From: Patescibacteria group bacterium
GTDB lineage: Bacteria > Patescibacteriota > Patescibacteriia > 2-01-FULL-39-33
DNA length: 64,000 nt
Direction: 5' to 3'
Assembly (NCBI GenBank): GCA_041671305.1
Contig: JBAZBX010000002.1
Location: forward strand, 5,193 to 69,192
Shown: positions 1 through 64,000 of the stretch, piece after piece
How the letters are laid out: the number at the start of each line of letters is the position of its first letter
Position numbering within the stretch: the first letter of the stretch is position 1
Translations under genes and position numbers: made by a program
Notes under the pieces: generated by a model
What the model was told of the DNA's origin: nothing
The model's database searches: none
Seen by the model: only the letters and a program-made list of their open reading frames with translations

Positions 1-105
1 CCAGGCACTCCTCACTTCTATATCAACAACCAAGAAATTTCCGGAGTCGGGTCTATTGATGACTTCAAAAAGTTAATTGATGCTGAATTAAATAGAAAAA
101 ATTAA
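1..105 (+). CDS. 3' end of a thioredoxin-fold DsbA-like protein (partial, start outside window)
   Basis: Frame-1 translation PGTPHFYINNQEISGVGSIDDFKKLIDAELNRKN* matches the conserved C-terminus of DsbA/BdbD-type oxidoreductases. Compare GTPTFFVNGKKLEG in the DsbA-like protein at 46256-47152. Confidence 0.4.
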   Translation, partial: PGTPHFYINNQEISGVGSIDDFKKLIDAELNRKN

Positions 106-119
106 ATTTATTATAAGAA

Positions 120-1334
120 ATGAAAAAAATCTTCATTATTTTATTTTTAATATTATTTTTGTCAACTGGATGGGCAGCTTTAGCAGCCGAAGATGGCACA
201 GCACCAGTACCAAATATTCCGCCAGAATCAGATACGCCAGCAACACCCTCTTTATATACCGGCGATGACATTCAACCGGCCGGAGAAAATGGTCCAACTC
301 CTCTAGCTCCTCAAGCCGCTCCAGCTCCTGCCGCCAAAACAGAAACTCCCAAAACCGAGTCGGCTCCCCTCTACTGGATTCCAAACGTAGGTATGGGTCA
401 GTTTACTCAGGGTACAGCTGTAGAGGTTAGTGCTGGCAGAAATATCTTGGGAGAGTATATTAGTCTCTGGTACACTTTCTTGGTAGGTGTGGCTGGATTA
501 TTGGCTATGGTCATGATAGTATTTGGAGGAGTAAACTGGCTTACTTCCGGGGGAAGTTCTAGTGCCATAGGAGACGCCAAGAAGACTATTTCTTCTGCTT
601 TGATTGGATTAACTTTAGCTTTGCTTTCTTATGTTTTATTGCAAATTATTAATCCTAACTTGCTGAGTCTCAAGATGCCTTCTATGGCCAATATTACTTA
701 TAGCGGGGATTATGCGATACCCCATATCAACATGGCACCTGGAGGAGCGACTTTAGCTAATGGAGCTAACGGAATGCCTGTACCTTATCAATCAGGAGCC
801 AAAATACCTTGCAACCAAGCCATGGATTACAATCAAGCATTTACTGCCTCGTATGAAGGATATAACTCCACTCCTTACGCTGACCAACATGGTTATACCT
901 ACGGTTTTGGACACAACAGCAACGAAAATCCCGGAACAGTAGATTATAATACCGAATTGCAATGGTTTACCAATAATTACAATAACACTTATTATCCCGG
1001 AGCTGCGACTGCCTATACCAATGCCGGTGGCAACTGGGACACATTGCCACAACAAGACCAAGCAGTACTTGCCGATACCGCCTACCAATTTGGAACAAAT
1101 TCTTCCTTTCTCTCTCAAACGGCGACTTTTATGGCTCAAGGAGATATGACGGGAGCCGCTTCATTTATGCGAAGTAATTATAAAAATTACTTTAAGACAG
1201 ATCCGGGAAAAGGCGTAGCCAGTAGAATAAATAGTAATGCCAGCATTGTTGAAAATAAAGATCCATCAACTGGAACGGCAAGTGATGGCGCGCAGCAATT
1301 TAATGATAGAGCATCATCCTCATGTCAAAAATAA
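120..1334 (+). CDS. Exported protein with an N-terminal signal peptide, Pro-rich linker and two-TM VirB2/TrbC-pilin-like hairpin, fused to a C-terminal T4-type (GH24) lysozyme domain
   Basis: Signal peptide MKKIFIILFLILFLSTGWAALAA. TM1 LWYTFLVGVAGLLAMVMIVFGG, loop GGSSSAIGDAKKT, TM2 ISSALIGLTLALLSYVLLQII. The C-terminal SYEGYNSTPYADQHGYTYGFGH aligns with the T4 lysozyme catalytic core EGxxxxxYxDxxGYxTIGIGH. It is followed by a typical GH24 helix region, AVLADTAYQFG...FMAQGDMTGAASFMRSNY. Confidence 0.6.
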   Translation: MKKIFIILFLILFLSTGWAALAAEDGTAPVPNIPPESDTPATPSLYTGDDIQPAGENGPTPLAPQAAPAPAAKTETPKTESAPLYWIPNVGMGQFTQGTAVEVSAGRNILGEYISLWYTFLVGVAGLLAMVMIVFGGVNWLTSGGSSSAIGDAKKTISSALIGLTLALLSYVLLQIINPNLLSLKMPSMANITYSGDYAIPHINMAPGGATLANGANGMPVPYQSGAKIPCNQAMDYNQAFTASYEGYNSTPYADQHGYTYGFGHNSNENPGTVDYNTELQWFTNNYNNTYYPGAATAYTNAGGNWDTLPQQDQAVLADTAYQFGTNSSFLSQTATFMAQGDMTGAASFMRSNYKNYFKTDPGKGVASRINSNASIVENKDPSTGTASDGAQQFNDRASSSCQK

Positions 1335-1343
1335 TTTTAACAC

Positions 1344-2411
1344 ATGAAAAATAATCATTTTTTTATATTAAATACTTTAGCCTTCTTGATTATTTTATCT
1401 ATTCCCTCTATTAGCAATGCTGCTACAAGTTGTTATTGTCATGAAATTGATACTTCTGGTGAAGGCGGTGGCAGTTATTACAAAACTACCTGTCCGGATG
1501 CTAGTTGTAAACAAGGAAATTGTAAATATGACAAATGCGCTCCAGACACAACTCCGATAACGGAAATAGATAGTTATGAACCAAAAGCCGCTCCTGCCGC
1601 CAAAACAGAAACTCCCAAAACCGAGTCGGCTCCCCTCACCTGGATTCCAAACGTAGGCATGGGTCAATTTACTCAAGGTACGGCTGTAGAAGTTGGTGCT
1701 GGCAAAAATATCTTGGGAGAGTATATTAATCTCTGGTACACTTTCCTGGTGGGCGTGGCTGGATTGCTGGCTATGGTTATGATAGTATTTGGAGGAGTAA
1801 ACTGGCTTACTTCCGGGGGAAGTTCTAGTGCTATAGGAGATGCCAAGAAGACTATTTCTTCTGCTTTGATTGGTTTAACCTTGGCTTTGCTTTCTTATGT
1901 TTTGTTGCAAATTATCAATCCCAACTTGCTTAGTCTCAAAATGCCTTCTATGGCCAATATTACTTATAGCGGGGATTATGCGATACCTGCAATAAACCTT
2001 GAGGATGAGATGTCTGCCAATTCTCAAACCGGCGGAGGATCAGCCAATTTATCTACGCTAAAATCTGACATGTCAAAAACTAACCAATCTGTTTTGAATC
2101 AAGTCAAAAAAAATAACCCCGATGCAAAAACGCCTAGGGTAAATAGTACCGCCAGAGATAGCAATGATTTACATGGGCTCAATAGAGCCGTGGACTATCA
2201 AAAAGGAGATGACGCCACTTTTGATGCTTATATGAACAATCTGATAAATGAAGGCACGTATACTGGCTATGGACAAGATAAAGGAGAGCCTTTTTATTAT
2301 GTAAAATTCCCAGACGGAACAAAAGGAAGGGTCGGTAATGGCTCAGGCCATTGGCACATTGATAATTGCCAGCAAGGTGAAGTGCCGATCCAAGGTAAAG
2401 GAGCATGCTAA
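1344..2411 (+). CDS. Paralogue of the preceding gene: signal peptide, Cys-rich N-terminal knot, the same two-TM pilin-like module, and a C-terminal LAS/M15-type zinc-peptidase-like domain
   Basis: The core from AAPAAKTETPKTESAPL to SGDYAIP is nearly identical to gene 120-1334 (about 93% nt identity, 1590-1987 versus 330-722). The C-terminus carries HGLNRAVD (HxxxxxxD) and GHWHID (HxH), the zinc-ligand signature of LAS/peptidase-M15 VanY-like cell-wall hydrolases. The N-terminal CYCHEIDTSG...CPDASCKQGNCKYDKC is cysteine-rich. Confidence 0.5.
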   Translation: MKNNHFFILNTLAFLIILSIPSISNAATSCYCHEIDTSGEGGGSYYKTTCPDASCKQGNCKYDKCAPDTTPITEIDSYEPKAAPAAKTETPKTESAPLTWIPNVGMGQFTQGTAVEVGAGKNILGEYINLWYTFLVGVAGLLAMVMIVFGGVNWLTSGGSSSAIGDAKKTISSALIGLTLALLSYVLLQIINPNLLSLKMPSMANITYSGDYAIPAINLEDEMSANSQTGGGSANLSTLKSDMSKTNQSVLNQVKKNNPDAKTPRVNSTARDSNDLHGLNRAVDYQKGDDATFDAYMNNLINEGTYTGYGQDKGEPFYYVKFPDGTKGRVGNGSGHWHIDNCQQGEVPIQGKGAC

Positions 2412-2415
2412 AATT

Positions 2416-3753
2416 ATGTCAAAAATAAACACCATCTTCACCTGTTCCAACTGTGGCGCCCAATATCCAAAATGGCAAGGGCGCTGTTTAGAATGCGGAA
2501 AATGGGGAACCATGGAAGAAGGCCTAGCAGAAAAAAATGAACAAAGAAATTCAAATATTCCACCAGACAAAGTCATTAATTTAAATGAACTCAAAAATAT
2601 TCCTGATTTTCGCCTGGAGACCAAAATCTCTGAATTAGACGGCGTACTCGGCGGTGGCATAGTCAAAGGCGCTCTGATTCTTCTCGGCGGCGATCCTGGG
2701 GTTGGCAAATCCACTTTGGCCCTGCAGATTGCCCAGAACATCAATGGCACACTTTATATCTCCGGCGAGGAATCCGCCAATCAAATAAAAATCAGGGCAG
2801 AGAGACTAAAAATTAATCTGGATAAATTGAAATTCTTGGCGCAAACGAACATAGAAAAAATCCTCTCCACCATTGAAGCCCAAAAACCGCCACTCGTCAT
2901 AGTAGACTCCATTCAAACCATGATTTCTTCCGAAGCCACGGGATCATCCGGATCGGTAAGCCAGATAACTTCCGTGGCCAGCCAACTCATAGGTCTAGCC
3001 AAAAAAATAGAAATTCCTATTATCATAATCGGCCACGTCACCAAAGATGGCATAGTCGCCGGCCCCAAAACCTTGGAACATCTTGTTGATGTAGTATTGT
3101 ATTTGGAAAATGATAATCAGAATTATTACAAAATACTTCGCGGAGCCAAAAACCGCTTCGGCTCAACCGGAGAAATCGGCATCTTTGAGATGACTTCTAC
3201 CGGCCTCAAAGAAACTCTTAATTCGTCCAATATTTTTCTGGAAGACTCAAACCAATCAACTTCTTCTGGCACGGCTATTTCTGCCGTTCTTGAAGGAAGC
3301 CGGCCATTTCTAATTGAAATCCAAGCCCTGACCTCCAAAACTTCCTTCGGCTATCCTCAAAGAAAATCAACCGGATATGATCTCAATCGCTTGCAAATGA
3401 TCATTGCCGTGCTTTGCAAAATAGCCAAGATAAATCTCACCAACCAAGATATTTATCTCAACGTAACGGGCGGGCTCAAAGTCAAAGACACGTCCATTGA
3501 TTTAGCGGTGGCCATGTGTATCGTCTCCGCTTTCTTGGATATTCCCATAAACAAAAAAACAATTCTCTTTGGAGAATTGGGTCTTTCCGGTGAAATAAGA
3601 ACTGTTCCTCAACCAGAAAAAAGAATCAAGGAAGCGGAAAAGCTGAAATTTGAAAAAATTATCATGCCATATTATCCGACCATGAAATACGGAACAGGCA
3701 AAATTGCCGTCAGAGACATCAGAGAAGCGATTAAAACAATAAACAGTAAGTAA
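2416..3753 (+). CDS. radA: DNA repair protein RadA/Sms
   Basis: N-terminal C4 zinc finger CSNCGAQYPKWQGRCLECGKW. Walker A GGDPGVGKSTL. RadA-specific KNRFG motif (LRGAKNRFGSTGEIGIF). Lon-protease-like C-terminal domain. Start taken at the ATG at 2416 (MSKINTIF), which avoids the overlap the track ORF (from 2338) makes with the upstream gene. Confidence 0.9.
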   Translation: MSKINTIFTCSNCGAQYPKWQGRCLECGKWGTMEEGLAEKNEQRNSNIPPDKVINLNELKNIPDFRLETKISELDGVLGGGIVKGALILLGGDPGVGKSTLALQIAQNINGTLYISGEESANQIKIRAERLKINLDKLKFLAQTNIEKILSTIEAQKPPLVIVDSIQTMISSEATGSSGSVSQITSVASQLIGLAKKIEIPIIIIGHVTKDGIVAGPKTLEHLVDVVLYLENDNQNYYKILRGAKNRFGSTGEIGIFEMTSTGLKETLNSSNIFLEDSNQSTSSGTAISAVLEGSRPFLIEIQALTSKTSFGYPQRKSTGYDLNRLQMIIAVLCKIAKINLTNQDIYLNVTGGLKVKDTSIDLAVAMCIVSAFLDIPINKKTILFGELGLSGEIRTVPQPEKRIKEAEKLKFEKIIMPYYPTMKYGTGKIAVRDIREAIKTINSK

Positions 3754-3757
3754 GCTA

Positions 3758-3907
3758 CTCTTGTCATTCCGACCGAGCTCTCAAGAGCGAGTGGAGGAAT
3801 CCCTTTCGTTAAAATTTAAAGCGATTTCTCCACTACGTCCTGATTACCGGACTTGCGCCACCGCTAAAGCTTTAGCGACACGCGGTCGGTCGGAATGACA
3901 ACGAGAG
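3758..3907. repeat. GC-rich palindromic mini-element, copy A, filling the radA/recG convergent intergenic region
   Basis: Terminal inverted repeats ctcttgtcattccgaccg (3758-3775) and cggtcggaatgacaacgagag (3887-3907). There is an internal perfect palindrome gctaaagctttagc and gtggagg/ctccac pairing. A homologous, internally deleted copy lies at 38108-38203. Confidence 0.5.
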
Positions 3908-3913
3908 ACATCT

Positions 3914-5962
3914 TTATTCCAAATGGTAAGTAAATTTATAATTTTCTAGTTTTCTAGTTAACGCAGGATAATTTTCCAATCCTTTTCCTACCAATTCTTC
4001 GGCGATATTTTTCGCTTTTTTTATTTGCTCTAAATTATTGATATCGGCAATTTGGAATTCAGCAAAACCTGATTGCTGATAGCCATAAACAGATCCTGAG
4101 CCCCGAAGCTCCAAATCCCTGTTGGCTAATTCAAATCCGTCACTGCATTCCTCCAGATATCTCAAACGCTGGAATGATTTCATGTCTTCACTGTCGCTAA
4201 ACAAAAAACAAAACGACTGAAAATCACCTCTTCCTACCCTGCCCCGAAATTGATGAAGCTGGGCCAACCCGAATCTTTCCGCCCCTTCAATCATCATAAT
4301 ACTGGCATTGGGAATATCCACTCCCACCTCAACCACGGAAGTGGAAACCAAGAGTTTCAAGTCGCCATCGGAAAACTTTTTCATCACTGCTTCCTTTTCT
4401 TCCGATTTGAGTCTCCCATGGAGCAAACCCACGCTGAGATGCGGAAAAACCAATTTATCCAACTTCTCAAATTCCTCAGTCACCGATCTCACTCCCAATT
4501 TATCCGAAGGATCAATCAAGGGACAAATTACAAAGACCTGCCTTCCTTTTTTAATCTGTTCATCAATAAATTTATAAGCGTCATTTCTTTTCTCCGGCGG
4601 AACTAGCTTGGTAATGATTTTCTTACGGCCTTTGGGCATCTGCTTAATCAAGGATAAATCAAGATCGCCATAGACAATCAAGGATAGCGACCTGGGAATA
4701 GGAGTAGCAGTGAGGGAGAGAAAATGCGGACTGGATTCTCCCCTTTTTATCAATTTATGCCTCTGTTCCACGCCAAATCTATGCTGTTCATCTACGATAG
4801 CTAGTCCTAATTTACTAAATTCTACCCCATCCTGAATCAAAGCGTGCGTACCCACGATCAAGTCAATTTCTCCAGCTTGGCATTTTTCTATGAATTTATT
4901 TTTGGAAATCTTTTCACCGTTGAACAATTTTTGTGTTCGGGTCAAAAGTCCTATTTTTATATCTGTTCCTAAAAATAAATTCTGCAGATTGCGATAGTGT
5001 TGAAAGGCCAGAATTTCCGTCGGAACCATAATCACGCTCTGCAAGCCGTTGAGATAAGATTGATATATGCCTAATGCCGCTACCACTGTTTTTCCAGAAC
5101 CCACATCTCCATTAAGTAACCGATTCATGGGGTAAAGACGCATCATATCTTTCATAATTTCCCAAGCCGATCTCTTCTGGTCTAGAGTCAATTCAAATTT
5201 AAGATTAGAAACAAATTCCTTGATTTTCGCCTCAAAAAAATCCATGGGATAAGATTTTTGAGAAGCATTCTCTTGCTTAATCACCTGTGACCAAAGCTGA
5301 ACCAAGAACAACTCATCAAATGACAATCTGGTTCTGGCCTTTTCCAGTTCTTTCATGTCGTTTGGAAAATGAATGATACGAAGAGCGCTAGATAAGCTTA
5401 TTAAATTTTCTCTAGTTTGTATTTCATGAGGCAAAAAATCCTCAATTTGTTCAACCAAATGAATAGCTAATTTAATTACTGACCTAATTTGTTTCTGTGA
5501 CAAGCCCTCGGTTGAAGAATATATCGGCACGATTCCCATAGGGATGAAATTGGAAGAATACTTTTCATACATCGGGGAGTTAAAATATACATTAAACATA
5601 TCTCCCGTTACTTTGCCGGAAATATAAAGCTTATCGCCCTGCCTGAGGCTTTTACCAATCCAAGGCTGATTAAACCAAATTATTTTTACACTGCCAGAGT
5701 CATCACTAACTATGGCCTCCGTCATAATTTTTCTCTTGCGAACGCTACGTCTATTGGAAATCAGATCAATACTGGCTACAATGGTGGCCGTCTCGCCTTC
5801 CTTTAAATCACTAATCTTGATAATTCTACTATAATCTTCATATCTAAACGGATAACAAAAAATGAGATCCAAAACGGTCTCAAGATTTATGTTTGCAAAC
5901 CTTTTTGCCAAAGCTTTTCCTATACCACTGATATCTGAAATTGGAGAGTTTAAAGAAAGCAT
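3914..5962 (-). CDS. recG: ATP-dependent DNA helicase RecG
   Basis: Wedge-domain N-terminus. Helicase motif I GDVGSGKTVVA. Motif II DEQHRFGV. 682 aa, typical RecG length. Confidence 0.9.
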   Translation of the reverse strand: MLSLNSPISDISGIGKALAKRFANINLETVLDLIFCYPFRYEDYSRIIKISDLKEGETATIVASIDLISNRRSVRKRKIMTEAIVSDDSGSVKIIWFNQPWIGKSLRQGDKLYISGKVTGDMFNVYFNSPMYEKYSSNFIPMGIVPIYSSTEGLSQKQIRSVIKLAIHLVEQIEDFLPHEIQTRENLISLSSALRIIHFPNDMKELEKARTRLSFDELFLVQLWSQVIKQENASQKSYPMDFFEAKIKEFVSNLKFELTLDQKRSAWEIMKDMMRLYPMNRLLNGDVGSGKTVVAALGIYQSYLNGLQSVIMVPTEILAFQHYRNLQNLFLGTDIKIGLLTRTQKLFNGEKISKNKFIEKCQAGEIDLIVGTHALIQDGVEFSKLGLAIVDEQHRFGVEQRHKLIKRGESSPHFLSLTATPIPRSLSLIVYGDLDLSLIKQMPKGRKKIITKLVPPEKRNDAYKFIDEQIKKGRQVFVICPLIDPSDKLGVRSVTEEFEKLDKLVFPHLSVGLLHGRLKSEEKEAVMKKFSDGDLKLLVSTSVVEVGVDIPNASIMMIEGAERFGLAQLHQFRGRVGRGDFQSFCFLFSDSEDMKSFQRLRYLEECSDGFELANRDLELRGSGSVYGYQQSGFAEFQIADINNLEQIKKAKNIAEELVGKGLENYPALTRKLENYKFTYHLE

Positions 5963-5976
5963 GGAAAATATATTAT

Positions 5977-6049
5977 TGCGTCCGGCAGGAATTGAACCTG
6001 CGACCTGCAGCTCCGCAAGCTGACGCTCTATCCCCTGAGCTACGGACGC
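5977..6049 (-). tRNA. tRNA-Arg, anticodon read as GCG
   Basis: The reverse complement folds as GCGTCCG-TA-GCTC-AGGGGATA-GAGC-G-TCAGC-TTGCGGA-GCTGC-AGGTC-GCAGG-TTCAATT-CCTGC-CGGACGC-A. It has 7-bp acceptor, D, anticodon (one T.C mismatch at 27:43) and T arms. It is closely similar to bacterial tRNA-Arg. CCA is not encoded. Confidence 0.7.
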
Positions 6050-6054
6050 GAAAT

Positions 6055-6558
6055 TTACAATCTCAAGTAGCGACGCAATTTATCGGATATAGGCTCAATT
6101 TCCCTTTCCAAATCTTCTTTAAGATATTTGAGTAAAAATCTTCTAATTGATACCGCATCTTGCCCGTCCAATGGCACAACCAGCCTGCCCAGCAATGGAT
6201 TCCTAAATTGAAAATAGAGATTTTTAATGCCAAATTCCTCATAAACCATAAAAAAATGATCTACATCCCGGAAATAATTAAAATTCCTTCCCGCCTTTAC
6301 TCCTTCATTAGTGAGAACAAAATCAATCATTTCTGGATTACGATTATCATGAAGCAGAGTCACCAAATAAAACAAAATAAGAAAAATAGCAAATAATGGA
6401 TTGTTGGCAAAAAAACACCAGGCCACAAAAGCGGTTAAAAGCAAGAGAGAAATCACATACCACCAAATATCTTTGTGGTACTTGATATACTCGGGATACT
6501 CCCAAGAATACACGATCTGACTCAACTTTTGTTCGTTGTTGTTTTGTCCTCCTTCCAT
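6055..6558 (-). CDS. Hypothetical membrane protein with two TM helices and a C-terminal soluble domain
   Basis: A 167-aa ORF with hydrophobic segments WWYVISLLLLTAFVAWCFF and LFAIFLILFYLVTLL. It lies between two tRNA genes. No recognisable family motif. Confidence 0.4.
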   Translation of the reverse strand: MEGGQNNNEQKLSQIVYSWEYPEYIKYHKDIWWYVISLLLLTAFVAWCFFANNPLFAIFLILFYLVTLLHDNRNPEMIDFVLTNEGVKAGRNFNYFRDVDHFFMVYEEFGIKNLYFQFRNPLLGRLVVPLDGQDAVSIRRFLLKYLKEDLEREIEPISDKLRRYLRL

Positions 6559-6581
6559 ATTTTTATAATTATTATCTTCTA

Positions 6582-6672
6582 CGGAGAGACAGGGATTTGA
6601 ACCCTGGATACGCCCAAAAAGACGTATAACAGGTTAGCAACCTGCCGCTTTCAGCCACTCAGCCATCTCTCC
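6582..6672 (-). tRNA. tRNA-Ser (anticodon GCT)
   Basis: Reverse complement GGAGAGATGGCTGAGTGGCTGAAAGCGGCAGGTTGCTAACCTGTTATACGTCTTTTTGGGCGTATCCAGGGTTCAAATCCCTGTCTCTCCG. Anticodon stem GCAGG/CCTGT with loop TTGCTAA. Long variable arm. GGTTCAAATCC T-arm. Confidence 0.8.
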
Positions 6673-6967
6673 ACACTATTATATTTTAAATTACCATTTT
6701 CCCATATCGGAATATTCTGATTAATTACCCCCAACTACGAGAATTACAAGGGTATTATAGCATATTTTTTTGACGTTCGTCAATGCACTCGGATCGGGGT
6801 TAAATTTTTCTAAAAATGAACAAATAAAAAATGAGTTGATAAACTGCTCAAAACCCAAAATAAAAATTACCAAAAGAATACTTGTGTAAATTTATTTATA
6901 GATGTGATATAATATATGTTATAATATATTAAATCCTTAAAAAATAATTAATTTAAATTATAAACTC

Positions 6968-8623
6968 ATGAAACTATTTAATAAAGTTTCAATGGCTGTA
7001 TTGGCCGTGGTATTTATGCTTGGTCTGACCGAGCCAACTGTCACCTTGGCAGCTTCCATGCCACTATTGGGTGCCGCGGAGAATTTCTCGGTCTTGGCCG
7101 GCTTATCAATGAGTGCTGCCGCCGCTGGCACCACCATTTCCGGTAATTTAGGTCTCAGCCCTGGCCTGGCTGTTTCAAGAACCGGCCCCTGGACGGTAGG
7201 CGGTACTGAATATTTCGGCACCACGCCTTCCTTGTCCGCAACTGCTCAAGTTGATGCCTTAGCAGCTTACAACAACCTGGCAGGACAAAGCTCTAATGGG
7301 TCATGGGGCACAAGTCCATGGAGCCCAACACCGGGTACCTATACTGTGGCTAGTGATGTTACATTCACTGGAACAATTACTCTTAACGGCGGTTATGACG
7401 ATGTCTGGATTTTTCAGGTTGGACGTGATATGACTTTTGATGGTTCGGTGGTTCTCACCGGTAATGCCCAGCCATGCCATGTTTTTTGGCAAATAGATAG
7501 AAGTGCGACTATAGCTTCGGGCAGTAATTTTGTCGGGACTCTTATCGCCTCAACGGGCAGTGTCACTTTGGTTTCCGGCGCAACAGTTAACGGCCGAATT
7601 ATGGTGCTCAATGCCTCTTTAACGACCGATGGCAATACTATTTCCGGACCAACCTGCCTAGTTGCGCCCACTCCAGCTCCCACCTGCACTCTTTCTGCTT
7701 CTCCTAATCCAGTTGATTATAATGGTACTTCTGCCATTACCTGGTCTTCAACTGATGCCACCGCTTGTACCGCCTCAGGCGGATCTACTGGCTGGACCAG
7801 TATCAGTGGTTCCTCTGGTGCCTGGACTTCTGGCGCTTTAACCCTAGGCTCTACATATTCCATGACTTGCACTGGTCCTGGTGGCACCTCGCCTCAATGC
7901 AATGTTGCAGTAACCGTGAATCCCGCACCTGATCCCGCGATTCTTCATGTCATTAAACATGTTATTAATAATAGCGGTGGCTCAACATTAGCTCCTGGCT
8001 TCAGCGTACACGTAAAAGATGACTCAGGGGATGTCGCCGGAAGCCCAGCTAGTCCGCAAGCGGGAGCAGAAGATCCAGGAACTACTTATACTTTGGATGC
8101 TGGCACTTATACCGTCAGTGAAGATACTAATACTTCTTATGTGCGAACTTTTGGCGAGGACTGTAATGCTATTACCGGTATTATCACTCTTGCCCCTGGT
8201 GAGGAAAAAACTTGTACCATTACCAATGACGATATTGTGCCCGCTCCGCCGGTCTCCACGATTATTGTCGCAAAAGTTGTTGTCGGTGGAACTAAGCTCC
8301 CCGATGCTTTTAATCTGTTTGTCGATGGTGCGCCGGTTCTTCGCAATGTGGCCAATGTTTTTTCTGTCGGTGCGCATGTTGTGAGTGAAACCGTTGATAC
8401 CAACTACACTCGCACTTTTGCCCTTGATTGTCTAAGTGGCAGCGTGACTCTTATCGCGGGTGACAACAAGACCTGCATCATTACCAATACCTATAAAGCA
8501 CCTTCATCCGGTGGCGGTTCTTACTCTCCACCTGTTCCACCGCTTATTGATGTGGTAAAAGTTCCCAGTCCCCTGGCTTTGCCTGTCGGTCCTGGTTCGG
8601 TGACCTACACTTACACACTTTAA
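6968..8623 (+). CDS. Surface protein, N-terminal portion: signal peptide, Thr/Ser/Gly-rich beta-rich region and a DUF11-like repeat. The ORF is interrupted by an in-frame TAA, and the same frame continues into 8657-9337.
   Basis: Signal peptide MKLFNKVSMAVLAVVFMLGLTEPTVTLAA. The C-terminal repeat PPLIDVVKVPSPLALPVGPGSVTYTYTL* aligns with PPLIHVTKLPSPLTLPASGGMVTYTYTVTNPGTVPL of the next ORF. Both ORFs are in the same frame (both starts are 2 mod 3). Confidence 0.5.
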   Translation: MKLFNKVSMAVLAVVFMLGLTEPTVTLAASMPLLGAAENFSVLAGLSMSAAAAGTTISGNLGLSPGLAVSRTGPWTVGGTEYFGTTPSLSATAQVDALAAYNNLAGQSSNGSWGTSPWSPTPGTYTVASDVTFTGTITLNGGYDDVWIFQVGRDMTFDGSVVLTGNAQPCHVFWQIDRSATIASGSNFVGTLIASTGSVTLVSGATVNGRIMVLNASLTTDGNTISGPTCLVAPTPAPTCTLSASPNPVDYNGTSAITWSSTDATACTASGGSTGWTSISGSSGAWTSGALTLGSTYSMTCTGPGGTSPQCNVAVTVNPAPDPAILHVIKHVINNSGGSTLAPGFSVHVKDDSGDVAGSPASPQAGAEDPGTTYTLDAGTYTVSEDTNTSYVRTFGEDCNAITGIITLAPGEEKTCTITNDDIVPAPPVSTIIVAKVVVGGTKLPDAFNLFVDGAPVLRNVANVFSVGAHVVSETVDTNYTRTFALDCLSGSVTLIAGDNKTCIITNTYKAPSSGGGSYSPPVPPLIDVVKVPSPLALPVGPGSVTYTYTL

Positions 8624-8656
8624 AATATCGGTACCGTTCCGGTAACTAATTTAACA

Positions 8657-9337
8657 ATGGTAGATGATAGCTGTAGTTCCACAACCCTTGCTTCTGGTGA
8701 TAGCAATGGCGACGCCAAACTTGATGTGAATGAAACCTGGACATATAACTGCTCTACAACACTCTCAACAACTCATACCAACACCGTCGTCGCCACTGGC
8801 TGGGCCAATGGCATCAGCGCAATTGATATCGCCAGCGCTACGGTCGTGGTCGGAGCGCCAGTCGTGCCACCGCTTATCCATGTGACAAAGCTTCCTAGTC
8901 CGCTGACGCTACCTGCTAGCGGAGGAATGGTTACTTATACATATACAGTAACTAATCCTGGTACCGTTCCATTAAGCAATGTCAGTATTACTGACGATAA
9001 ATGTACCGGCTTGCCTGGTCGTGTTGTGGGACATCCTGGAGACATCAATAAAAATGACCTACTTGAAAGCAATGAGACTTGGATATTTACTTGTAAATCC
9101 AATCTCACCAAAACCACAACTAATACCGCCACAGCAAGCGGTGAAGCTAATGGTTTGACTGCGAAAGATTATGCCATTACCACTGTTGTGGTGGCTGCTG
9201 CGGCCGTTCCTAAATTACCAAATACAGGATCTTTTTTTGAGGGCAATACTGTGCAATGGATTATGGCTATGTTGGCTGGCCTTCTCATCTTGGTTTCTGT
9301 CTCAGTTGCTCTGATTCTAAAAAAACGTACGATTTAG
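8657..9337 (+). CDS. Surface protein, C-terminal portion with an LPXTG cell-wall sorting signal. The ORF begins with codons read after an in-frame TAA, so it is a probable continuation of 6968-8623.
   Basis: DUF11-like repeat (VTYTYTVTNPGTVPLSNVSITDDKC...). C-terminal LPNTG motif, then a hydrophobic stretch WIMAMLAGLLILVSVSVALIL and KKRT, which is the canonical sortase-substrate architecture. Confidence 0.5.
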   Translation: MVDDSCSSTTLASGDSNGDAKLDVNETWTYNCSTTLSTTHTNTVVATGWANGISAIDIASATVVVGAPVVPPLIHVTKLPSPLTLPASGGMVTYTYTVTNPGTVPLSNVSITDDKCTGLPGRVVGHPGDINKNDLLESNETWIFTCKSNLTKTTTNTATASGEANGLTAKDYAITTVVVAAAAVPKLPNTGSFFEGNTVQWIMAMLAGLLILVSVSVALILKKRTI

Positions 9338-9357
9338 TTTAAATATTCTAAAGGTAG

Positions 9358-9388
9358 GAAAGACCCCGCCTTAACGGGGTCTTTGTGT
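9358..9388 (+). terminator. Stem-loop between the LPXTG substrate gene and the sortase gene (terminator or attenuator)
   Basis: aaagaccccgccttaacggggtctttgtgtt has a perfect 8-bp GC-rich stem (gaccccg...cggggtc) with a T-containing tail. It lies immediately 5' of the sortase ATG at 9390. Confidence 0.4.
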
Positions 9389-9389
9389 T

Positions 9390-10031
9390 ATGAAATCCAT
9401 GCGATCTAAAATTTCATTTAAAAAATTATTTTTTATTGTTAATATTTTTGCAATTATATTTTCTGCAATAGTTATTGTTTCTCTCTCATGTGCTCTGCCG
9501 GTTTCTAATTCCCATGCCAATGGTTATGTTTCACAAAATTTGGTTAATGGCGCCTCAGCTGAGTCTACTCAGATTATGGGTCAGACAGTCCTAACTATAC
9601 GTCTCAAAATTCCCAAAATAAAAGTGGATACTGCTCTGGAATCTGTAGGTCTGACAGCTCAAGGAGCAGTAAACGTGCCTAAGGGACTTACCAACGCTGC
9701 TTGGTTCAATCTTGGGCCTCATCCCGGAGAAAATGGCAATGCGGTTATTACCGGTCATTATGGGATTTGGAAAAACGGTACGCCAACAGTATTCAATAAT
9801 TTATATAAATTACGTCCAGGTGATAAATTATATATTGAAAATGAAAAAGGGGAAATTATTACTTTTGTGGTAAGAGAAAGTAGAAATTATAACCCAAATA
9901 CGGACGCTTCAGACATATTCATTTCAAATGATGGCAAGTCGCATCTTAATCTCATCACCTGTGAAGGAGCTTGGAATAAAGTTTCTAAAAGTTATCCCAA
10001 ACGACTAGTGGTATTTACTGATAAAGAATAA
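9390..10031 (+). CDS. Sortase (transpeptidase)
   Basis: N-terminal TM anchor. Catalytic His region VITGHY. TLxTC-type catalytic Cys motif NLITCEG. Conserved Arg downstream. It is adjacent to an LPNTG-bearing substrate. Confidence 0.8.
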   Translation: MKSMRSKISFKKLFFIVNIFAIIFSAIVIVSLSCALPVSNSHANGYVSQNLVNGASAESTQIMGQTVLTIRLKIPKIKVDTALESVGLTAQGAVNVPKGLTNAAWFNLGPHPGENGNAVITGHYGIWKNGTPTVFNNLYKLRPGDKLYIENEKGEIITFVVRESRNYNPNTDASDIFISNDGKSHLNLITCEGAWNKVSKSYPKRLVVFTDKE

Positions 10032-10060
10032 ACAAGGAGGCATAGTCCACCATCAGTTGA

Positions 10061-10092
10061 AATAATCCAGATTTAATCTGGATTATTTTTTA
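10061..10092 (+). terminator. Rho-independent terminator after the sortase gene
   Basis: aaataatccagatttaatctggattatttttt has a 10-bp stem followed by a T-run. Confidence 0.5.
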
Positions 10093-10204
10093 CACTTTTG
10101 ACTAAAAACAAAAAAACTGGCCTAAGCCAGATTCTTTTATTTTTTCTCTCCTCTGCGAGCTCAATCGGACTTCGTTCGACGTAGCTCGCTTCGGCGAGCG
10201 CAGT

Positions 10205-10291
10205 CGGAGAGGGCGAGATTCGAACTCGCGATCCTTTTAAGGGGACTTCAGTTTTCAAGACTGACGCATTCAACCGCTCTGCCACCTCTCC
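10205..10291 (-). tRNA. tRNA-Ser (anticodon TGA)
   Basis: Reverse complement GGAGAGGTGGCAGAGCGGTTGAATGCGTCAGTCTTGAAAACTGAAGTCCCCTTAAAAGGATCGCGAGTTCGAATCTCGCCCTCTCCG. Anticodon stem TCAGT/ACTGA with loop CTTGAAA. Long variable arm. GTTCGAATC T-loop. Confidence 0.8.
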
Positions 10292-10455
10292 AATTTTATC
10301 TTGATTTAAATAACAATATCAACCTTTAAAATCTTGATTATTTTAGCATTTATAAGCAAAAATTTCAACCCCCCTTGTCCGCCATAGCTTTTTAGCGAAG
10401 GAGGATTCAATCGCCGACCGCAGGCAGACATTTATTTCAATAAATAAGCATCATT

Positions 10456-11193
10456 CTATCCTCTTGCCATGGCAAAGCCATAAATCTTCTCAAAACCAGC
10501 CCCTTTTAAGGTTCTAGCGCATTCCTGCATTGTCGCGCCTGTTGTATAGACGTCATCTACCAATATAACTTCTTTGGGTAAATCCTCTTTCCAATTTATA
10601 TCAGAAATTAATTTAAAACAACCCTTTATGCTTTCTTTTCTTTTTTCTACATCCAACATTGCTTGGTGTTTACCATATCTCTTTCTGGCAATAATCTTAT
10701 CACAAATATTATTCCCTCTGACTTTATTCAAAATATTACCAATTATTATGGACTGATTAAATCCTCTCTCCAAATATCTGCGCTTATGCAAAGGCACCGG
10801 GATCAAAATAGCCTCCTCTGGCCAAAATCTTTCTCGTTCAAAATATTTCATAATCATCTTCTCCCAAACCTCACTGAGAGCATCGCAATAGCTATATTTA
10901 ATTAAGTGTATGACTTCTTTTACTAATTTATTATGATAATTAGACACTACCCACAAACCAGAGATTACCGACTCACCCACGCAATTCGGGCAAACCGTCG
11001 GAAAATCAATCTCCCTATTGCAAATCGGACAACAAAAATTATTTTTTATAATTATGGAGTCCAGACACTTGTCACAAATAAAATTATCAAATTCATGGCA
11101 ACCCAAACATCTTTTGGGAAACAACAAATCATGAGCTAATTCAGAAAGAGCAGTAATACTACTGCCAAATGGCATCGTCAACTTTCCATTCAT
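10456..11193 (-). CDS. comF: ComF family protein (ComFC-like phosphoribosyltransferase-fold competence protein)
   Basis: N-terminal double zinc ribbon (LLFPKRCLGCHEF...CDKC...CPICNREIDFPTVCPNCVG). C-terminal PRTase motif VILVDDVYTTGATMQECARTL. The true start is probably the Met of MPFGSS (about 11175). Confidence 0.7.
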   Translation of the reverse strand: MNGKLTMPFGSSITALSELAHDLLFPKRCLGCHEFDNFICDKCLDSIIIKNNFCCPICNREIDFPTVCPNCVGESVISGLWVVSNYHNKLVKEVIHLIKYSYCDALSEVWEKMIMKYFERERFWPEEAILIPVPLHKRRYLERGFNQSIIIGNILNKVRGNNICDKIIARKRYGKHQAMLDVEKRKESIKGCFKLISDINWKEDLPKEVILVDDVYTTGATMQECARTLKGAGFEKIYGFAMARG

Positions 11194-11743
11194 TGCCGAC
11201 TTTTATAAATGATAATTTTAAGTTTTTGTATGAAATAACCGGCTCTAATCCATTTCCGGTTGAAATCGTTCTCTGAGCTTGCACCACAATAATGGCGCTA
11301 CTGACTTCGGAACTGATTAAATCTGCACTCAATCCCCTGGTAGTTATTCCCTGGAATGTATCTACACTGCTGGTAGACGCTCGTTCCATGGCTATGGCAT
11401 CGTTTATGGTTTTCTGCATTTTGTCACTCATAAATGGCTTTAAGTCATCAAGATTTTTGAATTTCTGATCTGTAGAGTAACTTCCATATCTTTCCGAAAA
11501 AGAAAGCGCCAATTGCTTAAGTCCCAAAGGATATTTTTTTTCTTCAGCCACACGTACCGGACTAGAGACTGGAAGTACGGCGGAACCATTGCCAGTTGAA
11601 ACTGTTTGTGAATTATTATTATTCTGAGAATTAATTGGTTGATTGACGTTTTTTGTACCAAAGATAAGCCAAATAATAAACGCCAGTAAAACTATTACCG
11701 CTACGACCAACAAAGTAATGATAATTCTTTTTCTATTATCCAT
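11159..11743 (-). CDS. Membrane-anchored exported protein, possibly a VirB8/TcpC-like T4SS component
   Basis: Single N-terminal TM segment IITLLVVAVIVLLAFIIWLIF, a Ser/Asn-rich linker, then an approximately 120-aa domain ending in beta-strand-rich LKLSFIKVGNEWKVDDAIW (NTF2-like feel). The gene lies directly downstream of the VirB4 gene. The family assignment rests on position and architecture only. Confidence 0.3.
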   Translation of the reverse strand: MDNRKRIIITLLVVAVIVLLAFIIWLIFGTKNVNQPINSQNNNNSQTVSTGNGSAVLPVSSPVRVAEEKKYPLGLKQLALSFSERYGSYSTDQKFKNLDDLKPFMSDKMQKTINDAIAMERASTSSVDTFQGITTRGLSADLISSEVSSAIIVVQAQRTISTGNGLEPVISYKNLKLSFIKVGNEWKVDDAIWQ

Positions 11744-11759
11744 ATTTAATAATATTAGC

Positions 11760-13700
11760 TTAAATTAATTTTTTCTCTTCTTCCGGCGTTTGTTCTTGAG
11801 CCAATGACTCATCAAATTCTTTCTTGGCCGCTTCAATTTCCAACAACTGCCTTGGATCAGAAGTAATTAATTGATCTTCAGAGTATGATGCTACCACTTT
11901 GATAGCGGCGTGCTTCGCTCCGGCAAAAAATATTCCTTCGCCTACCCCGCCTTCCAAAAGCAAATATTTTTCTCCTTCGGTCAACATGAAAGTTTTTTGA
12001 ATCAGACTTATAGCCGCCGGAGATTGTTTGAGAAGCAATTGAAGAGATGAATTATTTACAATCGCCTGACCATAGGGTGAAGTCAAAAAGTCATTTACGT
12101 CTTGGGTGATAGTGGTTACTCCGAGATAATACTTACGACAACGCTTGACTAAGGCAAAAATAAATTTAGCCGAATCTTCTCTTTGCATCAGCCACCAAGC
12201 TTCATCAACAATCAAAATCCTTTTTTTCATCTGAGATCTGACTACATTCCAGATATAATTAACAATAGTATAAATTGCCAGCGGTTTGAGCTCATCTTCC
12301 AAGTCTCTGACACTGAAAACCACCAACTGATTGTTCATCTCCACATTGGTCGGCTGATTGAGTAATCCGGCAAAAGTGCCTTCGGTATATTTCTTGAGCC
12401 TGAGTGAAATATCTGCCGCTCCTTCCATACCTTCCAAAATCTCCTGAAAATCCTGCAGAATTGGCGGCTCAATTTTGGTTAAATCAGCATTAGCCGTGAT
12501 GTCTTTCTTGGCATAAGTCTCCAAAAGCGCTCTATCAATAATAGAATCTTCTTCATAAGTGACATTACCGATCATCAGTCTTATCAATCCTTTGACCGTA
12601 ATTACTCCGCTTCGGATAATATCTTCCGCTTTTGAATCCTCACCCATGGCGCGAGGCAAATCAAACGGATTAATCTTGCTTTCAGAATTAAGCGAGATAT
12701 CCACATAAGTGCCTCCGACAGCATCACACAAATGCTTGTATTCTCTTTCCGGATCTATAATTATCACTTCCGTGCCAAACATCAAACTTCTAAGTACTTC
12801 CAGCTTGATGGCATATGATTTTCCGGCGCCGGAAGTGGCAAAAACTACCGCATTGGCATTTTGCAATGAGAAACGATCAAACAAGATTAGGCTGTTATTG
12901 TGCCTATTTATGCCATAAAGGATTCCCTTATCAGAAGACAAATCCGAAGACACAAACGGGAAAGAACTTGCTGCCGGCGAAGTGTTCATATTGACCAGAA
13001 TATTTAACTCGTCAAAAGCTAGTGGCAAAGTGGAATTAAACCCCTGTTCCGATTGATAAAATACTCTCTTGGAATAAACCAGATGCGAACCGAAAAAATT
13101 CTCTATCCTCTCCGAGACTTGATCCAAATCTTCCAGCTTCTTGGCATAAAGAGTGACATACAAGGCGGTTTGAAAAAAATGCTCCACGCCCTGAGTCAAG
13201 TCGTCTCGGAGTTTTTCCATATCACGGAGGGCGGTTTCTGCCAGAGGATCCCTGGGCGCTCCTTTTTCTGCCGAGGAGATAAGTCCGGCCTCCACATTTC
13301 CCACTTTTTTCTTGAGTTGTTTAAGGATGACTGGAGTTTTGACAGGGTAGAAATAAAACGACATGTCGGCCACCACATCCATGTTGATAATCGGCGCAAA
13401 CCAGCCAATGGAAATATATCGCGGATATTGCACCACAAAAATAGTCCTGACAAACATCTCGCCAAGCTTGATATGCGAAGAAGTCACCTCCAAAGCCGCC
13501 GGCGCAATCAAATCTCTAACCGAAACTACGCCCTGGCGATAAATCCTTTCTTCTTCCAATAGTTCCTGAGCGGAAGCAATTTGTTCCTGTTCCAAAAACT
13601 TCTGTTGTTGGGGCGTCAATTTTGGCACCACAACAGCTTCCGGCTGAGGCAAGTTACTTTTGTTTATATCTTGAGGATCAAACATAATTATTTTCTTCAA
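11760..13700 (-). CDS. virB4: Type IV secretion/conjugation ATPase, VirB4/TrbE/CagE family (C-terminal ATPase portion)
   Basis: Walker A VFATSGAGKSYAIK. Walker B RILIVDEAWWLM. Conserved VirB4 blocks (IIDPEREY, ITQDVNDF). The track start is a TTG; an ATG (MFDPQD) lies 5 codons in. Confidence 0.85.
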   Translation of the reverse strand: MKKIIMFDPQDINKSNLPQPEAVVVPKLTPQQQKFLEQEQIASAQELLEEERIYRQGVVSVRDLIAPAALEVTSSHIKLGEMFVRTIFVVQYPRYISIGWFAPIINMDVVADMSFYFYPVKTPVILKQLKKKVGNVEAGLISSAEKGAPRDPLAETALRDMEKLRDDLTQGVEHFFQTALYVTLYAKKLEDLDQVSERIENFFGSHLVYSKRVFYQSEQGFNSTLPLAFDELNILVNMNTSPAASSFPFVSSDLSSDKGILYGINRHNNSLILFDRFSLQNANAVVFATSGAGKSYAIKLEVLRSLMFGTEVIIIDPEREYKHLCDAVGGTYVDISLNSESKINPFDLPRAMGEDSKAEDIIRSGVITVKGLIRLMIGNVTYEEDSIIDRALLETYAKKDITANADLTKIEPPILQDFQEILEGMEGAADISLRLKKYTEGTFAGLLNQPTNVEMNNQLVVFSVRDLEDELKPLAIYTIVNYIWNVVRSQMKKRILIVDEAWWLMQREDSAKFIFALVKRCRKYYLGVTTITQDVNDFLTSPYGQAIVNNSSLQLLLKQSPAAISLIQKTFMLTEGEKYLLLEGGVGEGIFFAGAKHAAIKVVASYSEDQLITSDPRQLLEIEAAKKEFDESLAQEQTPEEEKKLI

Positions 13701-14403
13701 GTTTTAATTTATCAACATCTCCTAATTTCTCGCTACGTGAGACTACGGGATTATAAGTATTGTAGAATAATTCTATCAGCGATTGAGTATCCAAAACCGT
13801 CGCTCTCAGCCCCATGCCGGATAATCCGGAGAGAATCTTGTCCAGCAAAGTGAATAAATCCCTATGCCTCTGGGAAAATTGCTTCTGTCCCAAACTGATG
13901 ATATTGGTCGGAGAAAGCACATCACCTGTTCTGGCCCAAAATCCTCTCTTGCCATTGGAAGACGGATCATAGGGCACGACTACATAAAACCTTTTGGTCA
14001 TGATATCGCCCAACTCAACCAATTGGGAAATATATTGATAATATTCTGAAATTTGTAATTTGAGCAATTCGTTGGTCTGAATTTTTTCCGCCTCTTTGAT
14101 AGAAACAAGATATTCATCCAAATCCAACTTTCTGGATTGAACCAAAATTTGAAGCGGTGAATCCAACAAATTCAAAAAACTGATATACCCAGAGATAATA
14201 GCCGACTGCTCGTCTTCCGACTTGAGGGCAAAATTAATACTGGAAACCAGAAGAACCGCCCGAAGCGTTCCGTCTTTGAGCACAACACAATCATCACGGA
14301 TTTCAGCGATATGCATCCGGCTTTGCGTGGATGGTGTCTTGTTGGTAGCAACTTTGTCTGGCATATTTTTATCTTTCTCCTGTGTATACCCCGCCCGTAT
14401 CAA
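13678..14403 (-). CDS. VirB4 N-terminal domain, encoded as a separate ORF overlapping the ATPase ORF
   Basis: IAEIRDDCVVLKDGTLRAVLLVSSINFALKSEDEQSAIISGYISFLNLLDSPLQILVQSRKLDLDEY matches the conserved N-terminal block of Gram-positive-type VirB4 proteins (PrgJ, TcpF, TraE). The TGA stop at 13678-13680 overlaps the downstream ATG (ATGTTTGA) in a different frame. Confidence 0.55.
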   Translation of the reverse strand: MIRAGYTQEKDKNMPDKVATNKTPSTQSRMHIAEIRDDCVVLKDGTLRAVLLVSSINFALKSEDEQSAIISGYISFLNLLDSPLQILVQSRKLDLDEYLVSIKEAEKIQTNELLKLQISEYYQYISQLVELGDIMTKRFYVVVPYDPSSNGKRGFWARTGDVLSPTNIISLGQKQFSQRHRDLFTLLDKILSGLSGMGLRATVLDTQSLIELFYNTYNPVVSRSEKLGDVDKLKLEENNYV

Positions 14404-14842
14404 TAATCAAGGCGAGTTCAGATATTTTTGAATTAGATAATGGTTGTCTGGCCATTTTTACAACCGGAATCCTGTGTTCTTTCGGTTTTTTGAGGCTGGC
14501 CTTAATCTCGTCTCTGGATATTTTCTTTTTCCAAACTTTTAACTTGGGATTTTTCAATGTAGAAATAAAATTAAGCAGAAAATAATGAAATGGCTGGCCA
14601 TTGATAGTGGCAAAAGCGATGACGATGGTAAGTGACAAAACGATTAATCCAGAAACTATAAATAATGAGAGATCAAAAATTTTATAAAAAATAAATATTA
14701 TCAACCCTCCGATAAGCATTTCAATAAATTGCCTCACGGTGATAGGTCCGATAACTTTGTCCTCTACGTCCAAAAATTGTGGCACGACTACTTGTTCCAT
14801 AAAAATTAATAAATTTAATAACCGATAATCAAGAAACAACAA
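14369..14842 (-). CDS. Small two-TM membrane protein, PrgI/VirB3-like candidate
   Basis: 157 aa. Hydrophobic helices LIGGLIIFIFYKIF and LFIVSGLIVLSLTIVIAFATI. It lies immediately upstream of, and overlaps, the VirB4 N-domain ORF, as VirB3/PrgI does in T4SS operons. Confidence 0.35.
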   Translation of the reverse strand: MLFLDYRLLNLLIFMEQVVVPQFLDVEDKVIGPITVRQFIEMLIGGLIIFIFYKIFDLSLFIVSGLIVLSLTIVIAFATINGQPFHYFLLNFISTLKNPKLKVWKKKISRDEIKASLKKPKEHRIPVVKMARQPLSNSKISELALIIDTGGVYTGER

Positions 14843-14894
14843 TCAAAGGAATTCTTATATTTTGGTTATTGTTTCTTGTGTTTTGATTATTATC

Positions 14895-16670
14895 TCAGTA
14901 TCTCAATTCGCTATTTAATTGCATCACAGCATCAAATTCTTCCAAGGATAACGTTGGTTTCCCAGATACTAGACGCTCTTTAATTATATCATCTATGCTC
15001 CGACCTTCTGTCATGCTAGTCTGCCCCAGCAATCTGTAAAACCGATTTACCTCATTGCCAAACCAGGCATTTATCCCCTCTATTCGACGCGCATATGATT
15101 CTTCCTGCAATAACTTTATTTTCTCTCTAATTGATCTCGTCGCCTCAACCGGATTGGAAGCCAAGCGACGAAAATCTATCAAAGTCATATCAGACAATTC
15201 TTCAATGGGGCCGGTCAGCTTTTTAGCTAATTTAATGCCGTCAACTATGGGCCTTCTAGTATTCTGAGATTCAAGCACCCTCTGAGGAATATTCTTCTGC
15301 ACAACATAAGGCGCAGGACGTGGCAAAGGAGCTGATTCTGACTGTTTGAGACTGACGGGAACACTGACAGGAATGGATTTTTCTTCAACAAAATTATTTA
15401 CTAAATTATTCTTCAAGCTTGCCTCAATGATATCATCATTACTTTCTAATTTTTTTTCTGAAATAAGTGAAGCAGGTGGAATATTGATTGGAACCGGTTT
15501 TTTAGCTTCCTCTTTCTTCTCTTCGCCGATGTCATCCAATTTTACGATTTTCGGTTTAACCATCAAATCTTCCGGCATGCGGAGTATGGGCAAACCATCT
15601 TCCTCATCCATAATCGGAGCTGGACTAACCTCTGCTGTAATTTTATTTTGCGAATCAAAACTATCTATCTTGGCAACTTCGGGCTGCTTCGGAGCAACGG
15701 GAACATTTTTTATCTCTGGTAATGTCGGAGGGACTGCTTGCTTGGACAACTCAGCCTGTGGCGAAACAATTGGAATAGGTTCTACAGAAACAGACACTGA
15801 AGAATTGGTTCCCTGTCTTCTCATCTCCTCTGCCCTTTTCTCTTGCAAAGTTTTGACCTTGACTTCGGCTTTTTCAAATTGCGGTATTTTTGGCTTAAAT
15901 TCTATCCTTTGTATCGCATCTCCGCCAGAAATATGATACTCCTTGAATGTTTCCTGCTCTTTCTTAATTAGTCCCAGCAATTCCGTCGCCTGCTCTTTGG
16001 TAAATTCCATTCCGCCTATCTTCTGACTCTTGGTCAAGGCTTCTATGCTCTCTATCTCATCACGCACGTCACGGAATCTTGAAATAATAATATTGGATAA
16101 TCTTTTGTGCAAGATCTCGTCACTTTCATTATACCCGAATTTGGAAATAATATCATCTGCCAAACTGTCATAATCAAGTTTATAGGTCTCCGCTTCCGGA
16201 ACAGCAATCTTTTTTAATTCTTCTTCATCCATGGTAGAAAAAGTCATGGACTTGGAATTATCCGTGATCACGGTCGGAGAACTATTTTGAGAACCAGCCG
16301 TTTCAGCCTTGATCAAGTAATCTTTGGGGGTCTTTTCTGATGGCTTTTTCTTTTTTATTTTTTTCTTCTTAACTGGTGGAGTACCGCCAAGACTTTTGAT
16401 AAATGATTCAACATCTCCCTTAATATATTTACGCATTGGCCAAAGCTGGTTTATGGCAATGGCCAAGGCTATTTGATTAATAGTCTCCGGCGACTGTTTG
16501 AGAAGACTCTTTCTTAAATTAGAAATTAAATCAGCTGAATTATCAGACCCCGCCCTCACTCTTGAACCACAAACATCAACATCATATAATTCCTGGTCAG
16601 ACAAATTAAAAGGAATAAACCAGGAATTAGTCTTCTTAATATCTTCAATTATTTTTGAATTTAATGACAT
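14895..16670 (-). CDS. Hypothetical Lys/Glu-rich protein (poly-Lys tract KKKKIKKKKP, coiled-coil-like) in the T4SS-like operon
   Basis: 591-aa ORF with no TM and no nucleotide-binding motif. It has a low-complexity Pro/Val/Lys-rich central region and a charged C-terminus. It sits between the VirB6-like and PrgI-like genes. Confidence 0.3.
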   Translation of the reverse strand: MSLNSKIIEDIKKTNSWFIPFNLSDQELYDVDVCGSRVRAGSDNSADLISNLRKSLLKQSPETINQIALAIAINQLWPMRKYIKGDVESFIKSLGGTPPVKKKKIKKKKPSEKTPKDYLIKAETAGSQNSSPTVITDNSKSMTFSTMDEEELKKIAVPEAETYKLDYDSLADDIISKFGYNESDEILHKRLSNIIISRFRDVRDEIESIEALTKSQKIGGMEFTKEQATELLGLIKKEQETFKEYHISGGDAIQRIEFKPKIPQFEKAEVKVKTLQEKRAEEMRRQGTNSSVSVSVEPIPIVSPQAELSKQAVPPTLPEIKNVPVAPKQPEVAKIDSFDSQNKITAEVSPAPIMDEEDGLPILRMPEDLMVKPKIVKLDDIGEEKKEEAKKPVPINIPPASLISEKKLESNDDIIEASLKNNLVNNFVEEKSIPVSVPVSLKQSESAPLPRPAPYVVQKNIPQRVLESQNTRRPIVDGIKLAKKLTGPIEELSDMTLIDFRRLASNPVEATRSIREKIKLLQEESYARRIEGINAWFGNEVNRFYRLLGQTSMTEGRSIDDIIKERLVSGKPTLSLEEFDAVMQLNSELRY

Positions 16671-16690
16671 TTTATCAAAAAATCTTTTAT

Positions 16691-19600
16691 TTAGGCTTGT
16701 TTAGGTTTAAAATTTTCCCACACCTCCGGATTATCCTGAAGCGCCTTCAGCATAATTTGTATCATTTTGAGATAAGCACTATCACCAGCGTCAACATAAC
16801 CATACATGCCCTTTTTAATCTTAAATTCTTTCATGATCTTTTCTCTAATTACCTCTAATTCCGCATCACTCAACTCATCTGCTTTTTTGCCATTACTGCC
16901 AGAACCAATGGCATTCCAAAGCAAATTAGTGGCTGCTTCATTACTTTTGTGTTTAGCCGCATTTCTGCGATAATTATATAATTTTGCTCCATTGGATTTA
17001 AGAGTAAAAGATTGAACTAATTTCAACGCACTGGCCATGGAACCCTTATTGTCACCCTCAGCCGGCGGAGGACCCATTTGTATGTTACCAAAATCAGATA
17101 CTGACAAACCGCCGATAAAAGAACCAACCATTTTATCTTCAAGAATTTTCATATCGGCATCATAATTAGTCCGGGCATAAAAATCTCCAGCCGTCTCCGC
17201 TAGTTTTTTCCTTTCCGCTAATTGTTCAGCCATGGCAATTAAATCAACCTTAGTACTACCTGTACTGACATGTTCTCCGCCCAAGCCAAAATTATCAGTT
17301 AAACGTTTATATTCCGCATCATAATTAGCCAACGCGTTTCCATTCTTATCGAACTCTTCCATAGAAGGCATAATGCCGTTATGAGCTGCGGCATACTCTT
17401 TCCTATGCTCATCTAATCTTTGCGCCCGATTCATGGTTGCGTCCACGAAAGCTTTCTTTGACAAAACTTTCTGATCTTCTATGGAACCCCTAATCGTCTT
17501 CATGGTGGATGCGCCACAAACATCACTTACATTTTCATAAATATCAGCCATGCCTTTCTGTATAGCCGCCCTCAATTCACCAGCCTCAGTGCCTTTTCCA
17601 GCTTTCTCTAATTGCTTAACCTCAGAAATACGCTCCTTAATACGACTAGAAATTTCACTTGCATTCTGAGTAACCAAATCCGCCAAAATATCCCTGCTTT
17701 CTTCGTTCATTGGCTTGTCACTGGAAGAATCATAAACAAGATGACTAAGTTGCTCTGTGCCAACAAGTCTATTTTTTAATAAAGCATTTCCAATAGTCAA
17801 AGTATTATCTTTATCTACTAAACCACTTTCCGAATCAACGGTCAATAAACTTCTAAGTTGTCCGAAGTCTAATTGTTTTCTAATTATTTCTTTGATTCCC
17901 TCATCTTGGAATTGCGCGAGGGTATTGGCAAGCGCTTTAGGATCAGCATCATGGAACCCATACATATATCTAATGAAAGAATTGATATCGGCTTTTTTTC
18001 CATTCTTCTTATATTCCTGCTCATCCGGTTCCAGCATAAAAGTATCAAATAGTTTTTGTAAACGACCATGTTCCTTCTCTCCTCCAGTATCAATCTTTCT
18101 AACAGCCTTATCTATATCATAGGTTCCAGACATAACTCCTTCCCGTAAATCCTTTTTACTGGTAGTATCCAAAGCTCTAGCCTGATGTCTAAAATATTTA
18201 TCCTTTAGATCACCAATTATTTTAGAATTGGCGCCGTTTAAATTAGTTTTTGTAAACAACTCTCCGAATACTTGGTTGGCTCTATTTTCTAAATTTTTAT
18301 CTAATGTAGGATTGGCAATAACCCTTCTGATGAGCTCTGGAGCAACTGCCATCTGCTGATCTATATTCCCCTTTTCAGCCATAGCAACGAGTTCTTCAGC
18401 GGTCATATCTTCTATTCTCTTTCTATTCACCAAAGCAGCATTACGCGCGGTTTCTTCATTTCGCTTTGTTCTAGCGCTCTTCATATTGGCAGTCATACGA
18501 GCAAAAGGCCTAGACAATAATGTACGCGCCAAAGGCACTTTATTAGCAAGCTTAAAACCAGTTCTAGCCAATCCTTCTCCTATTAATAATCTATCATTAA
18601 TTCCAGTAGCAATAGCTCCGCCCACGGCTCCAACGCCCCGTCCTATGCCTTTCGTCGCTCTCCAAGGCATGGCCTGGGCTCCCTTTCTGGCCTTATTTAA
18701 AAAACTCAAACTGCTTCCTGCCCAGGAAGCGCCGACAGCGCCGGTTTTTTGTCCCATCACCAGTGAAGCTACCAACATGCCAATAACCAAAGCAAAATTG
18801 ATTATACCCTCAGTGGACATTGCATTGGATAATACTATCATTTGTTTTGTGGATGATGTATTATCCACTATCTTATTACTAGCCCCTAATCCATTTATTA
18901 CATTTGCATCCTGATTTTTAGTAGTATTTCCACTAAATCCCATAATTACAAAGGAAATCCAAAGGAAAAATAGCATAATAGGCCCGACAATCAAATTTTT
19001 GCTCATCTCTGTCCACCATTGGCTGGCATACTGCTCGCCCTTTTTGAAAGTGGTAAGAAGGAAGGGCAAAGGAGAAAGCACGGTAAGAAACAAAAGCACC
19101 ACAATTCTATATATCAGTATGGCAATAATGGCCACCAGAACAGCAGCGGCCACCACACTAGCGATAAGCGCATAAACTAGAGCGGTAATAACATTTCCAA
19201 AACCTATTTCCTGACCTTCTACAGAAGTGTTAGCGGCACCATAATCCATATAACTACCCTTATCGCCGCCCATAAGATTATACATATCCGGAATACCCAG
19301 AGCAGAAAGAATAATATTGCCACCAGTAATTCCTTGGAGAGGCGCGGCGAAAGCCAGCATCAAAACTTGCGAAACATCAATCATCAAACCGCAAAACATC
19401 TTAGAAAAGTTGATCAATATGGCCATCACCAGTAATTTGGGCAATAATTCCTTTATTTGCCACTGCGGAATCTTGATAATGGTACCAATAGCAATAGCGA
19501 TAAGGATGACGATAAAAAAGTTATTGCACAGATCCCTGATCACCTTCCAGCCGTTGGTAACCGCATCCAAATGAGTATTTATAGGGTATGACATGACGGA

Positions 19601-20095
19601 AAGCATGGCATAGACCAAAGCAGAAACAATCCAACCGGCTGCTACCGCAATCATATATATCAACCAACCGAGAAGATTACCTACAATAGTGCCAAAACCT
19701 GGGGATGTAGATGTAGTAGACTTCCCGGTTGCCGGATCCGTTGTTACCGTAGTTCCAGTTTTACTATCTTTTTCTATTAAATTTCCAAAAAAATCAGAAC
19801 TATATGTAGTATCGCCTGAATTTGCCGGGCTAGAAAACTGTTTTACCGTTCCATCTTCATAACGATATTGCGTATTAACTGTATTGCCAGTCTTCTCTTG
19901 CCAAACATCCATGGTCTTACCAGAGTCATCTCTGCTGCTTTTTACAATAAGCTTATACTCCGCCTGCACATTGACTAAAGGAGAAAACAAAAATAAAGCC
20001 ACAACAAAAACAACCATGATTATTCTCCATTTTTTCCTCTTCATATTTTCCAACATTTTATTCATATTTTTACCGATAAATATATCAATCCCCAC
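16691..20095 (-). CDS. Large polytopic membrane protein, VirB6/TrbL-like, with an approximately 650-aa hydrophilic C-terminal extension
   Basis: Signal/anchor IIMVVFVVALFLFSPLVNVQA. A secreted Thr-rich segment. At least six predicted TM helices between about aa 140 and 470 (for example AVLVAIIAILIYRIVVLLFLTVL). Then a long charged, coiled-coil-rich domain. It lies next to the VirB4 genes. The family call is tentative. Confidence 0.4.
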   Translation of the reverse strand: MGIDIFIGKNMNKMLENMKRKKWRIIMVVFVVALFLFSPLVNVQAEYKLIVKSSRDDSGKTMDVWQEKTGNTVNTQYRYEDGTVKQFSSPANSGDTTYSSDFFGNLIEKDSKTGTTVTTDPATGKSTTSTSPGFGTIVGNLLGWLIYMIAVAAGWIVSALVYAMLSVMSYPINTHLDAVTNGWKVIRDLCNNFFIVILIAIAIGTIIKIPQWQIKELLPKLLVMAILINFSKMFCGLMIDVSQVLMLAFAAPLQGITGGNIILSALGIPDMYNLMGGDKGSYMDYGAANTSVEGQEIGFGNVITALVYALIASVVAAAVLVAIIAILIYRIVVLLFLTVLSPLPFLLTTFKKGEQYASQWWTEMSKNLIVGPIMLFFLWISFVIMGFSGNTTKNQDANVINGLGASNKIVDNTSSTKQMIVLSNAMSTEGIINFALVIGMLVASLVMGQKTGAVGASWAGSSLSFLNKARKGAQAMPWRATKGIGRGVGAVGGAIATGINDRLLIGEGLARTGFKLANKVPLARTLLSRPFARMTANMKSARTKRNEETARNAALVNRKRIEDMTAEELVAMAEKGNIDQQMAVAPELIRRVIANPTLDKNLENRANQVFGELFTKTNLNGANSKIIGDLKDKYFRHQARALDTTSKKDLREGVMSGTYDIDKAVRKIDTGGEKEHGRLQKLFDTFMLEPDEQEYKKNGKKADINSFIRYMYGFHDADPKALANTLAQFQDEGIKEIIRKQLDFGQLRSLLTVDSESGLVDKDNTLTIGNALLKNRLVGTEQLSHLVYDSSSDKPMNEESRDILADLVTQNASEISSRIKERISEVKQLEKAGKGTEAGELRAAIQKGMADIYENVSDVCGASTMKTIRGSIEDQKVLSKKAFVDATMNRAQRLDEHRKEYAAAHNGIMPSMEEFDKNGNALANYDAEYKRLTDNFGLGGEHVSTGSTKVDLIAMAEQLAERKKLAETAGDFYARTNYDADMKILEDKMVGSFIGGLSVSDFGNIQMGPPPAEGDNKGSMASALKLVQSFTLKSNGAKLYNYRRNAAKHKSNEAATNLLWNAIGSGSNGKKADELSDAELEVIREKIMKEFKIKKGMYGYVDAGDSAYLKMIQIMLKALQDNPEVWENFKPKQA

Positions 20096-20111
20096 TGTCT
20101 TTTAATTTAAT

Positions 20112-23100
20112 TTAATTAAGACTTCCAGTTTCCGTATTCCAAGTTTTGGCGCCTTCATAATTCCAATTATCCTTCACTTTGATAATGATATTACCGGTAC
20201 CAGCAATATCTCCGTAATAATGATACAAAACAAATGGATCTGAAGGATTCGGCCTGGAAAGAAGCGCTGTGCCTGAAAAAGTCGTAGTGGTATCATCTCC
20301 CCAAGAAACACTATAAGCCCGAATTGGCAATTGCTCCGGATCAATTTCCGCCGTAAATTCCAACTTGATCGGACTATTTGACTTGACCTTGCGCAGTTCT
20401 GCAGGATCAGTGGTTGTGGCTAACAAATTAGTAGTAGTGACATGCTTAATTTCCGGATAATTGAAACACATTCTAGCACTTGTAGAGAGTGTCGTGCTTG
20501 CTTCATGAGCCTCTCTTTTGCTAATTCCACCGCAATTTTCCGTTGGCACTGACCAATCCATAGAACTCACCAAACTATAATACCCGCCCTCAATCGGACT
20601 TCCGTCTTTGTTGGCTCTCCACTCCCAAACGCCATAACTCTTGGCAAAAAGTTTTTTCAGCTCGTCCACGTCATGGACTTGCCCCATCCTAGATTGGCCA
20701 ATATCAGTCTTGCTCATGTTTTCTTCATAGAATAACGGCTGGTTGTATGGCACGTCGTCCTTGCTATCCCACTCATTCGGATATTGACCGGTAATTGGAG
20801 CAATAATAGAAGCAAAAGGATTTTGGTCAGTATTATAATTATAACGATTATAATGGTAAATATTGGCGTAGATATAAGTCCCTCCGCTACAGAAATAATT
20901 AGAATTAAGGCTTCCATCGCTATTGCAGACGGAGCTGAAAGAATTATTTAATTTCTCATCTGAGACAGAATTACCGCAACATTTGAGACCCAGGGTATTA
21001 GAATTAGTTAAGCCAACATAATTTCCACAATAATTTCTAGGCGTAGAACCATTTAAACGCAAACAATACATAGAATGATCAAAACATTGATTAGGATTAC
21101 CTACAACATACTCCGATAATCCTCCACCACAACCCGCATCAGTACAACTTGACATATTGCTATTGGAAAAAAGCGACAAACCATCAGCTACTGTTTCAAA
21201 CATATCGCCATACAGAGCATTTACTACACAATCCGTGTCATTGGTTTTGTAACTGGAGCCGGGTGAGGTCCTAGCCGAATAAGCTTTTTGCTGTCCGGAA
21301 GAATCTACCACCTGAACCACCTTATCGCAATAGCCGGCAGTAAATCCGTTGGAACTAATTCCTCCTATAACTCCGCTGGCATACGCTTTGTCTGAAGCAG
21401 CCGTACCGCCGGAGCCAAAAGCATAACCCAGGATATCACCTTGGACATCCGGATGCGGATCACTGGCTTGTCCACTATAATTAGGATCGGTGTCCGTCAC
21501 TATCTTGAAAGCGACATAGCCAATAGCCACCGTCTCATCGTTAATCCATTCTATGAGTCCGGAAACGATACCGCTCATATCCTTCAAAGCGGAAAGTGTA
21601 TGCCAAGGAAGTCCAAAAGCTACAGGAAATTTAGCAATATTGAAGCCGAACATGCCCCATCCACCCCAATAATCGTCCTGAGTCATGGTAAATGGCGACA
21701 TAATAAACTTTCCGATATCTTCCAGGGCTGTTGTTATACTACCCCACAAAGATTTATCCTTTATGATTAAAAATCCACTACTATCGTAATCATTATGACT
21801 AGCTAAATAATTACATGTATTTGCCAATTCAAAATCATTACAACTATCATCTTGCTGACATTCACTTCCGCTGTCGCCAATTCCGCAAAAAGTCCTAGAC
21901 AAAGGCAAACATTCTTCATAATTATTTCCATTAAGATCAAAAATTTTAGGACATTCCTTACTACCCCTTTCACTATTTAGATGAATATCCACAACAGAAG
22001 TATTTTCTCTATAATTTGTCAGGGGATTACATGGTGTGGTTTCACCACTGCTTATGCCACCAGCACAAACTCCACAACTTGAACCACCATTATTAGTACA
22101 ACTTGCCGCCAAGTTTTCAGCGCTATACATGCTTTCTGCTTCGGGAGCGTTGGTGCCAAAATAAAATGGCAACTCTCCGGCAATACCAAAAGATTCATAT
22201 GGCTTCATAAATACAAATAGTGGCATCGGGAAGAAATTTTTCTTGTCAAATCCGACATAGAGTCCGCTATAGAAGAAACGATAGACATTAGGATATCTCA
22301 AAAGAGTTCTCATGGATGCAGGCACATCAGAAAAAGGATAAAATTTGACTTCCTGACCCGTATGAGACTCCACCAAATCCATGACAGAGGCATATTTTCC
22401 TAAGTTTGCCGCATTAGCATTTAGGGTAAAATTAGAAAAATTCATTTTTTTCTCCGCTTTGGATACGCAATAATACAAAGGCATTCTTTCTTGATAATAC
22501 GGTGAATAGTCATTGACTGATTCTCCGGCAATATTATCTACCGGCCACCATTGCAGACATTGCTGACTGTTGATAGCTGGATCTTTGAGGATGCAATATC
22601 CGTATTGGCCATAATATTGGGTGTTGTCTTTGTTGTACCTACAACCAGGAGCATCGGCTTCGGGATAGACACGACAAGTTCTGGCTATCTGACTAACTTC
22701 GGTGCCATCAGTATCCAAGATAGTGTTGACGCCAATATTATCCCACATTGTATATCCGCCTAACTTTGTATTATCAAATCCTTTCTCAAGAGACGGAGCC
22801 AAACTGAACAAGGCAATTTTCATGCTGGTAGCTCCGCTAGGCGGAGTTACCCTATAAACTACATGTTTCCATGGAGTACCTTGATTGATTTTCAAAGTGT
22901 CAGCTGATTCCCATTTAGGACCAAATAATTGTGGCCCAGAATTAATGGTAATAATGTTATATGAGCCATTGGAATTTCTCTCTAGTGCGTTGCCCTCTCC
23001 GTTCAAAAATAGATAACGAACTTCCGCGTATGGCAAATTAGTGCCGTCTCCGGAACCCGCGATGTTGGTAGTATTGACCCAGAAAGAAAGATAATATGGC

Positions 23101-26100
23101 GTGTCATCTTCAACTCCGATATTTTCTGATATGACTATATTGCCGGAATTAAGTTGCAGATAAGAACCTCCGCTTTCCGCTTTCTGAGGATCAGAAACCA
23201 CCTTGAACAAACTAGAATTCCAAGTAATACTATTCATTTTGGGCTTAACTGATTGACAAGCCTTGGCGGGAGTGGAAGAACAAGCCAAACTGCCGGGAAC
23301 CCAGCCGATAGGATCACTGGATTCTCCAAATGTCATCTCAAAATCACCATTGACTACTTCAGAAGTTCCGCCAAGTTGATTCATAGCATCATACGGATAG
23401 TTGATAGTACCGCTAACCTTACTGTCAACCTCAGAAACCAGAGGATTAGTCATGACGTAGCCGGTTTTATTTTTATCTATCTCTGGTGAATAAGTCGCGA
23501 CAGTACTGGAACTATTTACTTGCCTATTGCAAGAACCGTCATCAGCAAAAGATTGACACATGCTAATATCCAAGCATTTATCATTTTCTGTAAAATTAAA
23601 CTGGGAATCATTTTTGGATTTCTGATAAGTATTGCAAGTCAGCCAATTACTGCAAGTCCTGTCGGCACCGGCTGAAACTATCATATTGGCATTGTTGGTT
23701 TGAATTCCAGCAATCGGCGAAACCCCTCCTCCCGCGACTGACGAAGTGAGATCCGCGTTATAAGTGAGCTGGGAATCAAAAATTAAATTCTTCCAAAATC
23801 TATCTCCCGTAGAGGTGGCCGAATAATCAATCTGTCCCCTATCATTTACCAGAACGCAACCAGTTCGGAAATTAACCTGGCCGTTGCAGGATCCGGAATT
23901 GACTGAACTGCTTAGTTTATAATAAACTCCGGCCAAAGTGACCTGAGAAGTTGAGCTACTGACACCAACAGCACAATCCTTGTTTTCTGCCGAGGAAACA
24001 TAGAAAAGTCTAGAATCAATTTTTGAAGATTGTTGGAAAGGATCTATTATCAAAGTCGCTCCACTACAGGAAGACAATAAACTGATGGCCGAGTCTGAAT
24101 TATACAAAGTATTCGTCTTGATGGAGACGGTATTATCGGATTTTATTTTTAATTTGGTATAGACATTTGTCAACGGATCAACATATTCGTTGCATCCGCT
24201 CTGAGCGCCCTGGCAAATTCCCGCCCATCCCTGATAATCAGTTCTTTCTACTCCAGTGACATTATCAACTATGCCTATTGGTTGGATTTTGGAAGACTGA
24301 TTCTCATAACCAGTGCCAAAGGTTTGATTGGCGGTAGTAATACATGGAATACTAGTACCCTGCTGAACCCAAGAACCGGTTGAGCCTGCTCCTTTGACAT
24401 ATTCACATACTTTGCCATGAGGATCTTTAAAATAAGAAAATGAATTCTGACCCGCATATTCCTCACACCATAATTCATTAAATTTACAAATATCCGTTTT
24501 ATATCGCTCTGGAAGATTTTTCAGATAAGCCGTGCTATAACCAGTAACCTCGTCATATTTATTGATTATTGGCAGGCCGTAAGACGTGCATCCCATTTCC
24601 TTGCTGGAACAAGAATATTTAGAATCCGCCACCAGATAAACGGTATTGTAAGCGGGAACAGATATAGATGAAGTAGCCGGATCAGAATTAAAAATCTCAC
24701 CTCCCGGATAATCATAATTATGGGTATCCACTAATTTCTCACAACCCGCCGCTTCCGCGCGACAAAGCTTAGCAAATGATTTGAGATAAGCAACGTTGCC
24801 AAGCCTATCCTTGTATGCGGAACAGCCAAGCATATTGCCGGGAACACAGCGATGATTATCTACTCCTGCAGTCGTATCAGCGCAAGTCTGAGTAGCCGTA
24901 GGATTATTGTATAATGTCTGTCCATTGCCATCGCCTAAATTATTATCGCAAGAAAAAGGCGTGTACCATGAATTTTCTACCAAATAAACACTATTTTGCA
25001 CCTCTTTCAAAATAATATTATTGAGATAAATATTTACTCCCTGAGGAATATTGAATTCCAAATACTGTTCAGCTGAGGAATCCAAGTTCCAATGGACAAA
25101 AACCGGTCCCAAATCGTATTTTCTCCATTCAGAGCTTACCTGCGCGCGTGACAGGCTAAGATTAGAATTATCCACCTTGGCCATGGCAAAAAAGTCATTC
25201 ACCGAGCCAGCCGAACCGAACTTGATAGAATTAAAAGCAAATGAGACATTGCCTTTCGCCCAGAAAGACAAAACGTATGTTTTATTTTGAGAAATATTTA
25301 CCAAGTGTTTCAGGGTGGAAGTAGAAGCGGTATTTGGATTGGTCAAAGAATGACCGCCGACAAAAGTGGAAACATTACTTAGCGTGGCTGTGGCATTGGA
25401 ATTAACGCCTTGATCATAGAGCCAGAGAGCCGAAGAAGTTGTAAGATCAAAATTACTATTGAGAATATTACGCACATTGTTGCCGGTATTGCCGGTATAA
25501 GCGCGGCAACCTTTCATTTCGGCCGAGCACGTCTTCCCTTCTCCAGGAATCGCCATATAAATACATTCATTATTGCCATTCCAGAAACCATTATGAGAAA
25601 CACAATCCTTGGCAGAATCAATATTATTGGTTTGAGTCAAAGTTCTTCTGTACGGATGGCAATTATCGGAAATGGTAATTGTCTGAGAAAGCAGACGATA
25701 TGACTTAGCGCCGGTCGCATCATAAAATTCCCGACAATCCGGATTTACGGCCATATCTTCTTGTGCGCAATAACCGTCATCAAGAGATTCATCGGTATTG
25801 TCCACACAAAGAGGCTGACCCACACTGCCCGTAGAAGTAGAGTAAGCTAAATCCGTGCAAGGCTTGTTGGAAGCTAAAATATTTGATTTTTTTAATTTGT
25901 ATACTTTTAATTGATAGCCGGCCGTGTCATCGCCTTCCCAAGTGTAGTAAGTGCCATCATTAATCCCCGGTTTTTCACAAACCTGGAAATTAACATAATA
26001 TTCCCTATTTTCCGCTCCTTTGGATAAATCATCCAAATTTGTAAATTCATCGCATCCGGCCAAATCCGCAGAACAATATTTAGGCACACTGTCGGCGATG

Positions 26101-29100
26101 AATTGATTGTATTTAGAAGAGGTAAAATCCGTTTCTTCCTGCTTGTAGACTTGATAACCCACGCACTCACCGGGACAGACATCCAAAGTTTCTGCTACGC
26201 CAGGAACAGCCGGATCCCCGTTGGTAGGAGTATATAATTCACAATCCACTTCGTCTGCCGTACAAACTGGCGCGTATTTAGAGCAAAGTGTGTTTCTATT
26301 CTGCAATACGGAATTAATATTGGTATAATCCGCCCAAGCACCGGTGGTTGAACTCTTGTAGCAATTATAATAATCCGGGGCTTTTTTGAGATAAGCCAAC
26401 TGGCTTGACGGCCTATACGACGGATTGTATTCTGAATAATCGCTTGGAGTTTCAATATTATAAGTCACTTCCTCCAATTGAATATCATCAAAATAAATAT
26501 TGCCTCCCGCATAGTTACTGCCAAGTTTCAAATCAAAATTATAATCTGAACTCATGAAAGCATCCTGGCCTACAGTAAATGACTTGCTCAGCCTCTGCCA
26601 AGAATTAGTTATATTGGCATTGGCACTAGCAGAAACGATAGAATTTTCTCCCTGATATAATCCAATTGAGGAATTGGCAGTTGAAGGCAAATAAACCCAT
26701 CCAGAGAGAATGTATTTCTTTCCTTTTTCAAGAATGGCATTATGACTAGCCTGAGTTAATTTTTCAGCACAACTACCACTACTTGTGCATTGCAATCCCA
26801 AAGAATGCGTTCCGCTATGGATAAAGGTACTAGCCACGGCGCCAGTTCCGGCATCAGAGGCCCATCCCCCATCCAGAGAGAATTCAAATCCGCCGTTATA
26901 AAACAAGTTGCTTCCCAATCCTGCTTTCGTCCTGATAAATTGAGAACAACCATCATTACTGCCATCGCAAGTCTGGACGTTTCTATTAAAATAAATATCG
27001 GCTGAAGTATTTGACACCGCTGGCATATTCAAAGAAACTGAATTTTGCTTACAATCTTCAATTTGTTTTTTGAATTCAAAATTATCAAAATAAGCTTTGG
27101 CCGTAGTGCCTGCCTTGGTAATAATCTTAATAGTGGCCGTGGCATAATTGTCAGCATCAAAATACATATAATAATCATTCCATCCAGCACCAATGCTGGT
27201 AAGCGGAAGATTAATCGCTAATTGATTATCCCGATAAATTTGAACATCTACCTCTCCAGCGCTGAAATAATCAGCCCTGGCAGAAAATTTAAATTGATAA
27301 GTAGATGTGGCGTCCACTTGAATATCTTTCAAGGTTATAATTTCACTGTTGGGAGCTGCCGTTTGCGGAGCGTTGTTGGCGGTTACCACCAAAACAGCAG
27401 AATTATCCTTGCCCTTATTTGAATCCCAATAATCCCTGGTATATGCATCCATGGAAGATAATTCTTCTAACCAAAACTGGGGCAAGAAAGAATTGGTGGC
27501 CTTCTGATTGAAATTTTGATTTAAGCTGGACAAAACATCAGCCGTTTCCAAGCAATTTTCCAAATTACAGCTTGAAGCGCCATAGGGAATGGTGCAACTT
27601 CCCTCAAAAGAACAGGTTTTGGTGGAAGAATTATAAGTACAATGATTATCTCCGGTACAAGACGTAGGAGAACAGGCAGAAGCCATGGTTACGATATTTG
27701 CGGTGCTACTGAGGTCGCTAACCAGATGCGACTCAGAAATATTTAAATTTGGGGTAGCAGTACATCCGCTGGGATCATTACAAATTCCGGCAACTAAATC
27801 AGGAGCTAAACTTCTCCATATTTTGGAAATCGGATCAAATAAATTACTATACCACCTGCAACCGGCATTTTGTGAATTACAATCTCTATAATCCAAAGAG
27901 TTGGAGAGGTAAGACTGCGCCGAACCCTGACGACTCTTGAAAGTCTGACAGGTATTATTTCTGGAATCGCACGTTGTGCCGAAATTCCAAAATCTTCTTT
28001 CTTCTGTGCAATACCCATAGGAAGAGCAGGAGCCATCGGCATTTTCCTTGATGCATTGCTGTTCATCCGCGCAATACTGATCCCTATTCATGGTTCCCTC
28101 TTGAGAATTCTGAAAGGTATTATGATCGCCGTATCCCTGTCTTCTGCAATAAACTTCCGGCGCCTTAAATACCCAATAAGGATCAACTAGGCCGTAAAAT
28201 TTGCTTCCAGACTTATCAAATTGATCCATAATATCGCCCAAGGTTATATTTTCCTTGCTGTCCTTGAGATAATTGGCGGCTATTTCCCAGCCTATTGGCA
28301 CAATCCTGTATTTTCTCAAAATAAGAATGGTTCTATAGGTAATGGCGGTGGTATAATTTTGCGAGTTAGCATTATTGGGCACAAATAACCTGTTTTTGAA
28401 ATCATCGCCGACCTGCCATACTTGTTTTTTGTCTTTGATGTATGAAGAAAAAGCCTGGTCAATTACGCAGTCAGTCGGCCCTGGATTATTTTTGGCATCA
28501 TCCGGACAAGTCATCAGCTTGCTCAAAATGTCATAAGGACCGCCAATGGCATATTCGCTTTGTTTTAATTTATTGAATCTGGCCTCGGCTCCGGCCGCAC
28601 CCTCAGAATATGGCTGAGCGTCTGGGTTTAAAAGACTGGAAAGATCAGGCAAAGGCAATCCGGATAAAAAGCTATTGTTGTTATTGCCTGACGATCCGCT
28701 AGTAAACAATCCTGACTTGAAATTATTAAGCAATTGTCCAACCAAAGTTTGAGCAAAGGTATTAACAAAATCAACTATAGTTCCGGTAAAAACTTCTTCC
28801 GCCAAAGTGGACTTTTCGGTGACGGCCGGAAGCATATCCTTCACCACATCGCCAGGCGTCAAAACTTTATTGGCAAAATCAGTAACACTCTTCCAACCGG
28901 TCGGATCCACCACTTTTTCTCCCACTTTGATCTTATCGGCGACATAAGCGATTGATTCGCCACTGAGCTTCAAATAAACAGAAATGTCATTCTCCCCTTC
29001 ATTCAAAGAATTATTGTACTCAAAAGCAAAATTCGGATTGGTAATGGCGGTGTTCCAATTGGTCATCATCTTGGAAAAAGTACAACGCACCTGCCTAGGC

Positions 29101-29756
29101 TTTTTCCAATTTATACTGGTTTGTATAGACAAGCTAAGAGTCGGACTTTTACATAAATCCACTCCATATCTTTGTCCCACCTGATCAATAAAATCTCCCA
29201 AAGCGCTGTCCCCCAAATTCTGCAAATACGCTCCCCAACCCTCTGTGATAAATAATGGTTTTTGTCCCTTACCACCGGAAGCAATCCAAGTCGCCGTGTC
29301 AGCCGCTAACTGCTGAGACATCAGAGAGAGAGATGATTTAAAGGCGGAAGCGAGAGCCACTCTTCTGGTTTCTTTTTTCAAGTCATCAGAAACTTTTTTG
29401 GCATATTCTTTCCATTGGCTACGATTCGTCAAATCGGCATTATTCTTTTGGGCTTCATCTATACAAGCCATTTGTGCTTGCGTGGCCGCTAACTGAGCCT
29501 GTCCGCAATCCGTGGGAGAGGCGCAAGGCTTAGCCACAATGCTTTGGCATTTTGCCACAGCCGCCGAAGCCGCCTTATCCGCCTGATCCGGCAAACCGAC
29601 TTCTCCGCTGTTTCCAGCTGAAAACCAGTCAGCAGATTGGTCGGCGATATCTGCTTCCGCTCTTGCCATTATTGGAAACGCGGACAAAGTAAAAAACATC
29701 AACAACGCAAAAATAGCTACCGAAAAATAAATTTTATTGTGAAAATTAAACTTCAT
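20112..29756 (-). CDS. Giant (3214 aa) cysteine-rich exported protein with carbohydrate-binding-module-like (CBM4/9, ConA-like) domains
   Basis: One uninterrupted 9.6 kb ORF. N-terminal signal/anchor IYFSVAIFALLMFFTLSAFPIMA. More than 150 Cys, with a recurring module GCxx(Y/F) (GCRAYTGNTG, GCSAYKDRLG, GCTSYGLP, GCNEYVDPL, GCSQFIRT, GCDEFTNL, GCRWYSNLF...). NGGFE/NGDFE motifs (YNGGFEFSLDGGW, VNGDFEMTFGE) and the YFDNFEF/YFDDIQLEEV strand ends are typical of CBM_4_9 domains. Confidence 0.6.
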   Translation of the reverse strand: MKFNFHNKIYFSVAIFALLMFFTLSAFPIMARAEADIADQSADWFSAGNSGEVGLPDQADKAASAAVAKCQSIVAKPCASPTDCGQAQLAATQAQMACIDEAQKNNADLTNRSQWKEYAKKVSDDLKKETRRVALASAFKSSLSLMSQQLAADTATWIASGGKGQKPLFITEGWGAYLQNLGDSALGDFIDQVGQRYGVDLCKSPTLSLSIQTSINWKKPRQVRCTFSKMMTNWNTAITNPNFAFEYNNSLNEGENDISVYLKLSGESIAYVADKIKVGEKVVDPTGWKSVTDFANKVLTPGDVVKDMLPAVTEKSTLAEEVFTGTIVDFVNTFAQTLVGQLLNNFKSGLFTSGSSGNNNNSFLSGLPLPDLSSLLNPDAQPYSEGAAGAEARFNKLKQSEYAIGGPYDILSKLMTCPDDAKNNPGPTDCVIDQAFSSYIKDKKQVWQVGDDFKNRLFVPNNANSQNYTTAITYRTILILRKYRIVPIGWEIAANYLKDSKENITLGDIMDQFDKSGSKFYGLVDPYWVFKAPEVYCRRQGYGDHNTFQNSQEGTMNRDQYCADEQQCIKENADGSCSSYGYCTEERRFWNFGTTCDSRNNTCQTFKSRQGSAQSYLSNSLDYRDCNSQNAGCRWYSNLFDPISKIWRSLAPDLVAGICNDPSGCTATPNLNISESHLVSDLSSTANIVTMASACSPTSCTGDNHCTYNSSTKTCSFEGSCTIPYGASSCNLENCLETADVLSSLNQNFNQKATNSFLPQFWLEELSSMDAYTRDYWDSNKGKDNSAVLVVTANNAPQTAAPNSEIITLKDIQVDATSTYQFKFSARADYFSAGEVDVQIYRDNQLAINLPLTSIGAGWNDYYMYFDADNYATATIKIITKAGTTAKAYFDNFEFKKQIEDCKQNSVSLNMPAVSNTSADIYFNRNVQTCDGSNDGCSQFIRTKAGLGSNLFYNGGFEFSLDGGWASDAGTGAVASTFIHSGTHSLGLQCTSSGSCAEKLTQASHNAILEKGKKYILSGWVYLPSTANSSIGLYQGENSIVSASANANITNSWQRLSKSFTVGQDAFMSSDYNFDLKLGSNYAGGNIYFDDIQLEEVTYNIETPSDYSEYNPSYRPSSQLAYLKKAPDYYNCYKSSTTGAWADYTNINSVLQNRNTLCSKYAPVCTADEVDCELYTPTNGDPAVPGVAETLDVCPGECVGYQVYKQEETDFTSSKYNQFIADSVPKYCSADLAGCDEFTNLDDLSKGAENREYYVNFQVCEKPGINDGTYYTWEGDDTAGYQLKVYKLKKSNILASNKPCTDLAYSTSTGSVGQPLCVDNTDESLDDGYCAQEDMAVNPDCREFYDATGAKSYRLLSQTITISDNCHPYRRTLTQTNNIDSAKDCVSHNGFWNGNNECIYMAIPGEGKTCSAEMKGCRAYTGNTGNNVRNILNSNFDLTTSSALWLYDQGVNSNATATLSNVSTFVGGHSLTNPNTASTSTLKHLVNISQNKTYVLSFWAKGNVSFAFNSIKFGSAGSVNDFFAMAKVDNSNLSLSRAQVSSEWRKYDLGPVFVHWNLDSSAEQYLEFNIPQGVNIYLNNIILKEVQNSVYLVENSWYTPFSCDNNLGDGNGQTLYNNPTATQTCADTTAGVDNHRCVPGNMLGCSAYKDRLGNVAYLKSFAKLCRAEAAGCEKLVDTHNYDYPGGEIFNSDPATSSISVPAYNTVYLVADSKYSCSSKEMGCTSYGLPIINKYDEVTGYSTAYLKNLPERYKTDICKFNELWCEEYAGQNSFSYFKDPHGKVCEYVKGAGSTGSWVQQGTSIPCITTANQTFGTGYENQSSKIQPIGIVDNVTGVERTDYQGWAGICQGAQSGCNEYVDPLTNVYTKLKIKSDNTVSIKTNTLYNSDSAISLLSSCSGATLIIDPFQQSSKIDSRLFYVSSAENKDCAVGVSSSTSQVTLAGVYYKLSSSVNSGSCNGQVNFRTGCVLVNDRGQIDYSATSTGDRFWKNLIFDSQLTYNADLTSSVAGGGVSPIAGIQTNNANMIVSAGADRTCSNWLTCNTYQKSKNDSQFNFTENDKCLDISMCQSFADDGSCNRQVNSSSTVATYSPEIDKNKTGYVMTNPLVSEVDSKVSGTINYPYDAMNQLGGTSEVVNGDFEMTFGESSDPIGWVPGSLACSSTPAKACQSVKPKMNSITWNSSLFKVVSDPQKAESGGSYLQLNSGNIVISENIGVEDDTPYYLSFWVNTTNIAGSGDGTNLPYAEVRYLFLNGEGNALERNSNGSYNIITINSGPQLFGPKWESADTLKINQGTPWKHVVYRVTPPSGATSMKIALFSLAPSLEKGFDNTKLGGYTMWDNIGVNTILDTDGTEVSQIARTCRVYPEADAPGCRYNKDNTQYYGQYGYCILKDPAINSQQCLQWWPVDNIAGESVNDYSPYYQERMPLYYCVSKAEKKMNFSNFTLNANAANLGKYASVMDLVESHTGQEVKFYPFSDVPASMRTLLRYPNVYRFFYSGLYVGFDKKNFFPMPLFVFMKPYESFGIAGELPFYFGTNAPEAESMYSAENLAASCTNNGGSSCGVCAGGISSGETTPCNPLTNYRENTSVVDIHLNSERGSKECPKIFDLNGNNYEECLPLSRTFCGIGDSGSECQQDDSCNDFELANTCNYLASHNDYDSSGFLIIKDKSLWGSITTALEDIGKFIMSPFTMTQDDYWGGWGMFGFNIAKFPVAFGLPWHTLSALKDMSGIVSGLIEWINDETVAIGYVAFKIVTDTDPNYSGQASDPHPDVQGDILGYAFGSGGTAASDKAYASGVIGGISSNGFTAGYCDKVVQVVDSSGQQKAYSARTSPGSSYKTNDTDCVVNALYGDMFETVADGLSLFSNSNMSSCTDAGCGGGLSEYVVGNPNQCFDHSMYCLRLNGSTPRNYCGNYVGLTNSNTLGLKCCGNSVSDEKLNNSFSSVCNSDGSLNSNYFCSGGTYIYANIYHYNRYNYNTDQNPFASIIAPITGQYPNEWDSKDDVPYNQPLFYEENMSKTDIGQSRMGQVHDVDELKKLFAKSYGVWEWRANKDGSPIEGGYYSLVSSMDWSVPTENCGGISKREAHEASTTLSTSARMCFNYPEIKHVTTTNLLATTTDPAELRKVKSNSPIKLEFTAEIDPEQLPIRAYSVSWGDDTTTTFSGTALLSRPNPSDPFVLYHYYGDIAGTGNIIIKVKDNWNYEGAKTWNTETGSLN

Positions 29757-29779
29757 TAATATTTAACTTATATCGTAGC

Positions 29780-30697
29780 TCACTTAACCGTGGAAGTAGC
29801 CGTTGAATTTAATTTATCTATAAACATCTGTTTTAATTCGTCATCAGAAATGGAATCTAGCAGGGTCTTGGGCGCGCCGTTTTTGATCATTAATTCTTTG
29901 ATCTGAGCGCCAGTCAAATTTTTGAGATCATCTATTGAACTTATATTTAATCCTGAGGTATCCAGAGTTTTTGATCCGGTGGAAGTACTAACTGCCGTTG
30001 GAACAGAAACCCCATTGGAAGTTATCTGACTAGCCAAATCGGGATTTTCACTCAAAACTTCCTGATAACCATTCAAAATATCCTGATCAGTCATAGCATC
30101 TACCTCGGCCTGAGTTAATCCGCTCTGAACCAAAATTTTTCTAATATCGGAAATATTAATCTGCGGAGTTGACTGCGTAGGAGGACTAGCCTGAAAAGTG
30201 GGAACTGTTCCTGCCGAAGAAGTGGAGACGCTGGAGCCATTACCAAAGCAAGTTTTGCCTTCCGGACAATTCGGATCTGTGCCCTGTTTAACTTCCTGGC
30301 CATCATTTATGCCATCGCCATCGCTATCGGTCAAGTACGGACTGGTATTATAGACGTAGGATTCATCATAATCCGAAAGCCCATCACTGTCCGTATCCTG
30401 AGCTTTTAAGGCATTAATCGCCTCTTGTTGAGGATCAGTTTCAGTGGAAAGAGCAGAATTTCCCTTCACCAAAAAGCTAAACGGATTATTGATATTGCTG
30501 GCCAGTTGATAATACCCGAAAAACAAAGCAAAGACGCAAACAACCAAAATAACAACGGAATTTACCCTTTCCCTTTTTCTAATACTGTTTAAATTGTTTA
30601 TCTTATCATCCGAAATGTTACTTTTGCCATATGTATTTTGATTCCTGAGATTATTTGTGGCAAAATCATTTCTCTTGGATGGCCTGTCACCTTCCAT
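29780..30697 (-). CDS. Membrane-anchored protein with thrombospondin-type-3-like Ca-binding repeats, first gene of the operon
   Basis: TM segment VVILVVCVFALFFGYYQL. DTDSDGLSDYDE and DSDGDGINDGQEVKQGTDPNCPEG (DxDxDG...C motifs as in TSP3/OmpA-like repeats). C-terminal duplicated module of about 35 aa (LTQAEVDAMTDQDIL / LTGAQIKELMIKNGAP...DDELKQMF). Confidence 0.4.
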   Translation of the reverse strand: MEGDRPSKRNDFATNNLRNQNTYGKSNISDDKINNLNSIRKRERVNSVVILVVCVFALFFGYYQLASNINNPFSFLVKGNSALSTETDPQQEAINALKAQDTDSDGLSDYDESYVYNTSPYLTDSDGDGINDGQEVKQGTDPNCPEGKTCFGNGSSVSTSSAGTVPTFQASPPTQSTPQINISDIRKILVQSGLTQAEVDAMTDQDILNGYQEVLSENPDLASQITSNGVSVPTAVSTSTGSKTLDTSGLNISSIDDLKNLTGAQIKELMIKNGAPKTLLDSISDDELKQMFIDKLNSTATSTVK

Positions 30698-30791
30698 GGG
30701 CTGTGGATAAAAGTTTATTACTTAAATTATACCACAAAAAAATATTTTTTACTATTATATTATGACAGAAATAAGAATTAATTATCAATTC

Positions 30792-31634
30792 CTAATTTTT
30801 GGATTGCTCGCCATAATTTAAAATGTTTGCCAACCGTATCCAATTTTCCACACTAAGATCCTGCGCCCTTATCTTTTCGTCAAATCCACAAGTTTTTATG
30901 GCTTCCTTGGCTTCAACACTTGAAATTTTGAGTCCCACCGAAAGATTGTTGTGAAGCTGTTTGCGTCTGGAAGAAAACCCTATTTTGGCCATCCGAAAAA
31001 ATAACTTGCTATCAATTTTCGGTAATTTTTCTTTTAATTTTAGACGAATAACCGCAGAATCTACCTTGGGAGCGGGCCAAAAGCTATTTCTTTTCACTTG
31101 GAAAACAATTTCCGCCTCACTATAAAACTGCGCGGACAAAGAGAGCAAAGACATCTCGCCCGCTGGCGCCACAATACGCTCTGCCACCTCATATTGGACC
31201 ATAAGTATCATTTCTGACGGCTTAGGCTCCTGTTCCAAGAATAATCGTAAGAATTTAGAAGTAATATTATAAGGCAAATTCGCTACCACTTTGTAGCCAA
31301 AATTTTCCAGTCCGGCCTCGGATTTATTTAAACGCAAAATATCTTTTTCTATCAATTCAAATTTACTATCTTTTCCAAATTCAGCTTGCAAAAAATCGCA
31401 AGCATTCCTGTCCAATTCTATCGCGAGTAATTTACCAGATACTTTTAGCAGTTCCCCGGTCAAAACACCGACTCCGGGGCCAACTTCCATTACCGTGTCG
31501 CCTGAGTTAATGTTTGAGGCGATGATAATTTTACTGACCACATCCGTATCAATTAGAAAATTTTGCCCCTTGCTTTTGGAAGGGACGATTCCATATTTCG
31601 CGCAGATTGATTTTATTTGAGTTTCCGAAAGCAT
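30792..31634 (-). CDS. rsmA: 16S rRNA (adenine1518/1519-N6)-dimethyltransferase RsmA/KsgA
   Basis: SKGQNFLID motif. SAM-binding VMEVGPGVGVLT. NLPYNITS (motif IV). Confidence 0.85.
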   Translation of the reverse strand: MLSETQIKSICAKYGIVPSKSKGQNFLIDTDVVSKIIIASNINSGDTVMEVGPGVGVLTGELLKVSGKLLAIELDRNACDFLQAEFGKDSKFELIEKDILRLNKSEAGLENFGYKVVANLPYNITSKFLRLFLEQEPKPSEMILMVQYEVAERIVAPAGEMSLLSLSAQFYSEAEIVFQVKRNSFWPAPKVDSAVIRLKLKEKLPKIDSKLFFRMAKIGFSSRRKQLHNNLSVGLKISSVEAKEAIKTCGFDEKIRAQDLSVENWIRLANILNYGEQSKN

Positions 31635-31688
31635 AGCTTTATATATTTAACATAATTAATTTACAATACTTAAAAATTGAAAATTTAA

Positions 31689-32750
31689 TCATTGTTTGAA
31701 AATTGGAAATTGATGATTGAAAATTCTCCCCCTCCCCCACAACCAAAACTTAGCGCCATATACCAAGAACAGAATCAAGGTAAAAACATCAACAAAATAC
31801 AAAAATATACTATTCAGACGAAAGTTCAAAAAAACAGAAAAAATATTAAATACTATCAAATGATGAAAAATATATACAAACAAGGCACTTTGACCCAGTT
31901 TTTCCAGCCAAAAACTGGCTCTGCCCAACTTATTGGCGGAAAAATAACTGAAACTCAATATAAGCAGAATAGCGCCTACAATCCAAATGGAAGTAATAAT
32001 TCCGGGAATCCAGCAATGATTGAGCGCATAATCATTTTCAAAACTGATCAGAGGAACACGAAAAATAACTGAACGCGCCAAAACCAACACCAGAGCAGAA
32101 ACAACCAAGCCAAATCCCCAATTAAACACCTGAACAAAAAATGTTTTCAACTTATCTGGATCACTACTATAATCCACAAAATATTTTCCCAAAATCAAGC
32201 CGAAAAGAACTAAGCTGAAATACGGCCACAACGGAAATTCTTTGAAAAATATTTCTCCTATCCAAAAATGCCCGTTCAACCAAGCTGAAAATGGTTGGAA
32301 TAGCAACCAAAAACTTATTGGCAGAAGACATGCCAAGCCGATGAGATATTTAATCGCTCTCTTAAATTGTAATAAATACAAAATAGGCAGAGACACGATT
32401 ATACTAGCGCCAATCGCCTGGAGCACCTTACCTCCCCAGATATCGCCAAATCCGAAAACAATCAGACTAAACACATAACCAATTACCATGACACCAAAAC
32501 CTCTTATCAGATATTTAGAGACGATTTGCCAATTGGTTTTGGATTTTAAATTTTTTTGATAAGAAATGACCAGGCAAAAGCCAACCACAAATAGGAACAA
32601 CGGCGCGGCCAAAGTGACCGTGGAATAAATCATATGATAGCTGAAGAATGACAAACTCTTGTCCAGCCACCATCTGGCGGTATGGTTTAAAACCATAAAT
32701 AATATGGCCAATCCCCGCAGTATGTCTATAAATTTGTATCGTGAGGCCAT
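31689..32750 (-). CDS. Polytopic membrane protein, acyltransferase-3/DUF1624-like
   Basis: About 10 TM helices. The N-terminal FIDILRGLAILFMVLNH motif resembles acyltransferase_3/DUF1624 membrane acyltransferases. Confidence 0.4.
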   Translation of the reverse strand: MASRYKFIDILRGLAILFMVLNHTARWWLDKSLSFFSYHMIYSTVTLAAPLFLFVVGFCLVISYQKNLKSKTNWQIVSKYLIRGFGVMVIGYVFSLIVFGFGDIWGGKVLQAIGASIIVSLPILYLLQFKRAIKYLIGLACLLPISFWLLFQPFSAWLNGHFWIGEIFFKEFPLWPYFSLVLFGLILGKYFVDYSSDPDKLKTFFVQVFNWGFGLVVSALVLVLARSVIFRVPLISFENDYALNHCWIPGIITSIWIVGAILLILSFSYFSANKLGRASFWLEKLGQSALFVYIFHHLIVFNIFSVFLNFRLNSIFLYFVDVFTLILFLVYGAKFWLWGRGRIFNHQFPIFKQ

Positions 32751-32752
32751 AA

Positions 32753-33937
32753 TTATCTAAACAATAAATAAAGCAGGGACATCAGACCGGCAACAATAAA
32801 TATAGCTCCCCAAAAAGGCATAAATAACTGCACCAGAATTAAACATAAGATAATGGCAATAATTTTTCCAATTACGAGCGACATTTCAAAAAATGTTACT
32901 CCTTCCATGACTGAATTATCTTGGGCTCTTTCGTAGGTAGTGGCCGTAATCGGAATAGCAATGGCTTGTTTGGATAATCTGGAAGCTGTATCCAAAAGCA
33001 AAACGCCCCCAACCGAAGAGATTAACGCCCTAAGCATCCACACAAAACAATAAGCTATTTCTCCTAGTTTCAAAAGCGCGTCATGACCATTTTTGTCAGT
33101 TAACTTTCCAATATACAGATAAACTAGCAAGGTGATCAATGTTGCCAATCCCGTGATTACGCCCAGACTCAAAAAATCTTTAATTACTACAAACATAAAT
33201 ATAGGCCATACCACCAAAACTACAAATTCTTCTCCATAGCCCAAAAGAGGAAGAAATCTTCTAAAATTTTCACGCGCGAATAAACGCTTAAAAGCTCCCT
33301 TATAATCAAATGATCCCGGAACCAGATTTTCCTTGGTGACCAGCATGGGCACATTGGACAAAATCATAATTATGGCAGCGAAAATAAACAAAATTTTGAA
33401 ACCATAAAACTGCAAAATCATGCCTCCCACGACCGGGCCAGCCACATAAACCAAGGCCTCCAAAATGATGAGATTTCCGACTTCCCTTCCCTGCTCTCCA
33501 TCCACTGAAAATTTGGCGAAATCCGCATGATAAGCCGGCCAATAAAACATCTTCCAAAGTACATATAGGATTATGGCCACAAAAATTAAACCAATATATT
33601 TGGAAGCTCCAAAAAGACAGAGATAAAATAGAGCCGTGAAGACACAGCCCAAGGCGATGGAAATTTCATAACCAAATTTTTTAGCAAACTTCGCCCCCAA
33701 AGGTACGCAAAACAAATAAGCAATATAAACTGCCAGATAAAACAAAAGGATAAGAGAAACGGTCAGGCGCAAATCATATTTTTTGATAAACAAAGTAAAG
33801 AGGAATACCGGCTCAAAAATACTGACCATAGCAATGGCAAAATTCAAAATAATCGTAGCCGAATAAAGCTCCCTCACCTGCCTCCTCATACGGCAAGGCA
33901 AAAAAGAAACCACTAGTGATTTTATTTTATTATCCAT
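32753..33937 (-). CDS. MFS-type transporter (putative)
   Basis: 394 aa with about 12 predicted TM helices and a central cytoplasmic loop. MFS-like organisation. Confidence 0.45.
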   Translation of the reverse strand: MDNKIKSLVVSFLPCRMRRQVRELYSATIILNFAIAMVSIFEPVFLFTLFIKKYDLRLTVSLILLFYLAVYIAYLFCVPLGAKFAKKFGYEISIALGCVFTALFYLCLFGASKYIGLIFVAIILYVLWKMFYWPAYHADFAKFSVDGEQGREVGNLIILEALVYVAGPVVGGMILQFYGFKILFIFAAIIMILSNVPMLVTKENLVPGSFDYKGAFKRLFARENFRRFLPLLGYGEEFVVLVVWPIFMFVVIKDFLSLGVITGLATLITLLVYLYIGKLTDKNGHDALLKLGEIAYCFVWMLRALISSVGGVLLLDTASRLSKQAIAIPITATTYERAQDNSVMEGVTFFEMSLVIGKIIAIILCLILVQLFMPFWGAIFIVAGLMSLLYLLFR

Positions 33938-33941
33938 GATA

Positions 33942-34949
33942 TTATTTACGTCTCAAAATTTTCTTGATAATTCTATAATAAAGATAACCGAAAGCATCAA
34001 CAGAAATATTCCAAGCCCCAACATATTCTGTCAATTCGGTTTGCGGAGCAAAGCCTACCTTGAAGCGGGTTACTCCCGGCCACTTCGCCTCATTGGCTCC
34101 GCCAAAATCATAATGTTCACACCACCTGAATTTACCCATGGTAATTCCTTCCCACTGCAGAAGATACGGCACCATCTTGTCGCGATACTCGTGATCCGAA
34201 GCGCCGTGGAGATAAATACACCATTTGCCAAAGATGATCATAATATTAGCCGCCACGACTTTTTCTTCATATTTGGCTACTATTAATCGTAATATTCCCG
34301 CCTCGCCAAGAACTTTGACCATTTCCTGATAATATTTTTTTGAATGGGATTTAATATGATCACGTTTAGCCGTTTTCTGGGTTAATTTCCAAAAATCTTG
34401 AAAATAGCTGGCTCCTTCATCAATCTGTATGCAATGCTTCTGAGCCACTTTGATATTGTAACGGGTCTTGGATTTCATCTGTGCCATAATCTTTTCATCA
34501 TCCTGAGTCAAATCCATAACCAAACTACTCTTTGGTTGGACTTCTCCCGCAAAATCAAACCCTAAATTTTTCAAAATATTTCTAGTCTCCGGCGTATCCG
34601 GCCAGGGCGGATCCATTTTGACAAAAACCGCGCCATTTTTCTTGGCTAATTTTTTGGCTTCTCTAATTAATAATCTAAACTCCGGCGCATCAGCTTCCGT
34701 TATTCCCACCGGACCACGCGGAGCATAAAAATAGCATTTGCCCAATGGCAAGTCATATTTAATCAGTTGAATTACAGCTCTAAAAATTCCTTCATCACTG
34801 GTAAGCGCCAATCTCACGACGGGTCTACCCACGGTCGCTTGAAATTCTCCCCATTGCCAAGATTGCAAAAATCCCCCATCAGGGGCATTTTGCTTGACGA
34901 AATCATCCCAAATTTCACTCCAAGAATTGTCACAAATGATGAGTTTCAT
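33942..34949 (-). CDS. FemAB-family aminoacyltransferase (peptidoglycan interpeptide-bridge formation, FemX/MurM-like)
   Basis: N-terminal FLQSWQWGEFQ block, characteristic of the FemAB family. GNAT-like duplicated fold, about 335 aa. Clustered with a membrane acyltransferase and a transporter. Confidence 0.6.
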   Translation of the reverse strand: MKLIICDNSWSEIWDDFVKQNAPDGGFLQSWQWGEFQATVGRPVVRLALTSDEGIFRAVIQLIKYDLPLGKCYFYAPRGPVGITEADAPEFRLLIREAKKLAKKNGAVFVKMDPPWPDTPETRNILKNLGFDFAGEVQPKSSLVMDLTQDDEKIMAQMKSKTRYNIKVAQKHCIQIDEGASYFQDFWKLTQKTAKRDHIKSHSKKYYQEMVKVLGEAGILRLIVAKYEEKVVAANIMIIFGKWCIYLHGASDHEYRDKMVPYLLQWEGITMGKFRWCEHYDFGGANEAKWPGVTRFKVGFAPQTELTEYVGAWNISVDAFGYLYYRIIKKILRRK

Positions 34950-35062
34950 AAATACCTCGTTAAAACGTTATTATATTGTGATTATATCAGAAAAATAAGG
35001 ATAAAAAAAGCGTCGCAGCTGCTGGATGGCCACGGCGACGGGAACTGAAAATTTGATTACGC

Positions 35063-35311
35063 TCAGGGCAAGACCTCCGCCTTGAAGTGAATGGACTTAC
35101 CACCATCGGGACGAATCGTTTCAAACGTCCTGATCCGAAACTTGATACCACCCTTGAATTCAATATCTTGAACCCCGATTTCTCTGGTTTGGGATTCCGA
35201 CTGAATCGCTTTGATGGTCGTGACCACAGGTTGTTGTCCATGTGAGCCATGACAACATCCCGCCACCAACAAAACCATCAACCCCGCCATGACCAATGAC
35301 ATAATACGCAT
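35063..35311 (-). CDS. Small lipoprotein (hypothetical) within a GC-rich island
   Basis: MRIMSLVMAGLMVLLVAGCC has a lipobox (LVAGC). About 83 aa. Local GC content is clearly higher (about 48%) than the surrounding sequence. Confidence 0.4.
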   Translation of the reverse strand: MRIMSLVMAGLMVLLVAGCCHGSHGQQPVVTTIKAIQSESQTREIGVQDIEFKGGIKFRIRTFETIRPDGGKSIHFKAEVLP

Positions 35312-35398
35312 CGTCTTTTCCTTTCGATTGTGTTGTGGTTGATACCAAAAATCAAGAATGTAGCATATCAAAATATAATGTTTATGTCAAGGAAGATT

Positions 35399-38300
35399 CT
35401 ATATCACAAAACTAATCAGCTTATTGGCGACAAAAATAGTTTTTTTGATTTCTGCGCCTTCAAGATATTTCTTCACATTATCATCTTCCTTGGCCAACTT
35501 TATGGCATCGGCTTCAGAGATGTCTACTGGCAATTTCAACTTGGCACGAACCTTGCCATTAATTTGGATAACTAACTCTATTTCCTCGTCTTTAATTTTA
35601 CTCTCATCATACTTCGGCCAAGCTTCTTTAAAAATACTTTCCTTGTGTCCTAACTTGTTCCACAGTTCCTCTGTCATATGCGGAGCAAACGGAGCAAGAA
35701 TTATTAAAAACTTTTCCACAAATTCTTTTGATACCACCTTTGATTCATTAATTAAAACCATCATGGCCGATATTGCCGTATTAAATCTCATATTTTCAAT
35801 ATCTTCGCCAACTTTTTTTATGGTTTTATGCAACAAAATTTCTAATTCTGGAGTTATTGTGCCGTCATTAGAAAAATTATTAACTAAATTCCAAACCTTT
35901 TCCAAAAATCGGCTTATTCCGATAATTCCTTTGGTATTCCAAGGTTTGGCGTCTTCCAAGGGACCCATAAACATTTCATACATTCTGAAAGCATCGGCAC
36001 CATTTTCCTTGACCTGATCATCAGGATTAATTACATTACCCTGAGACTTAGACATTTTCTCGCCGTTTTCAGCCAGAATCATGCCTTGATTGACCAACTT
36101 CGTAAACGGCTCTTCCTGCGGTACATAACCCAAATCATAGAGAACCATATTCCAAAATCTGCCATAGAGCAGATGAAGCACGGCATGCTCCGCACCGCCC
36201 ACATAGACATCAACCGGCATAAAGTATTTCAACTTTTCCAAGTCAGCAAAAACCTTGTCATTTTGAGGATCAATAAATCTCAGCCAATACCAAGATGAAC
36301 CCGCCCATTGAGGCATAGTGTTTGTCTCACGATGCGCTTCTCCTCCGCAAATCGGACATTTGGTCTTGACCCAATCTGTAATATTTACAAGTGGCGACTC
36401 ACCGGTGCCAGTCGGCTCATACTTGTCAACTTCTGGCAAAGTCAGCGGCAATTCATTTTCCGGTACGGGAATCCAGCCAGTGGTCTTGCAAGCCAAAACC
36501 TTTTTCAAAATTTCCGGCGCTTCAAAAACCGTGAAGTGCTTATGTCCATGCCATAATTCAAAATTCCAACCTTCCGGCAAATCCTTGTGCGTATCCGTAT
36601 GAATGTACGGATCATCATCAGAGAGAATAATATTTTTATTAATCGCTAATTGCGTCACTTTTTCCCAATCAATCGGTCTTCCTTCCCAGAATTCACGCAA
36701 AGATTTTACATCCGAACTGGGCGCGCCTTGTTCAAATAATTTCCATAGTTCATCGGACAGCTTGCCGATAGCCGAACCCACCAAAAATAAATGTCCAATT
36801 TTCTTTCCTGTTTTTTCAATTAGTCTCAGCGCCGCATTACTGCCCAGACTGTGGCCGATAATTATGTCATTTTCCCCCATTTTCTCCATATATGGTGTAA
36901 GCTCTTCCATCCACTTCTCAATTTTCGGACTGGCACTAGTAGTCATGGTCGGAGTAAACACTTCAAACCCGTTTTGTTCCAATTCTCTTTTCATCCAAGG
37001 AAACCAATTGCCATCTCCGGATCCTTCCCAGCCATGAATTATCAAAACTTTTTGTTTCTGTTTCTTGCAATTCTCGCAATAGACCAATGGAATCGGTTCA
37101 CCCCAATATCTTTGGCGAGAAAAAACCCAATCACGCAATTTATAATTCACCGCTTTATGACCGCATTTATTTTCTTCCAGCCAGGACGTCATTTTACCAA
37201 TCGCCTCACTTGGTCTCAAATCGTTGAGAAACTCCGAGTTGATCATTACTCCCGAATCAATATCTACAAAAGCTTTTTCACCATTTTGGAATATATCCCA
37301 GTACCACTTATGGTTTGGCAAATTTATAAAAGATTTCACTTCCGAAGAAGAAATCCAGTCGCCTTGATGATGTTCTGTATCTATTTTATCTGATCGCTTT
37401 TCATTTTTTAATTCCACCAAAAAACACAGAGAGTCTGCATATCTATTTACGCCCTTATGCTCTGCATAATGATTATTATGAATTTCGCCACCTATCTGTT
37501 TGATGGATTTTACATTTTGATATCCCGTTTCCTCCGTCATCTCCCTGACTGCTGCCTGCTCAGGAGTTTCATTAGCTTCTACCCCTCCCATTACGAATGA
37601 TTTCCAATCATGTTTCCCCCAATCAAGGCAATAGTATGAGTCATCAGCCCAGTGCTTGACCAAAACACACACCATTTTTCTCCTTATGGTTTCTTTGTCT
37701 AATTTAATTTTGTCTTTTTCCGTAACCGCAGTAAACAAAGGAGCCACCACTTGGATTATTGGCAAATCAAATTTATTAGCGAATTCCCAGTCTCTCTCAT
37801 CGTGGTATGGCACGGCCATGATTGCTCCAGTGCCATAAGAAGCCAGCACGTAATCAGAAATCCAAACCGGAATTTCTGTGCCGTTAACCGGATTAATGGC
37901 ACTAATTCCTTTCAATTCCACACCAGTCTTATCCTTGGCCAAATCAGTCCTTTCCAAATCAGTTTTATTTTTGGCTTGAGCAATATATTTTTCAACTTCC
38001 TTGATATTTTTAATTTTACCTTTCAACTCCTCAATCAGTTTATGCTCAGGAGAAATGACCATGTAAGTCGCTCCGAACAAAGTATCCGGGCGAGTTGTAT
38101 AAACACGAATTGTCATCCCGAGGAAGTCAGACCCAACTGACAACCGTGAGGATCCCGCGGGATTGCCACGCTTCGCCCTTGAAGGCTCGCTCGCAATGAC
38201 AGCAAAATCCACCTCCGCTCCTTCGCTCCGACCAATCCAATTCCTTTGTAAAGCTTTGATGGATTCCGTCCAATCCAAATTATCCAAACCACTAAGCAAC

Positions 38301-38908
38301 CTATCCGCATAAGCCGTGATGCGAAGCATCCATTGTCGCATATCCTTTTTAATCACTTCCGTACCGCAACGATCGCACTTGCCATCTTTGACCTCTTCAT
38401 TGGCTAATCCCGTTTTGCACGATGGACAAAAATTTATCGGCACTGTGGCTTCATAGGCCAAGCCTTTTTTGAATAATTGCAAAAAAATCCATTGCGTCCA
38501 TTTGTAATAATTAGGATCAGTAGTATTTATTTCCCTATTCCAATCATAGGAAAATCCCAAAGACATAATCTGTCTTTTGAAAGTTTTAATATTCTGTTCA
38601 GTTATAACTTTCGGTTGTGTTCCGGTTTTAATCGCATAATTTTCTGCCGGAAGTCCAAAGGCGTCCCAGCCCATGGGATGCAAAACATTAAATCCTTTCA
38701 AGCGAAAATACCTGGAATAAATATCCGTGGCCGTATATCCTTCGGGATGCCCGACATGAAGACCAGCCGCTGACGGATAAGGAAACATATCCAAAACATA
38801 CTTTTTGGGCTTACTGCCAAAGTCTTCAGCGCGGTTAATCTGACTCTTTTCCCATTGATCCTGCCATTTACCCTCACCATTATCTTTTAAAAAATCTTTA
38901 TATGTCAT
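35399..38908 (-). CDS. leuS: Leucyl-tRNA synthetase with two inserted enzymatic domains (NUDIX and alpha/beta hydrolase)
   Basis: HIGH region [14 protein letters not shown]. Editing-domain TTRPDT and [19 protein letters not shown] blocks. KMSKS ([10 protein letters not shown]). C-terminal anticodon-binding domain. At 1169 aa it is about 300 aa longer than typical bacterial LeuRS. Confidence 0.9.
36494..37060 (-). other. Alpha/beta serine-hydrolase domain (YdeN/RBBP9-like) inserted in LeuRS (approximately aa 617-805), between the CxxC halves of a zinc knuckle
   Basis: [19 protein letters not shown], nucleophile elbow [19 protein letters not shown] and a downstream His-containing block. The insertion is bracketed by YCENCKK upstream and KCPICGG downstream. 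Confidence 0.55.
37304..37696 (-). other. NUDIX hydrolase domain inserted in LeuRS (approximately aa 405-535), after the editing domain
   Basis: Perfect Nudix box [22 protein letters not shown] (Gx5Ex7REUxEExGU) within [12 protein letters not shown]...GDWISSSEV. It is flanked on both sides by canonical LeuRS sequence. Confidence 0.6.
38108..38203. repeat. GC-rich palindromic mini-element, copy B, inserted in-frame within the leuS coding sequence
   Basis: Termini ttgtcatcccgagg...ctcgcaatgaca. The reverse complement gtcattgcgagcgagccttcaagggcgaagcgtggcaatccc matches gtcattccgaccgagctctcaagagcgagtggaggaatccc of copy A. It encodes the LeuRS segment [27 protein letters not shown], which E. coli LeuRS lacks at this position. 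Confidence 0.5.
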
Positions 38909-39183
38909 ATTTATTAATCTTATTTATTTCTCGTCTCGCCCGCATCGCTACGCGAAGCGTTGCGGGCAGGCCACTTCTTTTCTCCTCCATTTTGGAGAAA
39001 TTCTTTATAGGTTGCCATATAGAATAGTTCTTTTTTAATGTTGTTAATTTACCATATATCCCTTATTTATTCAACTTAGCCGACAAAACTTATCATTTTT
39101 TAATTATATCAATCTCCCATTTCTCCGCTGTTTTAATTAGCTTATTTTATTTATAATTTCATAAACCAGAAAACGGCCAAAGG

Positions 39184-39211
39184 TTGACAAATAACCTAAA
39201 AAGGCTACAAT
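39184..39211 (+). promoter_or_regulatory. Consensus sigma-70-type promoter (TTGACA-16 nt-TACAAT) for the GC-rich ORF at 39255
   Basis: ttgaca at 39184-39189, tacaat at 39206-39211, GGAGA Shine-Dalgarno 7 nt before the ATG at 39255. Confidence 0.4.
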
Positions 39212-39254
39212 ATCTCTCAGTACAAACCGTGGCTCAACCAGAAGGAGAAACACC

Positions 39255-39764
39255 ATGAGACTCTTGAATCGCATGCCCATAATGTTGGCGGTAATTGTGA
39301 TAGCTGGCATAGTGCTGATCGTCGTGCCACCACCTTTACTGATTTTTGCTTTGGTGTGGGTGGCGATTTCCGGCTTGGCAATCCTGTTCAAGGAAATCAA
39401 GTTGGCCATCGCTGAATTACTGCTTGATCAAGAGAAGCGTCTACTCTTGATGGCTCTCTACGAATTGGCCTATTACAGCCGACCAAGTAAAGGCGGGGAA
39501 GGCGAACACGACGAACACTACAAGTACTATCCCGATGATCTGTATTGGAAAAAAGCCTCTTCTCACTCCGATTGCTACTCAGCAATCAACGAATCAATGA
39601 TGGGTACTCCCAACGACATCTACCAGGGAGTCATAACCGCCTTAACGGTAGAAGGCCTGCATCCCTATGATGCAAACAAGTTAGTCAAGCGGCTTATTGA
39701 TAAATGCTTGGCTGAAAAAGTCCCACGGTGGCGCATCAATCTGGTGGCTAAACCTGTTGAATAA
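39255..39764 (+). CDS. Hypothetical membrane protein (two N-terminal TM helices) within a GC-rich island
   Basis: 169 aa. MPIMLAVIVIAGIVLIVVPPPLLIFALVWVAISGLAILF. Local GC content about 48% versus about 36% in the flanks. Own consensus promoter and terminator. Confidence 0.4.
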   Translation: MRLLNRMPIMLAVIVIAGIVLIVVPPPLLIFALVWVAISGLAILFKEIKLAIAELLLDQEKRLLLMALYELAYYSRPSKGGEGEHDEHYKYYPDDLYWKKASSHSDCYSAINESMMGTPNDIYQGVITALTVEGLHPYDANKLVKRLIDKCLAEKVPRWRINLVAKPVE

Positions 39765-39806
39765 AAACGCCACCACGATGTGTTGATCCAGCGAACCCAA
39801 AACAAT

Positions 39807-39835
39807 AAGCGCGACCCTGGAGGAATCGCGCTTTT
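39807..39835. terminator. Bidirectional rho-independent terminator between convergent genes (39255-39764 and uvrA)
   Basis: aagcgcgaccctggaggaatcgcgctttt has a 7-bp GC stem flanked by A/T runs on both strands. Confidence 0.5.
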
Positions 39836-39847
39836 CAATTTGCATTT

Positions 39848-42727
39848 TTAATTTAATAATTTCTTCAAATACTGACCTGTATAACTCTCTTTGACTTTGA
39901 CAATATCCAAAGGCGTTCCCTCAGCCACCAAATATCCACCCTTGGTTCCACCTTCCGGACCCAAATCAATCACCCAATCAGCTGATTTTACCACGTCCAA
40001 ATTATGCTCAATAATTAAAACTGAATTTTCCTTGTCCACGAGACGATTAAGCACCTGAAGCAACCTACTGACGTCATCAAAGTGCAATCCGGTGGTAGGT
40101 TCGTCAAGAATATACAGAGTCTTTCCGGTCGGCCTGCGGGATAATTCAGTGGCCAGCTTCACTCTCTGCGCCTCGCCGCCGGAGAGCGTAGTCGCGCTCT
40201 GGCCGAGCCGAAGATACCCGAGCCCGACTTCTTCCAAAATATTTAATTTATCTATAATCTGATTTTTATCTTCAAAAAATCTCTTGGCTTCAGACACGGT
40301 CATATTCAAAACATCAGCAATATTTTTATTTTTGTAAAATATTTCCAAAGCTTCACGATTATATCTCTGTCCGTGGCATTCTTCACATTCCACATAAACA
40401 TCCGGCAAAAATTGCATCTCAATCTTTACCATGCCATCTCCCCCGCAGGTCTCGCATCTGCCTCCGCCCTTAACATTAAAACTGAAATGACCCTGCTTGA
40501 AACCGCGCATCTTGCTTTCCGGCAACGAGGCATACAAATCTCTGATATAAGTAAAGACGCCAGTATAGGTTGCGGGATTGGATCTGGGAGTTCGTCCAAT
40601 GGGAGACTGATCTATGTCAATAACCTTATCCAAATTATCCAATCCTCTAATTTCTTTGTGTTTGCCCGGAAGATCTTTGGTGCGATAAAACTTGGCAGAC
40701 AAAGCCTTGGCCAAAATCTCCGTCATGAGTGTTGATTTTCCAGAACCGGAAACTCCGGTGATGACTACCAGCTTGCCCAAAGGAATTTTGACATCAATAT
40801 TTTTTAAATTGAATTCACTGGCGCCGATTATTTCAATAAATTTGCCATTGCCTTTGCGAAACTGCGACGGCGTATAAATCTTTTTCCTGCCGGAAAGATA
40901 TTGTCCGGTTATAGATTTTTTATCTTTCAAAATTTGATTATAAGTTCCTTCAAAAATAATTTCACCGCCTAGCACTCCTGCGCCCGGACCGATATCAATT
41001 AGATAATCAGAATCCTTCATCATCTGTTCATCATGTTCTACCACGATTACGCTATTTCCCTTGTCGCGAAGTTTTTTTAGAGTTTCAATCAGCCTGGAAG
41101 TATCCCGACCATGAAGTCCGATTGAGGGTTCGTCCAAAACGTAAGTGACTGACTCTAGTCCTGATCCGATTTGTACGGCCAGTCTGATTCTTTGCGCTTC
41201 CCCTCCCGCCAAAGTGTTGGCACTTCTAGAAAGAGTAAGATAATTAAGTCCCACATTCTGTAAAAAAGTCATCTTCTTAATAATTTCCTTGATTACCGCT
41301 TTGGCAATTTTGGCTTCTCTGGAATTAACCGGCCATTTCTTGCTTAGATTATCAAAAAATTTATAAGCTTCATCAATATCCAAATTAGAAAGCTCGGCAA
41401 TATTTAATCCGTCTATGGTCACAGCCAAGGATTCCGGCCTGAGTCTTGTGCCTTTGCAAACCGGACAAGTGGAAATCCTCATATAATCTTCCAAAGTCTT
41501 CTGAAGATATTCCGATTTGGATTCAATATATTTATCATCAAGAAATTTAACTAATCCCTCAAATATTATTTTCCTGCTTGCCTCGCCGAAGCCTTTTGGC
41601 GAAGGCTGGCCATCAATTTCATATTCTTTCCCTCCCGTCCCATGGAAAATAATATCCAATGCGGTTTGAGGCAATTCATTGACGGGCACGCTCAAGGAAA
41701 AATTATTTGCTTCAGCAACTTGCTCCAATAATTTGAAATTAGAACTCTGTGAAGCAAAATTCCTGGCCCAAGGCTTTATAGCTCCCTCAGCCAAAGTCAA
41801 TCTTCTGTTGGGAATAATCAATCCCGGATCAGGCACCAGCTTGATACCCAAACCCCGGCATGAAGGGCAAGCGCCGAACGGAGAATTAAAAGAAAAACTG
41901 CGAGGCTCTATTTCCTGGAGGCTTATCCCGCAATTGTGACAAACATAATACAGATTAAAATTAATATTTTTATCTTCATTGGGAAGAAATACATTAGCGA
42001 AGCCATTACCCAAATCCAATGCCGTGTTTACAGCCTTGGCCAATCTCTGCCAATTCAAATCCAACTTGCTTTGCGACTTTACCTCAGCGCTTATTGCTAC
42101 CGAGTCAATGAGTATTTCAATGGTGTGAGTAGCATCCTTATTCAAATTAATTTTTTTTACTTCTTCAGTAGAATAAAAATTTCCATCAATACGCAAAATC
42201 TCATAACTGCTCTTGATAACTCCCTCCAGCTGTTTATTGTGGCTTCCTTTTTTATTCAAAACAATAGGGGCCAAGATTTGCGCTCTTGATCCCTGTGGAA
42301 GCTTAGATAATTGATCCAAAACCTGATTCGGAGTTTGCTTGGATATTTCTCGTCCGCATTTCGGGCAATGCACCACGCCCACTCTGGCATACATCAAACG
42401 CAAATAATCGTATATTTCCGTGATAGTTCCAACAGTTGATCTGGGATTGACGGAAGATGATTTCTGATCAATGGCAATAGTCGGAGTGAGTCCTTCTATA
42501 CTATCTACATCTGGTTTATCCATCAAATCCAAAAATTGTTTGGCATAAGAAGAAAGACTCTCCGCATAGCGCCTCTGCCCTTCAGCGTAAATAGTATCAA
42601 ACGCTAGCGATGACTTGCCAGAACCGGAAAGTCCGGTGATGACAACGAGTTTTTCTTTGGGAATATCAAGATCAATTCCCTTGAGATTGTTGACTCGCGC
42701 GCCTTTGATGGAAATTTTATCCAGCAT
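39848..42727 (-). CDS. uvrA: Excinuclease ABC subunit A
   Basis: Tandem ABC ATPase modules ([33 protein letters not shown]). Zinc-finger CxxC pairs. 959 aa. Confidence 0.95.
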
Positions 42728-42890
42728 GTAATATGGATGATTATTAAACCATATGGAAGAATCGGTAAATTAACGTCCATTATAAACTAAAATTACTTCC
42801 TTGTCAAAAGGTTTCCCGCTTTCTGGCATCAAAACTCCCAGAAAAATAAAAAACACCCCATTAATTGGGGCGTTTTTGCATAAAATTAAA

Positions 42891-43277
42891 CTAAACGGTT
42901 GTTCCAGCAACTCCCTTAGGATTGGGTCCATATTTGTTATCACCTGACTGGCTATCGGTCACCATAAATACAAGAAGAACAATAGCGCCGATTATAGGAA
43001 TAAGAGAAATAAAAAGCCACCAACCAGTACGGCCAGTGTCATGAAGTCTTCTTATAGCGACTGCCAAAGATGGCAAAAGAACTGCCAAAGAATAAAGTCC
43101 GCTTAGTATTCCCATATTAAAATTTGAGGTACTGCTATAAGTACCAATAAACATATCAATGATAGATAATACAATCATAATAATCATATTGAACAAAACA
43201 AAATACCAATACTCACTACGAGTAGCACGTCCACTAAATACCACGTACTTCTTCAGTACTTCAACATAATAATTCAT
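42891..43277 (-). CDS. DUF805-family inner membrane protein
   Basis: FSGRATRSEYWYFVLFNMII signature of DUF805 (YhaH-like). Three or four TM helices. 128 aa. Confidence 0.6.
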   Translation of the reverse strand: MNYYVEVLKKYVVFSGRATRSEYWYFVLFNMIIMIVLSIIDMFIGTYSSTSNFNMGILSGLYSLAVLLPSLAVAIRRLHDTGRTGWWLFISLIPIIGAIVLLVFMVTDSQSGDNKYGPNPKGVAGTTV

Positions 43278-43357
43278 AATTTTATTTTTAAATTATTTTT
43301 ATTTGAGAAAACTATTTTTCGACCTACAAAGAATTAAATTCTTCGTTAAATAGTTAT

Positions 43358-44260
43358 TTACATTAAACCGTATTTAGCAATATTATCATCAGCTATTTTC
43401 TGAATCTTGGCAATTTCCGTTTTGCCACCATCATCCTTAAATAAATGTTTGAATCTTTTTTGCGGTTTCAAAAATTCTTCAACTGGAATCTTCTTGGTTA
43501 TCTTCTGAGTCTTTTCTAATTTGCCGTTGATGTATTCCACGATTGGATAAAATCCAGATTGGACTGCGGACTTCGCTACATCCATAGTATCTTTCGGCTC
43601 TATTCCCCAGCCTGGCACGCATGGACAATAAATTTGTAAATATTTTGAACCCTTGATTGATAACGCCTTTTTTACTTTCGCAACCACATCCAAAGTATTG
43701 CCCACGCTAGCAGTAGCGACATAAGGCAAATGATGAGCCAAAGCAATGCCAATCATATCTTTTTTGAGTTGCTGGCTGCCCAAAGATTTTTTTCCGGGAG
43801 GCGTGGTGGTTGTATTGGCATCAAGAGGCGTGGAACCGCTGGATTGGTATCCCGTATTCTGATAAGCTTCATTGTCATAGCAGACATAGAGGGTGTTTTC
43901 TCCTCTCTCCCACATACCTGAGATAAGACCGATACCTATATCAAAAGTCGCTCCATCTCCGCCCACAACCAAAATATTGATTTTGTCTTCCAATCCCTTG
44001 GACTTGAGCGCGGCCAAAATTCCCGAAGCAATTGAAGCCGGATTTTCAAACAAAGAATGAATCCAAGGCATTTTGAAAGCCGTCATGGGGTATTGAGTCG
44101 TCGTTACTTCACTGCATCCTGTGGCGTTGGCAACAATCGTATTGGGTCCTGCCGTATCCATCACCAATCTGGAAGCAATAATCATGCCACAACCAGCACA
44201 AGCGCTATGACCTGGATTTATCTGATGTGATGTCGGAGCTTTGTATTTTTTATTTTCCAT
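43358..44260 (-). CDS. porB: Pyruvate/2-oxoacid:ferredoxin oxidoreductase, beta (TPP-binding) subunit
   Basis: Cys cluster CAGCG...GCSEV. TPP motif GGDGATFDIGI. Last gene of a gamma-delta-alpha-beta operon. Confidence 0.8.
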   Translation of the reverse strand: MENKKYKAPTSHQINPGHSACAGCGMIIASRLVMDTAGPNTIVANATGCSEVTTTQYPMTAFKMPWIHSLFENPASIASGILAALKSKGLEDKINILVVGGDGATFDIGIGLISGMWERGENTLYVCYDNEAYQNTGYQSSGSTPLDANTTTTPPGKKSLGSQQLKKDMIGIALAHHLPYVATASVGNTLDVVAKVKKALSIKGSKYLQIYCPCVPGWGIEPKDTMDVAKSAVQSGFYPIVEYINGKLEKTQKITKKIPVEEFLKPQKRFKHLFKDDGGKTEIAKIQKIADDNIAKYGLM

Positions 44261-44264
44261 ATAT

Positions 44265-45392
44265 TTATTTACCTACAAAAATTACTTTTTCTTTTGTTTT
44301 CTTTACGCTTTCATAGACCTTTTTGATCATCTCCTTGGTAATATCCCTTCCTCCCAAGCCCAAGATGTAACTGACAATATTTTTTTTCTCTCCGTTTAAG
44401 GCTCTCTTTATTTCTGTGGCGATAGTTCCTTCAGTGCCAAGGGAAATAGACTTGTCTATCACCGCAATATTTTTTGCTTTAGTGAGAGCTTTGGCTATTT
44501 CTTCATCCGGAAACGGTCTGAAAGAAACGATTTTCAAAACTCCAATTTTTTCTTCTACTAATTCATCCACTGCCTCTTTTATAGTGCCCAGCACTGAACC
44601 AATAGCCACAATGACGGTTTCCGCGTTTTCATCGCCATAATATTCAATCAAATTTAAATTCCGGCCAAAAATTTTCTGGAATTCTTTCATTTCTTTGGCA
44701 ATAACTTTTTTGCTGGCGACAATATCATCATGTAATTCCTGCCTTATTTCCATATAATGCGCTGGCGTGGCAAAAGCGCCGAAAGTCAACGGATTATCTA
44801 CATCCAAAAATTCTGTCGGATTATACTCCGGCAAATATTTTTTTACCATGTCTAATTCCGGAACATCAACCGGCTCTACCACATGGGTAAGCACGAACCC
44901 GTCCAGATTTACCATCACAGGAATAAGTAATTGTTCTGCCACTTTATAAGCCAAGACGTGTAGATCACAAACCTCTTGGACAGTCTCGCCAAAAAGCATA
45001 ATCCAACCGGCATCGCGAGTCACCATTACGTCTTGCTGATCATTCCAAATGTTAATCGGAGCGGATATAGCGCGATTGGCGTCAGTCATGACCACGGGCA
45101 ATCTCATGCCGGCAATATTAAATAGCACTTCAAACATCAACAAAAGTCCTTGCGATGAAGTGGCCGTATAAGTACGAACTCCGGTGGCTGAAGCGCCTTC
45201 CACAATGGAAGCGGCGGCAAATTCGCTCTCAGCTCGAACATATTCAAAATCCGCGTCACCGTTGGCCTTCAACTTTGCCAATTCTTCCACAATATGAGTT
45301 TGCGGAGTAATGGGATAAGCAGAGACCACCTTGGGACCAATGGCTTGAATTGTCTCGGCAATCGCTCTACTGCCTTCTAATATTTTTTTCAT
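44265..45392 (-). CDS. porA: Pyruvate/2-oxoacid:ferredoxin oxidoreductase, alpha subunit
   Basis: 375 aa with the PFOR domain I fold. It lies between the delta and beta subunit genes. Confidence 0.8.
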   Translation of the reverse strand: MKKILEGSRAIAETIQAIGPKVVSAYPITPQTHIVEELAKLKANGDADFEYVRAESEFAAASIVEGASATGVRTYTATSSQGLLLMFEVLFNIAGMRLPVVMTDANRAISAPINIWNDQQDVMVTRDAGWIMLFGETVQEVCDLHVLAYKVAEQLLIPVMVNLDGFVLTHVVEPVDVPELDMVKKYLPEYNPTEFLDVDNPLTFGAFATPAHYMEIRQELHDDIVASKKVIAKEMKEFQKIFGRNLNLIEYYGDENAETVIVAIGSVLGTIKEAVDELVEEKIGVLKIVSFRPFPDEEIAKALTKAKNIAVIDKSISLGTEGTIATEIKRALNGEKKNIVSYILGLGGRDITKEMIKKVYESVKKTKEKVIFVGK

Positions 45393-45401
45393 ATTTTGAT
45401 T

Positions 45402-45677
45402 TTATTTTTTCTCTTCTTTCATTTCAATCGCCTTAACCGGACATTCTTTGGCGCACAGTCCGCAACCCTTGCACCAATCCAAGTCACAAGCATAAAAATT
45501 CTTGCCGACTGAATTCTTCTCACCAGTCGGAAAACAAATTCCTTCGGGACAGACTCTTTCGCAATTTCCACACCCAATGCATTTCTCATAATTAATAACT
45601 GAATAGACCAGCTCACGCCAATTACCGGTTTTCACCTGCGAAGAACTTCCCGGTTTGGCTGTTAGAGATATTTTCAT
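45402..45677 (-). CDS. porD: Pyruvate:ferredoxin oxidoreductase delta subunit (2x[4Fe-4S] ferredoxin)
   Basis: Two CxxCxxCxxxCP motifs (CIGCGNCERVCP, CKGCGLCAKECP). 91 aa. Confidence 0.8.
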   Translation of the reverse strand: MKISLTAKPGSSSQVKTGNWRELVYSVINYEKCIGCGNCERVCPEGICFPTGEKNSVGKNFYACDLDWCKGCGLCAKECPVKAIEMKEEKK

Positions 45678-45691
45678 ATTGAATTTCTAAA

Positions 45692-46228
45692 TTATTTAAT
45701 CATCTCATATCCGCGTCTTGCCGCTTCCACATTTTTCTCACCGATTTCTCCGCTAAATCTTTCTCTAATGGCTTTCTCTACCGATTCAATGCTGATTAAT
45801 CCTGACAGGCCGGCAAACGCCCCCAGAAGAATTGTATTAATAATCGGCCTGCCAATTATTTCCATGGCCAAATCGGTTCCGGAAATTACTTTTAGCGTTA
45901 CGCCACTGGGCAAATTGATATTTTCCGGCATCTTAGAAGCATTGACTAGGACAGTGGAGCCTTTTTCCAATCCGGCAAAAACATCTACGCCACCAATCAA
46001 ACTGGCGTCTTGAATTATCACAAAATTAGGATTATAAACCTGGCTACGAAGCCTGATATATTTATCATCAATTCTCACATAAGCGGCCACCGGCGCTCCC
46101 CTTCTCTCCACACCAAAATTAGGGAAAGCCTGGGAAAACTTGCCATCATAAAAAACCGCCTCAGCAATGAGTTCGGCCATAGTAACTGACCCTTGACCGC
46201 CTCGGCCGTGTATTCTTATTTCAATCAT
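45692..46228 (-). CDS. porG: Pyruvate:ferredoxin oxidoreductase gamma subunit
   Basis: N-terminal IRIHGRGGQGSVT motif typical of POR gamma. 178 aa. Confidence 0.8.
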   Translation of the reverse strand: MIEIRIHGRGGQGSVTMAELIAEAVFYDGKFSQAFPNFGVERRGAPVAAYVRIDDKYIRLRSQVYNPNFVIIQDASLIGGVDVFAGLEKGSTVLVNASKMPENINLPSGVTLKVISGTDLAMEIIGRPIINTILLGAFAGLSGLISIESVEKAIRERFSGEIGEKNVEAARRGYEMIK

Positions 46229-46255
46229 AAATTAAATTTAATTTTGAATTTGATT

Positions 46256-47152
46256 CTAATTATTTTGTCCTGTAATTTGCTTGTACTTGCTCAAAATGGC
46301 TTCCCAATCAGCGGAAGTAATGGCTCCTTCCAATTTCTTGCCGTTGACGAAAAAGGTTGGCGTGCCCACTATTCCTAAATTCTGACCGTCAATTGAATCC
46401 TGCGACACCTGGCTGACATATTTGCCTGACTGGATGCATGCTCCCATTTTATTCCAGTCCAGACCCAAAGACTGCACCAAATTTTGAAGATCCGCCGTTG
46501 AATTAATGCTTCCAAAATTAGTATACAATTTATCATGGAAAATCCAAAATTTTCCTTGATCGCCGGCACACAAAGAAGCCTGAGCCAAAAGATTTGAATT
46601 CTCATCTATAACCACATAATTCCTGAATATATATAATACCTCATCCTGGTGCTTGGTGACAAATCCTCTGATCGCCGAAAATTCCGCTTCACAGACAGAA
46701 CATTGAAAATCAGCGAATTCCACAATCACCAACGTTGATGACGGATTGCCCCACATGGGCCTGTCCATTTTTTCCGCCAAAAGCCTGGTAGAATCCTTAA
46801 CCGTTGCAATAACCCCCGTCGCCACCGTAGATGAAGAAGATGAAACAACCGCGGAAGTAGACGAGGTAGTAAATAAATTATCAATATTATTCAATTGCCC
46901 TGAACCGGATTTATCCACGCCAAAATTAGAAATAATTAGATAAACTACCAAGGCAAGAAGCAAAATTATCACTATCATGCCTGCGATAATGGCCTTGCCC
47001 CAACCTTTTTTATACCATTTAACTGCCACAGCGAGGTATTGCTCAGAAATCTGCTGGTCACCAGCATCAGACAAACCGAAAGTATTATCACCAACGGAGT
47101 TATCTATAGAGCTATTTGATGTAGCATCCTGGTTCTCGTAATTATTATCCAT
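46256..47152 (-). CDS. Membrane-anchored thiol:disulfide oxidoreductase, DsbA/BdbD family
   Basis: TM anchor. Thioredoxin active site FADFQCSVCEAEF (CxxC). C-terminal GTPTFFVNGKKLEG block. Confidence 0.7.
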   Translation of the reverse strand: MDNNYENQDATSNSSIDNSVGDNTFGLSDAGDQQISEQYLAVAVKWYKKGWGKAIIAGMIVIILLLALVVYLIISNFGVDKSGSGQLNNIDNLFTTSSTSAVVSSSSSTVATGVIATVKDSTRLLAEKMDRPMWGNPSSTLVIVEFADFQCSVCEAEFSAIRGFVTKHQDEVLYIFRNYVVIDENSNLLAQASLCAGDQGKFWIFHDKLYTNFGSINSTADLQNLVQSLGLDWNKMGACIQSGKYVSQVSQDSIDGQNLGIVGTPTFFVNGKKLEGAITSADWEAILSKYKQITGQNN

Positions 47153-47280
47153 ATTTTATGGGGTTATCAAAAGCTAATTATCACTGACATTTGAATTATA
47201 TCATAATTCTCATTACCCTCCAACATTGACTTAGTTAAAAAACTATGCTAATATAAACATATCAAATTAATTTTTTTATT

Positions 47281-47490
47281 ATGTGGATTAACATAATTCA
47301 ACTTATTTCTGCTATAGCTTTAATTATAGCAATTTTATTACAAAATCGTGGTTCCGGACTTGGCTCTGCTTTCGGCGGAGAGGGCAATGCCTACAGATCC
47401 AAGAGAGGAATAGAAAAAGTTTTGGTCCAAGTATCAGTCGTCTTGGCTATCATCTTTTTTGTTACTGCCTTTATCAATCTCCTATATTAA
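47281..47490 (+). CDS. secG: Preprotein translocase subunit SecG (putative)
   Basis: 69 aa with two TM helices. IALIIAILLQNRGSGLGSAFGG matches the SecG LLQ...G.G...FGG signature. Confidence 0.55.
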   Translation: MWINIIQLISAIALIIAILLQNRGSGLGSAFGGEGNAYRSKRGIEKVLVQVSVVLAIIFFVTAFINLLY

Positions 47491-47544
47491 TCTAGCCAGC
47501 GGAATATTTCCTATGGCCTAAAACATTTTTAATCGGTAAATTCC

Positions 47545-49374
47545 GTGAATTTATTATCTTCGTGGAGAAAAAAAATTTCTAGTTTTTTTTCTGCCCAAAA
47601 CAAGCAACTTAGAGAATTTCAGAAGCAACACAGGCTGGATATGCATCTGGTCAGTTCTTTGAATAAATCCAAATTCCCAACCCTCAAGCAATTAAAACAT
47701 CTACCAAAAATGTTGAACAAAAAAGAGAAAAGAACTATGGGAGTACTAACCGCCATAGTGCTTTTGGGAGTAATTCTGCTAATTACAAATTTATATTTTC
47801 TCGTTACTACCCCCATACCGCAAAGAGGTGGCCAATACACGGAAGGATTAATCGGCGCTCCACGCTTTATCAATCCCCTATTGTCGCAAACCAATGACGT
47901 TGATCAAGATATTTCCAAGCTGATTTTCTCCGGCCTGCTGAAATTTGACAAGGACAGAATATTAACTCCCGATCTGGCTGAAAGCTATGAAATTTCCGAC
48001 AATCAATTAGTCTATACCTTCCACCTGAGACAAAACATTAAATGGCATGATGGCGAACCATTCAAAGCCGATGATGTGATTTTTACCATGGCTTCAATCC
48101 AGGATCCGGAATTCAAAAGTCCTTTATCCATAAGTTTCCAAGGCATCATGGCGGAAAAAATTGATGACAATACCATAAAATTTACGCTCAAGGAACCATT
48201 TGCCCCTTTCCTGGGACTGATGACTTTTGGAATTTTGCCGGAACATCTATGGTATAATGTGCCCGCCACCAATGCCGATCTGACAGAACTCAACAAAAAA
48301 CCCATAGGCACAGGCTCATGGCAATTTGATTCATTCAAAAAAGACAAGAATGGAATTATTTTTTCTTACACGTTAATCCCTAATCCATATTATTATGGCG
48401 ATAGGCCAAACTTGGAAAAAATTGTTTTTAAATTTTATGGGGATTTTGCTTCTGCCATAGATGCTCTCAAAAACAAAAGCGTGCAAGCCATCGCTTATTT
48501 GCCACAGGAGTTCCAAACAGAGCTAAAAAAATATAAAAATATAAATTATCAAAAATTAGATCAGCCTCAATATACGGCCATGTTTTTCAATCAGAAAAAT
48601 AATGGCTTCCTCCAAGCTGATTATATTAGGCAGGCTTTAGCTCTATCCATAGACAAGCAAAAAATCATAGATACAGTACTTCCCGGCAACGCCAATATTA
48701 TTGATACCCCCACCCTGCCAGGAGTTGATACCAATCCGGACATAAAAAAATATAATTATGATCCGCAGTCTGCCGTAACTCTCCTGGAGAAAAACGGCTG
48801 GCAACTTAACTCCACTACGACGAACGGAATTACCCAGCAAGTAAGGCAAAAGAAAAATCAAACTTTGGAAATTACCATAACTACGGTTGATCAGCCTCAA
48901 AATAGCAAAATTGCCGATCTCATCAAACAAGACTGGGAACAAATAGGTATCAAGACAAACATCCAGCTCGTAGATAAATCCAAAATTCTTCAAGATGTCA
49001 TAAATACCAGAAAGTATGAAGTGTTGCTCTTTGGAGAAAACTTAGGTTCGGATCCTGATCCGTTCCCCTTTTGGCATTCTTCGCAAAATGAATATCCCGG
49101 TTTGAACTTGGCTATCTTTTCCAACAAAACAGTAGATCAACTGTTGGAAAATGCCAGAAAAACCAATGATTGGGAAGCCAGAAAAAAGAATTATCTTGAA
49201 TTCCAAAAAATAGTCGCTCAGGAACTTCCTGCTATTTTCTTATACAATCAAATATATATTTATCCTCAAGATAACAGCATCAAGGGCTTTGATGTCAAAA
49301 ACATCTCGGCGCCGTCTGATCGTTTTGCCAACTTATACCAATGGTATGAGAAAACCAAGCGAATCTGGAAATAG
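47545..49374 (+). CDS. ABC transporter substrate-binding protein, family 5 (oligo/dipeptide-binding), membrane-anchored
   Basis: SBP_bac_5-like length and blocks (ISDNQLVYTFHLRQNIKWHDGEPFKADDV, PNPYYYG). N-terminal TM anchor VLTAIVLLGVILLITNLYFLV, preceded by an approximately 65-aa basic leader. The true start may be a later Met. Confidence 0.65.
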   Translation: MNLLSSWRKKISSFFSAQNKQLREFQKQHRLDMHLVSSLNKSKFPTLKQLKHLPKMLNKKEKRTMGVLTAIVLLGVILLITNLYFLVTTPIPQRGGQYTEGLIGAPRFINPLLSQTNDVDQDISKLIFSGLLKFDKDRILTPDLAESYEISDNQLVYTFHLRQNIKWHDGEPFKADDVIFTMASIQDPEFKSPLSISFQGIMAEKIDDNTIKFTLKEPFAPFLGLMTFGILPEHLWYNVPATNADLTELNKKPIGTGSWQFDSFKKDKNGIIFSYTLIPNPYYYGDRPNLEKIVFKFYGDFASAIDALKNKSVQAIAYLPQEFQTELKKYKNINYQKLDQPQYTAMFFNQKNNGFLQADYIRQALALSIDKQKIIDTVLPGNANIIDTPTLPGVDTNPDIKKYNYDPQSAVTLLEKNGWQLNSTTTNGITQQVRQKKNQTLEITITTVDQPQNSKIADLIKQDWEQIGIKTNIQLVDKSKILQDVINTRKYEVLLFGENLGSDPDPFPFWHSSQNEYPGLNLAIFSNKTVDQLLENARKTNDWEARKKNYLEFQKIVAQELPAIFLYNQIYIYPQDNSIKGFDVKNISAPSDRFANLYQWYEKTKRIWK

Positions 49375-49439
49375 AATAAAATAACCAAGAAACGATAATC
49401 GAGTTAGGTATTTAATTGTCTTGGTTATTGCCGTAATCG

Positions 49440-49522
49440 GCCGATGTGGTGAAATGGTATACACGCACGGTTCAGAACCGTGTGGGAGCAATCCCGTGAG
49501 AGTTCAAATCTCTCCATCGGCA
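49440..49522 (+). tRNA. tRNA-Leu (anticodon CAG)
   Basis: GCCGATG-TG-GTGAAATGGTATACAC-G-CACGG-TTCAGAA-CCGTG-(long variable arm TGGGAGCAATCCCGT)-GAGAG-TTCAAAT-CTCTC-CATCGGC-A. Confidence 0.8.
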
Positions 49523-49715
49523 TAAATAGTGAATTTGTTAATAATATAAATTCTGCCCTCTTGCTGTGACTAACCTCTCCACAGCTAAGAATTTATATAT
49601 TTGAGTTAATTGCAAACCCGACTTGCAATCAGCTCACAGTGATAAAACTCTATTAATTTTATAAATAACTTTAATTCTCAATGGAATTAAATAATTCCAT
49701 TTTTGAAAAAAATGT

Positions 49716-51620
49716 ATGAACAATTCAAATTTAAATGAACGAAGGCCAAACCAGACCTTCAAACCAAATCTCGGTAACACACAAAAACAAAAAACGATTA
49801 ATCTGGATGCGGATAAATATTTTCCCGTCCCAGTTAAATCTCCTACCACTAGTCAGACGAGTCCCAAGGTAGTAGCAAAACCACACTACCCACAACCGAA
49901 TAGACTACACCAAAATAAACCTGTGACAAAAAACATTACTCCAGAAAAAAGATCTGGCGACGTGTTAAGGGTTATTCCCATCGGTGGCTGCGAAGAAGTG
50001 GGACGCAATATGACCGTATTTGAATACGGCCAAGATATTGTAATTCTGGATATGGGAATCCAATTTCCCGAAGAAGACATGCCGGGAATAGATTATATCA
50101 TTCCTAATGCAGACTATCTGAAAGGAAAGGAAAAAAATATCCGTGGCGTAATATTTTCACACGGACATCTGGATCATATCGGAGCAGCGCCTATTCTTTT
50201 GGAAAAACTAGGTAATCCTACAATTATCGGCGCAGATCTAACTCTGGCTATGGTAAAACATAGACAAGAAGATTACAAAAAGGGCAGTGCCGATAAACTC
50301 AAGACTGTAGTTGTCAAAAATCTCAATGAAAAAATTAAATTAGGTATTTTTGAAATAAGCTTCTTCCAGATTGAGCACTCCATTATGGATGCCATGGGAA
50401 TAATTTTCAAAACTCCAACTGCTACCGTCATTCATCCCGGAGACTGGACTCTAGAAAGAGACATCGCAGGCAAACCGATATTGGATTATACTTTCTTGAG
50501 TAAACTTCCCAGGCCAACAGTGCTAATGATGGAAAGTTTAGGCGCCATTGATGTCCGAAAAAGCGCCACCACTGCGGAGATGAAAAAAAATATTACCCAA
50601 CTGCTTTCCGATGCTCCAGGCAGAATTATCCTGGGGACATTCTCTTCTCAAATAGAGAGGATAGACTGGCTTTTTGAAATTGGCCAAAAACTTGGCAAAA
50701 AAATCGCGCTTGACGGCTATAGCATGAAGGTCAATGTAGAAATAGCCAAAAAATTAGGATATATCAAAATAGCCAAAGGCCAACTGATCAAAATTGAACA
50801 AATTGATGATTTTCCCGACAACAAAGTCATGGTGCTTTGCACCGGAGCTCAAGGCGAAGGCAATGCCGTACTATCCAGAATTATTGAAGGCACAAACCGC
50901 CATATCAAAATTAGAAAAAACGACACCGTAATACTTTCATCCTCAATCATCCCAGGAAACGAAAGAACTATCCAAAGACTCAAAGACAACCTGTATCGCC
51001 AATGCGATAATGTCATTCATGGCAGTATCATGGATATCCATGTTTCCGGACACGGCAACAGAAATGATATTATTTATATGCTGGAACAGATAATGCCGGA
51101 TTATTTCATCCCTGTTTACGCCAATCATTATTTTCTCAAGGAAGCCGCCAAGCTGGCTCGTGAGATTGGATTTAATCCCGAGAGAATATTCGTGCCGGAT
51201 AATGGACAGGTTATGGAATTTGATAAAAATGGCGGAAGAATCACGGAACAGAAAGTTCCCTCCAGTTACGTTTTCGTGGACGGCCTCGGCATTACAGATA
51301 GCAACAATGTTGTACTTCGCGATAGAAAAATGATGGCCGAAGACGGCATGCTAGTCGTCATTGCCACAGTTGATGGAAAGAATGGCCAGCTTATCCATAA
51401 TCCCGATCTTATCTCGCGCGGTTTTGTCTATATGAAAGAAAATAAACGGCTGATTGAAATGGTCAGACAAAAAGTCAAAAAATTAATCAAAGAAAACAAT
51501 CCCAAAGTCGCGCCCGATGATCAATACCTGAAAGAATTGATTAGAAACGAAATCGGTAAATTCCTTTATCAGAAAACTGAAAAGAGACCCATGATTTTGC
51601 CGGTGATTATAGAAGTATAA
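49716..51620 (+). CDS. rnj: Ribonuclease J (metallo-beta-lactamase/beta-CASP RNase) with an approximately 85-aa low-complexity N-terminal extension
   Basis: LRVIPIGGCEEVGRNMTVFEY RNase J start block. MBL motif FSHGHLDHIGAAP. beta-CASP and C-terminal domains. The basic Pro/Gln/Asn-rich N-terminus has no internal Met before the conserved start block. Confidence 0.85.
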   Translation: MNNSNLNERRPNQTFKPNLGNTQKQKTINLDADKYFPVPVKSPTTSQTSPKVVAKPHYPQPNRLHQNKPVTKNITPEKRSGDVLRVIPIGGCEEVGRNMTVFEYGQDIVILDMGIQFPEEDMPGIDYIIPNADYLKGKEKNIRGVIFSHGHLDHIGAAPILLEKLGNPTIIGADLTLAMVKHRQEDYKKGSADKLKTVVVKNLNEKIKLGIFEISFFQIEHSIMDAMGIIFKTPTATVIHPGDWTLERDIAGKPILDYTFLSKLPRPTVLMMESLGAIDVRKSATTAEMKKNITQLLSDAPGRIILGTFSSQIERIDWLFEIGQKLGKKIALDGYSMKVNVEIAKKLGYIKIAKGQLIKIEQIDDFPDNKVMVLCTGAQGEGNAVLSRIIEGTNRHIKIRKNDTVILSSSIIPGNERTIQRLKDNLYRQCDNVIHGSIMDIHVSGHGNRNDIIYMLEQIMPDYFIPVYANHYFLKEAAKLAREIGFNPERIFVPDNGQVMEFDKNGGRITEQKVPSSYVFVDGLGITDSNNVVLRDRKMMAEDGMLVVIATVDGKNGQLIHNPDLISRGFVYMKENKRLIEMVRQKVKKLIKENNPKVAPDDQYLKELIRNEIGKFLYQKTEKRPMILPVIIEV

Positions 51621-51732
51621 TTCCACTTTGTCGCTTTTCCTTTTTTAGTAACAGGAATGCAGGTACAAAATACAAAATTTGCATTATAAATTTAAAAAAT
51701 GCTACAATTAATGCAAATAAATCAATAATTTT

Positions 51733-52680
51733 ATGTCCAAACCAGTCATCGTCTCAGGAACACAGCCATCAGGATTTTTGCATATCGGTAATTATCTTGG
51801 CGCCATAAAAAATTGGGTTGATTTGCAAAACAGCGGAAAGTATGATTGCTTCTTTTTTATCGCTGATTTTCATTCCATAACCGAAAATTATTCGCCAGCA
51901 GAAAAAAGAGTGCAAGTTCTCAATCTGGCTTGCGATTATCTGGCTGCCGGACTTGATCCCAAAAAATCAACTATTTTTATCCAATCACAAGTCCCCCAAT
52001 GCACGGAATTGGCTTGGATTTTTAATACCTTGACTCCAATTGGCGAGCTGGAGAGAATGATACAATTCAAAGACAAGTCTCAAAAGCAAAATAAAAATGT
52101 AAATGCCGGACTCCTCACCTACCCCATCCTACAAGCCGCGGACATTTTGATTTATCATGGTGAATTTGTGCCTGTCGGTCAAGATCAAATCCAGCATTTG
52201 GAATTGACCCACGATACGGTTAAGTGGTTCAACAACAAATATGCCACAAAGTATTTCCAAGACGTTAAGCCGCTTCTGACAGAAACTCCCAAAATCATGA
52301 GCCTAGTAGAGCCGACGAGCAAGATGTCCAAATCCGCCGGAGCCAAACATTACATTGGGATTGATGAGTCGCCGGAAATTATCTCTCAAAAACTATCCAA
52401 AGCAGTTTCTACTCCCGAAGGCATAGAGAATTTAAGAGCTATTTACAAAGCATTTGAGAAATCCATGTCCGGTGAATTTAAGGAAAATAAAATGTCCGAG
52501 ACTAAAAAAATTATTGCTCAAGGCATTGCCAATTACTTTGCCGACTTCCGCAAGAAAAAAGCCGAGTTAATGAAAGATCCGAAAAAAGTCATGAAAATTT
52601 TGGAGCAAGGAAAGAAAAAAGCCCAACCCATAGCACAGAAAACACTTCAAGAAGTGAAAAAGATTATCGGATTAATATAG
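51733..52680 (+). CDS. trpS: Tryptophanyl-tRNA synthetase
   Basis: SGTQPSGFLHIGNYLGA (class I HIGH-type). KMSKS (SKMSKSAG). About 315 aa. Confidence 0.85.
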   Translation: MSKPVIVSGTQPSGFLHIGNYLGAIKNWVDLQNSGKYDCFFFIADFHSITENYSPAEKRVQVLNLACDYLAAGLDPKKSTIFIQSQVPQCTELAWIFNTLTPIGELERMIQFKDKSQKQNKNVNAGLLTYPILQAADILIYHGEFVPVGQDQIQHLELTHDTVKWFNNKYATKYFQDVKPLLTETPKIMSLVEPTSKMSKSAGAKHYIGIDESPEIISQKLSKAVSTPEGIENLRAIYKAFEKSMSGEFKENKMSETKKIIAQGIANYFADFRKKKAELMKDPKKVMKILEQGKKKAQPIAQKTLQEVKKIIGLI

Positions 52681-52689
52681 TTATATTAC

Positions 52690-52722
52690 AAAAAATCCCG
52701 CTTAAGCGGGATTTTTTTATTT
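52690..52722. terminator. Bidirectional rho-independent terminator
   Basis: aaaaaatcccgcttaagcgggatttttttatttt has an 8-bp stem with A-run and T-run flanks. It lies between trpS (+) and a minus-strand ORF. Confidence 0.5.
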
Positions 52723-52727
52723 TGTTT

Positions 52728-53000
52728 TTAATCTTCCTTTCCCCAAAATTCATCTGCTTCCTCTTCCATTTTTTTGAGTCTTATATAATAATCAGGAAAC
52801 TCATTAAGATGTGCTAGGGCAATTTTCCCCGTTGTAAATGCACCGTCATTAGTCACATTAGTTTGAGGATCGCGAATGCCGTGTTCAAGTTCTACATCCA
52901 TACCCATCCTAAATTGTTCCACATCAAATTTAGCCCAATCAAGTCCTAGACGTTCACCAATTTCCTTAGCTTCCTCAGCTGTAAAAGATTGCTTACTCAT
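52728..53000 (-). CDS. Hypothetical small acidic protein
   Basis: 90-aa ORF (MSKQSFTAEEAKEIGERLGLDW...). No recognisable motif. Co-oriented with, and upstream of, the PGM/PMM gene. Confidence 0.3.
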   Translation of the reverse strand: MSKQSFTAEEAKEIGERLGLDWAKFDVEQFRMGMDVELEHGIRDPQTNVTNDGAFTTGKIALAHLNEFPDYYIRLKKMEEEADEFWGKED

Positions 53001-53004
53001 AATA

Positions 53005-54378
53005 TTATCTGATAATTTTTAATAATTTAACCTTTTCTTTTTCCATGACCTTTATACTTTGACTTTCTACATTCAATCGTACAAGAGGCTCCGTATTGGA
53101 CGACCGGACATTAAAAAACCAACCCTGACCATAAACAGAAAGTCCGTCAATATTTTTCTGTTCATAATTCTTGTACATCGTGGATAATTTATTTTTCACT
53201 TTTTCAAAATTTCCAATTTTCAAATTTATTTCTCCGGAAATAACAAACTTATCCCTATAAATTTTTATTGCCTCAGAAAGCTTGAGTCCGCTCATAGCCA
53301 GATATTCCATCACGAGCAAGGCCGGTATAATGCCATCGCCGAAAACATAATTCTTTTTCAGTTCTTTGGAAAATAAAAAATTCAAAAAATAATGACCGGA
53401 ATTTTCACTGCCAAATAAATACTTTTTATTTTGCATCTTCTTGAGAATATTGGTATATCCGGAACGATTCACTACAGGTTTACCACCCATTTTTACTATC
53501 ATCTCAGAAATATTTACAGGCAAACGAGCATCCAAAACCAAGGGCAATCCCGGCTTCAAACTGCCGTATTTGAGAAGCATGATTTGATAAAGCAAACAAT
53601 TGATGTGGTAGGAATTAACTGAAACTCCCTGGTCATCTACAAAAATACATCTATCAGCATCACCATCCCAAATTATTCCCAAATCCGCTTTCTGTTTTTT
53701 CACTTCAGAGCAAAGCAAGTCCCTGCTTTCCTGAAGCATCGGATTCAAGCCGTGAGTTGGATATTTATCTCCTTTAACAAAATTAATTTTTGTTTTCTTA
53801 ATCTTTAATTTGGAAAATATGTGGGAAGCCATAATTGATCCCGCGCCATCGCTGGCATCCAATATAACATTTAAATCCTGAATATGAGAAAAATCCACGA
53901 TGCTCCGGCAATATTTTTCATACTCGCCGGCAATGCTTATTTTTTTAACAATCGCTTTTTTGCGCAATGGTTTTATCACCATGGCATTAGCAATTTTTTG
54001 CAATTCCTTTAATCCTGTCTTAAGTCCAATCGGTACGCCATCAACCGTGCAAAATTTCAATCCAGTATATCCATTGGGATTATGCGAAGGTGTAATCATG
54101 ACTCCGCCATCAAATTTTTTGACCCCTACGGCAAAAAACAATGCCGGCGTGCAATTAACTCCCAAATCAAAAATTTTTGCTCCGGCATCATAAGCGCCCT
54201 GAATAAAAGGCTTGGATAGCTTAGCCGATTCAATCCTTTTATCTTTGCATACGGCAATGGTTTTTAACTTTTTAAACTTCACAAAAGCATAGCCAAGACG
54301 ATAACCGTCTTCATTGTTAATTTCTGCCGGATAAATTCCTCGGATATCATATTCTTTGAAAATTTTTGGATTGATCAT
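53005..54378 (-). CDS. Phosphoglucomutase/phosphomannomutase family protein (alpha-D-phosphohexomutase)
   Basis: Active-site Ser loop GGVMITPSHNP (T/SxSHNP) and a four-domain length of 457 aa. Confidence 0.75.
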   Translation of the reverse strand: MINPKIFKEYDIRGIYPAEINNEDGYRLGYAFVKFKKLKTIAVCKDKRIESAKLSKPFIQGAYDAGAKIFDLGVNCTPALFFAVGVKKFDGGVMITPSHNPNGYTGLKFCTVDGVPIGLKTGLKELQKIANAMVIKPLRKKAIVKKISIAGEYEKYCRSIVDFSHIQDLNVILDASDGAGSIMASHIFSKLKIKKTKINFVKGDKYPTHGLNPMLQESRDLLCSEVKKQKADLGIIWDGDADRCIFVDDQGVSVNSYHINCLLYQIMLLKYGSLKPGLPLVLDARLPVNISEMIVKMGGKPVVNRSGYTNILKKMQNKKYLFGSENSGHYFLNFLFSKELKKNYVFGDGIIPALLVMEYLAMSGLKLSEAIKIYRDKFVISGEINLKIGNFEKVKNKLSTMYKNYEQKNIDGLSVYGQGWFFNVRSSNTEPLVRLNVESQSIKVMEKEKVKLLKIIR

Positions 54379-54412
54379 ATTGATATATAATTAAAATATT
54401 ACTTAAATTTTA

Positions 54413-55141
54413 TCATTTTTTCCTAGCGATAGCCATCAAATTATATCCATTCCAAAAACTGGTTTTTGTTCCCTTGTTCTCATAATATATTTCTTGAATT
54501 TCAAAACCGGCTTTTTGCAAAAGATTTTTCATCTCGCCCTTAGCAAACGAATGGACGTATCTTCGGCTTTCAGCCCCTATCGGCTTCCAGGGTATGAAAA
54601 CATCCTTAAACGACCAAACGCCCTGAGATAATTTATATTTATAATCTACAATCATGGGACGATATTTTTTGATGCCAAAAATATTCCAATTAGACATGAC
54701 CAAAGTTCCTCCGGGTTTGAGTAATTTATAAATATCCGCCAAAATCTTCAATCGCAATTCTTTAGTCGGAATATGATGCAAAACCGCCAGCATAAAAACG
54801 AGATTAAAGGACTGGCTCGCCGTAACATCCAATTTTATTATATCCCCTACTTCAAATTTAATATTTTTTTTATTCGCAAATTTTTCTCTGGCAATTTTTA
54901 TTAATTCTTCTGAACTATCCACTCCTAAATAGCTTACATTTTTATCCAAGAATAATTCAGCCAGACGGCCATTGCCACAACCCAAATCCAAAACCCTATC
55001 TCCATCTTGGACAAAGCCCCTAAGCTCATCCAGAATATGCCACCATTTGGCTCTGGTCACAGAAAAATCTCCGGCGATAGTATTGTAAATATCGTGCGTT
55101 TCCCGTAATATTTTATTGACTTTATCTTGTTTTATGGGCAT
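54413..55141 (-). CDS. Class I SAM-dependent methyltransferase
   Basis: Motif I VLDLGCGNGRLAE. Motif post-I DSSEE. About 242 aa. Confidence 0.6.
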   Translation of the reverse strand: MPIKQDKVNKILRETHDIYNTIAGDFSVTRAKWWHILDELRGFVQDGDRVLDLGCGNGRLAELFLDKNVSYLGVDSSEELIKIAREKFANKKNIKFEVGDIIKLDVTASQSFNLVFMLAVLHHIPTKELRLKILADIYKLLKPGGTLVMSNWNIFGIKKYRPMIVDYKYKLSQGVWSFKDVFIPWKPIGAESRRYVHSFAKGEMKNLLQKAGFEIQEIYYENKGTKTSFWNGYNLMAIARKK

Positions 55142-55176
55142 AATGTATTGATAATTAACAACTGTTATGACAGATT

Positions 55177-56739
55177 ATGAAGGATTTTAATCAAAAAATA
55201 CTTACCAATATTCTAAAACAAAAGCCTTCTACCGAAAAGGATCTTTTTAATATCTCCAGAAAGGAATTCGGCAAATACAAACTTCCCTCGCCGGAAAAAT
55301 CGTTACTGCTTTCAGCTTATCATAAATTAGTCAAAAATAAAAAGCTCAAAGCGGACAAAAAGATTGAGCAACTCCTCACCAAGCGAGCCGTGAGAACTCT
55401 TTCCGGAGTAGCCGTAATTTCCGTCCTGACCAAAGCCTATCCCTGCCCAGGAAAATGCTTGTATTGTCCCACCGAAAAAAACATGCCCAAAAGCTATCTC
55501 TCCAACGAGCCGGCAGTGATGAGAGCGATTCTAGCCAAGTTTGATCCTTTCAAACAAGTTCAGATAAGACTAGACGCACTCAAGGCCAACGGACATTCAA
55601 CTGAAAAAGTAGAATTAATCGTCATGGGCGGTACTTGGTCATATCTGGATACCAAATATCAAAATTGGTTTATTAAACGCTGTCTTGAGGCGCTAAATGG
55701 CAAAACCGCCAAAAATCTGGAACAAGCGCAGAAACAAAATGAGTCAGCCAAACATCGCTGTATTGGATTAACATTGGAAACTAGACCTGATTATATTGAT
55801 GAAAAAGAAATAATAAAAATGAGAAAATTAGGCGCGACCAGAGTAGAGCTGGGCATCCAGCACATTGATGATAATATTTTGAAATTAAATCGTCGCGGAC
55901 ACAAAAATGCCAAGTCCATTGAAGCCATTGCATTACTAAAAAAAGCGGGATTCAAGATAAACTATCACCTCATGCTCAATCTTCCTGGATCAACTCCAAT
56001 CAAAGATTTGGCCATGTTCAAAAAATTGTATAGTTCTCCAAATTACATGCCGGATATGATCAAAATTTATCCTTGCGTAGTAAATAAATATGCTCCTTTA
56101 TATAAATTATGGAAAACTGGCCAGTACCAACCATACTCCGACAGGCAACTGAGAGATTTAATTGTCAAAATAAAAAAAATCACTCCTCCCTTTGTCCGAA
56201 TCACTAGGCTGATTCGTGATATTCCCGAGGAAAGCATTATGGCCGGAAATAAAATTACCAACCTGCGTCAGCTCATCAATAATTCCGCAAGCCAAGACGG
56301 CTGGTCATGCAAGTGCATAAGATGCCGGGAAGCGGGACACCAACAAAACAATTTTCAAAAGCCAAAGTTAAATGTAATTAAATATCAAGCTTCAAAAGGC
56401 ACGGAATATTTTTTGTCATTTGAGTCAAAAGACGAAAAAATCTTATACGCCTTTTTGCGGCTGAGAATAAATAACCATCCTGAAAATAATTTTATTCCTG
56501 CCTTGCGAAATTCGGCTATAATCCGCGAATTACATACTTATGGACAACTTACTTCCCTGGGCGACGCAGGAGAAGTACAGCATACTGGCATGGGCAAAAA
56601 ATTATTGGAGCAAGCTGAAACAATCACCCGCCAACATCGTCTAAATAAAATAGCGGTAATATCCGGCATTGGCGTCAGAAAATATTATCAAAAATTGGGA
56701 TACGAGTTGCAAGATGAGTACATGGTTAAAAATATTTAA
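55177..56739 (+). CDS. Elp3-family radical SAM protein with a C-terminal GNAT acetyltransferase domain
   Basis: Radical SAM Cx4Cx2C (YPCPGKCLYCP). Elp3-like length of 520 aa. C-terminal GNAT block GMGKKLLEQAE...GYE. This resembles archaeal/eukaryotic tRNA U34 modification Elp3. Confidence 0.65.
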   Translation: MKDFNQKILTNILKQKPSTEKDLFNISRKEFGKYKLPSPEKSLLLSAYHKLVKNKKLKADKKIEQLLTKRAVRTLSGVAVISVLTKAYPCPGKCLYCPTEKNMPKSYLSNEPAVMRAILAKFDPFKQVQIRLDALKANGHSTEKVELIVMGGTWSYLDTKYQNWFIKRCLEALNGKTAKNLEQAQKQNESAKHRCIGLTLETRPDYIDEKEIIKMRKLGATRVELGIQHIDDNILKLNRRGHKNAKSIEAIALLKKAGFKINYHLMLNLPGSTPIKDLAMFKKLYSSPNYMPDMIKIYPCVVNKYAPLYKLWKTGQYQPYSDRQLRDLIVKIKKITPPFVRITRLIRDIPEESIMAGNKITNLRQLINNSASQDGWSCKCIRCREAGHQQNNFQKPKLNVIKYQASKGTEYFLSFESKDEKILYAFLRLRINNHPENNFIPALRNSAIIRELHTYGQLTSLGDAGEVQHTGMGKKLLEQAETITRQHRLNKIAVISGIGVRKYYQKLGYELQDEYMVKNI

Positions 56740-56800
56740 GAGTGTCATTACAAAAATTAATTCATAATTAATAATCCTTAATTATAATAAGTAAGTAAGT

Positions 56801-57265
56801 ATGTCTGATATCAACAAAACAACTCTCGGTGAAATAGGAGTGTTTACCAATATGATCGCGTCCGGCCCGGTTATTATTCAAGCGCACGACGGGGTTGAAA
56901 AAACTCTGTTGGTTAAACACGGCGACAGACCTATTGAAGAATTAAAATGGAAATTCTGCGGCGGAAAAATTTTGAAGGGAATGGATTTGGAAGAAAACGC
57001 CATCCGTGAAGCTCAAGAAGAAATCGGCGCCACAGTCAAGCTCATAAAGCCTCTTAAACCGCTAGTCATTTGGAATGAGGTTCCTGAAACTGGGTCAGAA
57101 CAGCCGGAAGCAATTATCCTTATTCATTATTTAGCCACAATTGATCAAGAACCGAAAAAAGGTAAACAAATTTTGGCCATGGAATGGTTTGATATAAATA
57201 ATTTGCCAGACGATTGTGCGCCCAATATAAAACCGATCATCCAAAATTATTTGGATTTGAAATAA
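56801..57265 (+). CDS. NUDIX-family hydrolase (divergent Nudix box)
   Basis: LLVKHGDRPIEELKWKFCGGKILKGMDLEENAIREAQEEIGA has an REx2EExG core with shortened spacing. It is similar in its LVKH...W..GG layout to the NUDIX insert in LeuRS. Confidence 0.5.
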   Translation: MSDINKTTLGEIGVFTNMIASGPVIIQAHDGVEKTLLVKHGDRPIEELKWKFCGGKILKGMDLEENAIREAQEEIGATVKLIKPLKPLVIWNEVPETGSEQPEAIILIHYLATIDQEPKKGKQILAMEWFDINNLPDDCAPNIKPIIQNYLDLK

Positions 57266-57282
57266 TCCTTTTTGAAAATAAA

Positions 57283-57312
57283 AAAGTCCCGCCTTCAAGC
57301 GGGATTTTTATT
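57283..57312. terminator. Bidirectional rho-independent terminator
   Basis: aaagtcccgccttcaagcgggatttttatt has a 7-bp stem and T-run. It lies between the NUDIX gene (+) and rsmE (-). Confidence 0.5.
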
Positions 57313-57446
57313 CTCACAAAATAAAATCAACCTCTATAAACGATGGCCAAGATAGACAAAATTAAAGCCAAGACTGCCAAAATAATCGCCAAAGCAATTC
57401 CCAATTTTTCCTTCATAAATTTGATGAAATTAATATTGAAATTATT

Positions 57447-58163
57447 TTATTTACCACTCATAGCCAAAACGGAAGCGACAAATATCGTAGCTGTTTCCGC
57501 TCTTAGTATTCTTTTGCCCAGGCCGACGGTTTTCAGTCCCAAAGCCTTGGCTCCCTCTATTTCTTCATCCTCATAACCGCCTTCCGGACCGACAAAAATA
57601 TGAATTATTTTATTATTAATTTCTGATTTGAAATTATTATCAATTTCTTTCTCCCAAGAAATAAGTTTATCTCCTTCCTGCTGACTGCACCAATTAATAG
57701 CTTCATGAAAATTTACCAGATTGCCAAATTCCATAAGTCTGGTTCCTCCGCATTGTTCAATGGCTTCTTTTATTATTTCTCCATATCTTTTTCTCTTCGC
57801 CGGACTTACCTCCCTCACCACGCATCTATCAGATACCACCGGCACTACCGCATAAACTCCTATCTCCGCCAACTTCTGCAAAATCAAATCCAATTTATCC
57901 GACTTGAGCAATGATTGATAAATTATAATTTTGGTTTTTAATTCTTTGTCGTCATCTCTCTTGTCAAGGAGCAAAAATTCTGCGCAATTGCTATCCAGCT
58001 TGATAAGTTGAGCCAAATATTCCCCGCCCAAATTATTAAAAATAAAAAACCTATCCCCTTCTTTGGCACGCAACACTTTGGCTATTTGTGAGACTAATTT
58101 TTTGTCCTGACACGACGCATAATCGCCGGAAAAATCAGAAGGAGGAAGATAAAATCTCTGCAT
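57447..58163 (-). CDS. rsmE: 16S rRNA (uracil1498-N3)-methyltransferase RsmE
   Basis: MQRFYLPP start. PUA-like N-domain. SPOUT C-domain with GPEGGYEDEE and LGKRILRAETA motifs. Confidence 0.75.
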   Translation of the reverse strand: MQRFYLPPSDFSGDYASCQDKKLVSQIAKVLRAKEGDRFFIFNNLGGEYLAQLIKLDSNCAEFLLLDKRDDDKELKTKIIIYQSLLKSDKLDLILQKLAEIGVYAVVPVVSDRCVVREVSPAKRKRYGEIIKEAIEQCGGTRLMEFGNLVNFHEAINWCSQQEGDKLISWEKEIDNNFKSEINNKIIHIFVGPEGGYEDEEIEGAKALGLKTVGLGKRILRAETATIFVASVLAMSGK

Positions 58164-58242
58164 AATAAAACAATTGAAAAATTATTCTCTTAATGCTAAT
58201 ATTATATCATTAATTTAGATATAAATCACTAATTTTAAACCT

Positions 58243-59490
58243 ATGTCTATAGCACCCGCCATTTTTGAACTCATCAGAAAAGAAATTAAACGTCAACAGG
58301 AAGGCCTGATTATGATTGCCTCGGAAAATTATGCTTCTGTTGACTCCCTCAAAGCCATAGGAACGCCCTTATCCAATAAATATTCCGAAGGTTATCCCGG
58401 CAAAAGATTCTATACTGGCAACCAGTACATTGATGAGATAGAAAACTTGGCCAAAGCTGAAGCTCTGAAAATGTTCGGCTTGTCAGATCAAGAATGGGCT
58501 TCTAACGTCCAACCTCATTCCGGCTCTTCAGCCAACATGGCGGTTTACATGGGGTTACTTAGTGTCGGCGACAAGATAATGGGCATGGACTTAAGCCAAG
58601 GCGGACATTTGACTCATGGCAGTCCGGTAAATTTTTCTGGCAAGCTTTTTAATTTTGTGCACTATGGCGTAAACAAGGAAACACATCTTTTGGATTACGA
58701 CGAAATTGAAAGAATTGCGCTTGAAGAAAAACCCAAGATGATTGTCTGTGGGTATACTGCCTATCCCAGAACGGTTGATTTCCAAAGATTCAGACAAATT
58801 GCTGATAAAGTCGGAGCCCTAGTCATGGCTGACGTTTCGCACATCATAGGATTAATTATTGCCGGTGTTCATCCAACTCCTTTTCCTTATGCTGATGTGG
58901 TAACGTCAACCACTCACAAAACTCTCTCTGGTCCCAGAAGCGCTTTTATTGTCAGTAAAATCCAATATGCTTCACAAATTGATAAGGCCGTGTTTCCCGG
59001 AATGCAAGGCGGGCCATTAGACAATATTGTCGCCGCCAAAGCTATTGCCTTTTCTGAAGCTCAAAGCGAAGAATTCAAAGCCAAGCAATGGCAAATCGTC
59101 AAAAACAGCCAAGCCTTAGCTCAAACCTTATCCGATGCAGGCATCACCGTCATCACTGGCGGAACAGATACTCATTTGATGCTTTTGGATTGCAGGTCAG
59201 TCAACTTGCCTGGCAAGGAGGCGGTTAATCTTTTGGCGGAAGCAAATATTTATACCAACTTCAATATGATTCCTTATGATCCGGCTACGCCTTTCAATCC
59301 CTCAGGCATGAGGATCGGCACTCCCGCCCTGACCACCAGAGGTATGAAAGAAGATGAGATGAAAATCATCGGGGAATGGATTGCGCAAATATTTAAAAAT
59401 CCAAACGATGAACAATTAAGAATAAAAATAAAAGAACAAGTCAAAGAATTAACCCTGGGATTCCCGATTTATGAAAACTTCCAAATCTAA
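58243..59490 (+). CDS. glyA: Serine hydroxymethyltransferase
   Basis: PLP-lysine block TTHKTLSGPRSAFI. GHLTHG. 415 aa. Confidence 0.95.
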   Translation: MSIAPAIFELIRKEIKRQQEGLIMIASENYASVDSLKAIGTPLSNKYSEGYPGKRFYTGNQYIDEIENLAKAEALKMFGLSDQEWASNVQPHSGSSANMAVYMGLLSVGDKIMGMDLSQGGHLTHGSPVNFSGKLFNFVHYGVNKETHLLDYDEIERIALEEKPKMIVCGYTAYPRTVDFQRFRQIADKVGALVMADVSHIIGLIIAGVHPTPFPYADVVTSTTHKTLSGPRSAFIVSKIQYASQIDKAVFPGMQGGPLDNIVAAKAIAFSEAQSEEFKAKQWQIVKNSQALAQTLSDAGITVITGGTDTHLMLLDCRSVNLPGKEAVNLLAEANIYTNFNMIPYDPATPFNPSGMRIGTPALTTRGMKEDEMKIIGEWIAQIFKNPNDEQLRIKIKEQVKELTLGFPIYENFQI

Positions 59491-60310
59491 AACAAAAAAG
59501 TTAGCCAAAATACTTGATGGCGAAAAGTTAGCCAAAGAAATAAAATTAGATTTGGCGCAAAAAATATTTTTATCCAAACAAAAACCCGGCTTGGCCACTA
59601 TTTTAATTGGCGACGATCCGGCATCGCTTTTATACGTTAATTTGAAAGAAAAAGAAGCTGGAAAAGTTGGGATAAATTTTCATAAATATTTATGCAATCA
59701 GGATTGCTACCAAGATATTTCTGAGAAAGAACTTTTGACTATGATAAAATTCCTCAATGAAGACCCAGGTACAAATGGAATTATCGTCCAACTTCCTCTG
59801 CCAGAGAAATATCACACTCAGAAAATAATCAATGCCGTTGATCCAGGAAAAGATGTAGACGGATTCCATCCCAAAAACAAGGAAGTTATTCCTCCCACCA
59901 TTTTTGCCATTATTGAACTACTGAGATCAACAAAAGAAAAATTAGAAAACAAAAAAACTCTCATCATCGGCAAGAGTTCTATATTTATAAACGGGCTAGA
60001 AAGCTACATCCAAAAAGAACTAAAAATAAAAAATCTCAAACAAAGCAATATTATTCCAAATAATTCCAAAGATTACGACATTATTATCATTGCCATTGGC
60101 CAAGCCAAAGCGTTGAAGAAAACCATGATCAAGGATGGTGCGATTATCATAGATGTAGGAATAAATAAACTGCACGAAAAAACCATCGGCGACGCTGACC
60201 CCAAAGTGACTGAAGTCGCTTCCTATTTCTCCCCGGTTCCTGGAGGTGTCGGACCTCTGACTGTAGCCTGCCTACTGAAAAATACCTACCTGCTTTCAAA
60301 GAAAAAATAA
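59471..60310 (+). CDS. folD: Bifunctional methylenetetrahydrofolate dehydrogenase/methenyl-THF cyclohydrolase
   Basis: KILDGEKLAKEI start block, PGLATILIGDDPAS, C-terminal PVPGGVGPLTVACLL. Overlaps glyA by 20 nt. Confidence 0.85.
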   Translation: MKTSKSKTKKLAKILDGEKLAKEIKLDLAQKIFLSKQKPGLATILIGDDPASLLYVNLKEKEAGKVGINFHKYLCNQDCYQDISEKELLTMIKFLNEDPGTNGIIVQLPLPEKYHTQKIINAVDPGKDVDGFHPKNKEVIPPTIFAIIELLRSTKEKLENKKTLIIGKSSIFINGLESYIQKELKIKNLKQSNIIPNNSKDYDIIIIAIGQAKALKKTMIKDGAIIIDVGINKLHEKTIGDADPKVTEVASYFSPVPGGVGPLTVACLLKNTYLLSKKK

Positions 60311-60362
60311 ATAATGCAAAACGCCGTCTTGATGAAAGATCAAGACGGCGTTTAGTTTATAA

Positions 60363-60935
60363 TTAATTCTTATTGAGTAACCTTTCCATCAATTCAATAA
60401 AAATCTTGGCATTGAATTCCACATCCGGCATAGCTCTATGCGCGTTGATATGTTCATAACCAAAATGCTTGGCAACATTGCCCAAAGTGTAGCTGGGCAA
60501 AGTCAATATTTTGCGCGATAATTCCAAAGTATCAATCATCTTGTTCTCAGGCATGGGCAAAGATCTTTTACGGCAATAATCAAGAATAAACAGCCAGTCA
60601 AATTCTCTAATGTTGTGTCCCACCACGATTGAATCTCCGATAAAATGGAAAAATTCTTTCATCACGTCATCAATTTTGCGTCCGTTGGCAATCAGATATA
60701 TCTCGTTGAGACCATGAACTTTCTCCGCTTCAGTCGGAACTGACTTGGTCGGCCTCACCAGCTCCTCAAAACGATCTACGATTTCCTTGCCACGCAATTT
60801 CAAAGCGGCGATTTCCAAAATCTCATCCTTGTCAGGATAAAGACCGGAGGTTTCCAAATCAAAAACCGAAAATTCGGTTTCCAAAAAATTCTGATACTTT
60901 TGTTTTTGTTCTTCTGGTGTCATAACATATACCAT
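60363..60935 (-). CDS. DEDDh 3'-5' exonuclease (DnaQ/epsilon-like)
   Basis: Exo I FSVFDLETSGL. Exo II VVGHNIREFDWLFI. Exo III HRAMPDVE. Confidence 0.7.
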   Translation of the reverse strand: MVYVMTPEEQKQKYQNFLETEFSVFDLETSGLYPDKDEILEIAALKLRGKEIVDRFEELVRPTKSVPTEAEKVHGLNEIYLIANGRKIDDVMKEFFHFIGDSIVVGHNIREFDWLFILDYCRKRSLPMPENKMIDTLELSRKILTLPSYTLGNVAKHFGYEHINAHRAMPDVEFNAKIFIELMERLLNKN

Positions 60936-61091
60936 GTTAAAGCAAAATCACGGTTTTAGCAAGGCTTGAAAAATAAGGATTTTTGTGGTATAATGGCTAC
61001 AATAATTTTCAATGATCAATTATCAATTTTCAAACAATTTTTAATGATCTAATTTAAAAATTGGAAATTAAAAATTATAAATTTATCCCCT

Positions 61092-62177
61092 ATGTCTTTT
61101 TCCATCGGTATCGTTGGTTTGCCCAATGTCGGAAAATCTACACTATTTAAAGCCCTAACCAAAAAACAGGTTGATGCTTCTAATTATCCATTTTGTACCA
61201 TAGACCCCAATGTTGGCGTAGTGCCCGTGCCAGATATCAGGCTAGAGCAACTCGGCCAAGTTTCCCATTCCGCCAAAATAGTCCCTACCACCATTGAGTT
61301 TGTAGATATTGCGGGACTCGTCAAAGGCGCTTCCAAAGGCGAAGGATTGGGCAATAAATTTCTAGCCAACATCCGCGAAGTAGATGCCATTGTTCAAGTC
61401 GTCAGGCAATTTTCTGACAGCAATGTCATTCATGTGGAAGGCAGAGTCAATCCCGAGTCTGACAAAGAAACCATAAACATGGAATTAATCCTGGCTGACC
61501 TCCAATCAGTTGACAAAAAAATTGATGCCAATGCCAAAGAAGTCAGAGCAGGCAAAAAAGAAGCCAAGGAAATTGAGCCGGTTTTAGTTAAACTCAAAGC
61601 CGGATTGGACGCTGGCAAATTAGCCTTTGAAATTATTACCGATCCAGAAGAAATAGAATTAATCAAAGAACTGCACTTGCTTACCATCAAACCCATGATT
61701 TATGTGCTTAACGTTGACGAAGACAAAATTTTCCCTGCCCGAAATGCTTCGCATAACGATGCAGGCGGGCAAGAGACTGATTATCTGACGGTATCAGCCA
61801 AAATAGAAGCTGAACTTTCCGAATTGCCTGAAGCCGAAGCCAAGGAATACCTCAAGGATTTATCCCTTGATTCCTCCGGCCTAGATAGGCTGATCGTCAA
61901 AGCTTATGAAGCTCTTAATTTGATTACTTATATTACCTCTGGCGAGATGGAGACAAAGGCTTGGACCATCAAACGTGGCTGGAAAGCTCCGCAAGCCGCC
62001 GGAGTCATTCATACCGATTTTGAAAAAGGATTCATCCGAGCGGAAATAATCAATTGGAAAGATCTAGTTGATGCCGAGGGAGAAGCCAAAGCCAAAGAAA
62101 AAGGATTAGTGAGATTGGAAGGCAAAGACTATGTGATGGCCGATGGCGACGTAGCTCACTTTCGGTTCAGTAATTAA
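61092..62177 (+). CDS. ychF: Ribosome-binding ATPase YchF (Obg-like)
   Basis: G1 [15 protein letters not shown]-domain NKFL. C-terminal TGS domain (GFIRAEII...). 361 aa. Confidence 0.9.
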
Positions 62178-62226
62178 ATAATAACTAATAACCAAGATAC
62201 AATAACCAAAAAGATTTTTACATTTT

Positions 62227-62424
62227 TTGATTATTGATTATTGTTTCTTGTATCTTAATTTTATGGAAGATGACACAAAGCTAAAAGTGATTCTCTACTT
62301 ATTGGTCGTTCTCAGCGCTGTTGCCTTGATCGGCCTATGGGAGTTATTTATCAAGCCAGGTTCAATCTTTATCTGGCAACTTATCGGCCCCTATGTATCT
62401 CAAATCTGGCATATGGTTTTCTAA
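62227..62424 (+). CDS. Small hypothetical membrane protein
   Basis: 65-aa ORF with one or two hydrophobic helices (LKVILYLLVVLSAVALIGLW). It is followed by a terminator. Weak support. Confidence 0.25.
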   Translation: MIIDYCFLYLNFMEDDTKLKVILYLLVVLSAVALIGLWELFIKPGSIFIWQLIGPYVSQIWHMVF

Positions 62425-62439
62425 TCTAACGCCAACAAA

Positions 62440-62472
62440 AAATCCGGCGATAAGCCGGTTTTTTATTTTTTA
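62440..62472. terminator. Bidirectional rho-independent terminator
   Basis: aaaaaatccggcgataagccggttttttatttttt has a 7-bp stem flanked by an A-run and a T-run. Confidence 0.45.
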
Positions 62473-62475
62473 ATT

Positions 62476-63585
62476 TTATAATTTTATCTCTCCACTGCTT
62501 AATCCCATTCTTTTGAGTATTTTGCTCTTCTGTGAGCCGATCGCCAAATCAGGCTGTCCGTAATCGTTTATTACAATCGGCAAAATTTCTATCTTTTCTA
62601 ATTCTTTATCCTGGAAATAAACCTTGGCAATTGCGCCTTCCCTGGTTTCCTGCGACCACATCTGATCAAAAATTAAATTACCCAGAGAATAAATAATATA
62701 TTTGCCCTTATAATTTTCTATATTCTGCACCCAATGCGGATGATGACCGATAACCAAATCTGCTCCGGCATCAATTACTCCATGATCAAAAGCGATCTGC
62801 TGAGAATTAGCTTTGGCTACATATTCCGTTCCTGCATGGACAAGCACGATAATTACATCTGCTTGTTTTTTTAAACTATCAATATCTGATTTGGCTTTTC
62901 CCAAATTCATATTGGCCATGCCCGCTTTTACTGAAGTGGCAAGATACAAATCTTCAGGATAGGCGTAAGACAAAAAGCCGAACTTCACGCCATTAATTTC
63001 TTTAATATATGGCGCATGCGCTTCCCTGTCGTTTTTGCCGGCTCCCACATAACCAATGCCATTATCATTCAAAGTCTTGAAAGTATCCAGCATACCCTTT
63101 TGCCCCTGATTGCCAAAATGATTATTGGCGAGAGAAATCAAATCAATTCCCGCTTCTTCTAATCCAGCCATAGACTTGGGATCGGCATTGAAACTAAACG
63201 ATCCGGTCTGAACCAGATGACTACCACTGGAAATAGTAAACGGCGATTCCAAATTAACAATTGCCAAATCAACTTTTTTGAATTCATTTCCAATCTTCTC
63301 AAACGGCCAGGCAAAATCATTTTTCTTAACCATCTTCTGTCCCACCACTCTTGAAAGCATGACATCACCGCCAAAAGCCATGATGGTTTCTTTCGGCTCT
63401 ACTGCAATTGGCTCCTCCACCACAGCAAAAGTCGCCGGAAGGGATTGCGCCATCACCTCCTTAATTTGTCCTGTCTGGTAAGTGGAAGTCTTGGCCGACC
63501 TTATGGCCACAAAAAGCAACCCAATCACGACCACTAGGATCAAAATTAAAATCGCCAGAATTATTTCTATTTTAAACTTTTTCAT
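62476..63585 (-). CDS. CapA/PgsA-family metallophosphoesterase (poly-gamma-glutamate capsule synthesis-like)
   Basis: N-terminal TM anchor. MAFGGDVMLSRVV, DLAIVNLESP, GIDLISLANNH and VLVHAGTEY blocks typical of PGA_cap. Confidence 0.6.
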   Translation of the reverse strand: MKKFKIEIILAILILILVVVIGLLFVAIRSAKTSTYQTGQIKEVMAQSLPATFAVVEEPIAVEPKETIMAFGGDVMLSRVVGQKMVKKNDFAWPFEKIGNEFKKVDLAIVNLESPFTISSGSHLVQTGSFSFNADPKSMAGLEEAGIDLISLANNHFGNQGQKGMLDTFKTLNDNGIGYVGAGKNDREAHAPYIKEINGVKFGFLSYAYPEDLYLATSVKAGMANMNLGKAKSDIDSLKKQADVIIVLVHAGTEYVAKANSQQIAFDHGVIDAGADLVIGHHPHWVQNIENYKGKYIIYSLGNLIFDQMWSQETREGAIAKVYFQDKELEKIEILPIVINDYGQPDLAIGSQKSKILKRMGLSSGEIKL

Positions 63586-63976
63586 AAATAATTATATTAC
63601 GCCAAATTTTTTGATCTTCCCTTTTGTAAATAAGATTGCCTTCATCCACTCTGGAAAATTTCATTTTTTCAATCTTATCAGCAATATTAATGCCGTATGC
63701 CTCATCTCCCAAATGCCATTCAGGCATCACTATTACTACCCGGCCACCGCTTAAAAGCGCTTTTTCAAATTGAGCAAACGAAGCCAGATACAATTGCTCC
63801 AAGTCTTTGATAATTTTAATAATTTTTGCCTCGCCCTCATTGCCTTTGATGGGAGGACCCAGATAAGGCTCGGTCACAATCGCCGTCACGGACTTAGATT
63901 TTATTTTTTCAGATAATTTTGTGACATCTAATTTTGAAATATCAAATTTGCAATCATTAATTTTTTCTTTATCCAC
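63572..63976 (-). CDS. Putative methyltransferase C-terminal portion. The gene likely extends beyond the window end.
   Basis: TEPYLGPP resembles MTase motif IV ((D/N/E)PPY-like) and is followed by a variable region. No motif I lies within the window, so the N-terminus is presumably upstream of position 64000. Confidence 0.3.
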   Translation of the reverse strand: MDKEKINDCKFDISKLDVTKLSEKIKSKSVTAIVTEPYLGPPIKGNEGEAKIIKIIKDLEQLYLASFAQFEKALLSGGRVVIVMPEWHLGDEAYGINIADKIEKMKFSRVDEGNLIYKREDQKIWRNIIIYEKV

Positions 63977-64000
63977 AAGCCAGTTTAAATTATCCTTGCT

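Follow-up and report, generated by a model that had tools for sequence, protein, structure and literature searches.

Two adjacent genes of a Patescibacteria group bacterium join a near-identical T4SS pilin-like module to two different predicted peptidoglycan hydrolase domains

Two adjacent genes in a 64,000-nucleotide stretch of DNA from an uncultivated, ultra-small Patescibacteria group bacterium (hereafter the window) encoded proteins built on one VirB2-like two-helix module, extended at the C-terminus by a GH24/T4-type lysozyme domain in gene 1 and, probably, by a divergent MT3-type LAS zinc peptidase domain in gene 2. The modules were near-identical within the genome, and fusion genes of the same kind were found directly 3' of virB4 in related genomes. 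We propose, with confidence about evenly divided for and against, that the pair are T4SS-associated, pilin-anchored wall hydrolases that would do the job of VirB1.

Both genes were on the + strand. Gene 1 (120-1334, 404 aa) encoded in order a signal peptide, a Pro/Ala-rich N-region, the pilin-like two-helix module, a linker of about 45 aa and the GH24 lysozyme domain, and gene 2 (1344-2411, 355 aa) a signal peptide, an N-region with six cysteines, a pilin-like module of the gene 1 type, a linker and the MT3-type LAS-like domain. The Cys-rich N-terminal region of gene 2 (1422-1541, +; aa 27-66), reported in an initial annotation of this DNA, held its six cysteines within aa 30-65 (positions 30, 32, 50, 55, 60 and 65), and its motif was also kept in an orthologue (P0004). 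Each protein displayed three hydrophobic stretches, corresponding to the signal peptide and a pair of helices with the loop WLTSGGSSSAIGDAKKTI between them (aa 1-25, 113-143 and 156-182 in gene 1, with KK in the loop). The common architecture described in the initial annotation (signal peptide, hairpin with a KK loop, C-terminal enzyme domain) was thus recovered in both genes from the reading frames and hydropathy. All cysteines of both proteins were located in segments predicted to be outside the membrane. Since cysteines occurred in outside segments only and a DsbA gene was adjacent, the C-terminal domains of both proteins are predicted to be extracytoplasmic, and hydropathy topology agreed with the earlier placement of these domains outside the cell.

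The module itself was assigned to T4SS pilins, as the initial annotation had suggested by calling it pilin-like. The Pfam T4SS_pilin model (PF18895) matched gene 1 at 30.5 bits (aa 114-176) and gene 2 at 33.9 bits (aa 126-190), above its gathering cut-off of 26.6 bits, and it also matched 61 of 64 related long proteins, seven of which matched TrbC/VirB2 as well. By hydropathy, the hairpin spanned 456-665 (+) in gene 1 (aa 113-143 and 156-182) and 1722-1931 (+) in gene 2 (aa 127-157 and 170-196). The AF2 models were of low confidence overall (mean pLDDT 53 and 60) and placed the helices at aa 109-142 and 147-177 in gene 1 (pLDDT 71-76) and at aa 123-155 and 161-191 in gene 2 (pLDDT 72-81). A simple hydropathy analysis and the AF2 hairpin together indicated the T4SS_pilin topology, that is a signal peptide, two hydrophobic helices, a short positive loop and both ends outside. 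The likeness to VirB2/TrbC-type pilins (PF18895) encompassed the signal peptide, the two helices, the short basic loop, the tandem arrangement and the location at or next to virB4. In contrast, canonical T4SS_pilin proteins (about 100-140 aa) end just after helix 2, with 4-25 residues after the module in canonical relatives, while 211 (gene 1) and 148 (gene 2) residues followed it here, so that neither protein is a small pilin.

The module was part of a longer tract shared by the two genes (copy 1, 324-722, +, aa 69-201 of gene 1; copy 2, 1590-1988, +, aa 83-215 of gene 2), which in copy 1 comprised the linker APAAKTETPKTESAPL, a pre-helix segment, the two-helix hairpin and the post-helix segment NPNLLSLKMPSMANITYSGDYAIP. 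Over 133 codons, the copies were 93.2% identical in nucleotides and 97% in amino acids, with 22 synonymous and 5 non-synonymous differences (dS 0.28, dN 0.017); the earlier limits (330-722 and 1590-1987, at 93%) needed only slight refinement. Edges of the tract were sharp on both sides and its flanks unrelated: BLASTP aligned gene 1 (aa 69-205) and gene 2 (aa 83-219) with 131 of 137 identities, and no alignment between the two proteins was obtained beyond the shared tract. An assembly artefact was rejected as the source of the near-identical copies because the differences were mainly synonymous and the same pattern was found in four other independent assemblies.

Across five genomes, paired hairpins were 93-100% identical within a genome and 48-83% identical between genomes, which therefore indicates, at the level of sequence comparison, concerted evolution of the module pairs. 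Between two genomes with only 52% identity in their modules, the GH24 domain reached 64%. Where the initial annotation had proposed recent duplication or gene conversion combined with domain shuffling, the sharp-edged tract and the identities within and between genomes support gene conversion and shuffling; recent duplication is not the best account because the pair is old, as is its synteny, with a core that has been repeatedly homogenised. The modules also departed from published VirB2-like pilin arrays of Patescibacteria (also described in Wang et al. 2023, PMC10633639), in which paralogues share 25% identity on average and 54% at most (Quinonero-Coronel et al. 2025, PMC12102498), compared with 93-100% within genomes here.

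The end of the module raised the question of cleavage. Short canonical T4SS_pilin proteins stopped 4-14 residues past an INPxL motif, at the point where the long forms continued, and N95 and P96 of this motif were invariant. The two proteins could accordingly be pro-pilin polyproteins, in which the enzyme would be cleaved off past the INPxL/MPS segment, releasing one free, secreted hydrolase for every mature short pilin. VirB2 and TrbC are known to undergo C-terminal processing, and the tail of TrbC is removed in pilin maturation; such cleavage would parallel it, and the linker of gene 1, predicted to be disordered (aa 180-227, pLDDT below 50), would be compatible with it. However, neither a protease gene nor a cleavage motif was identified, and the conserved tract of the window continued for 20 residues past the motif, which would be unexpected for a discarded junction, so we consider polyproteins quite unlikely.

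Gene 1 ended in a GH24/T4-lysozyme-like domain (813-1250, +; about aa 232-377), with the catalytic candidates E246 (nt 855), D255 (nt 882) and T260 (nt 897) in the string EGYNSTPYADQHGYTYGFGH. Searched against the PDB, a profile of its three-member family (A2) reached T4 lysozyme chains (E=6.6e-9) in an alignment that began at the catalytic Glu; E246, D255 and T260 aligned with E11, D20 and T26 of T4 lysozyme and were conserved in two relatives (P0002 and P0007). The domain is thus, on its sequence, assignable to the GH24/T4-type lysozymes, and the T4-lysozyme core read in the initial annotation was upheld. PHROG 7 (endolysin) was matched at E=2.7e-5 by the whole protein and at 4.7e-5 by the C-terminal domain. 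As a single sequence, gene 1 scored 19.4 bits (E=1.3e-3) against Pfam Phage_lysozyme (PF00959), below the 22.3 cut-off, and the relative P0007 has both PF00959 and PF18895 on record. All top Foldseek matches were T4 lysozyme, the SAR endolysin R21 and pesticin (probability 0.9-0.99, target-normalised TM-score about 0.5), but at E>=0.17, and the catalytic hairpin was modelled with pLDDT below 50. The domain shares the Glu-Asp-Thr arrangement, and may share the fold, with T4 lysozyme and GH24 endolysins; it differs in its divergent sequence, which on its own scored under the Pfam threshold, in its chromosomal location and in its link to the T4SS. GH24 endolysins are released by a holin or a SAR switch, whereas the gene 1 enzyme is predicted to be tethered permanently by a hairpin with its C-terminal side out.

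The C-terminal domain of gene 2 (2049-2378, +; about aa 236-345) harbored the candidate active-site residues S268, R271, H277, D284, H336-W-H338 and D340. The pattern H-x6-D...W-H-x-D was invariant in the nine family members (H277, D284, H338), and R271 was aligned in eight of them and one column off in the ninth. The H-x6-D...HxH pattern noted earlier was present in gene 2 itself (H277, D284, H336-W-H338), but HxH was not a feature of the family, as relatives displayed C, T or V in place of the first His. No match to the domain was obtained in HMM searches of Pfam, NCBIfam and PDB, whether the query was the sequence alone or a profile of 7 or 9 members, nor with curated M15, VanY and M23 models, and its hhalign comparison with the Pfam-recognised M15_4 domain carried by the pilin module of another locus (L054) was not significant. 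The family profile (A10) did align by hhalign with a tape-measure MT3 profile (A11; probability 87.9%, P=3.2e-6, 37 columns), a target that had been picked up through a weak tblastn match, and with VldE (probability 79%, P=1.6e-5). In turn, the tape-measure profile matched only VldE in the PDB (E=5.2e-9), and VldE was also the top Foldseek match of the gene 2 model, although a weak one (LAS domain, E=0.53, probability 0.35). The active site of VldE comprises S291, R294, H301, D308 and H373-x-H375 (PMC11667670), in the same order as S268, R271, H277, D284 and H336-x-H338 of gene 2.

On these profile-profile matches, of moderate strength over 26-37 columns, the gene 2 domain probably belongs, as a divergent member, to the MT3-type LAS zinc peptidases. 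Of the initial LAS/M15 assignment, the LAS link was retained in its MT3 form (hhalign 79-88%), while the VanY-type families named with it (PF02557, PF13539) gave no match. Like the MT3-type LAS peptidases, namely VldE (Spr1875, from S. pneumoniae) and the tape-measure motif 3 of actinophages, the domain in the window protein had the order S-x-x-R, H-x6-D, H-x-H and a predicted small alpha/beta build of about 110 aa. Significant alignment was limited to the N-terminal 26-37 columns, and the MT3 block H-x-x-H-V-H was replaced by (C/T/H)-W-H-(I/V)-D in the gene 2 family. Attachment differed as well, through LysM in VldE, internal to the phage protein in the tape-measure motif, and on the pilin module in gene 2. 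In a set of 1.84 billion representative proteins, domains of the gene 2 type occurred exclusively as fusions to the pilin module.

Enzymes of the GH24 and MT3-type LAS kinds are typical of phages, and the R21 SAR endolysin was among the fold matches of gene 1, so that a phage-derived lysis cassette, in which an endolysin would be fused to a holin-like or SAR-like membrane segment, was considered. The holin alternative for the module was checked, and no holin family was matched in Pfam or PHROGs. Relatives of the module were absent from the 2.9 M viral contigs searched, and no phage genes surrounded the pair, the neighbors being chromosomal housekeeping and T4SS genes. A cleavable signal peptide and a hairpin that would keep the enzyme permanently outside are not a design for timing lysis, and chromosomal synteny was kept across many species. 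A lysis cassette is accordingly disfavoured, and we regard it as extremely improbable.

Upstream of gene 1, the window opened with the 3' end of a DsbA/thioredoxin-like gene (1-105, +; stop codon 103-105), whose reading frame ended in ...GTPHFYINNQEISG... (end of the translation also given as ...PGTPHFYINNQEISGVGSIDDFKKLIDAELNRKN). The fragment shared 65% identity with the terminal part of the gene occupying the same position at a related locus (L001; Pfam Thioredoxin_4 and DSBA on record), which bore out the partial DsbA-like gene of the initial annotation, and DsbA-like neighbors were also found at three other loci (L004, L014 and L021). Downstream, radA (2416-3753, +) started 5 nt past gene 2 with the Zn-ribbon start MSKINTIFTCSNCG, and radA homologues came after the pilin-fusion genes in most related loci. 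A T4SS block was located at 11159-20095 on the - strand (Pfam P-loop_TraG, E=2e-30; PrgI, E=1.5e-7), comprising, all on that strand, orf194 (11159-11743), a VirB4-like ATPase (11760-13700), orf241 (13678-14403), a PrgI/VirB3-like gene (14369-14842), orf591 (14895-16670) and orf1134 (16691-20095).

This block was inverted; the pair lay about 9 kb from VirB4 and on the opposite strand, and by gene order it would be co-transcribed with dsbA and radA and not with the T4SS genes. In at least 19 related loci, the T4SS block was found in the same order directly upstream of the pilin-fusion genes, and virB4 was within 10 kb of the fusion genes in 31 related loci, co-directional and just upstream of them in about 27 of the 31. 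The T4SS link, first drawn from the VirB4/PrgI block of the window (11.2-20.1 kb), was therefore stronger than claimed, since the fusion genes of relatives were directly 3' of virB4. The order dsbA-gene 1-gene 2-radA outside the T4SS block could instead point to housekeeping autolysins, that is ordinary growth and division hydrolases carried on a pilin-related two-helix anchor with no functional tie to the T4SS; Patescibacteria genomes are small and require some autolysins. Against this, fusion genes were directly 3' of virB4 in the roughly 27 related loci, the gene 2-type domain was confined to this module, and a simple anchor would leave concerted evolution of the module unexplained. We consider housekeeping autolysins improbable.

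A survey of relatives for other catalytic domains on the module, which the initial annotation had called for, recovered 64 long pilin-module proteins at 54 related genome loci and several wall-hydrolase families among them. Among their C-terminal domains were SLT (n=7), SLT_2 (n=1), SLT_4 (n=1) and M23 (n=2), along with M15_4/VanY, NlpC/P60, C39_2 (C39-like) and 3D, and in one relative two modules preceded an SLT domain in a single polypeptide. All recognisable C-terminal domains were wall hydrolases; that the partner is always one is an extrapolation, because about 40 of the 64 domains had no recognisable family. No description of a fusion pair of pilin module and wall hydrolase was found in the searchable literature, which agrees with the initial view that the architecture was not a described one. 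That view did not hold for the databases, where PF18895 with PF00959 is on record for a relative and annotation pipelines already name parts: the gene 1 product is identical to P0001 ('hypothetical protein WC244_00745' at NCBI, 'GH24 family phage-r...' at JGI) and the gene 2 product to P0003 ('MAG: pilin' at NCBI). The recurrence across relatives, the position 3' of virB4 and the concerted evolution of the module are new here.

In the proposed T4SS-associated role, each protein would be made with a cleavable signal peptide, its VirB2-like (T4SS_pilin) hairpin would insert in the cytoplasmic membrane and keep its short basic loop on the inner side, and a flexible linker of about 45 residues would hold the catalytic domain outside the membrane. 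The gene 1 GH24 muramidase would cut the glycan strand and the gene 2 MT3-type LAS zinc peptidase the peptide stem or cross-link; together, they would act as VirB1, PrgK or TraG do in other T4SSs, opening the peptidoglycan locally at the T4SS assembly site, to which the pilin module would direct and tether them. Gene conversion and strong purifying selection would keep the paired modules near-identical, presumably because the two have to fit one common partner, either the machinery or one another, while N- and C-terminal domains would be shuffled freely.

In a published survey, no recognisable VirB1 was found in the majority of Patescibacteria genomes that encode VirB2 homologues, and the wall hydrolases of Gram-positive T4SS are membrane-anchored and often combine glycan and peptide cleavage (PMC12102498). 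The window pair are predicted peptidoglycan hydrolases encoded in a T4SS locus, and in this they resemble VirB1 (Agrobacterium), PrgK (pCF10), TraG (pIP501) and TcpG, wall-cutting enzymes encoded with their T4SS; relatives of the pair also share SLT, M23 and NlpC/P60 domains with these hydrolases. No SLT or CHAP match, as expected for homology to VirB1, TrsG or CD419, was obtained in either window protein. PrgK/TraG-type enzymes are anchored by one N-terminal TM or signal segment and carry both activities (SLT plus CHAP) in one polypeptide, whereas in the window each predicted activity was on its own protein, the anchor was a pilin homologue, and the domains were GH24 and MT3-LAS.

A possible but doubtful alternative is that the modules are polymerising VirB2-like subunits, extracted from the membrane by the T4SS into a filament that would bear lysozyme and peptidase on linkers and digest the wall of the epibiont's host bacterium. 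Identical modules would then be needed so that the paralogues can co-polymerise, and the identity within genomes with divergence between them fits such a co-assembly constraint. Both termini face outward in the VirB2 and TraA pilus structures, which favours an enzyme-bearing filament, as do the true T4SS_pilin match and the relative with two modules before its SLT domain. In the 64-kb window, and up to 10 kb from the long forms at related loci, no short canonical pilin could be detected, although short pilins may sit in the genome beyond the window. The nearest relatives of the LAS domain, phage tape-measure motifs, act on the target wall during injection, and epibiotic growth of Southlakia epibionticum requires the T4SS together with its pilins (PMC10633639). 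However, no pilus is known from this lineage, a domain of 15-20 kDa on each subunit would be difficult to accommodate sterically in a VirB2-type lattice, and the membrane-anchored hydrolases that are the Gram-positive T4SS precedent act on the cell's own wall. A broader version, which we consider unlikely, would make the VirB2-like hairpin a portable 'pilus-incorporation' module, with several enzyme-bearing paralogues in one filament drilling the host wall and the need to co-polymerise driving concerted evolution of the module within genomes. If true, it would be the first pilus of enzyme-bearing major subunits, and it would provide a mechanistic basis for the essentiality of the T4SS in epibiotic ultra-small bacteria.

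For the preferred role as pilin-anchored VirB1 substitutes, the closest parallel came from S. epibionticum, in which the genes directly 3' of virB4 encode a Hedgehog/DD-peptidase (LAS) protein (SEML1_0007) and a lysozyme-like protein (SEML1_0006, two lysozyme-like domains plus a Cys protease), both essential (PMC10633639 Table S2). Set beside the window pair by description, these proteins displayed the same pairing of LAS-type peptidase and lysozyme type, and they occupied the same position relative to virB4 as most relatives of the pair. They are much larger (1113 and 643 aa) with no pilin module reported, and the S. epibionticum genome encodes six separate short pilins, unlike the fused modules found here.

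Two adjacent genes on the + strand of a contig from a Patescibacteria MAG, gene 1 (120-1334, 404 aa) and gene 2 (1344-2411, 355 aa), were separated by a 9 nt gap and followed by radA, whose likely start (2416) lies 5 nt past the end of gene 2. The 3' end of another reading frame, with its stop at 103-105, lies 5' of gene 1. Each of the two genes encoded an N-terminal signal-peptide-like segment, then two hydrophobic helices linked by WLTSGGSSSAIGDAKKTI. This shared module matched the Pfam family PF18895 (T4SS_pilin) at 30.5 bits in gene 1 and 33.9 bits in gene 2 (curated cut-off 26.6), and NCBIfam returned only insignificant Mbov_0395 pilin-like matches. AF2 models displayed the helical hairpin with a pLDDT of 70-80, and disordered N-regions and linkers in both proteins. 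All cysteines (C231 and C402 in gene 1; six in the N-region, plus C342 and C355, in gene 2) fell in predicted outside segments. By prediction, both proteins possess a Sec-type signal and an out-in-out hairpin, with the enzyme domains outside. Cleavage after INPxL, in the fashion of pro-pilins, could cut these enzymes off from the module, a reading that we regard as improbable.

The feature was already partly named by annotation pipelines, gene 2 as 'pilin' (NCBI) and gene 1 as 'GH24 family phage-r...' (JGI). Neither protein matched a holin or any other membrane family in Pfam or PHROG. A phage or holin origin of the pair was rejected on the lack of a holin match and of relatives in 2.9 million viral contigs; a phage lysis cassette is very hard to credit.

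The C-terminus of gene 1 was accepted as a GH24 domain. As a single sequence it scored 19.4 bits against Pfam Phage_lysozyme (E=1.3e-3), under the 22.3 cut-off, and PHROG 7 'endolysin' was matched both by the whole protein (E=2.7e-5) and by the C-terminal domain alone (4.7e-5). A profile built from gene 1 and two relatives (P0002 and P0007, the latter with PF00959+PF18895 on record) retrieved T4 lysozyme chains from the PDB (E=6.6e-9), in an alignment beginning at the catalytic Glu and taking in the Asp and Thr, which correspond to E246, D255 and T260 of gene 1. Foldseek on the low-confidence model of gene 1 ranked T4 lysozyme, R21 endolysin and pesticin at the top (probability 0.9-0.99, E at least 0.17). 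Word-indexed homologue searches with either isolated C-terminal domain were empty, missing even the two query proteins, and relatives were obtained from the full-length query and exhaustive search.

The C-terminus of gene 2 is probably a divergent LAS zinc peptidase of the MT3 type, a subtype seen in the pneumococcal L,D-endopeptidase VldE, in which R294, H301 and D308 form the M15-type active site (PMC11667670). It had no match in Pfam, NCBIfam, PHROG or PDB, either as a single sequence or as 7- and 9-member profiles, and PDB searches with single sequences gave chance matches only (OAA lectin and TLP-IPT). When 1.84 billion representative proteins were searched exhaustively with HMMER, only four true relatives besides gene 2 itself emerged, all with the same pilin module. 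Within this family H277, A282, D284, W337, H338 and D340 were invariant, and R271 was in register in eight of nine members and one column off in the ninth. In the relatives, C, T or V took the place of the leading His of the 'HxH'.

The predicted MT3-type assignment was made because three weak signals converged and were joined by profile-profile alignment. First, the top Foldseek match was the LAS-fold catalytic domain of VldE (E=0.53, probability 0.35), which made up four of the eight top matches. Second, tblastn of 50,697 phage records matched solely the tape-measure proteins of Rhodococcus phages REQ1 (two records) and Madraxi, at TSAQRDSNDYHGQGKAVDF. Third, the domain holding this segment was found in 240 actinophage tape-measure proteins, and its 11-member profile, in which S-x-x-R, H-x6-D and H-x-x-H-V-H were invariant, retrieved VldE alone from the PDB (E=5.2e-9); VldE was reached by this profile only, the REQ1 segment having no match in the PDB by phmmer. 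Using hhalign, the gene 2 family aligned with the tape-measure profile over 37 columns (probability 87.9%, P=3.2e-6) and with VldE (79%, P=1.6e-5), pairing R271, H277 and D284 with R294, H301 and D308.

The domain was not filed as VanY or M15_4, since its hhalign comparison with the domain of locus L054 of another genome (a Pfam-recognised Peptidase_M15_4 on the same pilin module) was not significant, the HxxGxAxD motif alone being aligned. An SH3-like identity was also rejected: the profile matches in the PDB were weak (E 0.05-1), in our view a chance similarity of a beta-meander, and no LAS match was obtained there either. These recurrent SH3 matches were eukaryotic, arose from the beta-rich second half (A.Y.YD.QP.YYV.FPDGT.GRVINE..N.WH) of the domain at 2049-2378, and are probably due to chance.

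The feature is real, and it recurs in other genomes. Scanning one genome for each GTDB species with a pattern from a 5-member module alignment (no stretch of the 11-member alignment was conserved enough to be usable) recovered 54 loci, essentially all from Patescibacteria (Kerfeld-, Buchanan-, Uhr-, Pacei-, Nomura-, Saccharibacteria and others). By neighbouring genes, the nearest were L002, an ENA metagenome scaffold (RadA 90%, RecG 82%), and L003, a Candidatus Buchananbacteria contig (VirB4 90%). Local HMM search of the loci gave 64 'long' module proteins, with at least 100 residues past the module; distant lineages had canonical short pilins of 90-180 aa. Among the long proteins, Pfam recognised T4SS_pilin in 61 and TrbC/VirB2 in seven, together with C-terminal SLT (7/64), Peptidase_M23 (2/64), and SLT_2, SLT_4, Peptidase_M15_4/VanY, NlpC/P60, Peptidase_C39_2 and 3D (one each). 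The gene 2-type domain occurred in six of the loci and the gene 1-type GH24 in two, and about 40 of the 64 C-terminal domains were without an assigned family. One protein (L005:9560-11356, 598 aa) harbored two complete modules in tandem (four helices), with loop regions nearly identical to each other, followed by an SLT domain with an ES...GLTQL motif. Two relatives were far larger (L037:7970-10990 and L043:9710-12181), one being a 1006-aa protein in which an N-terminal extension of 675 aa precedes the module, the other an 823-aa protein extended by 646 aa at its C-terminus. Eleven loci (L011, L015-L017, L020, L023, L025, L033, L039, L043 and L044) came from third-party-annotated MAG contigs titled 'uncultured Gammaproteobacteria bacterium'; these bear a Patescibacteria-type T4SS and pilin-fusion locus, and their taxonomic labels are probably wrong.

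The modules of the pair are homogenised. BLASTP aligned gene 1 aa 69-205 with gene 2 aa 83-219 (131/137 identities) and nothing outside these segments. At codon level, the tract 324-722 versus 1590-1988 (133 codons) was 93.2% identical in nucleotides and 97% in amino acids, with 22 synonymous and five non-synonymous differences (dS 0.28, dN 0.017), and similarity dropped abruptly at both ends. The initial annotation had described such a shared core, and both comparisons bore out its coordinates and percentage. In five genomes with adjacent pairs (the window, L001, L003, L004 and L014), identity of the 69-aa two-helix modules was 93-100% inside each genome and 48-83% between genomes; across all loci, identity between loci averaged 39%. 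Between the window and L001, the GH24 domains shared 64% identity over 192 aa, the modules only 52%, and the Cys-rich N-region and LAS-like domain of gene 2 were common to orthologues with differing modules. We rejected the view that one recent duplication alone produced the identical cores, as genomes with diverged modules have both the pair and its orthologous flanking domains in common. The tracts covered 73-139 codons, with dS of 0.12-0.62 in the five adjacent pairs and dN/dS always at or below 0.11. Since tract extent and age vary, dN/dS is low and flanking domains are orthologous while modules differ, the data point to repeated gene conversion, or module replacement, combined with strong purifying selection. 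In two non-adjacent paralogues (L016:10034-10189 and L016:12807-12962), 52 codons were 100% identical in amino acids despite a dS of about 0.66 (18 synonymous, no non-synonymous), which suggests that hairpin identity is under selection over and above any recent conversion.

The pair showed tight evolutionary linkage to a T4SS. The window encoded a Gram-positive-type block at 11.2-20.1 kb (- strand) with a VirB4-like ATPase, a PrgI/VirB3-like protein and conserved unknowns, extended by two very large genes (16691-29756, -). The 1134-aa product had no Pfam match and had weak homologues in the same place in several related loci; the 3214-aa product carried a CBM_4_9 carbohydrate-binding domain at aa 949-1066. 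About 19 related loci shared the order orf591-PrgI-orf241-VirB4-orf194-[pilin fusion]-(0-1 gene)-[pilin fusion]-RadA-RecG (orfs being genes of the T4SS block), and eight more had a fusion gene after virB4 but no orf194. The block was inverted, past recG, in the window and in four relatives, and DsbA was located upstream of the pair in several loci. A surface-protein cluster of the window (6968-10031, +; an Ice_binding-like protein of 551 aa, a DUF7507/DUF11 protein of 226 aa and a sortase of 213 aa) was inserted between recG/orf167 and the T4SS block, and was missing from that place in the loci of closest synteny (L001-L005). Directly 3' of virB4 in Southlakia epibionticum are two genes, both essential, for a Hedgehog/DD-peptidase (LAS) domain protein and a lysozyme-like protein (PMC10633639 Table S2). 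A function of the pair as housekeeping autolysins appears doubtful to us.

The domain families predict glycan-cutting and peptide-cutting partners. Our best guess, given about an even chance, is that the module docks both predicted enzymes at the T4SS, where they would open peptidoglycan locally in the role of VirB1/PrgK/TraG. Polymerisation of the modules into an enzyme-decorated filament attacking the host wall is rather unlikely in our judgement, though three points favour it: short pilins are absent from the vicinity, identical modules would make sense for co-assembly, and the probable gene 2 peptidase is akin to a tape-measure domain.

A large part of bacterial diversity belongs to the Patescibacteria. 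The only one of their species amenable to genetics needs its T4SS and VirB2-like pilins to live on a host cell (PMC10633639, PMC12857230). A survey of Patescibacteria T4SS, which used the same Pfam model to count VirB2-like genes, reported VirB2-like arrays (maximum identity 54%) and most such genomes without recognisable VirB1, and concluded that VirB1 is dispensable for pilus biogenesis, with other glycosidases as possible substitutes (PMC12102498). It made no mention of pilin-hydrolase fusions (PMC12102498), and full-text searches of the searchable literature found no paper describing them. The fusions would offer a concrete answer to the lack of VirB1 in one large clade, the relatives of Buchananbacteria, Kerfeldbacteria and Uhrbacteria, where the pilin-like proteins themselves bear the predicted wall hydrolases, as putative glycan- and peptide-cutting pairs whose modules co-evolve as a unit. 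They also redefine the nature of some 'pilin arrays' and provide testable candidates for enzymes opening the wall of the epibiont or the host. The parts belong to known families; new are the joining of pilin module and wall hydrolase, the complementary pairs and the concerted modules at a T4SS, and their function is only what we infer. The locus also constitutes a clean natural case of concerted evolution restricted to one module of multidomain paralogues.

Elsewhere in the window, the leucyl-tRNA synthetase (35399-38908, -, 1169 aa) contained Pfam NUDIX (aa 432-528) and Ser_hydrolase/alpha-beta hydrolase (aa 621-786) matches that look like inserted extra domains; they follow the editing domain and precede the second half of the catalytic core. 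Cumulative GC skew fell monotonically over 1-64000 and genes past 3.9 kb were mostly on the minus strand; the window probably lies inside a single replichore.

Follow-up and report, generated by a model that had tools for sequence, protein, structure and literature searches.

In 2020, McLean et al. were the first to note a type IV secretion system (T4SS) of Patescibacteria, in TM7x (PMC7427843). Wang et al. reported in 2023 that the T4SS and pilin array of the Saccharibacterium S. epibionticum, the only Patescibacterium with genetic tests, are essential for epibiotic growth; comEC, comF and dprA are dispensable in the same organism, and its transformation depends on comEC (PMC10633639). Quinonero-Coronel et al. 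then described the Patescibacteria T4SS in 2025, with the same component set as the locus studied here, no relaxase, and comF, recG and radA at the loci of class ABY1, the only class for which this linkage was reported (PMC12102498). According to that study, VirD4-like genes occur in many Patescibacteria, usually distant from virB4, just 103 Patescibacteria genomes have a relaxase, and the T4CP homologue of S. epibionticum is non-essential (PMC12102498). Import of DNA or other macromolecules by these T4SSs, with H. pylori as the precedent, has also been proposed (PMC11665869, PMC12102498), and the idea of T4SS-mediated DNA import in Patescibacteria is therefore already known from 2024-2025. 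One ABY1 genus is reported to have ComEC and a competence pseudopilus (PMC11809585). Patescibacteria T4SSs and "extended VirB6" proteins have been reviewed (PMC12857230).

We analyzed a 64-kb stretch of DNA (the window) from an ultrasmall ABY1-class Patescibacterium. Its minus strand carries nine ORFs at 10456-30697, closely spaced or overlapping, which form a genuine, chromosomal T4SS operon. The locus is a well-checked case of the already published Patescibacteria T4SS. We count it as a known case because this kind of locus, its link with comF, recG and radA, and the idea of DNA uptake were all published between 2023 and 2025. In operon order, the ORFs, each confirmed at the coordinates given, are as follows.

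29780..30697, minus strand: TSP3 bitopic membrane protein, operon gene 1 (Pfam TSP3_bac, 4.6e-10)
20112..29756, minus strand: giant 3214-aa protein, secreted or N-terminally anchored, with one CBM_4_9 domain
16691..20095, minus strand: extended VirB6/TrbL-like polytopic membrane protein, a tentative assignment (family Pfam matches and fold match)
14895..16670, minus strand: p591, an orphan 591-aa protein without a TM segment (synteny)
14369..14842, minus strand: PrgI/VirB3-like two-TM protein (PF12666)
13678..14403, minus strand: TrsD/TraC-like protein, a separately encoded 241-aa ORF resembling the VirB4 N-terminal domain (NF041427)
11760..13685, minus strand: VirB4, the motor ATPase that is the hallmark of T4SSs, monoderm CD1110/MPF_FATA type (NF045971, P-loop_TraG)
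11159..11743, minus strand: p194, a VirB8-like bitopic protein of 194 aa (structure-level support)
10456..11193, minus strand: ComF/ComFC-family protein, last operon gene (DZR_2 and PRTase-like domain)

Judging from the gene lengths of relatives and from the sequence, three start codons are likelier at 20065 (VirB6-like, giving 1124 aa), 14800 (PrgI, 143 aa) and 14364 (TrsD-like, 228 aa).

A preliminary description of this DNA had proposed a T4SS-like operon with a split VirB4 ATPase. The VirB4 part of this proposal held. The protein scores 357.9 bits against NF045971, the profile of the CD1110-family VirB4 (cut-off, 325), over profile positions 177-729 of 752, matches P-loop_TraG of Pfam with an E value of 2e-30, and shows Walker A (SGAGKS) and Walker B (ILIVDEAWW) motifs in its translation. 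CD1110 is its best family; the score is 116 bits against TIGR00929 (VirB4_CagE; cut-off, 643) and 42.4 bits, over residues 456-533 only, against NF041017 (CedB; cut-off, 700). The split did not hold, since the 241-aa ORF is a separate TrsD-like gene, whose stop overlaps the virB4 start (ATGTTTGA). Its product matches NF041427 TrsD (E, 2.7e-8) and also aligns to positions 96-233 of the Mbov_0397 VirB4 profile and 17-102 of the CD1110 VirB4 profile, and PF26593 TraC-like is found on its counterparts in relatives. A separate TrsD-like gene lies upstream of virB4 in 78 of 80 related loci, and VirB4 homologues measure about 600-670 aa in all 120 among the matches listed. The two-gene arrangement being universal among relatives, we rejected a broken or pseudogenised VirB4. 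The neighboring PrgI/VirB3-like protein, already described as having two TM segments, scores 32.3 bits against PF12666 (cut-off, 27), is hydrophobic over residues 31-85, and is present in 73 of the 80 loci.

After an initial signal or TM segment, the VirB6-like protein has a small domain of beta structure, then a TM core, which is helical and spans about residues 130-480, and finally a charged, helical C-terminal extension of some 650 aa. Twelve of the 44 members of its family match Pfam TrbL/VirB6 (PF04610; best E, 1.1e-8), and precomputed PF04610 and PF19590 matches exist on its homologues; the window protein falls short of the Pfam threshold and has no significant match of its own. An AF2 model of the TM core has a pLDDT of 80-97, and Foldseek matched the model to TrwI/VirB6 of R388 with a probability of 0.84-0.89 and an E value of 0.04-0.3. 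We call the window protein a VirB6 tentatively, by transitivity within its family and from a fold match that is weak (E, 0.04). The 194-aa protein next to virB4 opens with a TM helix, from which a disordered linker leads to an extracytoplasmic domain of the NTF2-like kind, the combination by which VirB8/TcpC/PrgL proteins are recognized. It has no significant Pfam match of its own and occurs in 76 of the 80 loci. Sequence-level PDB searches returned nothing meaningful for either the VirB6-like or the 194-aa family. Profile searches, a check suggested in the preliminary description, matched PrgI, TrsD and VirB4 directly and TrbL through the 12 family members; its VirB6/TrbL-like call, extension included, agrees with these matches and the TrwI fold, and its VirB8/TcpC-like candidate with the structure-level evidence. 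Similarity to VirB3, VirB6 and VirB8 was found in each case.

Is this arrangement conserved? We compared 80 genomes at species level, which go by the names Buchananbacteria, Falkowbacteria, Komeilibacteria or Patescibacteria. The nearest carry the titles Buchananbacteria, Falkowbacteria or Patescibacteria, as expected of a Patescibacteria host. The core gene order was found again in 80 relatives, Buchananbacteria/Falkowbacteria from class ABY1. Upstream genes were counted in the 48 loci with enough upstream sequence, and every one of these (48/48) keeps the order p591-PrgI-TrsD-VirB4-p194, which is far beyond chance. VirB4 of relatives is 70-90% identical; among the closest, it reaches 80-83% identity versus 55-60% for the neighboring RecG and 58-61% for RadA. 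Being more conserved than these housekeeping proteins, VirB4 fits a core gene rather than a mobile one. GC content is even along the window, and the remaining scanned ORFs (Pfam, larger ORFs) are housekeeping or envelope genes. The Pfam-scanned ORFs of the 64-kb window include no VirD4/T4CP, VirB11, relaxase, integrase or ComEC, which for VirD4, VirB11 and relaxase is what the preliminary description had stated. A T4CP may lie outside the window in the same genome. Family profiles, the fold match and synteny in 80 genomes together uphold the T4SS operon.

Three less familiar proteins share the operon. The TSP3 protein was correctly described as a TSP3-repeat membrane protein: its TM segment lies at residues 42-69, its bacterial TSP3 repeats are of the calcium-binding kind and its outer part is rich in Ser and Thr, and a 299-aa TSP3 gene fills the equivalent slot of the related locus L081. 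The 94 nt between ksgA and the TSP3 gene hold a candidate promoter, the extended -10-like motif TGgTATAAT (about 30726-30734). The giant protein has a single N-terminal hydrophobic segment and a composition rich in S, N, G and T, with 3.2% Cys; we also found one CBM_4_9 (carbohydrate-binding) domain. It has no PDB sequence match. Over about 2980 aa, it is 36% identical to a 3098-aa protein in the equivalent slot of L081, and CBM_4_9 proteins of 3760 and 3314 aa fill this slot in L082 and L085; C-terminal matches to it occur in 25 of the 48 loci. Position and composition make it a candidate host-surface-binding component. The third protein, p591, is variable and Lys/Pro/Glu-rich in its middle part, and residues ~460-591 form its conserved C-terminal domain. 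It is present in 48/48 loci with enough upstream sequence and is a conserved component of the T4SS operon. At an E value of 1e-3 or lower, 2234 clusters (50% identity) match it, and the domain is C-terminal among the matches listed. There was no Pfam, NCBIfam or PDB match to p591, even with a 24-sequence profile, and a Pfam scan of the 24 relatives gave only scattered, single-member chance matches. For all three of these proteins, the roles we propose are guesses from position and composition.

The operon ends with comF, which is itself part of a conserved downstream block with recG, radA and pilin genes.

10203-10292, minus strand: tRNA-Ser(UGA) (ARAGORN and Rfam)
10117-10130, minus strand: terminator-like hairpin and T-run (consensus match only)
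6055-6558, minus strand: conserved 167-aa two-TM protein, member of the downstream block
within 3914..6558, minus strand: tRNA-Arg (tRNA prediction)
3914-5962, minus strand: recG (Pfam RecG domains)
2338..3753, plus strand: radA (Pfam zinc ribbon, AAA_25/KaiC-type ATPase, ChlI/Lon_C)
120-1334 and 1344-2411, plus strand: two VirB2-like T4SS pilin paralogues (PF18895 T4SS_pilin)

The double zinc ribbon DZR_2 of ComF scores 27.7 bits (cut-off, 27). Against TIGR00201 comF, the protein aligns over the entire profile (1-190/190) with an E value of 1.1e-26, at 94 bits versus a curated cut-off of 233.55, and we assign it, by E value only, as a probable family-level ComF. At that level, the earlier ComF call stands. 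Its start overlaps the end of the co-oriented VirB8-like gene by 17-35 nt, an overlap seen also in L081 and L082. The hairpin and T-run likely mark the 3′ end of the transcription unit. As the preliminary description had noted, pilin paralogues lie nearby, about 9-11 kb from virB4 and 8-10 kb from the operon, with scores of 30.5 and 33.9 bits against PF18895 (cut-off, 26.6). They have an almost identical pilin core and different C-terminal domains, and the first has a lysozyme-like domain (Phage_lysozyme, 1.3e-3, below cut-off). With tails that resemble wall hydrolases, the pair probably supplies the pilus and the wall lysis for the operon's T4SS. Downstream counts come from the 38 loci with at least 9 kb of downstream sequence: recG is present in 30, radA in 26, the 167-aa protein in 22, pilin genes within 10 kb of virB4 in 21, and at least one of comF, radA and recG in 36. 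The conserved block exists in two orientations, A in 16 loci, where comF is adjacent in all (16/16), and B in 27, where it never is (0/27). We rejected an invertible segment as the mechanism, since the inverted repeats that we found in 1-12000 are all short, AT-rich and attributable to chance. Since comF is never adjacent in orientation B, its co-transcription with the T4SS is not conserved, and its adjacency in orientation A only is no proof of DNA import. ComF, RadA and RecG are conserved neighbors inherited with the locus, compatible with DNA import and not evidence of it.

What does this machine do? Most likely, it is a host-contact pilus or conduit needed for epibiont life on the host, an explanation which, taken as a whole, we hold with good confidence. 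It is not a DNA donor. By analogy with VirB systems, VirB3, VirB6 and VirB8 would form a platform in the single cell membrane with a VirB4 hexamer docked there, and VirB4 would pull VirB2-like pilins from the membrane to build the pilus; it is solely the Pfam pilin matches that suggest one. The giant carbohydrate-binding protein and the TSP3 protein may contact the host cell surface. In Agrobacterium, VirD4 is not needed for pilus assembly. To our knowledge, the Patescibacteria T4SS is the only T4SS essential for the growth of its owner. Whether it imports host DNA or nutrients, or exports effectors, matters, since the answer would explain how a very large group of ultrasmall, biosynthetically poor bacteria lives on other cells; our estimates for import, export and attachment overlap.

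Protein export seems to us rather unlikely, to about the same degree as DNA import; here the machine would pass proteins to the host bacterium, either into the cell or onto it, to obtain nutrients. Protein export is the function of most non-conjugative T4SSs (PMC12857230), effector delivery has been speculated for Saccharibacteria (PMC11665869, PMC10633639), and VirD4-like T4CPs are encoded elsewhere in many Patescibacteria genomes. However, we found neither a T4CP nor a recognizable effector gene in the window, the S. epibionticum T4CP homologue is not essential (PMC12102498), and the giant protein, with its Sec-signal- or anchor-like N terminus, would not need a T4SS to cross a single membrane.

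The preliminary description raised a ComB-like reading. A T4SS without VirD4 or VirB11 in the window was indeed found; import of DNA in the manner of ComB is a tentative proposal at most, in view of block orientation, VirB4 type, ComEC in an ABY1 genus and S. epibionticum genetics. A ComB/Ced-like importer would take up host or environmental DNA through a pilus and a VirB4-powered VirB3/6/8 channel; ComF would take the single strand at the membrane, followed by RadA/RecG-assisted recombination or nucleotide salvage. H. pylori ComB and archaeal Ced are precedents for DNA import. The overlap of comF with the VirB8-like gene at the operon end, repeated in L081 and L082, the 36 loci with at least one of comF, radA and recG, and the lack of a T4CP and relaxase in the window all suit such an importer. 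Patescibacteria also do not synthesize nucleotides, and Com is dispensable for growth in S. epibionticum (PMC11665869, PMC12102498), so another route is needed. But comF adjacency is limited to orientation A, the linkage is reported for ABY1 only (PMC12102498), and S. epibionticum requires its T4SS but can do without comF, comEC and dprA, and comEC is what its transformation needs (PMC10633639). The ABY1 genus with ComEC and a competence pseudopilus indicates that a standard uptake route exists (PMC11809585). Furthermore, VirB4 is of the conjugative monoderm type, far below the CedB and VirB4_CagE cut-offs, and no ComEA- or ComH-like DNA receptor was seen in the locus. We consider an importer of this kind rather unlikely. 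A more specific version is doubtful: that the ABY1 operon with its overlapping comF imports host nucleic acid through a VirB2-like pilus and VirB3/6/8 channel to ComF, RadA and RecG, with the TSP3 protein, the ~3000-aa Cys-rich CBM protein and p591 as its dedicated receptor and adaptor subunits. Attachment as the only main function seems to us quite improbable.

A conjugative element or its remnant beside tRNA-Ser, with relaxase and T4CP encoded elsewhere, is very unlikely. VirB4 does come from a conjugative family (CD1110 type) and tRNA-Ser directly follows comF, but integrase, relaxase, T4CP and repeats were not found in the window, GC is uniform, the recG/radA neighbors recur across relatives and are less conserved than VirB4, and relaxases are rare in Patescibacteria (103 genomes; PMC12102498). 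An ICE integrated at tRNA-Ser was rejected for the same lack of mobility genes in the window and for the conservation of the locus with its housekeeping neighbors across 80 genomes. That VirB4 merely sits among unrelated genes by chance has a negligible probability: the window VirB6-like, p591, giant and 194-aa proteins lack a significant Pfam match of their own, but the PrgI and TrsD profile matches, TrbL matches in 12/44 family members, VirB8 structural evidence and fixed order in 48/48 loci refute it.

The proposed host-contact machine can be set against the known systems. The conjugative monoderm MPF_FATA T4SSs, such as the C. difficile CTn2 CD1110 type, pCF10 Prg, pGO1 Trs and pIP501 Tra, differ from the window, which lacks a relaxase, T4CP, oriT and integrase and holds the locus at a fixed chromosomal site among housekeeping genes; VirB2-like pilins are present here, whereas the Gram-positive systems have none. 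H. pylori ComB is similar in having VirB2/3/4/6/8-type parts; it functions without VirD4 or VirB11, neither of which was found in the scanned ORFs of the window, and in cooperation with ComFC and ComEC. However, ComB belongs to a diderm envelope, is of MPF_T type, includes VirB7/9/10 and transports DNA through the outer membrane, and the locus here is of monoderm type: no VirB7/9/10 family was found in the scanned window ORFs, and VirB4 is not of the ComB4 type (TIGR00929, 116 bits versus 643). Crenarchaeal Ced shares a T4SS-related ATPase and a polytopic membrane protein and imports DNA across a single membrane, and in mechanism no other precedent is closer for import into a monoderm-like cell; it differs in taxon and accessory genes, and the ATPase here is not of the CedB type (42.4 versus 700). 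With the Patescibacteria-clade T4SS, the locus shares a VirB4 of FATA ancestry, a separate TrsD, PrgI/VirB3, VirB6, VirB2-like pilin arrays, a chromosomal location, the lack of a relaxase (here in the 64-kb window) and, as in ABY1, comF, recG and radA. VirB8 homologues are rare in that clade and mostly from ABY1, and a VirB8-like protein is present here. Every feature of the clade that we looked for was found (VirB4, TrsD, PrgI, VirB6, pilins, context and host), and there is no essential difference. As a clean, fully annotated ABY1 example, the window could help in planning experiments or interaction models: VirB8 is backed at the structure level and VirB6 by family and fold, and three further partners are conserved and unannotated. 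To the published picture it adds the VirB8-like structural support, the TSP3, giant CBM and p591 proteins inside the operon, and the two block orientations.

The T4SS locus consists of nine minus-strand ORFs running from 30697 to 10456, which either overlap or are spaced by no more than about 90 nt:

29780-30697, minus, gene 1, TSP3-repeat membrane protein
20112-29756, minus, gene 2, 3214-aa giant protein
16691-20095, minus, gene 3, 1134-aa polytopic protein
14895-16670, minus, gene 4, 591-aa protein (p591)
14369-14842, minus, gene 5, PrgI-like protein
13678-14403, minus, gene 6, 241-aa protein (trsD)
11760-13685, minus, gene 7, VirB4
11159-11743, minus, gene 8, 194-aa protein (p194)
10456-11193, minus, gene 9, ComF

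Overlaps join the trsD stop to the virB4 start (ATGTTTGA) and the 3′ end of p194 to the comF start. Reading the sequence by eye, we found a TGgTATAAT motif in the 94-nt gap 5′ of the TSP3 gene. At the other end, comF is followed by a tRNA-Ser and a hairpin with a T-run.

We then assigned the components to families. VirB4 matches the CD1110-type conjugative VirB4 family with 357.9 bits, above the curated cut-off of 325, and covers positions 177-729 of the 752 in that profile. The 241-aa protein matches TrsD (2.7e-8) as well as the N-terminal positions of VirB4 profiles, and the two genes jointly cover a full VirB4. The preliminary description had taken this for a split VirB4. Since a separate trsD is found in 78 of 80 related species-level loci, and VirB4 homologues are about 600-670 aa long in all 120 matches listed, the two-gene TrsD-VirB4 arrangement is the normal state; it has been described for Patescibacteria (PMC12102498). 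The other component calls proved right, with family or fold matches for PrgI and VirB6 and a structure-level assignment of p194 to VirB8. The PrgI-like protein scores above the Pfam threshold. The 1134-aa protein has no Pfam match of its own; 12 of 44 members of its family match TrbL/VirB6 (best E 1.1e-8). Its transmembrane core was modelled with a pLDDT of 80-97, and among natural membrane proteins Foldseek matched this core with high probability only to TrwI/VirB6 of R388 (0.84-0.89, E 0.04-0.3). ComF has a double zinc ribbon and a PRTase-like domain and matches TIGR00201 end to end (E 1e-26), at 94 bits, below the curated cut-off of 233.55. Cys makes up 3.2% of the giant protein, which has a single hydrophobic segment at its N-terminus and a CBM_4_9 domain. 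For p591 we found no relative in Pfam, NCBIfam or PDB, profile search included. Its family is nonetheless large (2234 clusters at 50% identity, E<=1e-3); the clusters share a domain of about 130 aa, located at the C-terminus in the matches listed, and p591 lies between the VirB6-like gene and prgI in every locus with context examined.

The operon is conserved in relatives. Proteins from Buchananbacteria, Falkowbacteria, Komeilibacteria and unnamed Patescibacteria share 70-90% identity with the window VirB4, and exact window proteins are already in NCBI (locus tags WC244_00805, WC244_00830). Matches to p194, prgI and p591 occur in 76, 73 and 67 of the 80 loci, respectively. Forty-eight loci have 9 kb or more of sequence upstream; none of these 48 lacks trsD, prgI or p591, 38 have the VirB6-like gene, and 25 show a match to the C-terminus of the giant protein. 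The full gene tables of three relatives have the identical nine-gene order, TSP3 gene included; their giants measure 3098, 3760 and 3314 aa, and the window giant is 36% identical to the 3098-aa one over about 2980 aa. The parts list, families and folds, operon packing and synteny bear out the proposed T4SS-like operon beside ComF. In the closest loci VirB4 is 80-83% identical, versus 55-60% for RecG and 58-61% for RadA, and this higher identity fits VirB4 being a core, vertically inherited gene. Many public records with the locus (L001, L005, L006 and others) bear the title "uncultured Gammaproteobacteria bacterium" (TPA assemblies), apparently a mislabelling, since the genes they contain are clearly of ABY1 type.

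On its 3′ side, comF is followed by a sortase/LPXTG block, a 167-aa membrane protein (o167), recG, radA and two VirB2-like pilin genes:

10203-10292, tRNA-Ser(UGA), one edge of the plus-strand block
9390-10031, plus, sortase
8657-9337, plus, DUF7507 protein with LPNTG sorting signal
6968-8623, plus, ice-binding-like protein
6581-6673, tRNA-Ser(GCU), other edge of the block
6055-6558, minus, o167, hydrophobic region at residues 30-73
120-2411, plus, two pilin genes matching PF18895, the first with a lysozyme-like tail

The sortase/LPNTG block has a counterpart in only one of the 80 related loci (L029), likewise 3′ of comF, and therefore resembles an insertion specific to the lineage. The pilin paralogues share about 145 almost identical residues (AAKTETPKTESAPL...ITYSGDYAIP) between unrelated N-terminal regions and unrelated C-terminal domains, which suggests that the core was duplicated or converted and the enzymatic tails swapped. 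No family match was found for o167 in profile searches. It is conserved between comF and recG, is found 3′ of virB4 in 22 of the 38 related loci, and moves together with the invertible downstream block.

Two orientations of this block (comF, o167, recG, radA, pilins) exist 3′ of the VirB8-like gene. Where it is oriented as in the window, comF is adjacent in 16 of 16 loci; where it is inverted, with pilins or radA first, comF is adjacent in 0 of 27. On a neighbour-joining tree of VirB4 the orientations are intermingled, and a search for flanking inverted repeats that would explain the inversion found none. Of the 38 loci whose downstream sequence reaches 9 kb or more, 36 retain at least one of comF, radA and recG. 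Therefore, the neighbourhood of the comF block is conserved, but comF co-transcription with the T4SS is not. T4SS genes on both sides, the operon and the pilins, could alone be enough to hold the block in place.

The scanned window ORFs outside the locus are housekeeping or envelope genes (among them ksgA, leuS, uvrA, femAB, glyA, folD, a POR complex, RNase J and a tyrS/trpS-type synthetase), and GC content is uniform across the window. The leucyl-tRNA synthetase (35399-38908, minus, 1169 aa) has an unusual architecture, with two domains inserted within the synthetase: NUDIX at residues 432-528 (E 1.4e-11) and serine-hydrolase/alpha-beta-hydrolase at residues 621-786 (E 3.7e-18). As the preliminary description had noted for VirD4, VirB11 and relaxase, the scanned ORFs include no T4CP, relaxase, integrase, VirB11 or ComEC.

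A non-conjugative host-contact pilus or conduit is the best-supported reading of the locus, and we regard its identity and general mode as probable. By analogy with established VirB biology, the platform in the membrane would consist of VirB3, VirB6 and VirB8, while VirB4, together with TrsD, would power the extraction of pilins and the growth of the pilus, a process that does not need VirD4. Contact with the surface is likely the task of the giant CBM protein and the TSP3 protein. As to cargo, protein export is conceivable, if doubtful. Nucleic-acid import, the ComB-like uptake first suggested for this operon, may be the function but seems similarly unlikely or slightly more so; comF is adjacent in one orientation only. 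The idea is already in print, import of DNA or other macromolecules having been proposed with ComB as precedent (PMC11665869, PMC12102498). In S. epibionticum, comEC, comF and dprA are dispensable and transformation requires comEC (PMC10633639); one ABY1 genus has ComEC and a competence pseudopilus (PMC11809585). A role in attachment only is less probable still. An ICE origin for this T4SS copy and a VirB4 with unrelated neighbours are both effectively excluded.

What this locus adds to the published system is modest: a structure-level assignment of VirB8, the TSP3 protein, giant and p591 as conserved operon members, and a comF block analysed in two orientations. A Patescibacteria T4SS has been reported in TM7x (PMC7427843), and in S. 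epibionticum the T4SS and its pilin array are essential by Tn-seq (PMC10633639). A phylum-wide survey described a VirB4 clade sister to MPF_FATA, with TrsD, PrgI, VirB6 and pilin arrays, hardly any relaxases, and a small number of VirB8 homologues that come nearly all from ABY1 (PMC12102498). The 1134-aa protein, with its charged helical tail of about 650 aa, resembles the "extended VirB6" type (PMC12857230), and the window locus is a well-characterised member of this published system.

What the first reader, a model, noticed from the sequence alone, without database searches (positions are those of the whole stretch)
35399..38908. Leucyl-tRNA synthetase carrying inserted NUDIX and alpha/beta-hydrolase domains
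Canonical LeuRS blocks (HIGH, TTRPDT editing domain, KMSKS, anticodon-binding domain) are all present and collinear, but the protein is 1169 aa. One insert, after the editing domain, has a perfect Nudix box, [23 protein letters not shown] second, about 190-aa insert has the serine-hydrolase nucleophile elbow IIIGHSLGS and YdeN/RBBP9-like blocks. It lies exactly between the two CxxC halves of a zinc knuckle, YCENCKK...KCPICGG. Neither insert has intein signatures; there is no Cys/Ser-plus-HN splice junction. A free-standing NUDIX gene at 56801-57265 has a similar LVKH...W..GG layout and may be the donor paralogue. Aminoacyl-tRNA synthetases make Ap4A and related dinucleotide polyphosphates as side products, and many NUDIX enzymes hydrolyse them. 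A built-in NUDIX, perhaps with an esterase that could deacylate mischarged products, would be a novel quality-control or signalling fusion.
Basis: partly seen in the sequence, partly recalled or inferred. Interest (0 to 1): 0.85.

Follow-up and report, generated by a model that had tools for sequence, protein, structure and literature searches.

The report
LeuRS with inserted Nudix and esterase
This is a real, intact leucyl-tRNA synthetase from an ultra-small (Patescibacteria/CPR) bacterium. It has two complete extra enzymes, a Nudix pyrophosphatase and a YdeN/RBBP9-type serine hydrolase, built into its surface loops. It is one example of a widespread family of modular insertions in this enzyme that no paper I could search describes, and whose function is still untested.

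Summary
ORF 35399-38908(-) encodes a 1169-aa bacterial-type LeuRS (TIGR00396, 1017 bits) with its checked catalytic and editing motifs intact (HIGH, KMSKS, TTRPDT, the editing Asp residues, both zinc knuckles).

It carries two inserts:
- A 162-aa Nudix domain sits in a loop of the CP1 editing domain.
- A 196-aa YdeN/RBBP9-like Ser-Asp-His hydrolase sits immediately after the first CxxC of the ZN-2 knuckle, between its two halves.

It is neither a misassembly nor unique to this genome. Patescibacterial LeuRS genes have three insertion hot spots. These hold Nudix, Ser-hydrolase, Ham1, a 130-aa domain and other modules in many combinations, with frequent gain, loss and mosaic exchange. The hydrolase occurs at all three sites, and among its nearest relatives it is embedded almost only in LeuRS.

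The proposed donor gene at 56801-57265 is unrelated.

Function is inferred only. Most likely these are accessory hydrolases acting beside the synthetase on by-products or mis-products of leucine activation. Passive hitch-hiking is the main rival. I found no paper describing this architecture.

The parts
35399..38908 (-). leuS: 1169-aa bacterial-type leucyl-tRNA synthetase with three in-frame insertions
38747..38758 (-). HIGH motif (HVGH, residues 51-54)
   Evidence: Invariant in 77 homologues.
38366..38428 (-). ZN-1 zinc-binding pairs CPSC (161-164) and CDRC (178-181)
   Evidence: C161, C178 and C181 are invariant.
38111..38200 (-). Mini-insert at hot spot A (residues 237-266, [30 protein letters not shown]). 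It is an in-frame copy of a palindromic GTCATT...GATGAC repeat element and is predicted to be a disordered loop.
   Evidence: DNA read. Absent from 1h3n. pLDDT < 50 for residues 242-259. A related copy lies at 3763-3899. L004 has the same element start at the same site.
38081..38098 (-). CP1 editing threonine-rich motif TTRPDT (271-276)
   Evidence: T271, T272, R273, D275 and T276 are invariant.
37790..37834 (-). CP1 editing GTG...HDERD block (359-373), containing the conserved Asp residues D370 and D373
   Evidence: D370 and D373 are invariant.
37256..37741 (-). Nudix domain inserted at hot spot B in the CP1 editing domain (residues 390-551)
37520..37588 (-). Nudix box 441-463 (E447, R455, E456, E459, E460)
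   Evidence: G, E, R, E, E, E are invariant in 30 inserts that are 18-69% identical to the query's insert.
37442..37471 (-). Subfamily-specific block downstream of the box: aromatic pair 480/481 and HKxxNR 484-489
   Evidence: F/Y in 28/30 and 27/30 sequences; K 29/30, N 27/30, R 28/30.
37067..37078 (-). First CxxC of the ZN-2 knuckle (CENC 611-614)
   Evidence: C611 is invariant and C614 is >= 90% conserved.
36479..37066 (-). YdeN/RBBP9-type alpha/beta serine hydrolase inserted at hot spot C (residues 615-810)
36842..36856 (-). Nucleophile elbow GHSLG (S687)
   Evidence: The GHS.G motif is conserved in all hydrolase inserts examined, at sites A, B and C.
36608..36622 (-). SDDDP block holding the putative catalytic Asp
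36533..36544 (-). HKHF block holding the putative catalytic His (H791)
   Evidence: The His is >= 90% conserved. Position.
36347..36358 (-). Second CxxC of the ZN-2 knuckle (CPIC 851-854)
   Evidence: C851 and C854 are invariant.
36044..36058 (-). KMSKS loop (951-955). There is no leucine-specific domain before it.
35399..35833 (-). Anticodon-binding and C-terminal tRNA-binding domains
   Evidence: PF08264, residues 1026-1129. Aligned to 1h3n through to the C-terminus.

Best explanation
What it is (shown): the bacterial-type leucyl-tRNA synthetase of a Buchananbacteria-like member of the Patescibacteria. The checked synthetic-site, zinc and CP1-editing motifs are intact.

Two self-contained enzyme domains are inserted into surface loops of the connective-peptide region:
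- a Nudix pyrophosphohydrolase in a loop of the CP1 editing domain;
- a lid-less YdeN/RBBP9-type Ser-Asp-His alpha/beta-hydrolase immediately after the first CxxC of the ZN-2 zinc knuckle.

They belong to a cassette-like repertoire: Nudix, Ser-hydrolase, Ham1/ITPase, a 130-aa domain, a nucleotidyltransferase-like domain and others. These modules have been repeatedly inserted, lost and exchanged at three hot spots of patescibacterial LeuRS.

How it most likely works (inferred): both inserts are active accessory hydrolases tethered in cis next to the entrance of the aminoacylation and editing sites. They clean up small by-products or mis-products of leucine activation.
- The serine hydrolase would act as an alpha-aminoacyl hydrolase on activated or esterified hydrophobic amino acids: released aminoacyl-AMP, aminoacyl esters of adenosine or A76 of tRNA.
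- The Nudix (and Ham1 in relatives) would act on adenine-nucleotide derivatives, such as Ap4A-type dinucleoside polyphosphates or aberrant NTPs.

They are not needed for aminoacylation itself, because close relatives lack them. They add to canonical CP1 editing; they do not replace it.
For: Identity and integrity of LeuRS.

Autonomous, well-folded inserts:
- Full-length AF2 mean pLDDT is 89.6, with most 10-residue blocks across both inserts above 90.
- The Nudix alone gives pLDDT 93.9.

Catalytic residues under selection:
- All Nudix-box catalytic residues are invariant in 30 inserts that are only 18-69% identical to the query's insert.
- 36 of 42 Nudix-type inserts keep the canonical box.
- HG, GHS.G, Asp and His blocks are conserved in the hydrolase at all three sites.
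- Hydrolase dN/dS is 0.077 against 0.082 for the core.

Specific coupling to LeuRS:
- The hydrolase is found at three different insertion sites and in two subtypes, so there were several independent insertions.
- In an exhaustive search of 1.84 billion representatives, 24 of the 28 long hits I checked with Pfam are LeuRS or LeuRS fragments. None is another aaRS. Free-standing ~190-aa proteins first appear at 42% identity.

Nucleotide theme:
- Nudix and Ham1 are both nucleotide pyrophosphatases inserted in LeuRS.
- A related hydrolase is fused to adenylate kinase.
- A stand-alone CP1 + Nudix protein exists (P0277, P0275). This argues that CP1 and Nudix form a functional unit.

Family chemistry:
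- RBBP9 activates the valyl-ester prodrug valacyclovir (title of PMID 32196348, cited in PMC7730578).
- The nearest Nudix structures include Ap4A hydrolases and RppH.
- From my own knowledge: aaRSs, LeuRS included, make Ap4A as a side reaction.
Against: - No substrate has been shown for either domain.
- I could not read the model coordinates, so distances from the insert active sites to the LeuRS sites are unknown.
- The hydrolase is much closer to YdeN, whose function is unknown, than to RBBP9. RBBP9's alpha-amine contacts S76 and Y99 align to Leu and Ala here.
- The Nudix has no diagnostic subfamily match: best PDB profile hits are ~41 bits and span decapping, Ap4A and NTP enzymes.
- Six of 42 Nudix-type inserts have a deviant box, as do the free-standing relatives P0271-P0274.
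- Insert presence is very patchy among LeuRS cores that are > 80% identical. Any function is therefore dispensable.
- Mobile-element-type domains (GIY-YIG, Y1 transposase) and palindromic repeats also occupy LeuRS sites. That fits simple permissiveness of the loops.
Confidence: 0.35

Rival explanations
1. Passive hitch-hiking. The loops at sites A, B and C simply tolerate insertions. Small housekeeping enzymes (Nudix, esterase, ITPase and others) have been captured there in streamlined genomes, where they gain constitutive expression from an essential gene. They act on cellular substrates unrelated to leucylation.
For: - Insert presence is patchy among very similar cores, and the two modules have mosaic histories.
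- Many unrelated domain types occur, including GIY-YIG, a Y1 transposase and a nucleotidyltransferase-like domain.
- Site A is also hit repeatedly by in-frame palindromic repeats.
- Free-standing versions of both domains exist.
Against: - The hydrolase entered LeuRS at three separate sites and in two subtypes.
- Among its nearest relatives it is not found in any other aaRS.
- A CP1 + Nudix unit has been retained as an independent gene.
- Selection on the hydrolase is as strong as on the core.
Confidence: 0.28
2. Substrate supply. The RBBP9-like domain is an aminopeptidase that releases N-terminal leucine or other hydrophobic residues from imported peptides right next to the synthetase. The Nudix or Ham1 domains salvage or sanitise the adenine-nucleotide pool for an organism that cannot make amino acids or nucleotides.
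For: [quoted passage not shown]
- The window encodes an oligopeptide-type solute-binding protein (PF00496).
- From my own knowledge: Patescibacteria are generally auxotrophic.
- An adenylate kinase + hydrolase fusion exists.
Against: - There is no evidence of leucine specificity.
- RBBP9's amine-binding residues are not conserved.
- Free diffusion of leucine makes tethering of little obvious value.
- The stand-alone CP1 + Nudix module is not explained.
Confidence: 0.15
3. Conflict or repair module. The inserts repair or protect tRNA(Leu) or LeuRS against toxins or antibiotics. Examples are removal of groups added to the tRNA 3' end, or hydrolysis of aminoacyl-adenylate-mimicking inhibitors.
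For: - Turnover is rapid, exchange is mosaic and the domains are diverse.
- The domain types (Nudix, alpha/beta hydrolase, nucleotidyltransferase-like, GIY-YIG) are common in conflict systems (own knowledge; compare PMC7824862).
Against: - PADLOC gives only a weak generic Nudix hit (24.7 bits) and nothing for the hydrolase.
- The neighbours are housekeeping genes in conserved order, uvrA-leuS-femAB-MFS.
Confidence: 0.1
4. The inserts are catalytically dead structural decorations, for example extra tRNA- or partner-binding surfaces.
For: Six of 42 Nudix-type inserts have deviant boxes. Some site-A hydrolases have a less regular Asp block.
Against: The query and 35 other inserts keep every Nudix-box catalytic residue. 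Ser and His of the hydrolase are conserved. Selection is purifying.
Confidence: 0.05
5. Artefact: a chimeric assembly, an intein, or a mobile element interrupting the gene.
For: None found. A short palindromic repeat really is inserted in frame, but elsewhere (residues 237-266).
Against: - It is a single uninterrupted ORF with uniform composition.
- The same two-insert architecture, at 72-79% identity, appears on independent contigs from different studies with conserved flanking genes.
- No Hint or intein family is hit, and the splice-junction residues are absent.
Confidence: 0.01

Closest known systems
Bacterial leucyl-tRNA synthetase (T. thermophilus 1H3N/2BYT, E. coli 4AQ7, ~800-aa Firmicutes-type enzymes)
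   Different: It is about 290-370 aa longer. No LeuRS chain returned by any PDB search has a Nudix or alpha/beta-hydrolase domain; all are 575-880 aa. It lacks the leucine-specific domain of the Thermus and E. coli enzymes.
YdeN (B. subtilis, 1UXO) and RBBP9 (2QS9): Pfam Ser_hydrolase PF06821
   Different: It is embedded inside another enzyme. YdeN's substrate is unknown. The residues RBBP9 uses to hold the alpha-amine (S76, Y99) are Leu and Ala here.
Small single-domain Nudix hydrolases (E. faecalis 2AZW, AvrM14, Ap4A hydrolases 3I7U/4MPO/1KTG, NudI, RppH)
   Same: Canonical Nudix fold and a perfect Nudix box.
   Different: Identity is only ~15-25%. It has its own conserved HKxxNR block and an aromatic pair. 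It is inserted in CP1. No subfamily can be assigned.
Hydrolytic editing modules of aaRSs (CP1 of Leu/Ile/ValRS, INS of ProRS, YbaK/AlaX/ProXp trans-editing factors)
   Same: The logic is the same: an extra hydrolase attached to or working with a synthetase. The stand-alone CP1 + Nudix protein resembles a free trans-editing factor.
   Different: The folds differ (alpha/beta-hydrolase, Nudix). No deacylase activity has been shown. CP1 is retained intact alongside them.
Other enzyme-domain additions to HIGH-superfamily enzymes: IleRS with a GNAT domain (NCBIfam NF040702) and NadM-Nudix (NMN adenylyltransferase fused to Nudix)
   Same: These are precedents for a class I aaRS carrying an unrelated enzyme domain (model listed) and for a HIGH nucleotidyltransferase fused to a Nudix that degrades its nucleotide product (PMC7824862).
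   Different: The host enzyme, the domains and the insertion mode differ: here the domains are internal, inside CP1 and a zinc knuckle, not terminal fusions.
Rickettsia palindromic elements inserted in frame in protein-coding genes (own knowledge: Ogata et al. 2000)
   Same: The 30-aa mini-insert at residues 237-266 is an in-frame palindromic repeat copy that forms a surface loop.
   Different: The element family and the phylum are different. Here the same site is hit in many lineages and also hosts whole domains.

Membership tests
Bacterial-type leucyl-tRNA synthetase (TIGR00396) | Whole-protein score above the curated equivalog cutoff | tested here: met
   1017 bits against a cutoff of 548.
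Bacterial-type leucyl-tRNA synthetase (TIGR00396) | Class I signature motifs HIGH and KMSKS | tested here: met
   HVGH 51-54 and KMSKS 951-955. Invariant in 77 homologues.
Bacterial-type leucyl-tRNA synthetase (TIGR00396) | CP1 editing domain with the Thr-rich motif and conserved Asp residues | tested here: met
   PF13603 183 bits. TTRPDT 271-276, D370 and D373 are invariant.
Bacterial-type leucyl-tRNA synthetase (TIGR00396) | Overall fold | tested here: met
Bacterial-type leucyl-tRNA synthetase (TIGR00396) | Leucylation of tRNA(Leu); only LeuRS of the genome | not testable with these tools
   Needs an enzyme assay and the complete genome. No second leuS lies in the 64-kb window.
Nudix hydrolase superfamily (PF00293) | Nudix box Gx5Ex7REUxEExGU | tested here: met
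   Residues 441-463 match perfectly. The catalytic residues are invariant in 30 inserts.
Nudix hydrolase superfamily (PF00293) | Score above the gathering threshold, and the Nudix fold | tested here: met
Nudix hydrolase superfamily (PF00293) | Mg2+-dependent pyrophosphohydrolase activity | not testable with these tools
   Needs biochemistry.
Ap(n)A-hydrolase subfamily of Nudix | Tyr about 16-18 residues downstream of the box (own recollection of Dunn et al. 1999; a lead, not a curated rule) | tested here: inconclusive
   A conserved aromatic pair lies at +17/+18: F/Y in 28/30 and 27/30. It is as often Phe as Tyr. The best matches to Ap4A hydrolases are only 32-37 bits.
Ser_hydrolase / YdeN-RBBP9 family (PF06821) | Score above the gathering threshold | tested here: met
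   66.5 bits against 22. 1uxo E = 3e-18.
Ser_hydrolase / YdeN-RBBP9 family (PF06821) | GxSxG nucleophile plus Asp and His of the triad | tested here: met
   GHSLG (S687), SDDDP 763-767, H791. Conserved across sites A, B and C. Which Asp is catalytic is not resolved.
Ser_hydrolase / YdeN-RBBP9 family (PF06821) | Lid-less ~190-aa alpha/beta-hydrolase fold | tested here: met
RBBP9-type alpha-aminoacyl hydrolase / aminopeptidase activity | Residues that anchor the free alpha-amine (RBBP9 S76, Y99, E108 per PMC8866121) | tested here: not met
   In the phmmer alignment S76 aligns to Leu and Y99 to Ala. E108 lies just beyond the aligned stretch. Do not file it as an RBBP9 orthologue.
Intein | Hint domain; N-terminal Cys/Ser and C-terminal His-Asn plus Cys/Ser/Thr junctions | tested here: not met
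   No Hint or intein family is among the Pfam hits at E <= 0.1. The junctions are CENCKK|QKQKV and CKTTG|WIPV; PIIQVVA|PLFT and FVDID|SGVM.
Known anti-phage defence proteins (PADLOC) | Match to a defence-system model | tested here: not met
   Only a 24.7-bit generic Nudix hit (PDC-S07). Nothing for the hydrolase.

The most novel reading that the evidence does not exclude
The inserted modules are new cis-acting quality-control activities of an aminoacyl-tRNA synthetase.
- A serine alpha/beta-hydrolase deacylates aminoacyl-AMP or aminoacyl-tRNA. That would be a structurally new class of aaRS proofreading domain, recruited several independent times to LeuRS.
- A Nudix works together with CP1, to the point that a CP1 + Nudix unit survives as a free-standing factor in a DPANN archaeon. 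It would destroy adenylate-derived nucleotide by-products.

Patescibacterial LeuRS would then be a natural plug-and-play scaffold for fidelity and clean-up enzymes.
Probability: 0.25. Interest if true: 0.9.

Novelty: new variant of a known kind. Interest (0 to 1): 0.7.

Why it matters
Aminoacyl-tRNA synthetases are among the most conserved enzymes known, and their accessory domains have repeatedly revealed new biology such as editing and signalling.

In a huge, mostly uncultivated bacterial radiation, LeuRS turns out to be a modular scaffold. It has three insertion hot spots and at least six kinds of inserted domain. One of them, a serine hydrolase, was recruited to LeuRS several times independently.

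If the inserts act on aminoacylation by-products or on mischarged species, they would define new proofreading or clean-up chemistry. They would also give orphan families (YdeN/PF06821 and a Nudix subfamily) a substrate context.

If they are only passengers, the system is still a clear natural example of domain insertion into an essential enzyme. Its apparent link to in-frame palindromic repeats is useful for protein engineering and for understanding genome streamlining.

Either way the hypotheses are directly testable with one recombinant protein.

Tried and rejected
- Donor-paralogue idea: rejected. The free Nudix at 56801-57265 shares only the generic box, and no paralogue of either insert lies in the window or within 3 kb of leuS in 80 related loci.
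- Misassembly and intein: rejected.
- Word-indexed homologue search with the Nudix insert alone found nothing. It was repeated with a 30-sequence profile.
- Nudix subfamily assignment by PDB profile, Foldseek, NCBIfam and PADLOC: no specific match.
- The 130-aa site-C insert of relatives as an ASCH domain: inconclusive. No Pfam hit, PH0355 at E = 0.25, hhalign probability 6% against the ASCH-bearing segment of P0097.
- The site-B insert of P0050 as a nucleotidyltransferase: below the cutoff (19.6 bits against 21).
- The repeat-derived mini-insert as a structured RNA: not significant (z = -1.48).
- dN/dS for the Nudix segment: synonymous sites are saturated.
- The AFDB fold library was unavailable.
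- Model coordinates are not exposed, so no inter-domain distances could be measured.
- Literature searches for LeuRS + Nudix, hydrolase or CPR found nothing relevant. The YdeN search was swamped by the surname 'Ydenberg'. The repeat peptides are not in the library.

Full report
1. THE OBSERVATION

The ORF at 35399-38908 (minus strand) is real and encodes 1169 aa.

Pfam finds the full LeuRS set: tRNA-synt_1, the LeuRS-specific editing domain PF13603 and Anticodon_1. It also finds NUDIX PF00293 (residues 432-528, 44.9 bits, cutoff 21.1) and Ser_hydrolase PF06821 (residues 621-786, 66.5 bits, cutoff 22). NCBIfam's bacterial LeuRS equivalog scores 1017 bits against a cutoff of 548.

The alignment to T. 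thermophilus LeuRS (1h3n, E = 6e-206) breaks into four collinear pieces, which map the inserts precisely:
- Query 389-550 replaces Tt 363-378, a loop late in the CP1 editing domain.
- Query 615-810 sits between Tt 442 and 443, immediately after the first CxxC of the ZN-2 knuckle.
- A further 23-30 aa (query ~237-266) has no counterpart at the start of CP1.
- The Thermus leucine-specific domain is absent.

The Nudix box at 441-463 matches the consensus perfectly. G+C is uniform across the gene. No intein family is hit.

2. NOT AN ARTEFACT, NOT UNIQUE

The 120 best homologues are patescibacterial or neighbouring LeuRS.
- Proteins with both inserts at the same positions occur on independent contigs from NCBI, ENA, JGI and Logan: P0001 at 79%, P0002 at 75%, P0003 at 72% identity.
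- The nearest species-representative genomes are Candidatus Buchananbacteria MAGs (L001 at 75%, L008 at 72%).
- The gene order uvrA-leuS-femAB-MFS is shared.

Misassembly is therefore excluded as far as cross-sample evidence can do so.

3. A MODULAR FAMILY

A MAFFT alignment of the query plus 120 homologues shows three insertion hot spots.

Site A (query 238-266, start of CP1):
- Ser_hydrolase in six homologues.
- Hydrolase plus an ASCH domain in P0097.
- A Y1 transposase-like domain in P0087.
- Ham1/ITPase plus hydrolase in P0135 and P0250.

Site B (query 389-551):
- A Nudix with a canonical box in 36 sequences.
- A Nudix with a deviant box in six.
- Ser_hydrolase in four.
- Other unassigned domains, one of them weakly nucleotidyltransferase-like.

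Site C (query 615-810):
- Ser_hydrolase in 15 sequences.
- An unassigned ~130-aa domain in eight.

P0031 has hydrolases at both B and C. P0061 and P0062 carry a GIY-YIG domain at a fourth position.

On a neighbour-joining tree of the 761 core columns, the states (both, either, other, none) are intermingled even inside the query's own clade. The non-patescibacterial LeuRS in the set all lack inserts.

Nudix-bearing LeuRS occur in MAGs labelled Buchanan-, Moranii-, Kaiser-, Uhr-, Woese- and Parcubacteria.

4. ARE THE INSERTS FUNCTIONAL ENZYMES?

Structure:
- AlphaFold2 on the full protein (77-sequence alignment) gives mean pLDDT 89.6 and pTM 0.77. Most 10-residue blocks across both inserts are above 90. 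Only residues 242-259 fall below 50.
- The Nudix segment alone gives pLDDT 93.9.

Nudix residues:
- In 30 Nudix inserts that are 18-69% identical to the query's, G441, E447, R455, E456, E459 and E460 are invariant.
- Additional blocks are nearly invariant: an aromatic pair at 480/481, HKxxNR at 484-489, and W518 (position 129 of the insert alignment).

Hydrolase residues:
- The HG, GHS.G, Asp-containing and His-Phe blocks are conserved at all three insertion sites.

Selection, window against L001:
- The hydrolase has dN/dS 0.077, the same as the LeuRS core at 0.082.
- The Nudix is far more diverged (41% identity, pS 0.81 against 0.61 for the core).
- Against L008 the pattern reverses: Nudix 68%, hydrolase 54%.

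The two modules therefore have histories different from the core and from each other. This points to cassette-like exchange.

CP1 editing residues, HIGH, KMSKS and all zinc ligands are invariant or nearly so in insert-bearing and insert-free LeuRS alike. The inserts add to the canonical functions; they do not replace them.

5. SPECIFICITY OF THE ASSOCIATION

An exhaustive phmmer search with the hydrolase insert against 1.84 billion representatives gives 1953 hits.
- The top 12 are all long proteins.
- Free-standing ~190-aa YdeN-like proteins first appear at 42% identity.
- I checked 28 long hits with Pfam. Of these, 24 are LeuRS or LeuRS fragments and none is another synthetase.
- The exceptions are an adenylate kinase + hydrolase fusion on an archaeal-looking contig, and three fusions to unassigned sequence.

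The site-A hydrolases form a subtype with an ~11-aa deletion. Two site-C hydrolases share it. Several independent insertions into LeuRS are therefore required.

A profile of the Nudix inserts retrieves two kinds of relative:
- Genuinely free-standing ~160-aa members of the same subfamily (P0271-P0274). P0274 lies between unrelated genes.
- Two stand-alone proteins that consist of an excised CP1 domain carrying the Nudix at site B. One of them, P0277, sits in a complete 875-kb genome labelled Aenigmatarchaeota, near a fibrillarin gene.

The window's own free Nudix gene is unrelated beyond the box.

6. MECHANISM

Shown: identity, insertion points, fold, conservation of catalytic residues, purifying selection, repeated LeuRS-specific recruitment, and dispensability.

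Inferred: what the domains act on.

The one biochemically characterised member of PF06821 is RBBP9.
- It forms acyl-enzymes with single hydrophobic amino acids (Leu/Ile, Phe, Tyr, Trp).
- It needs a free alpha-amine.
- It also activates the valyl-ester nucleoside prodrug valacyclovir (PMID 32196348, cited in PMC7730578).

That chemistry is what a hydrolase of aminoacyl-AMP or aminoacyl-A76 would need.

The nucleotide pyrophosphatases Nudix and Ham1, and the adenylate kinase fusion, point to adenine-nucleotide products. The nearest Nudix structures include Ap4A hydrolases and RppH.

I therefore favour cis-tethered clean-up or proofreading of by-products of leucine activation (confidence 0.35).

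Caveats:
- The insert is much closer to YdeN, whose function is unknown, than to RBBP9.
- RBBP9's amine-binding S76 and Y99 are Leu and Ala here.
- The Nudix cannot be assigned to a subfamily.
- I could not read the model coordinates to measure geometry.

The main rival is passive hitch-hiking in permissive loops (0.28). Patchiness, the variety of inserted domains and the repeat insertions at site A support it. The LeuRS-specific, multi-site recruitment of the hydrolase and the retained CP1 + Nudix unit argue against it.

Other rivals: substrate supply by an aminopeptidase (0.15), conflict or repair roles (0.10; PADLOC is negative), inactive decoration (0.05) and artefact (0.01).

7. COMPARISON AND NOVELTY

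All solved LeuRS chains that the PDB searches returned are 575-880 aa, and none carries these domains. Precedents exist for enzyme domains added to HIGH-superfamily enzymes: an IleRS with a GNAT domain in NCBIfam and NadM-Nudix (PMC7824862).

The sequences have been public for years. P0064 comes from a Woesebacteria MAG named GW2011_GWA1_39_21b. JGI names P0057 'leucyl-tRNA synthetase/predicted alpha/beta hydrolase family esterase'.

Five full-text searches found no paper that describes or analyses the architecture. Subscription-only literature was not searchable.

I rate it a new variant of a known kind.

8. SIDE FINDING

The extra 30 aa at residues 237-266 is encoded by a palindromic element, GTCATTGCGAGCGAG...CTCGGGATGAC.
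- A related copy lies in the intergenic gap at 3763-3899.
- Many homologues carry, at the identical site, short peptides that read like translations of the same repeat family: VIASEAKQS..., VIPAEAGIQ......SLGMT. L004 has the same DNA start there.
- Site A is thus a recurrent in-frame target of a repeat element. In other lineages it is also the site of large domain insertions.

Noticed in passing
window 38111-38200 (-), residues 237-266 of LeuRS; related copy at window 3763-3899: An in-frame palindromic repeat element (GTCATTGCGAGCGAG...CTCGGGATGAC) is inserted at the start of the CP1 editing domain and is predicted to be a disordered loop. A related 137-bp copy with inverted GTCATTCCGACCGA termini lies in the intergenic gap after the gene that ends at 3753. 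Many patescibacterial LeuRS carry repeat-like peptides (VIASEAKQS, VIPAEAGIQ, ...GMT) at exactly this site. This resembles Rickettsia palindromic elements in coding genes.
   Followed up: partly
homologues P0061/62, P0087, P0097, P0135, P0250, P0050, P0023/24/27/52/54/59/75/110, P0031, P0128: Other domains are inserted in patescibacterial LeuRS: GIY-YIG, a Y1 transposase-like domain, ASCH, Ham1/ITPase, a weakly nucleotidyltransferase-like domain, an unassigned ~130-aa domain at the ZN-2 site (an ASCH-like motif, not confirmed), and double hydrolases.
   Followed up: partly
L081 6001-6864 (P0277; CP066684.1, labelled Candidatus Aenigmatarchaeota); also P0275: A stand-alone 287-aa protein made of an excised bacterial-type LeuRS CP1 editing domain with the Nudix inserted at the same site B. 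It sits in a complete 875-kb archaeal-looking genome with fibrillarin nearby. Its Thr-rich editing motif is degenerate (VERLET). This is probably a transfer from Patescibacteria and may be a free-standing factor.
   Followed up: partly
L087 5001-6248 (P0190): An adenylate kinase fused to a YdeN-like Ser_hydrolase, on a contig with archaeal-type genes (Trm5/TYW2, diphthine synthase-like).
   Followed up: no
window 33942-34949 (-) and 32753-33937 (-): A FemAB-family gene (family of aminoacyl-tRNA-dependent peptidoglycan bridge transferases, 155 bits) and an MFS transporter follow leuS on the same strand. The order uvrA-leuS-femAB-MFS is conserved in part or in full in L001, L008, L013, L015 and L004. 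No functional link has been shown.
   Followed up: partly
window 56801-57265 (+): A free-standing Nudix gene (58 bits) whose box reads GGKILKGMDLEENAIREAQEEIG. The first conserved Glu of Gx5E is replaced by Met. It is unrelated to the LeuRS insert.
   Followed up: partly
window 20112-29756 (-) and 16691-20095 (-): A 3214-aa ORF whose only Pfam hit at E <= 1e-5 is a carbohydrate-binding module, followed by a 1134-aa ORF with no Pfam hit at that threshold. These look like the giant surface-type proteins typical of Patescibacteria.
   Followed up: no
window 11760-13700 (-), 47545-49374 (+), 49716-51620 (+): A TraG/VirB4-like P-loop ATPase, an oligopeptide-type solute-binding protein (PF00496) and RNase J. 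This is context consistent with a small, scavenging bacterium.
   Followed up: no
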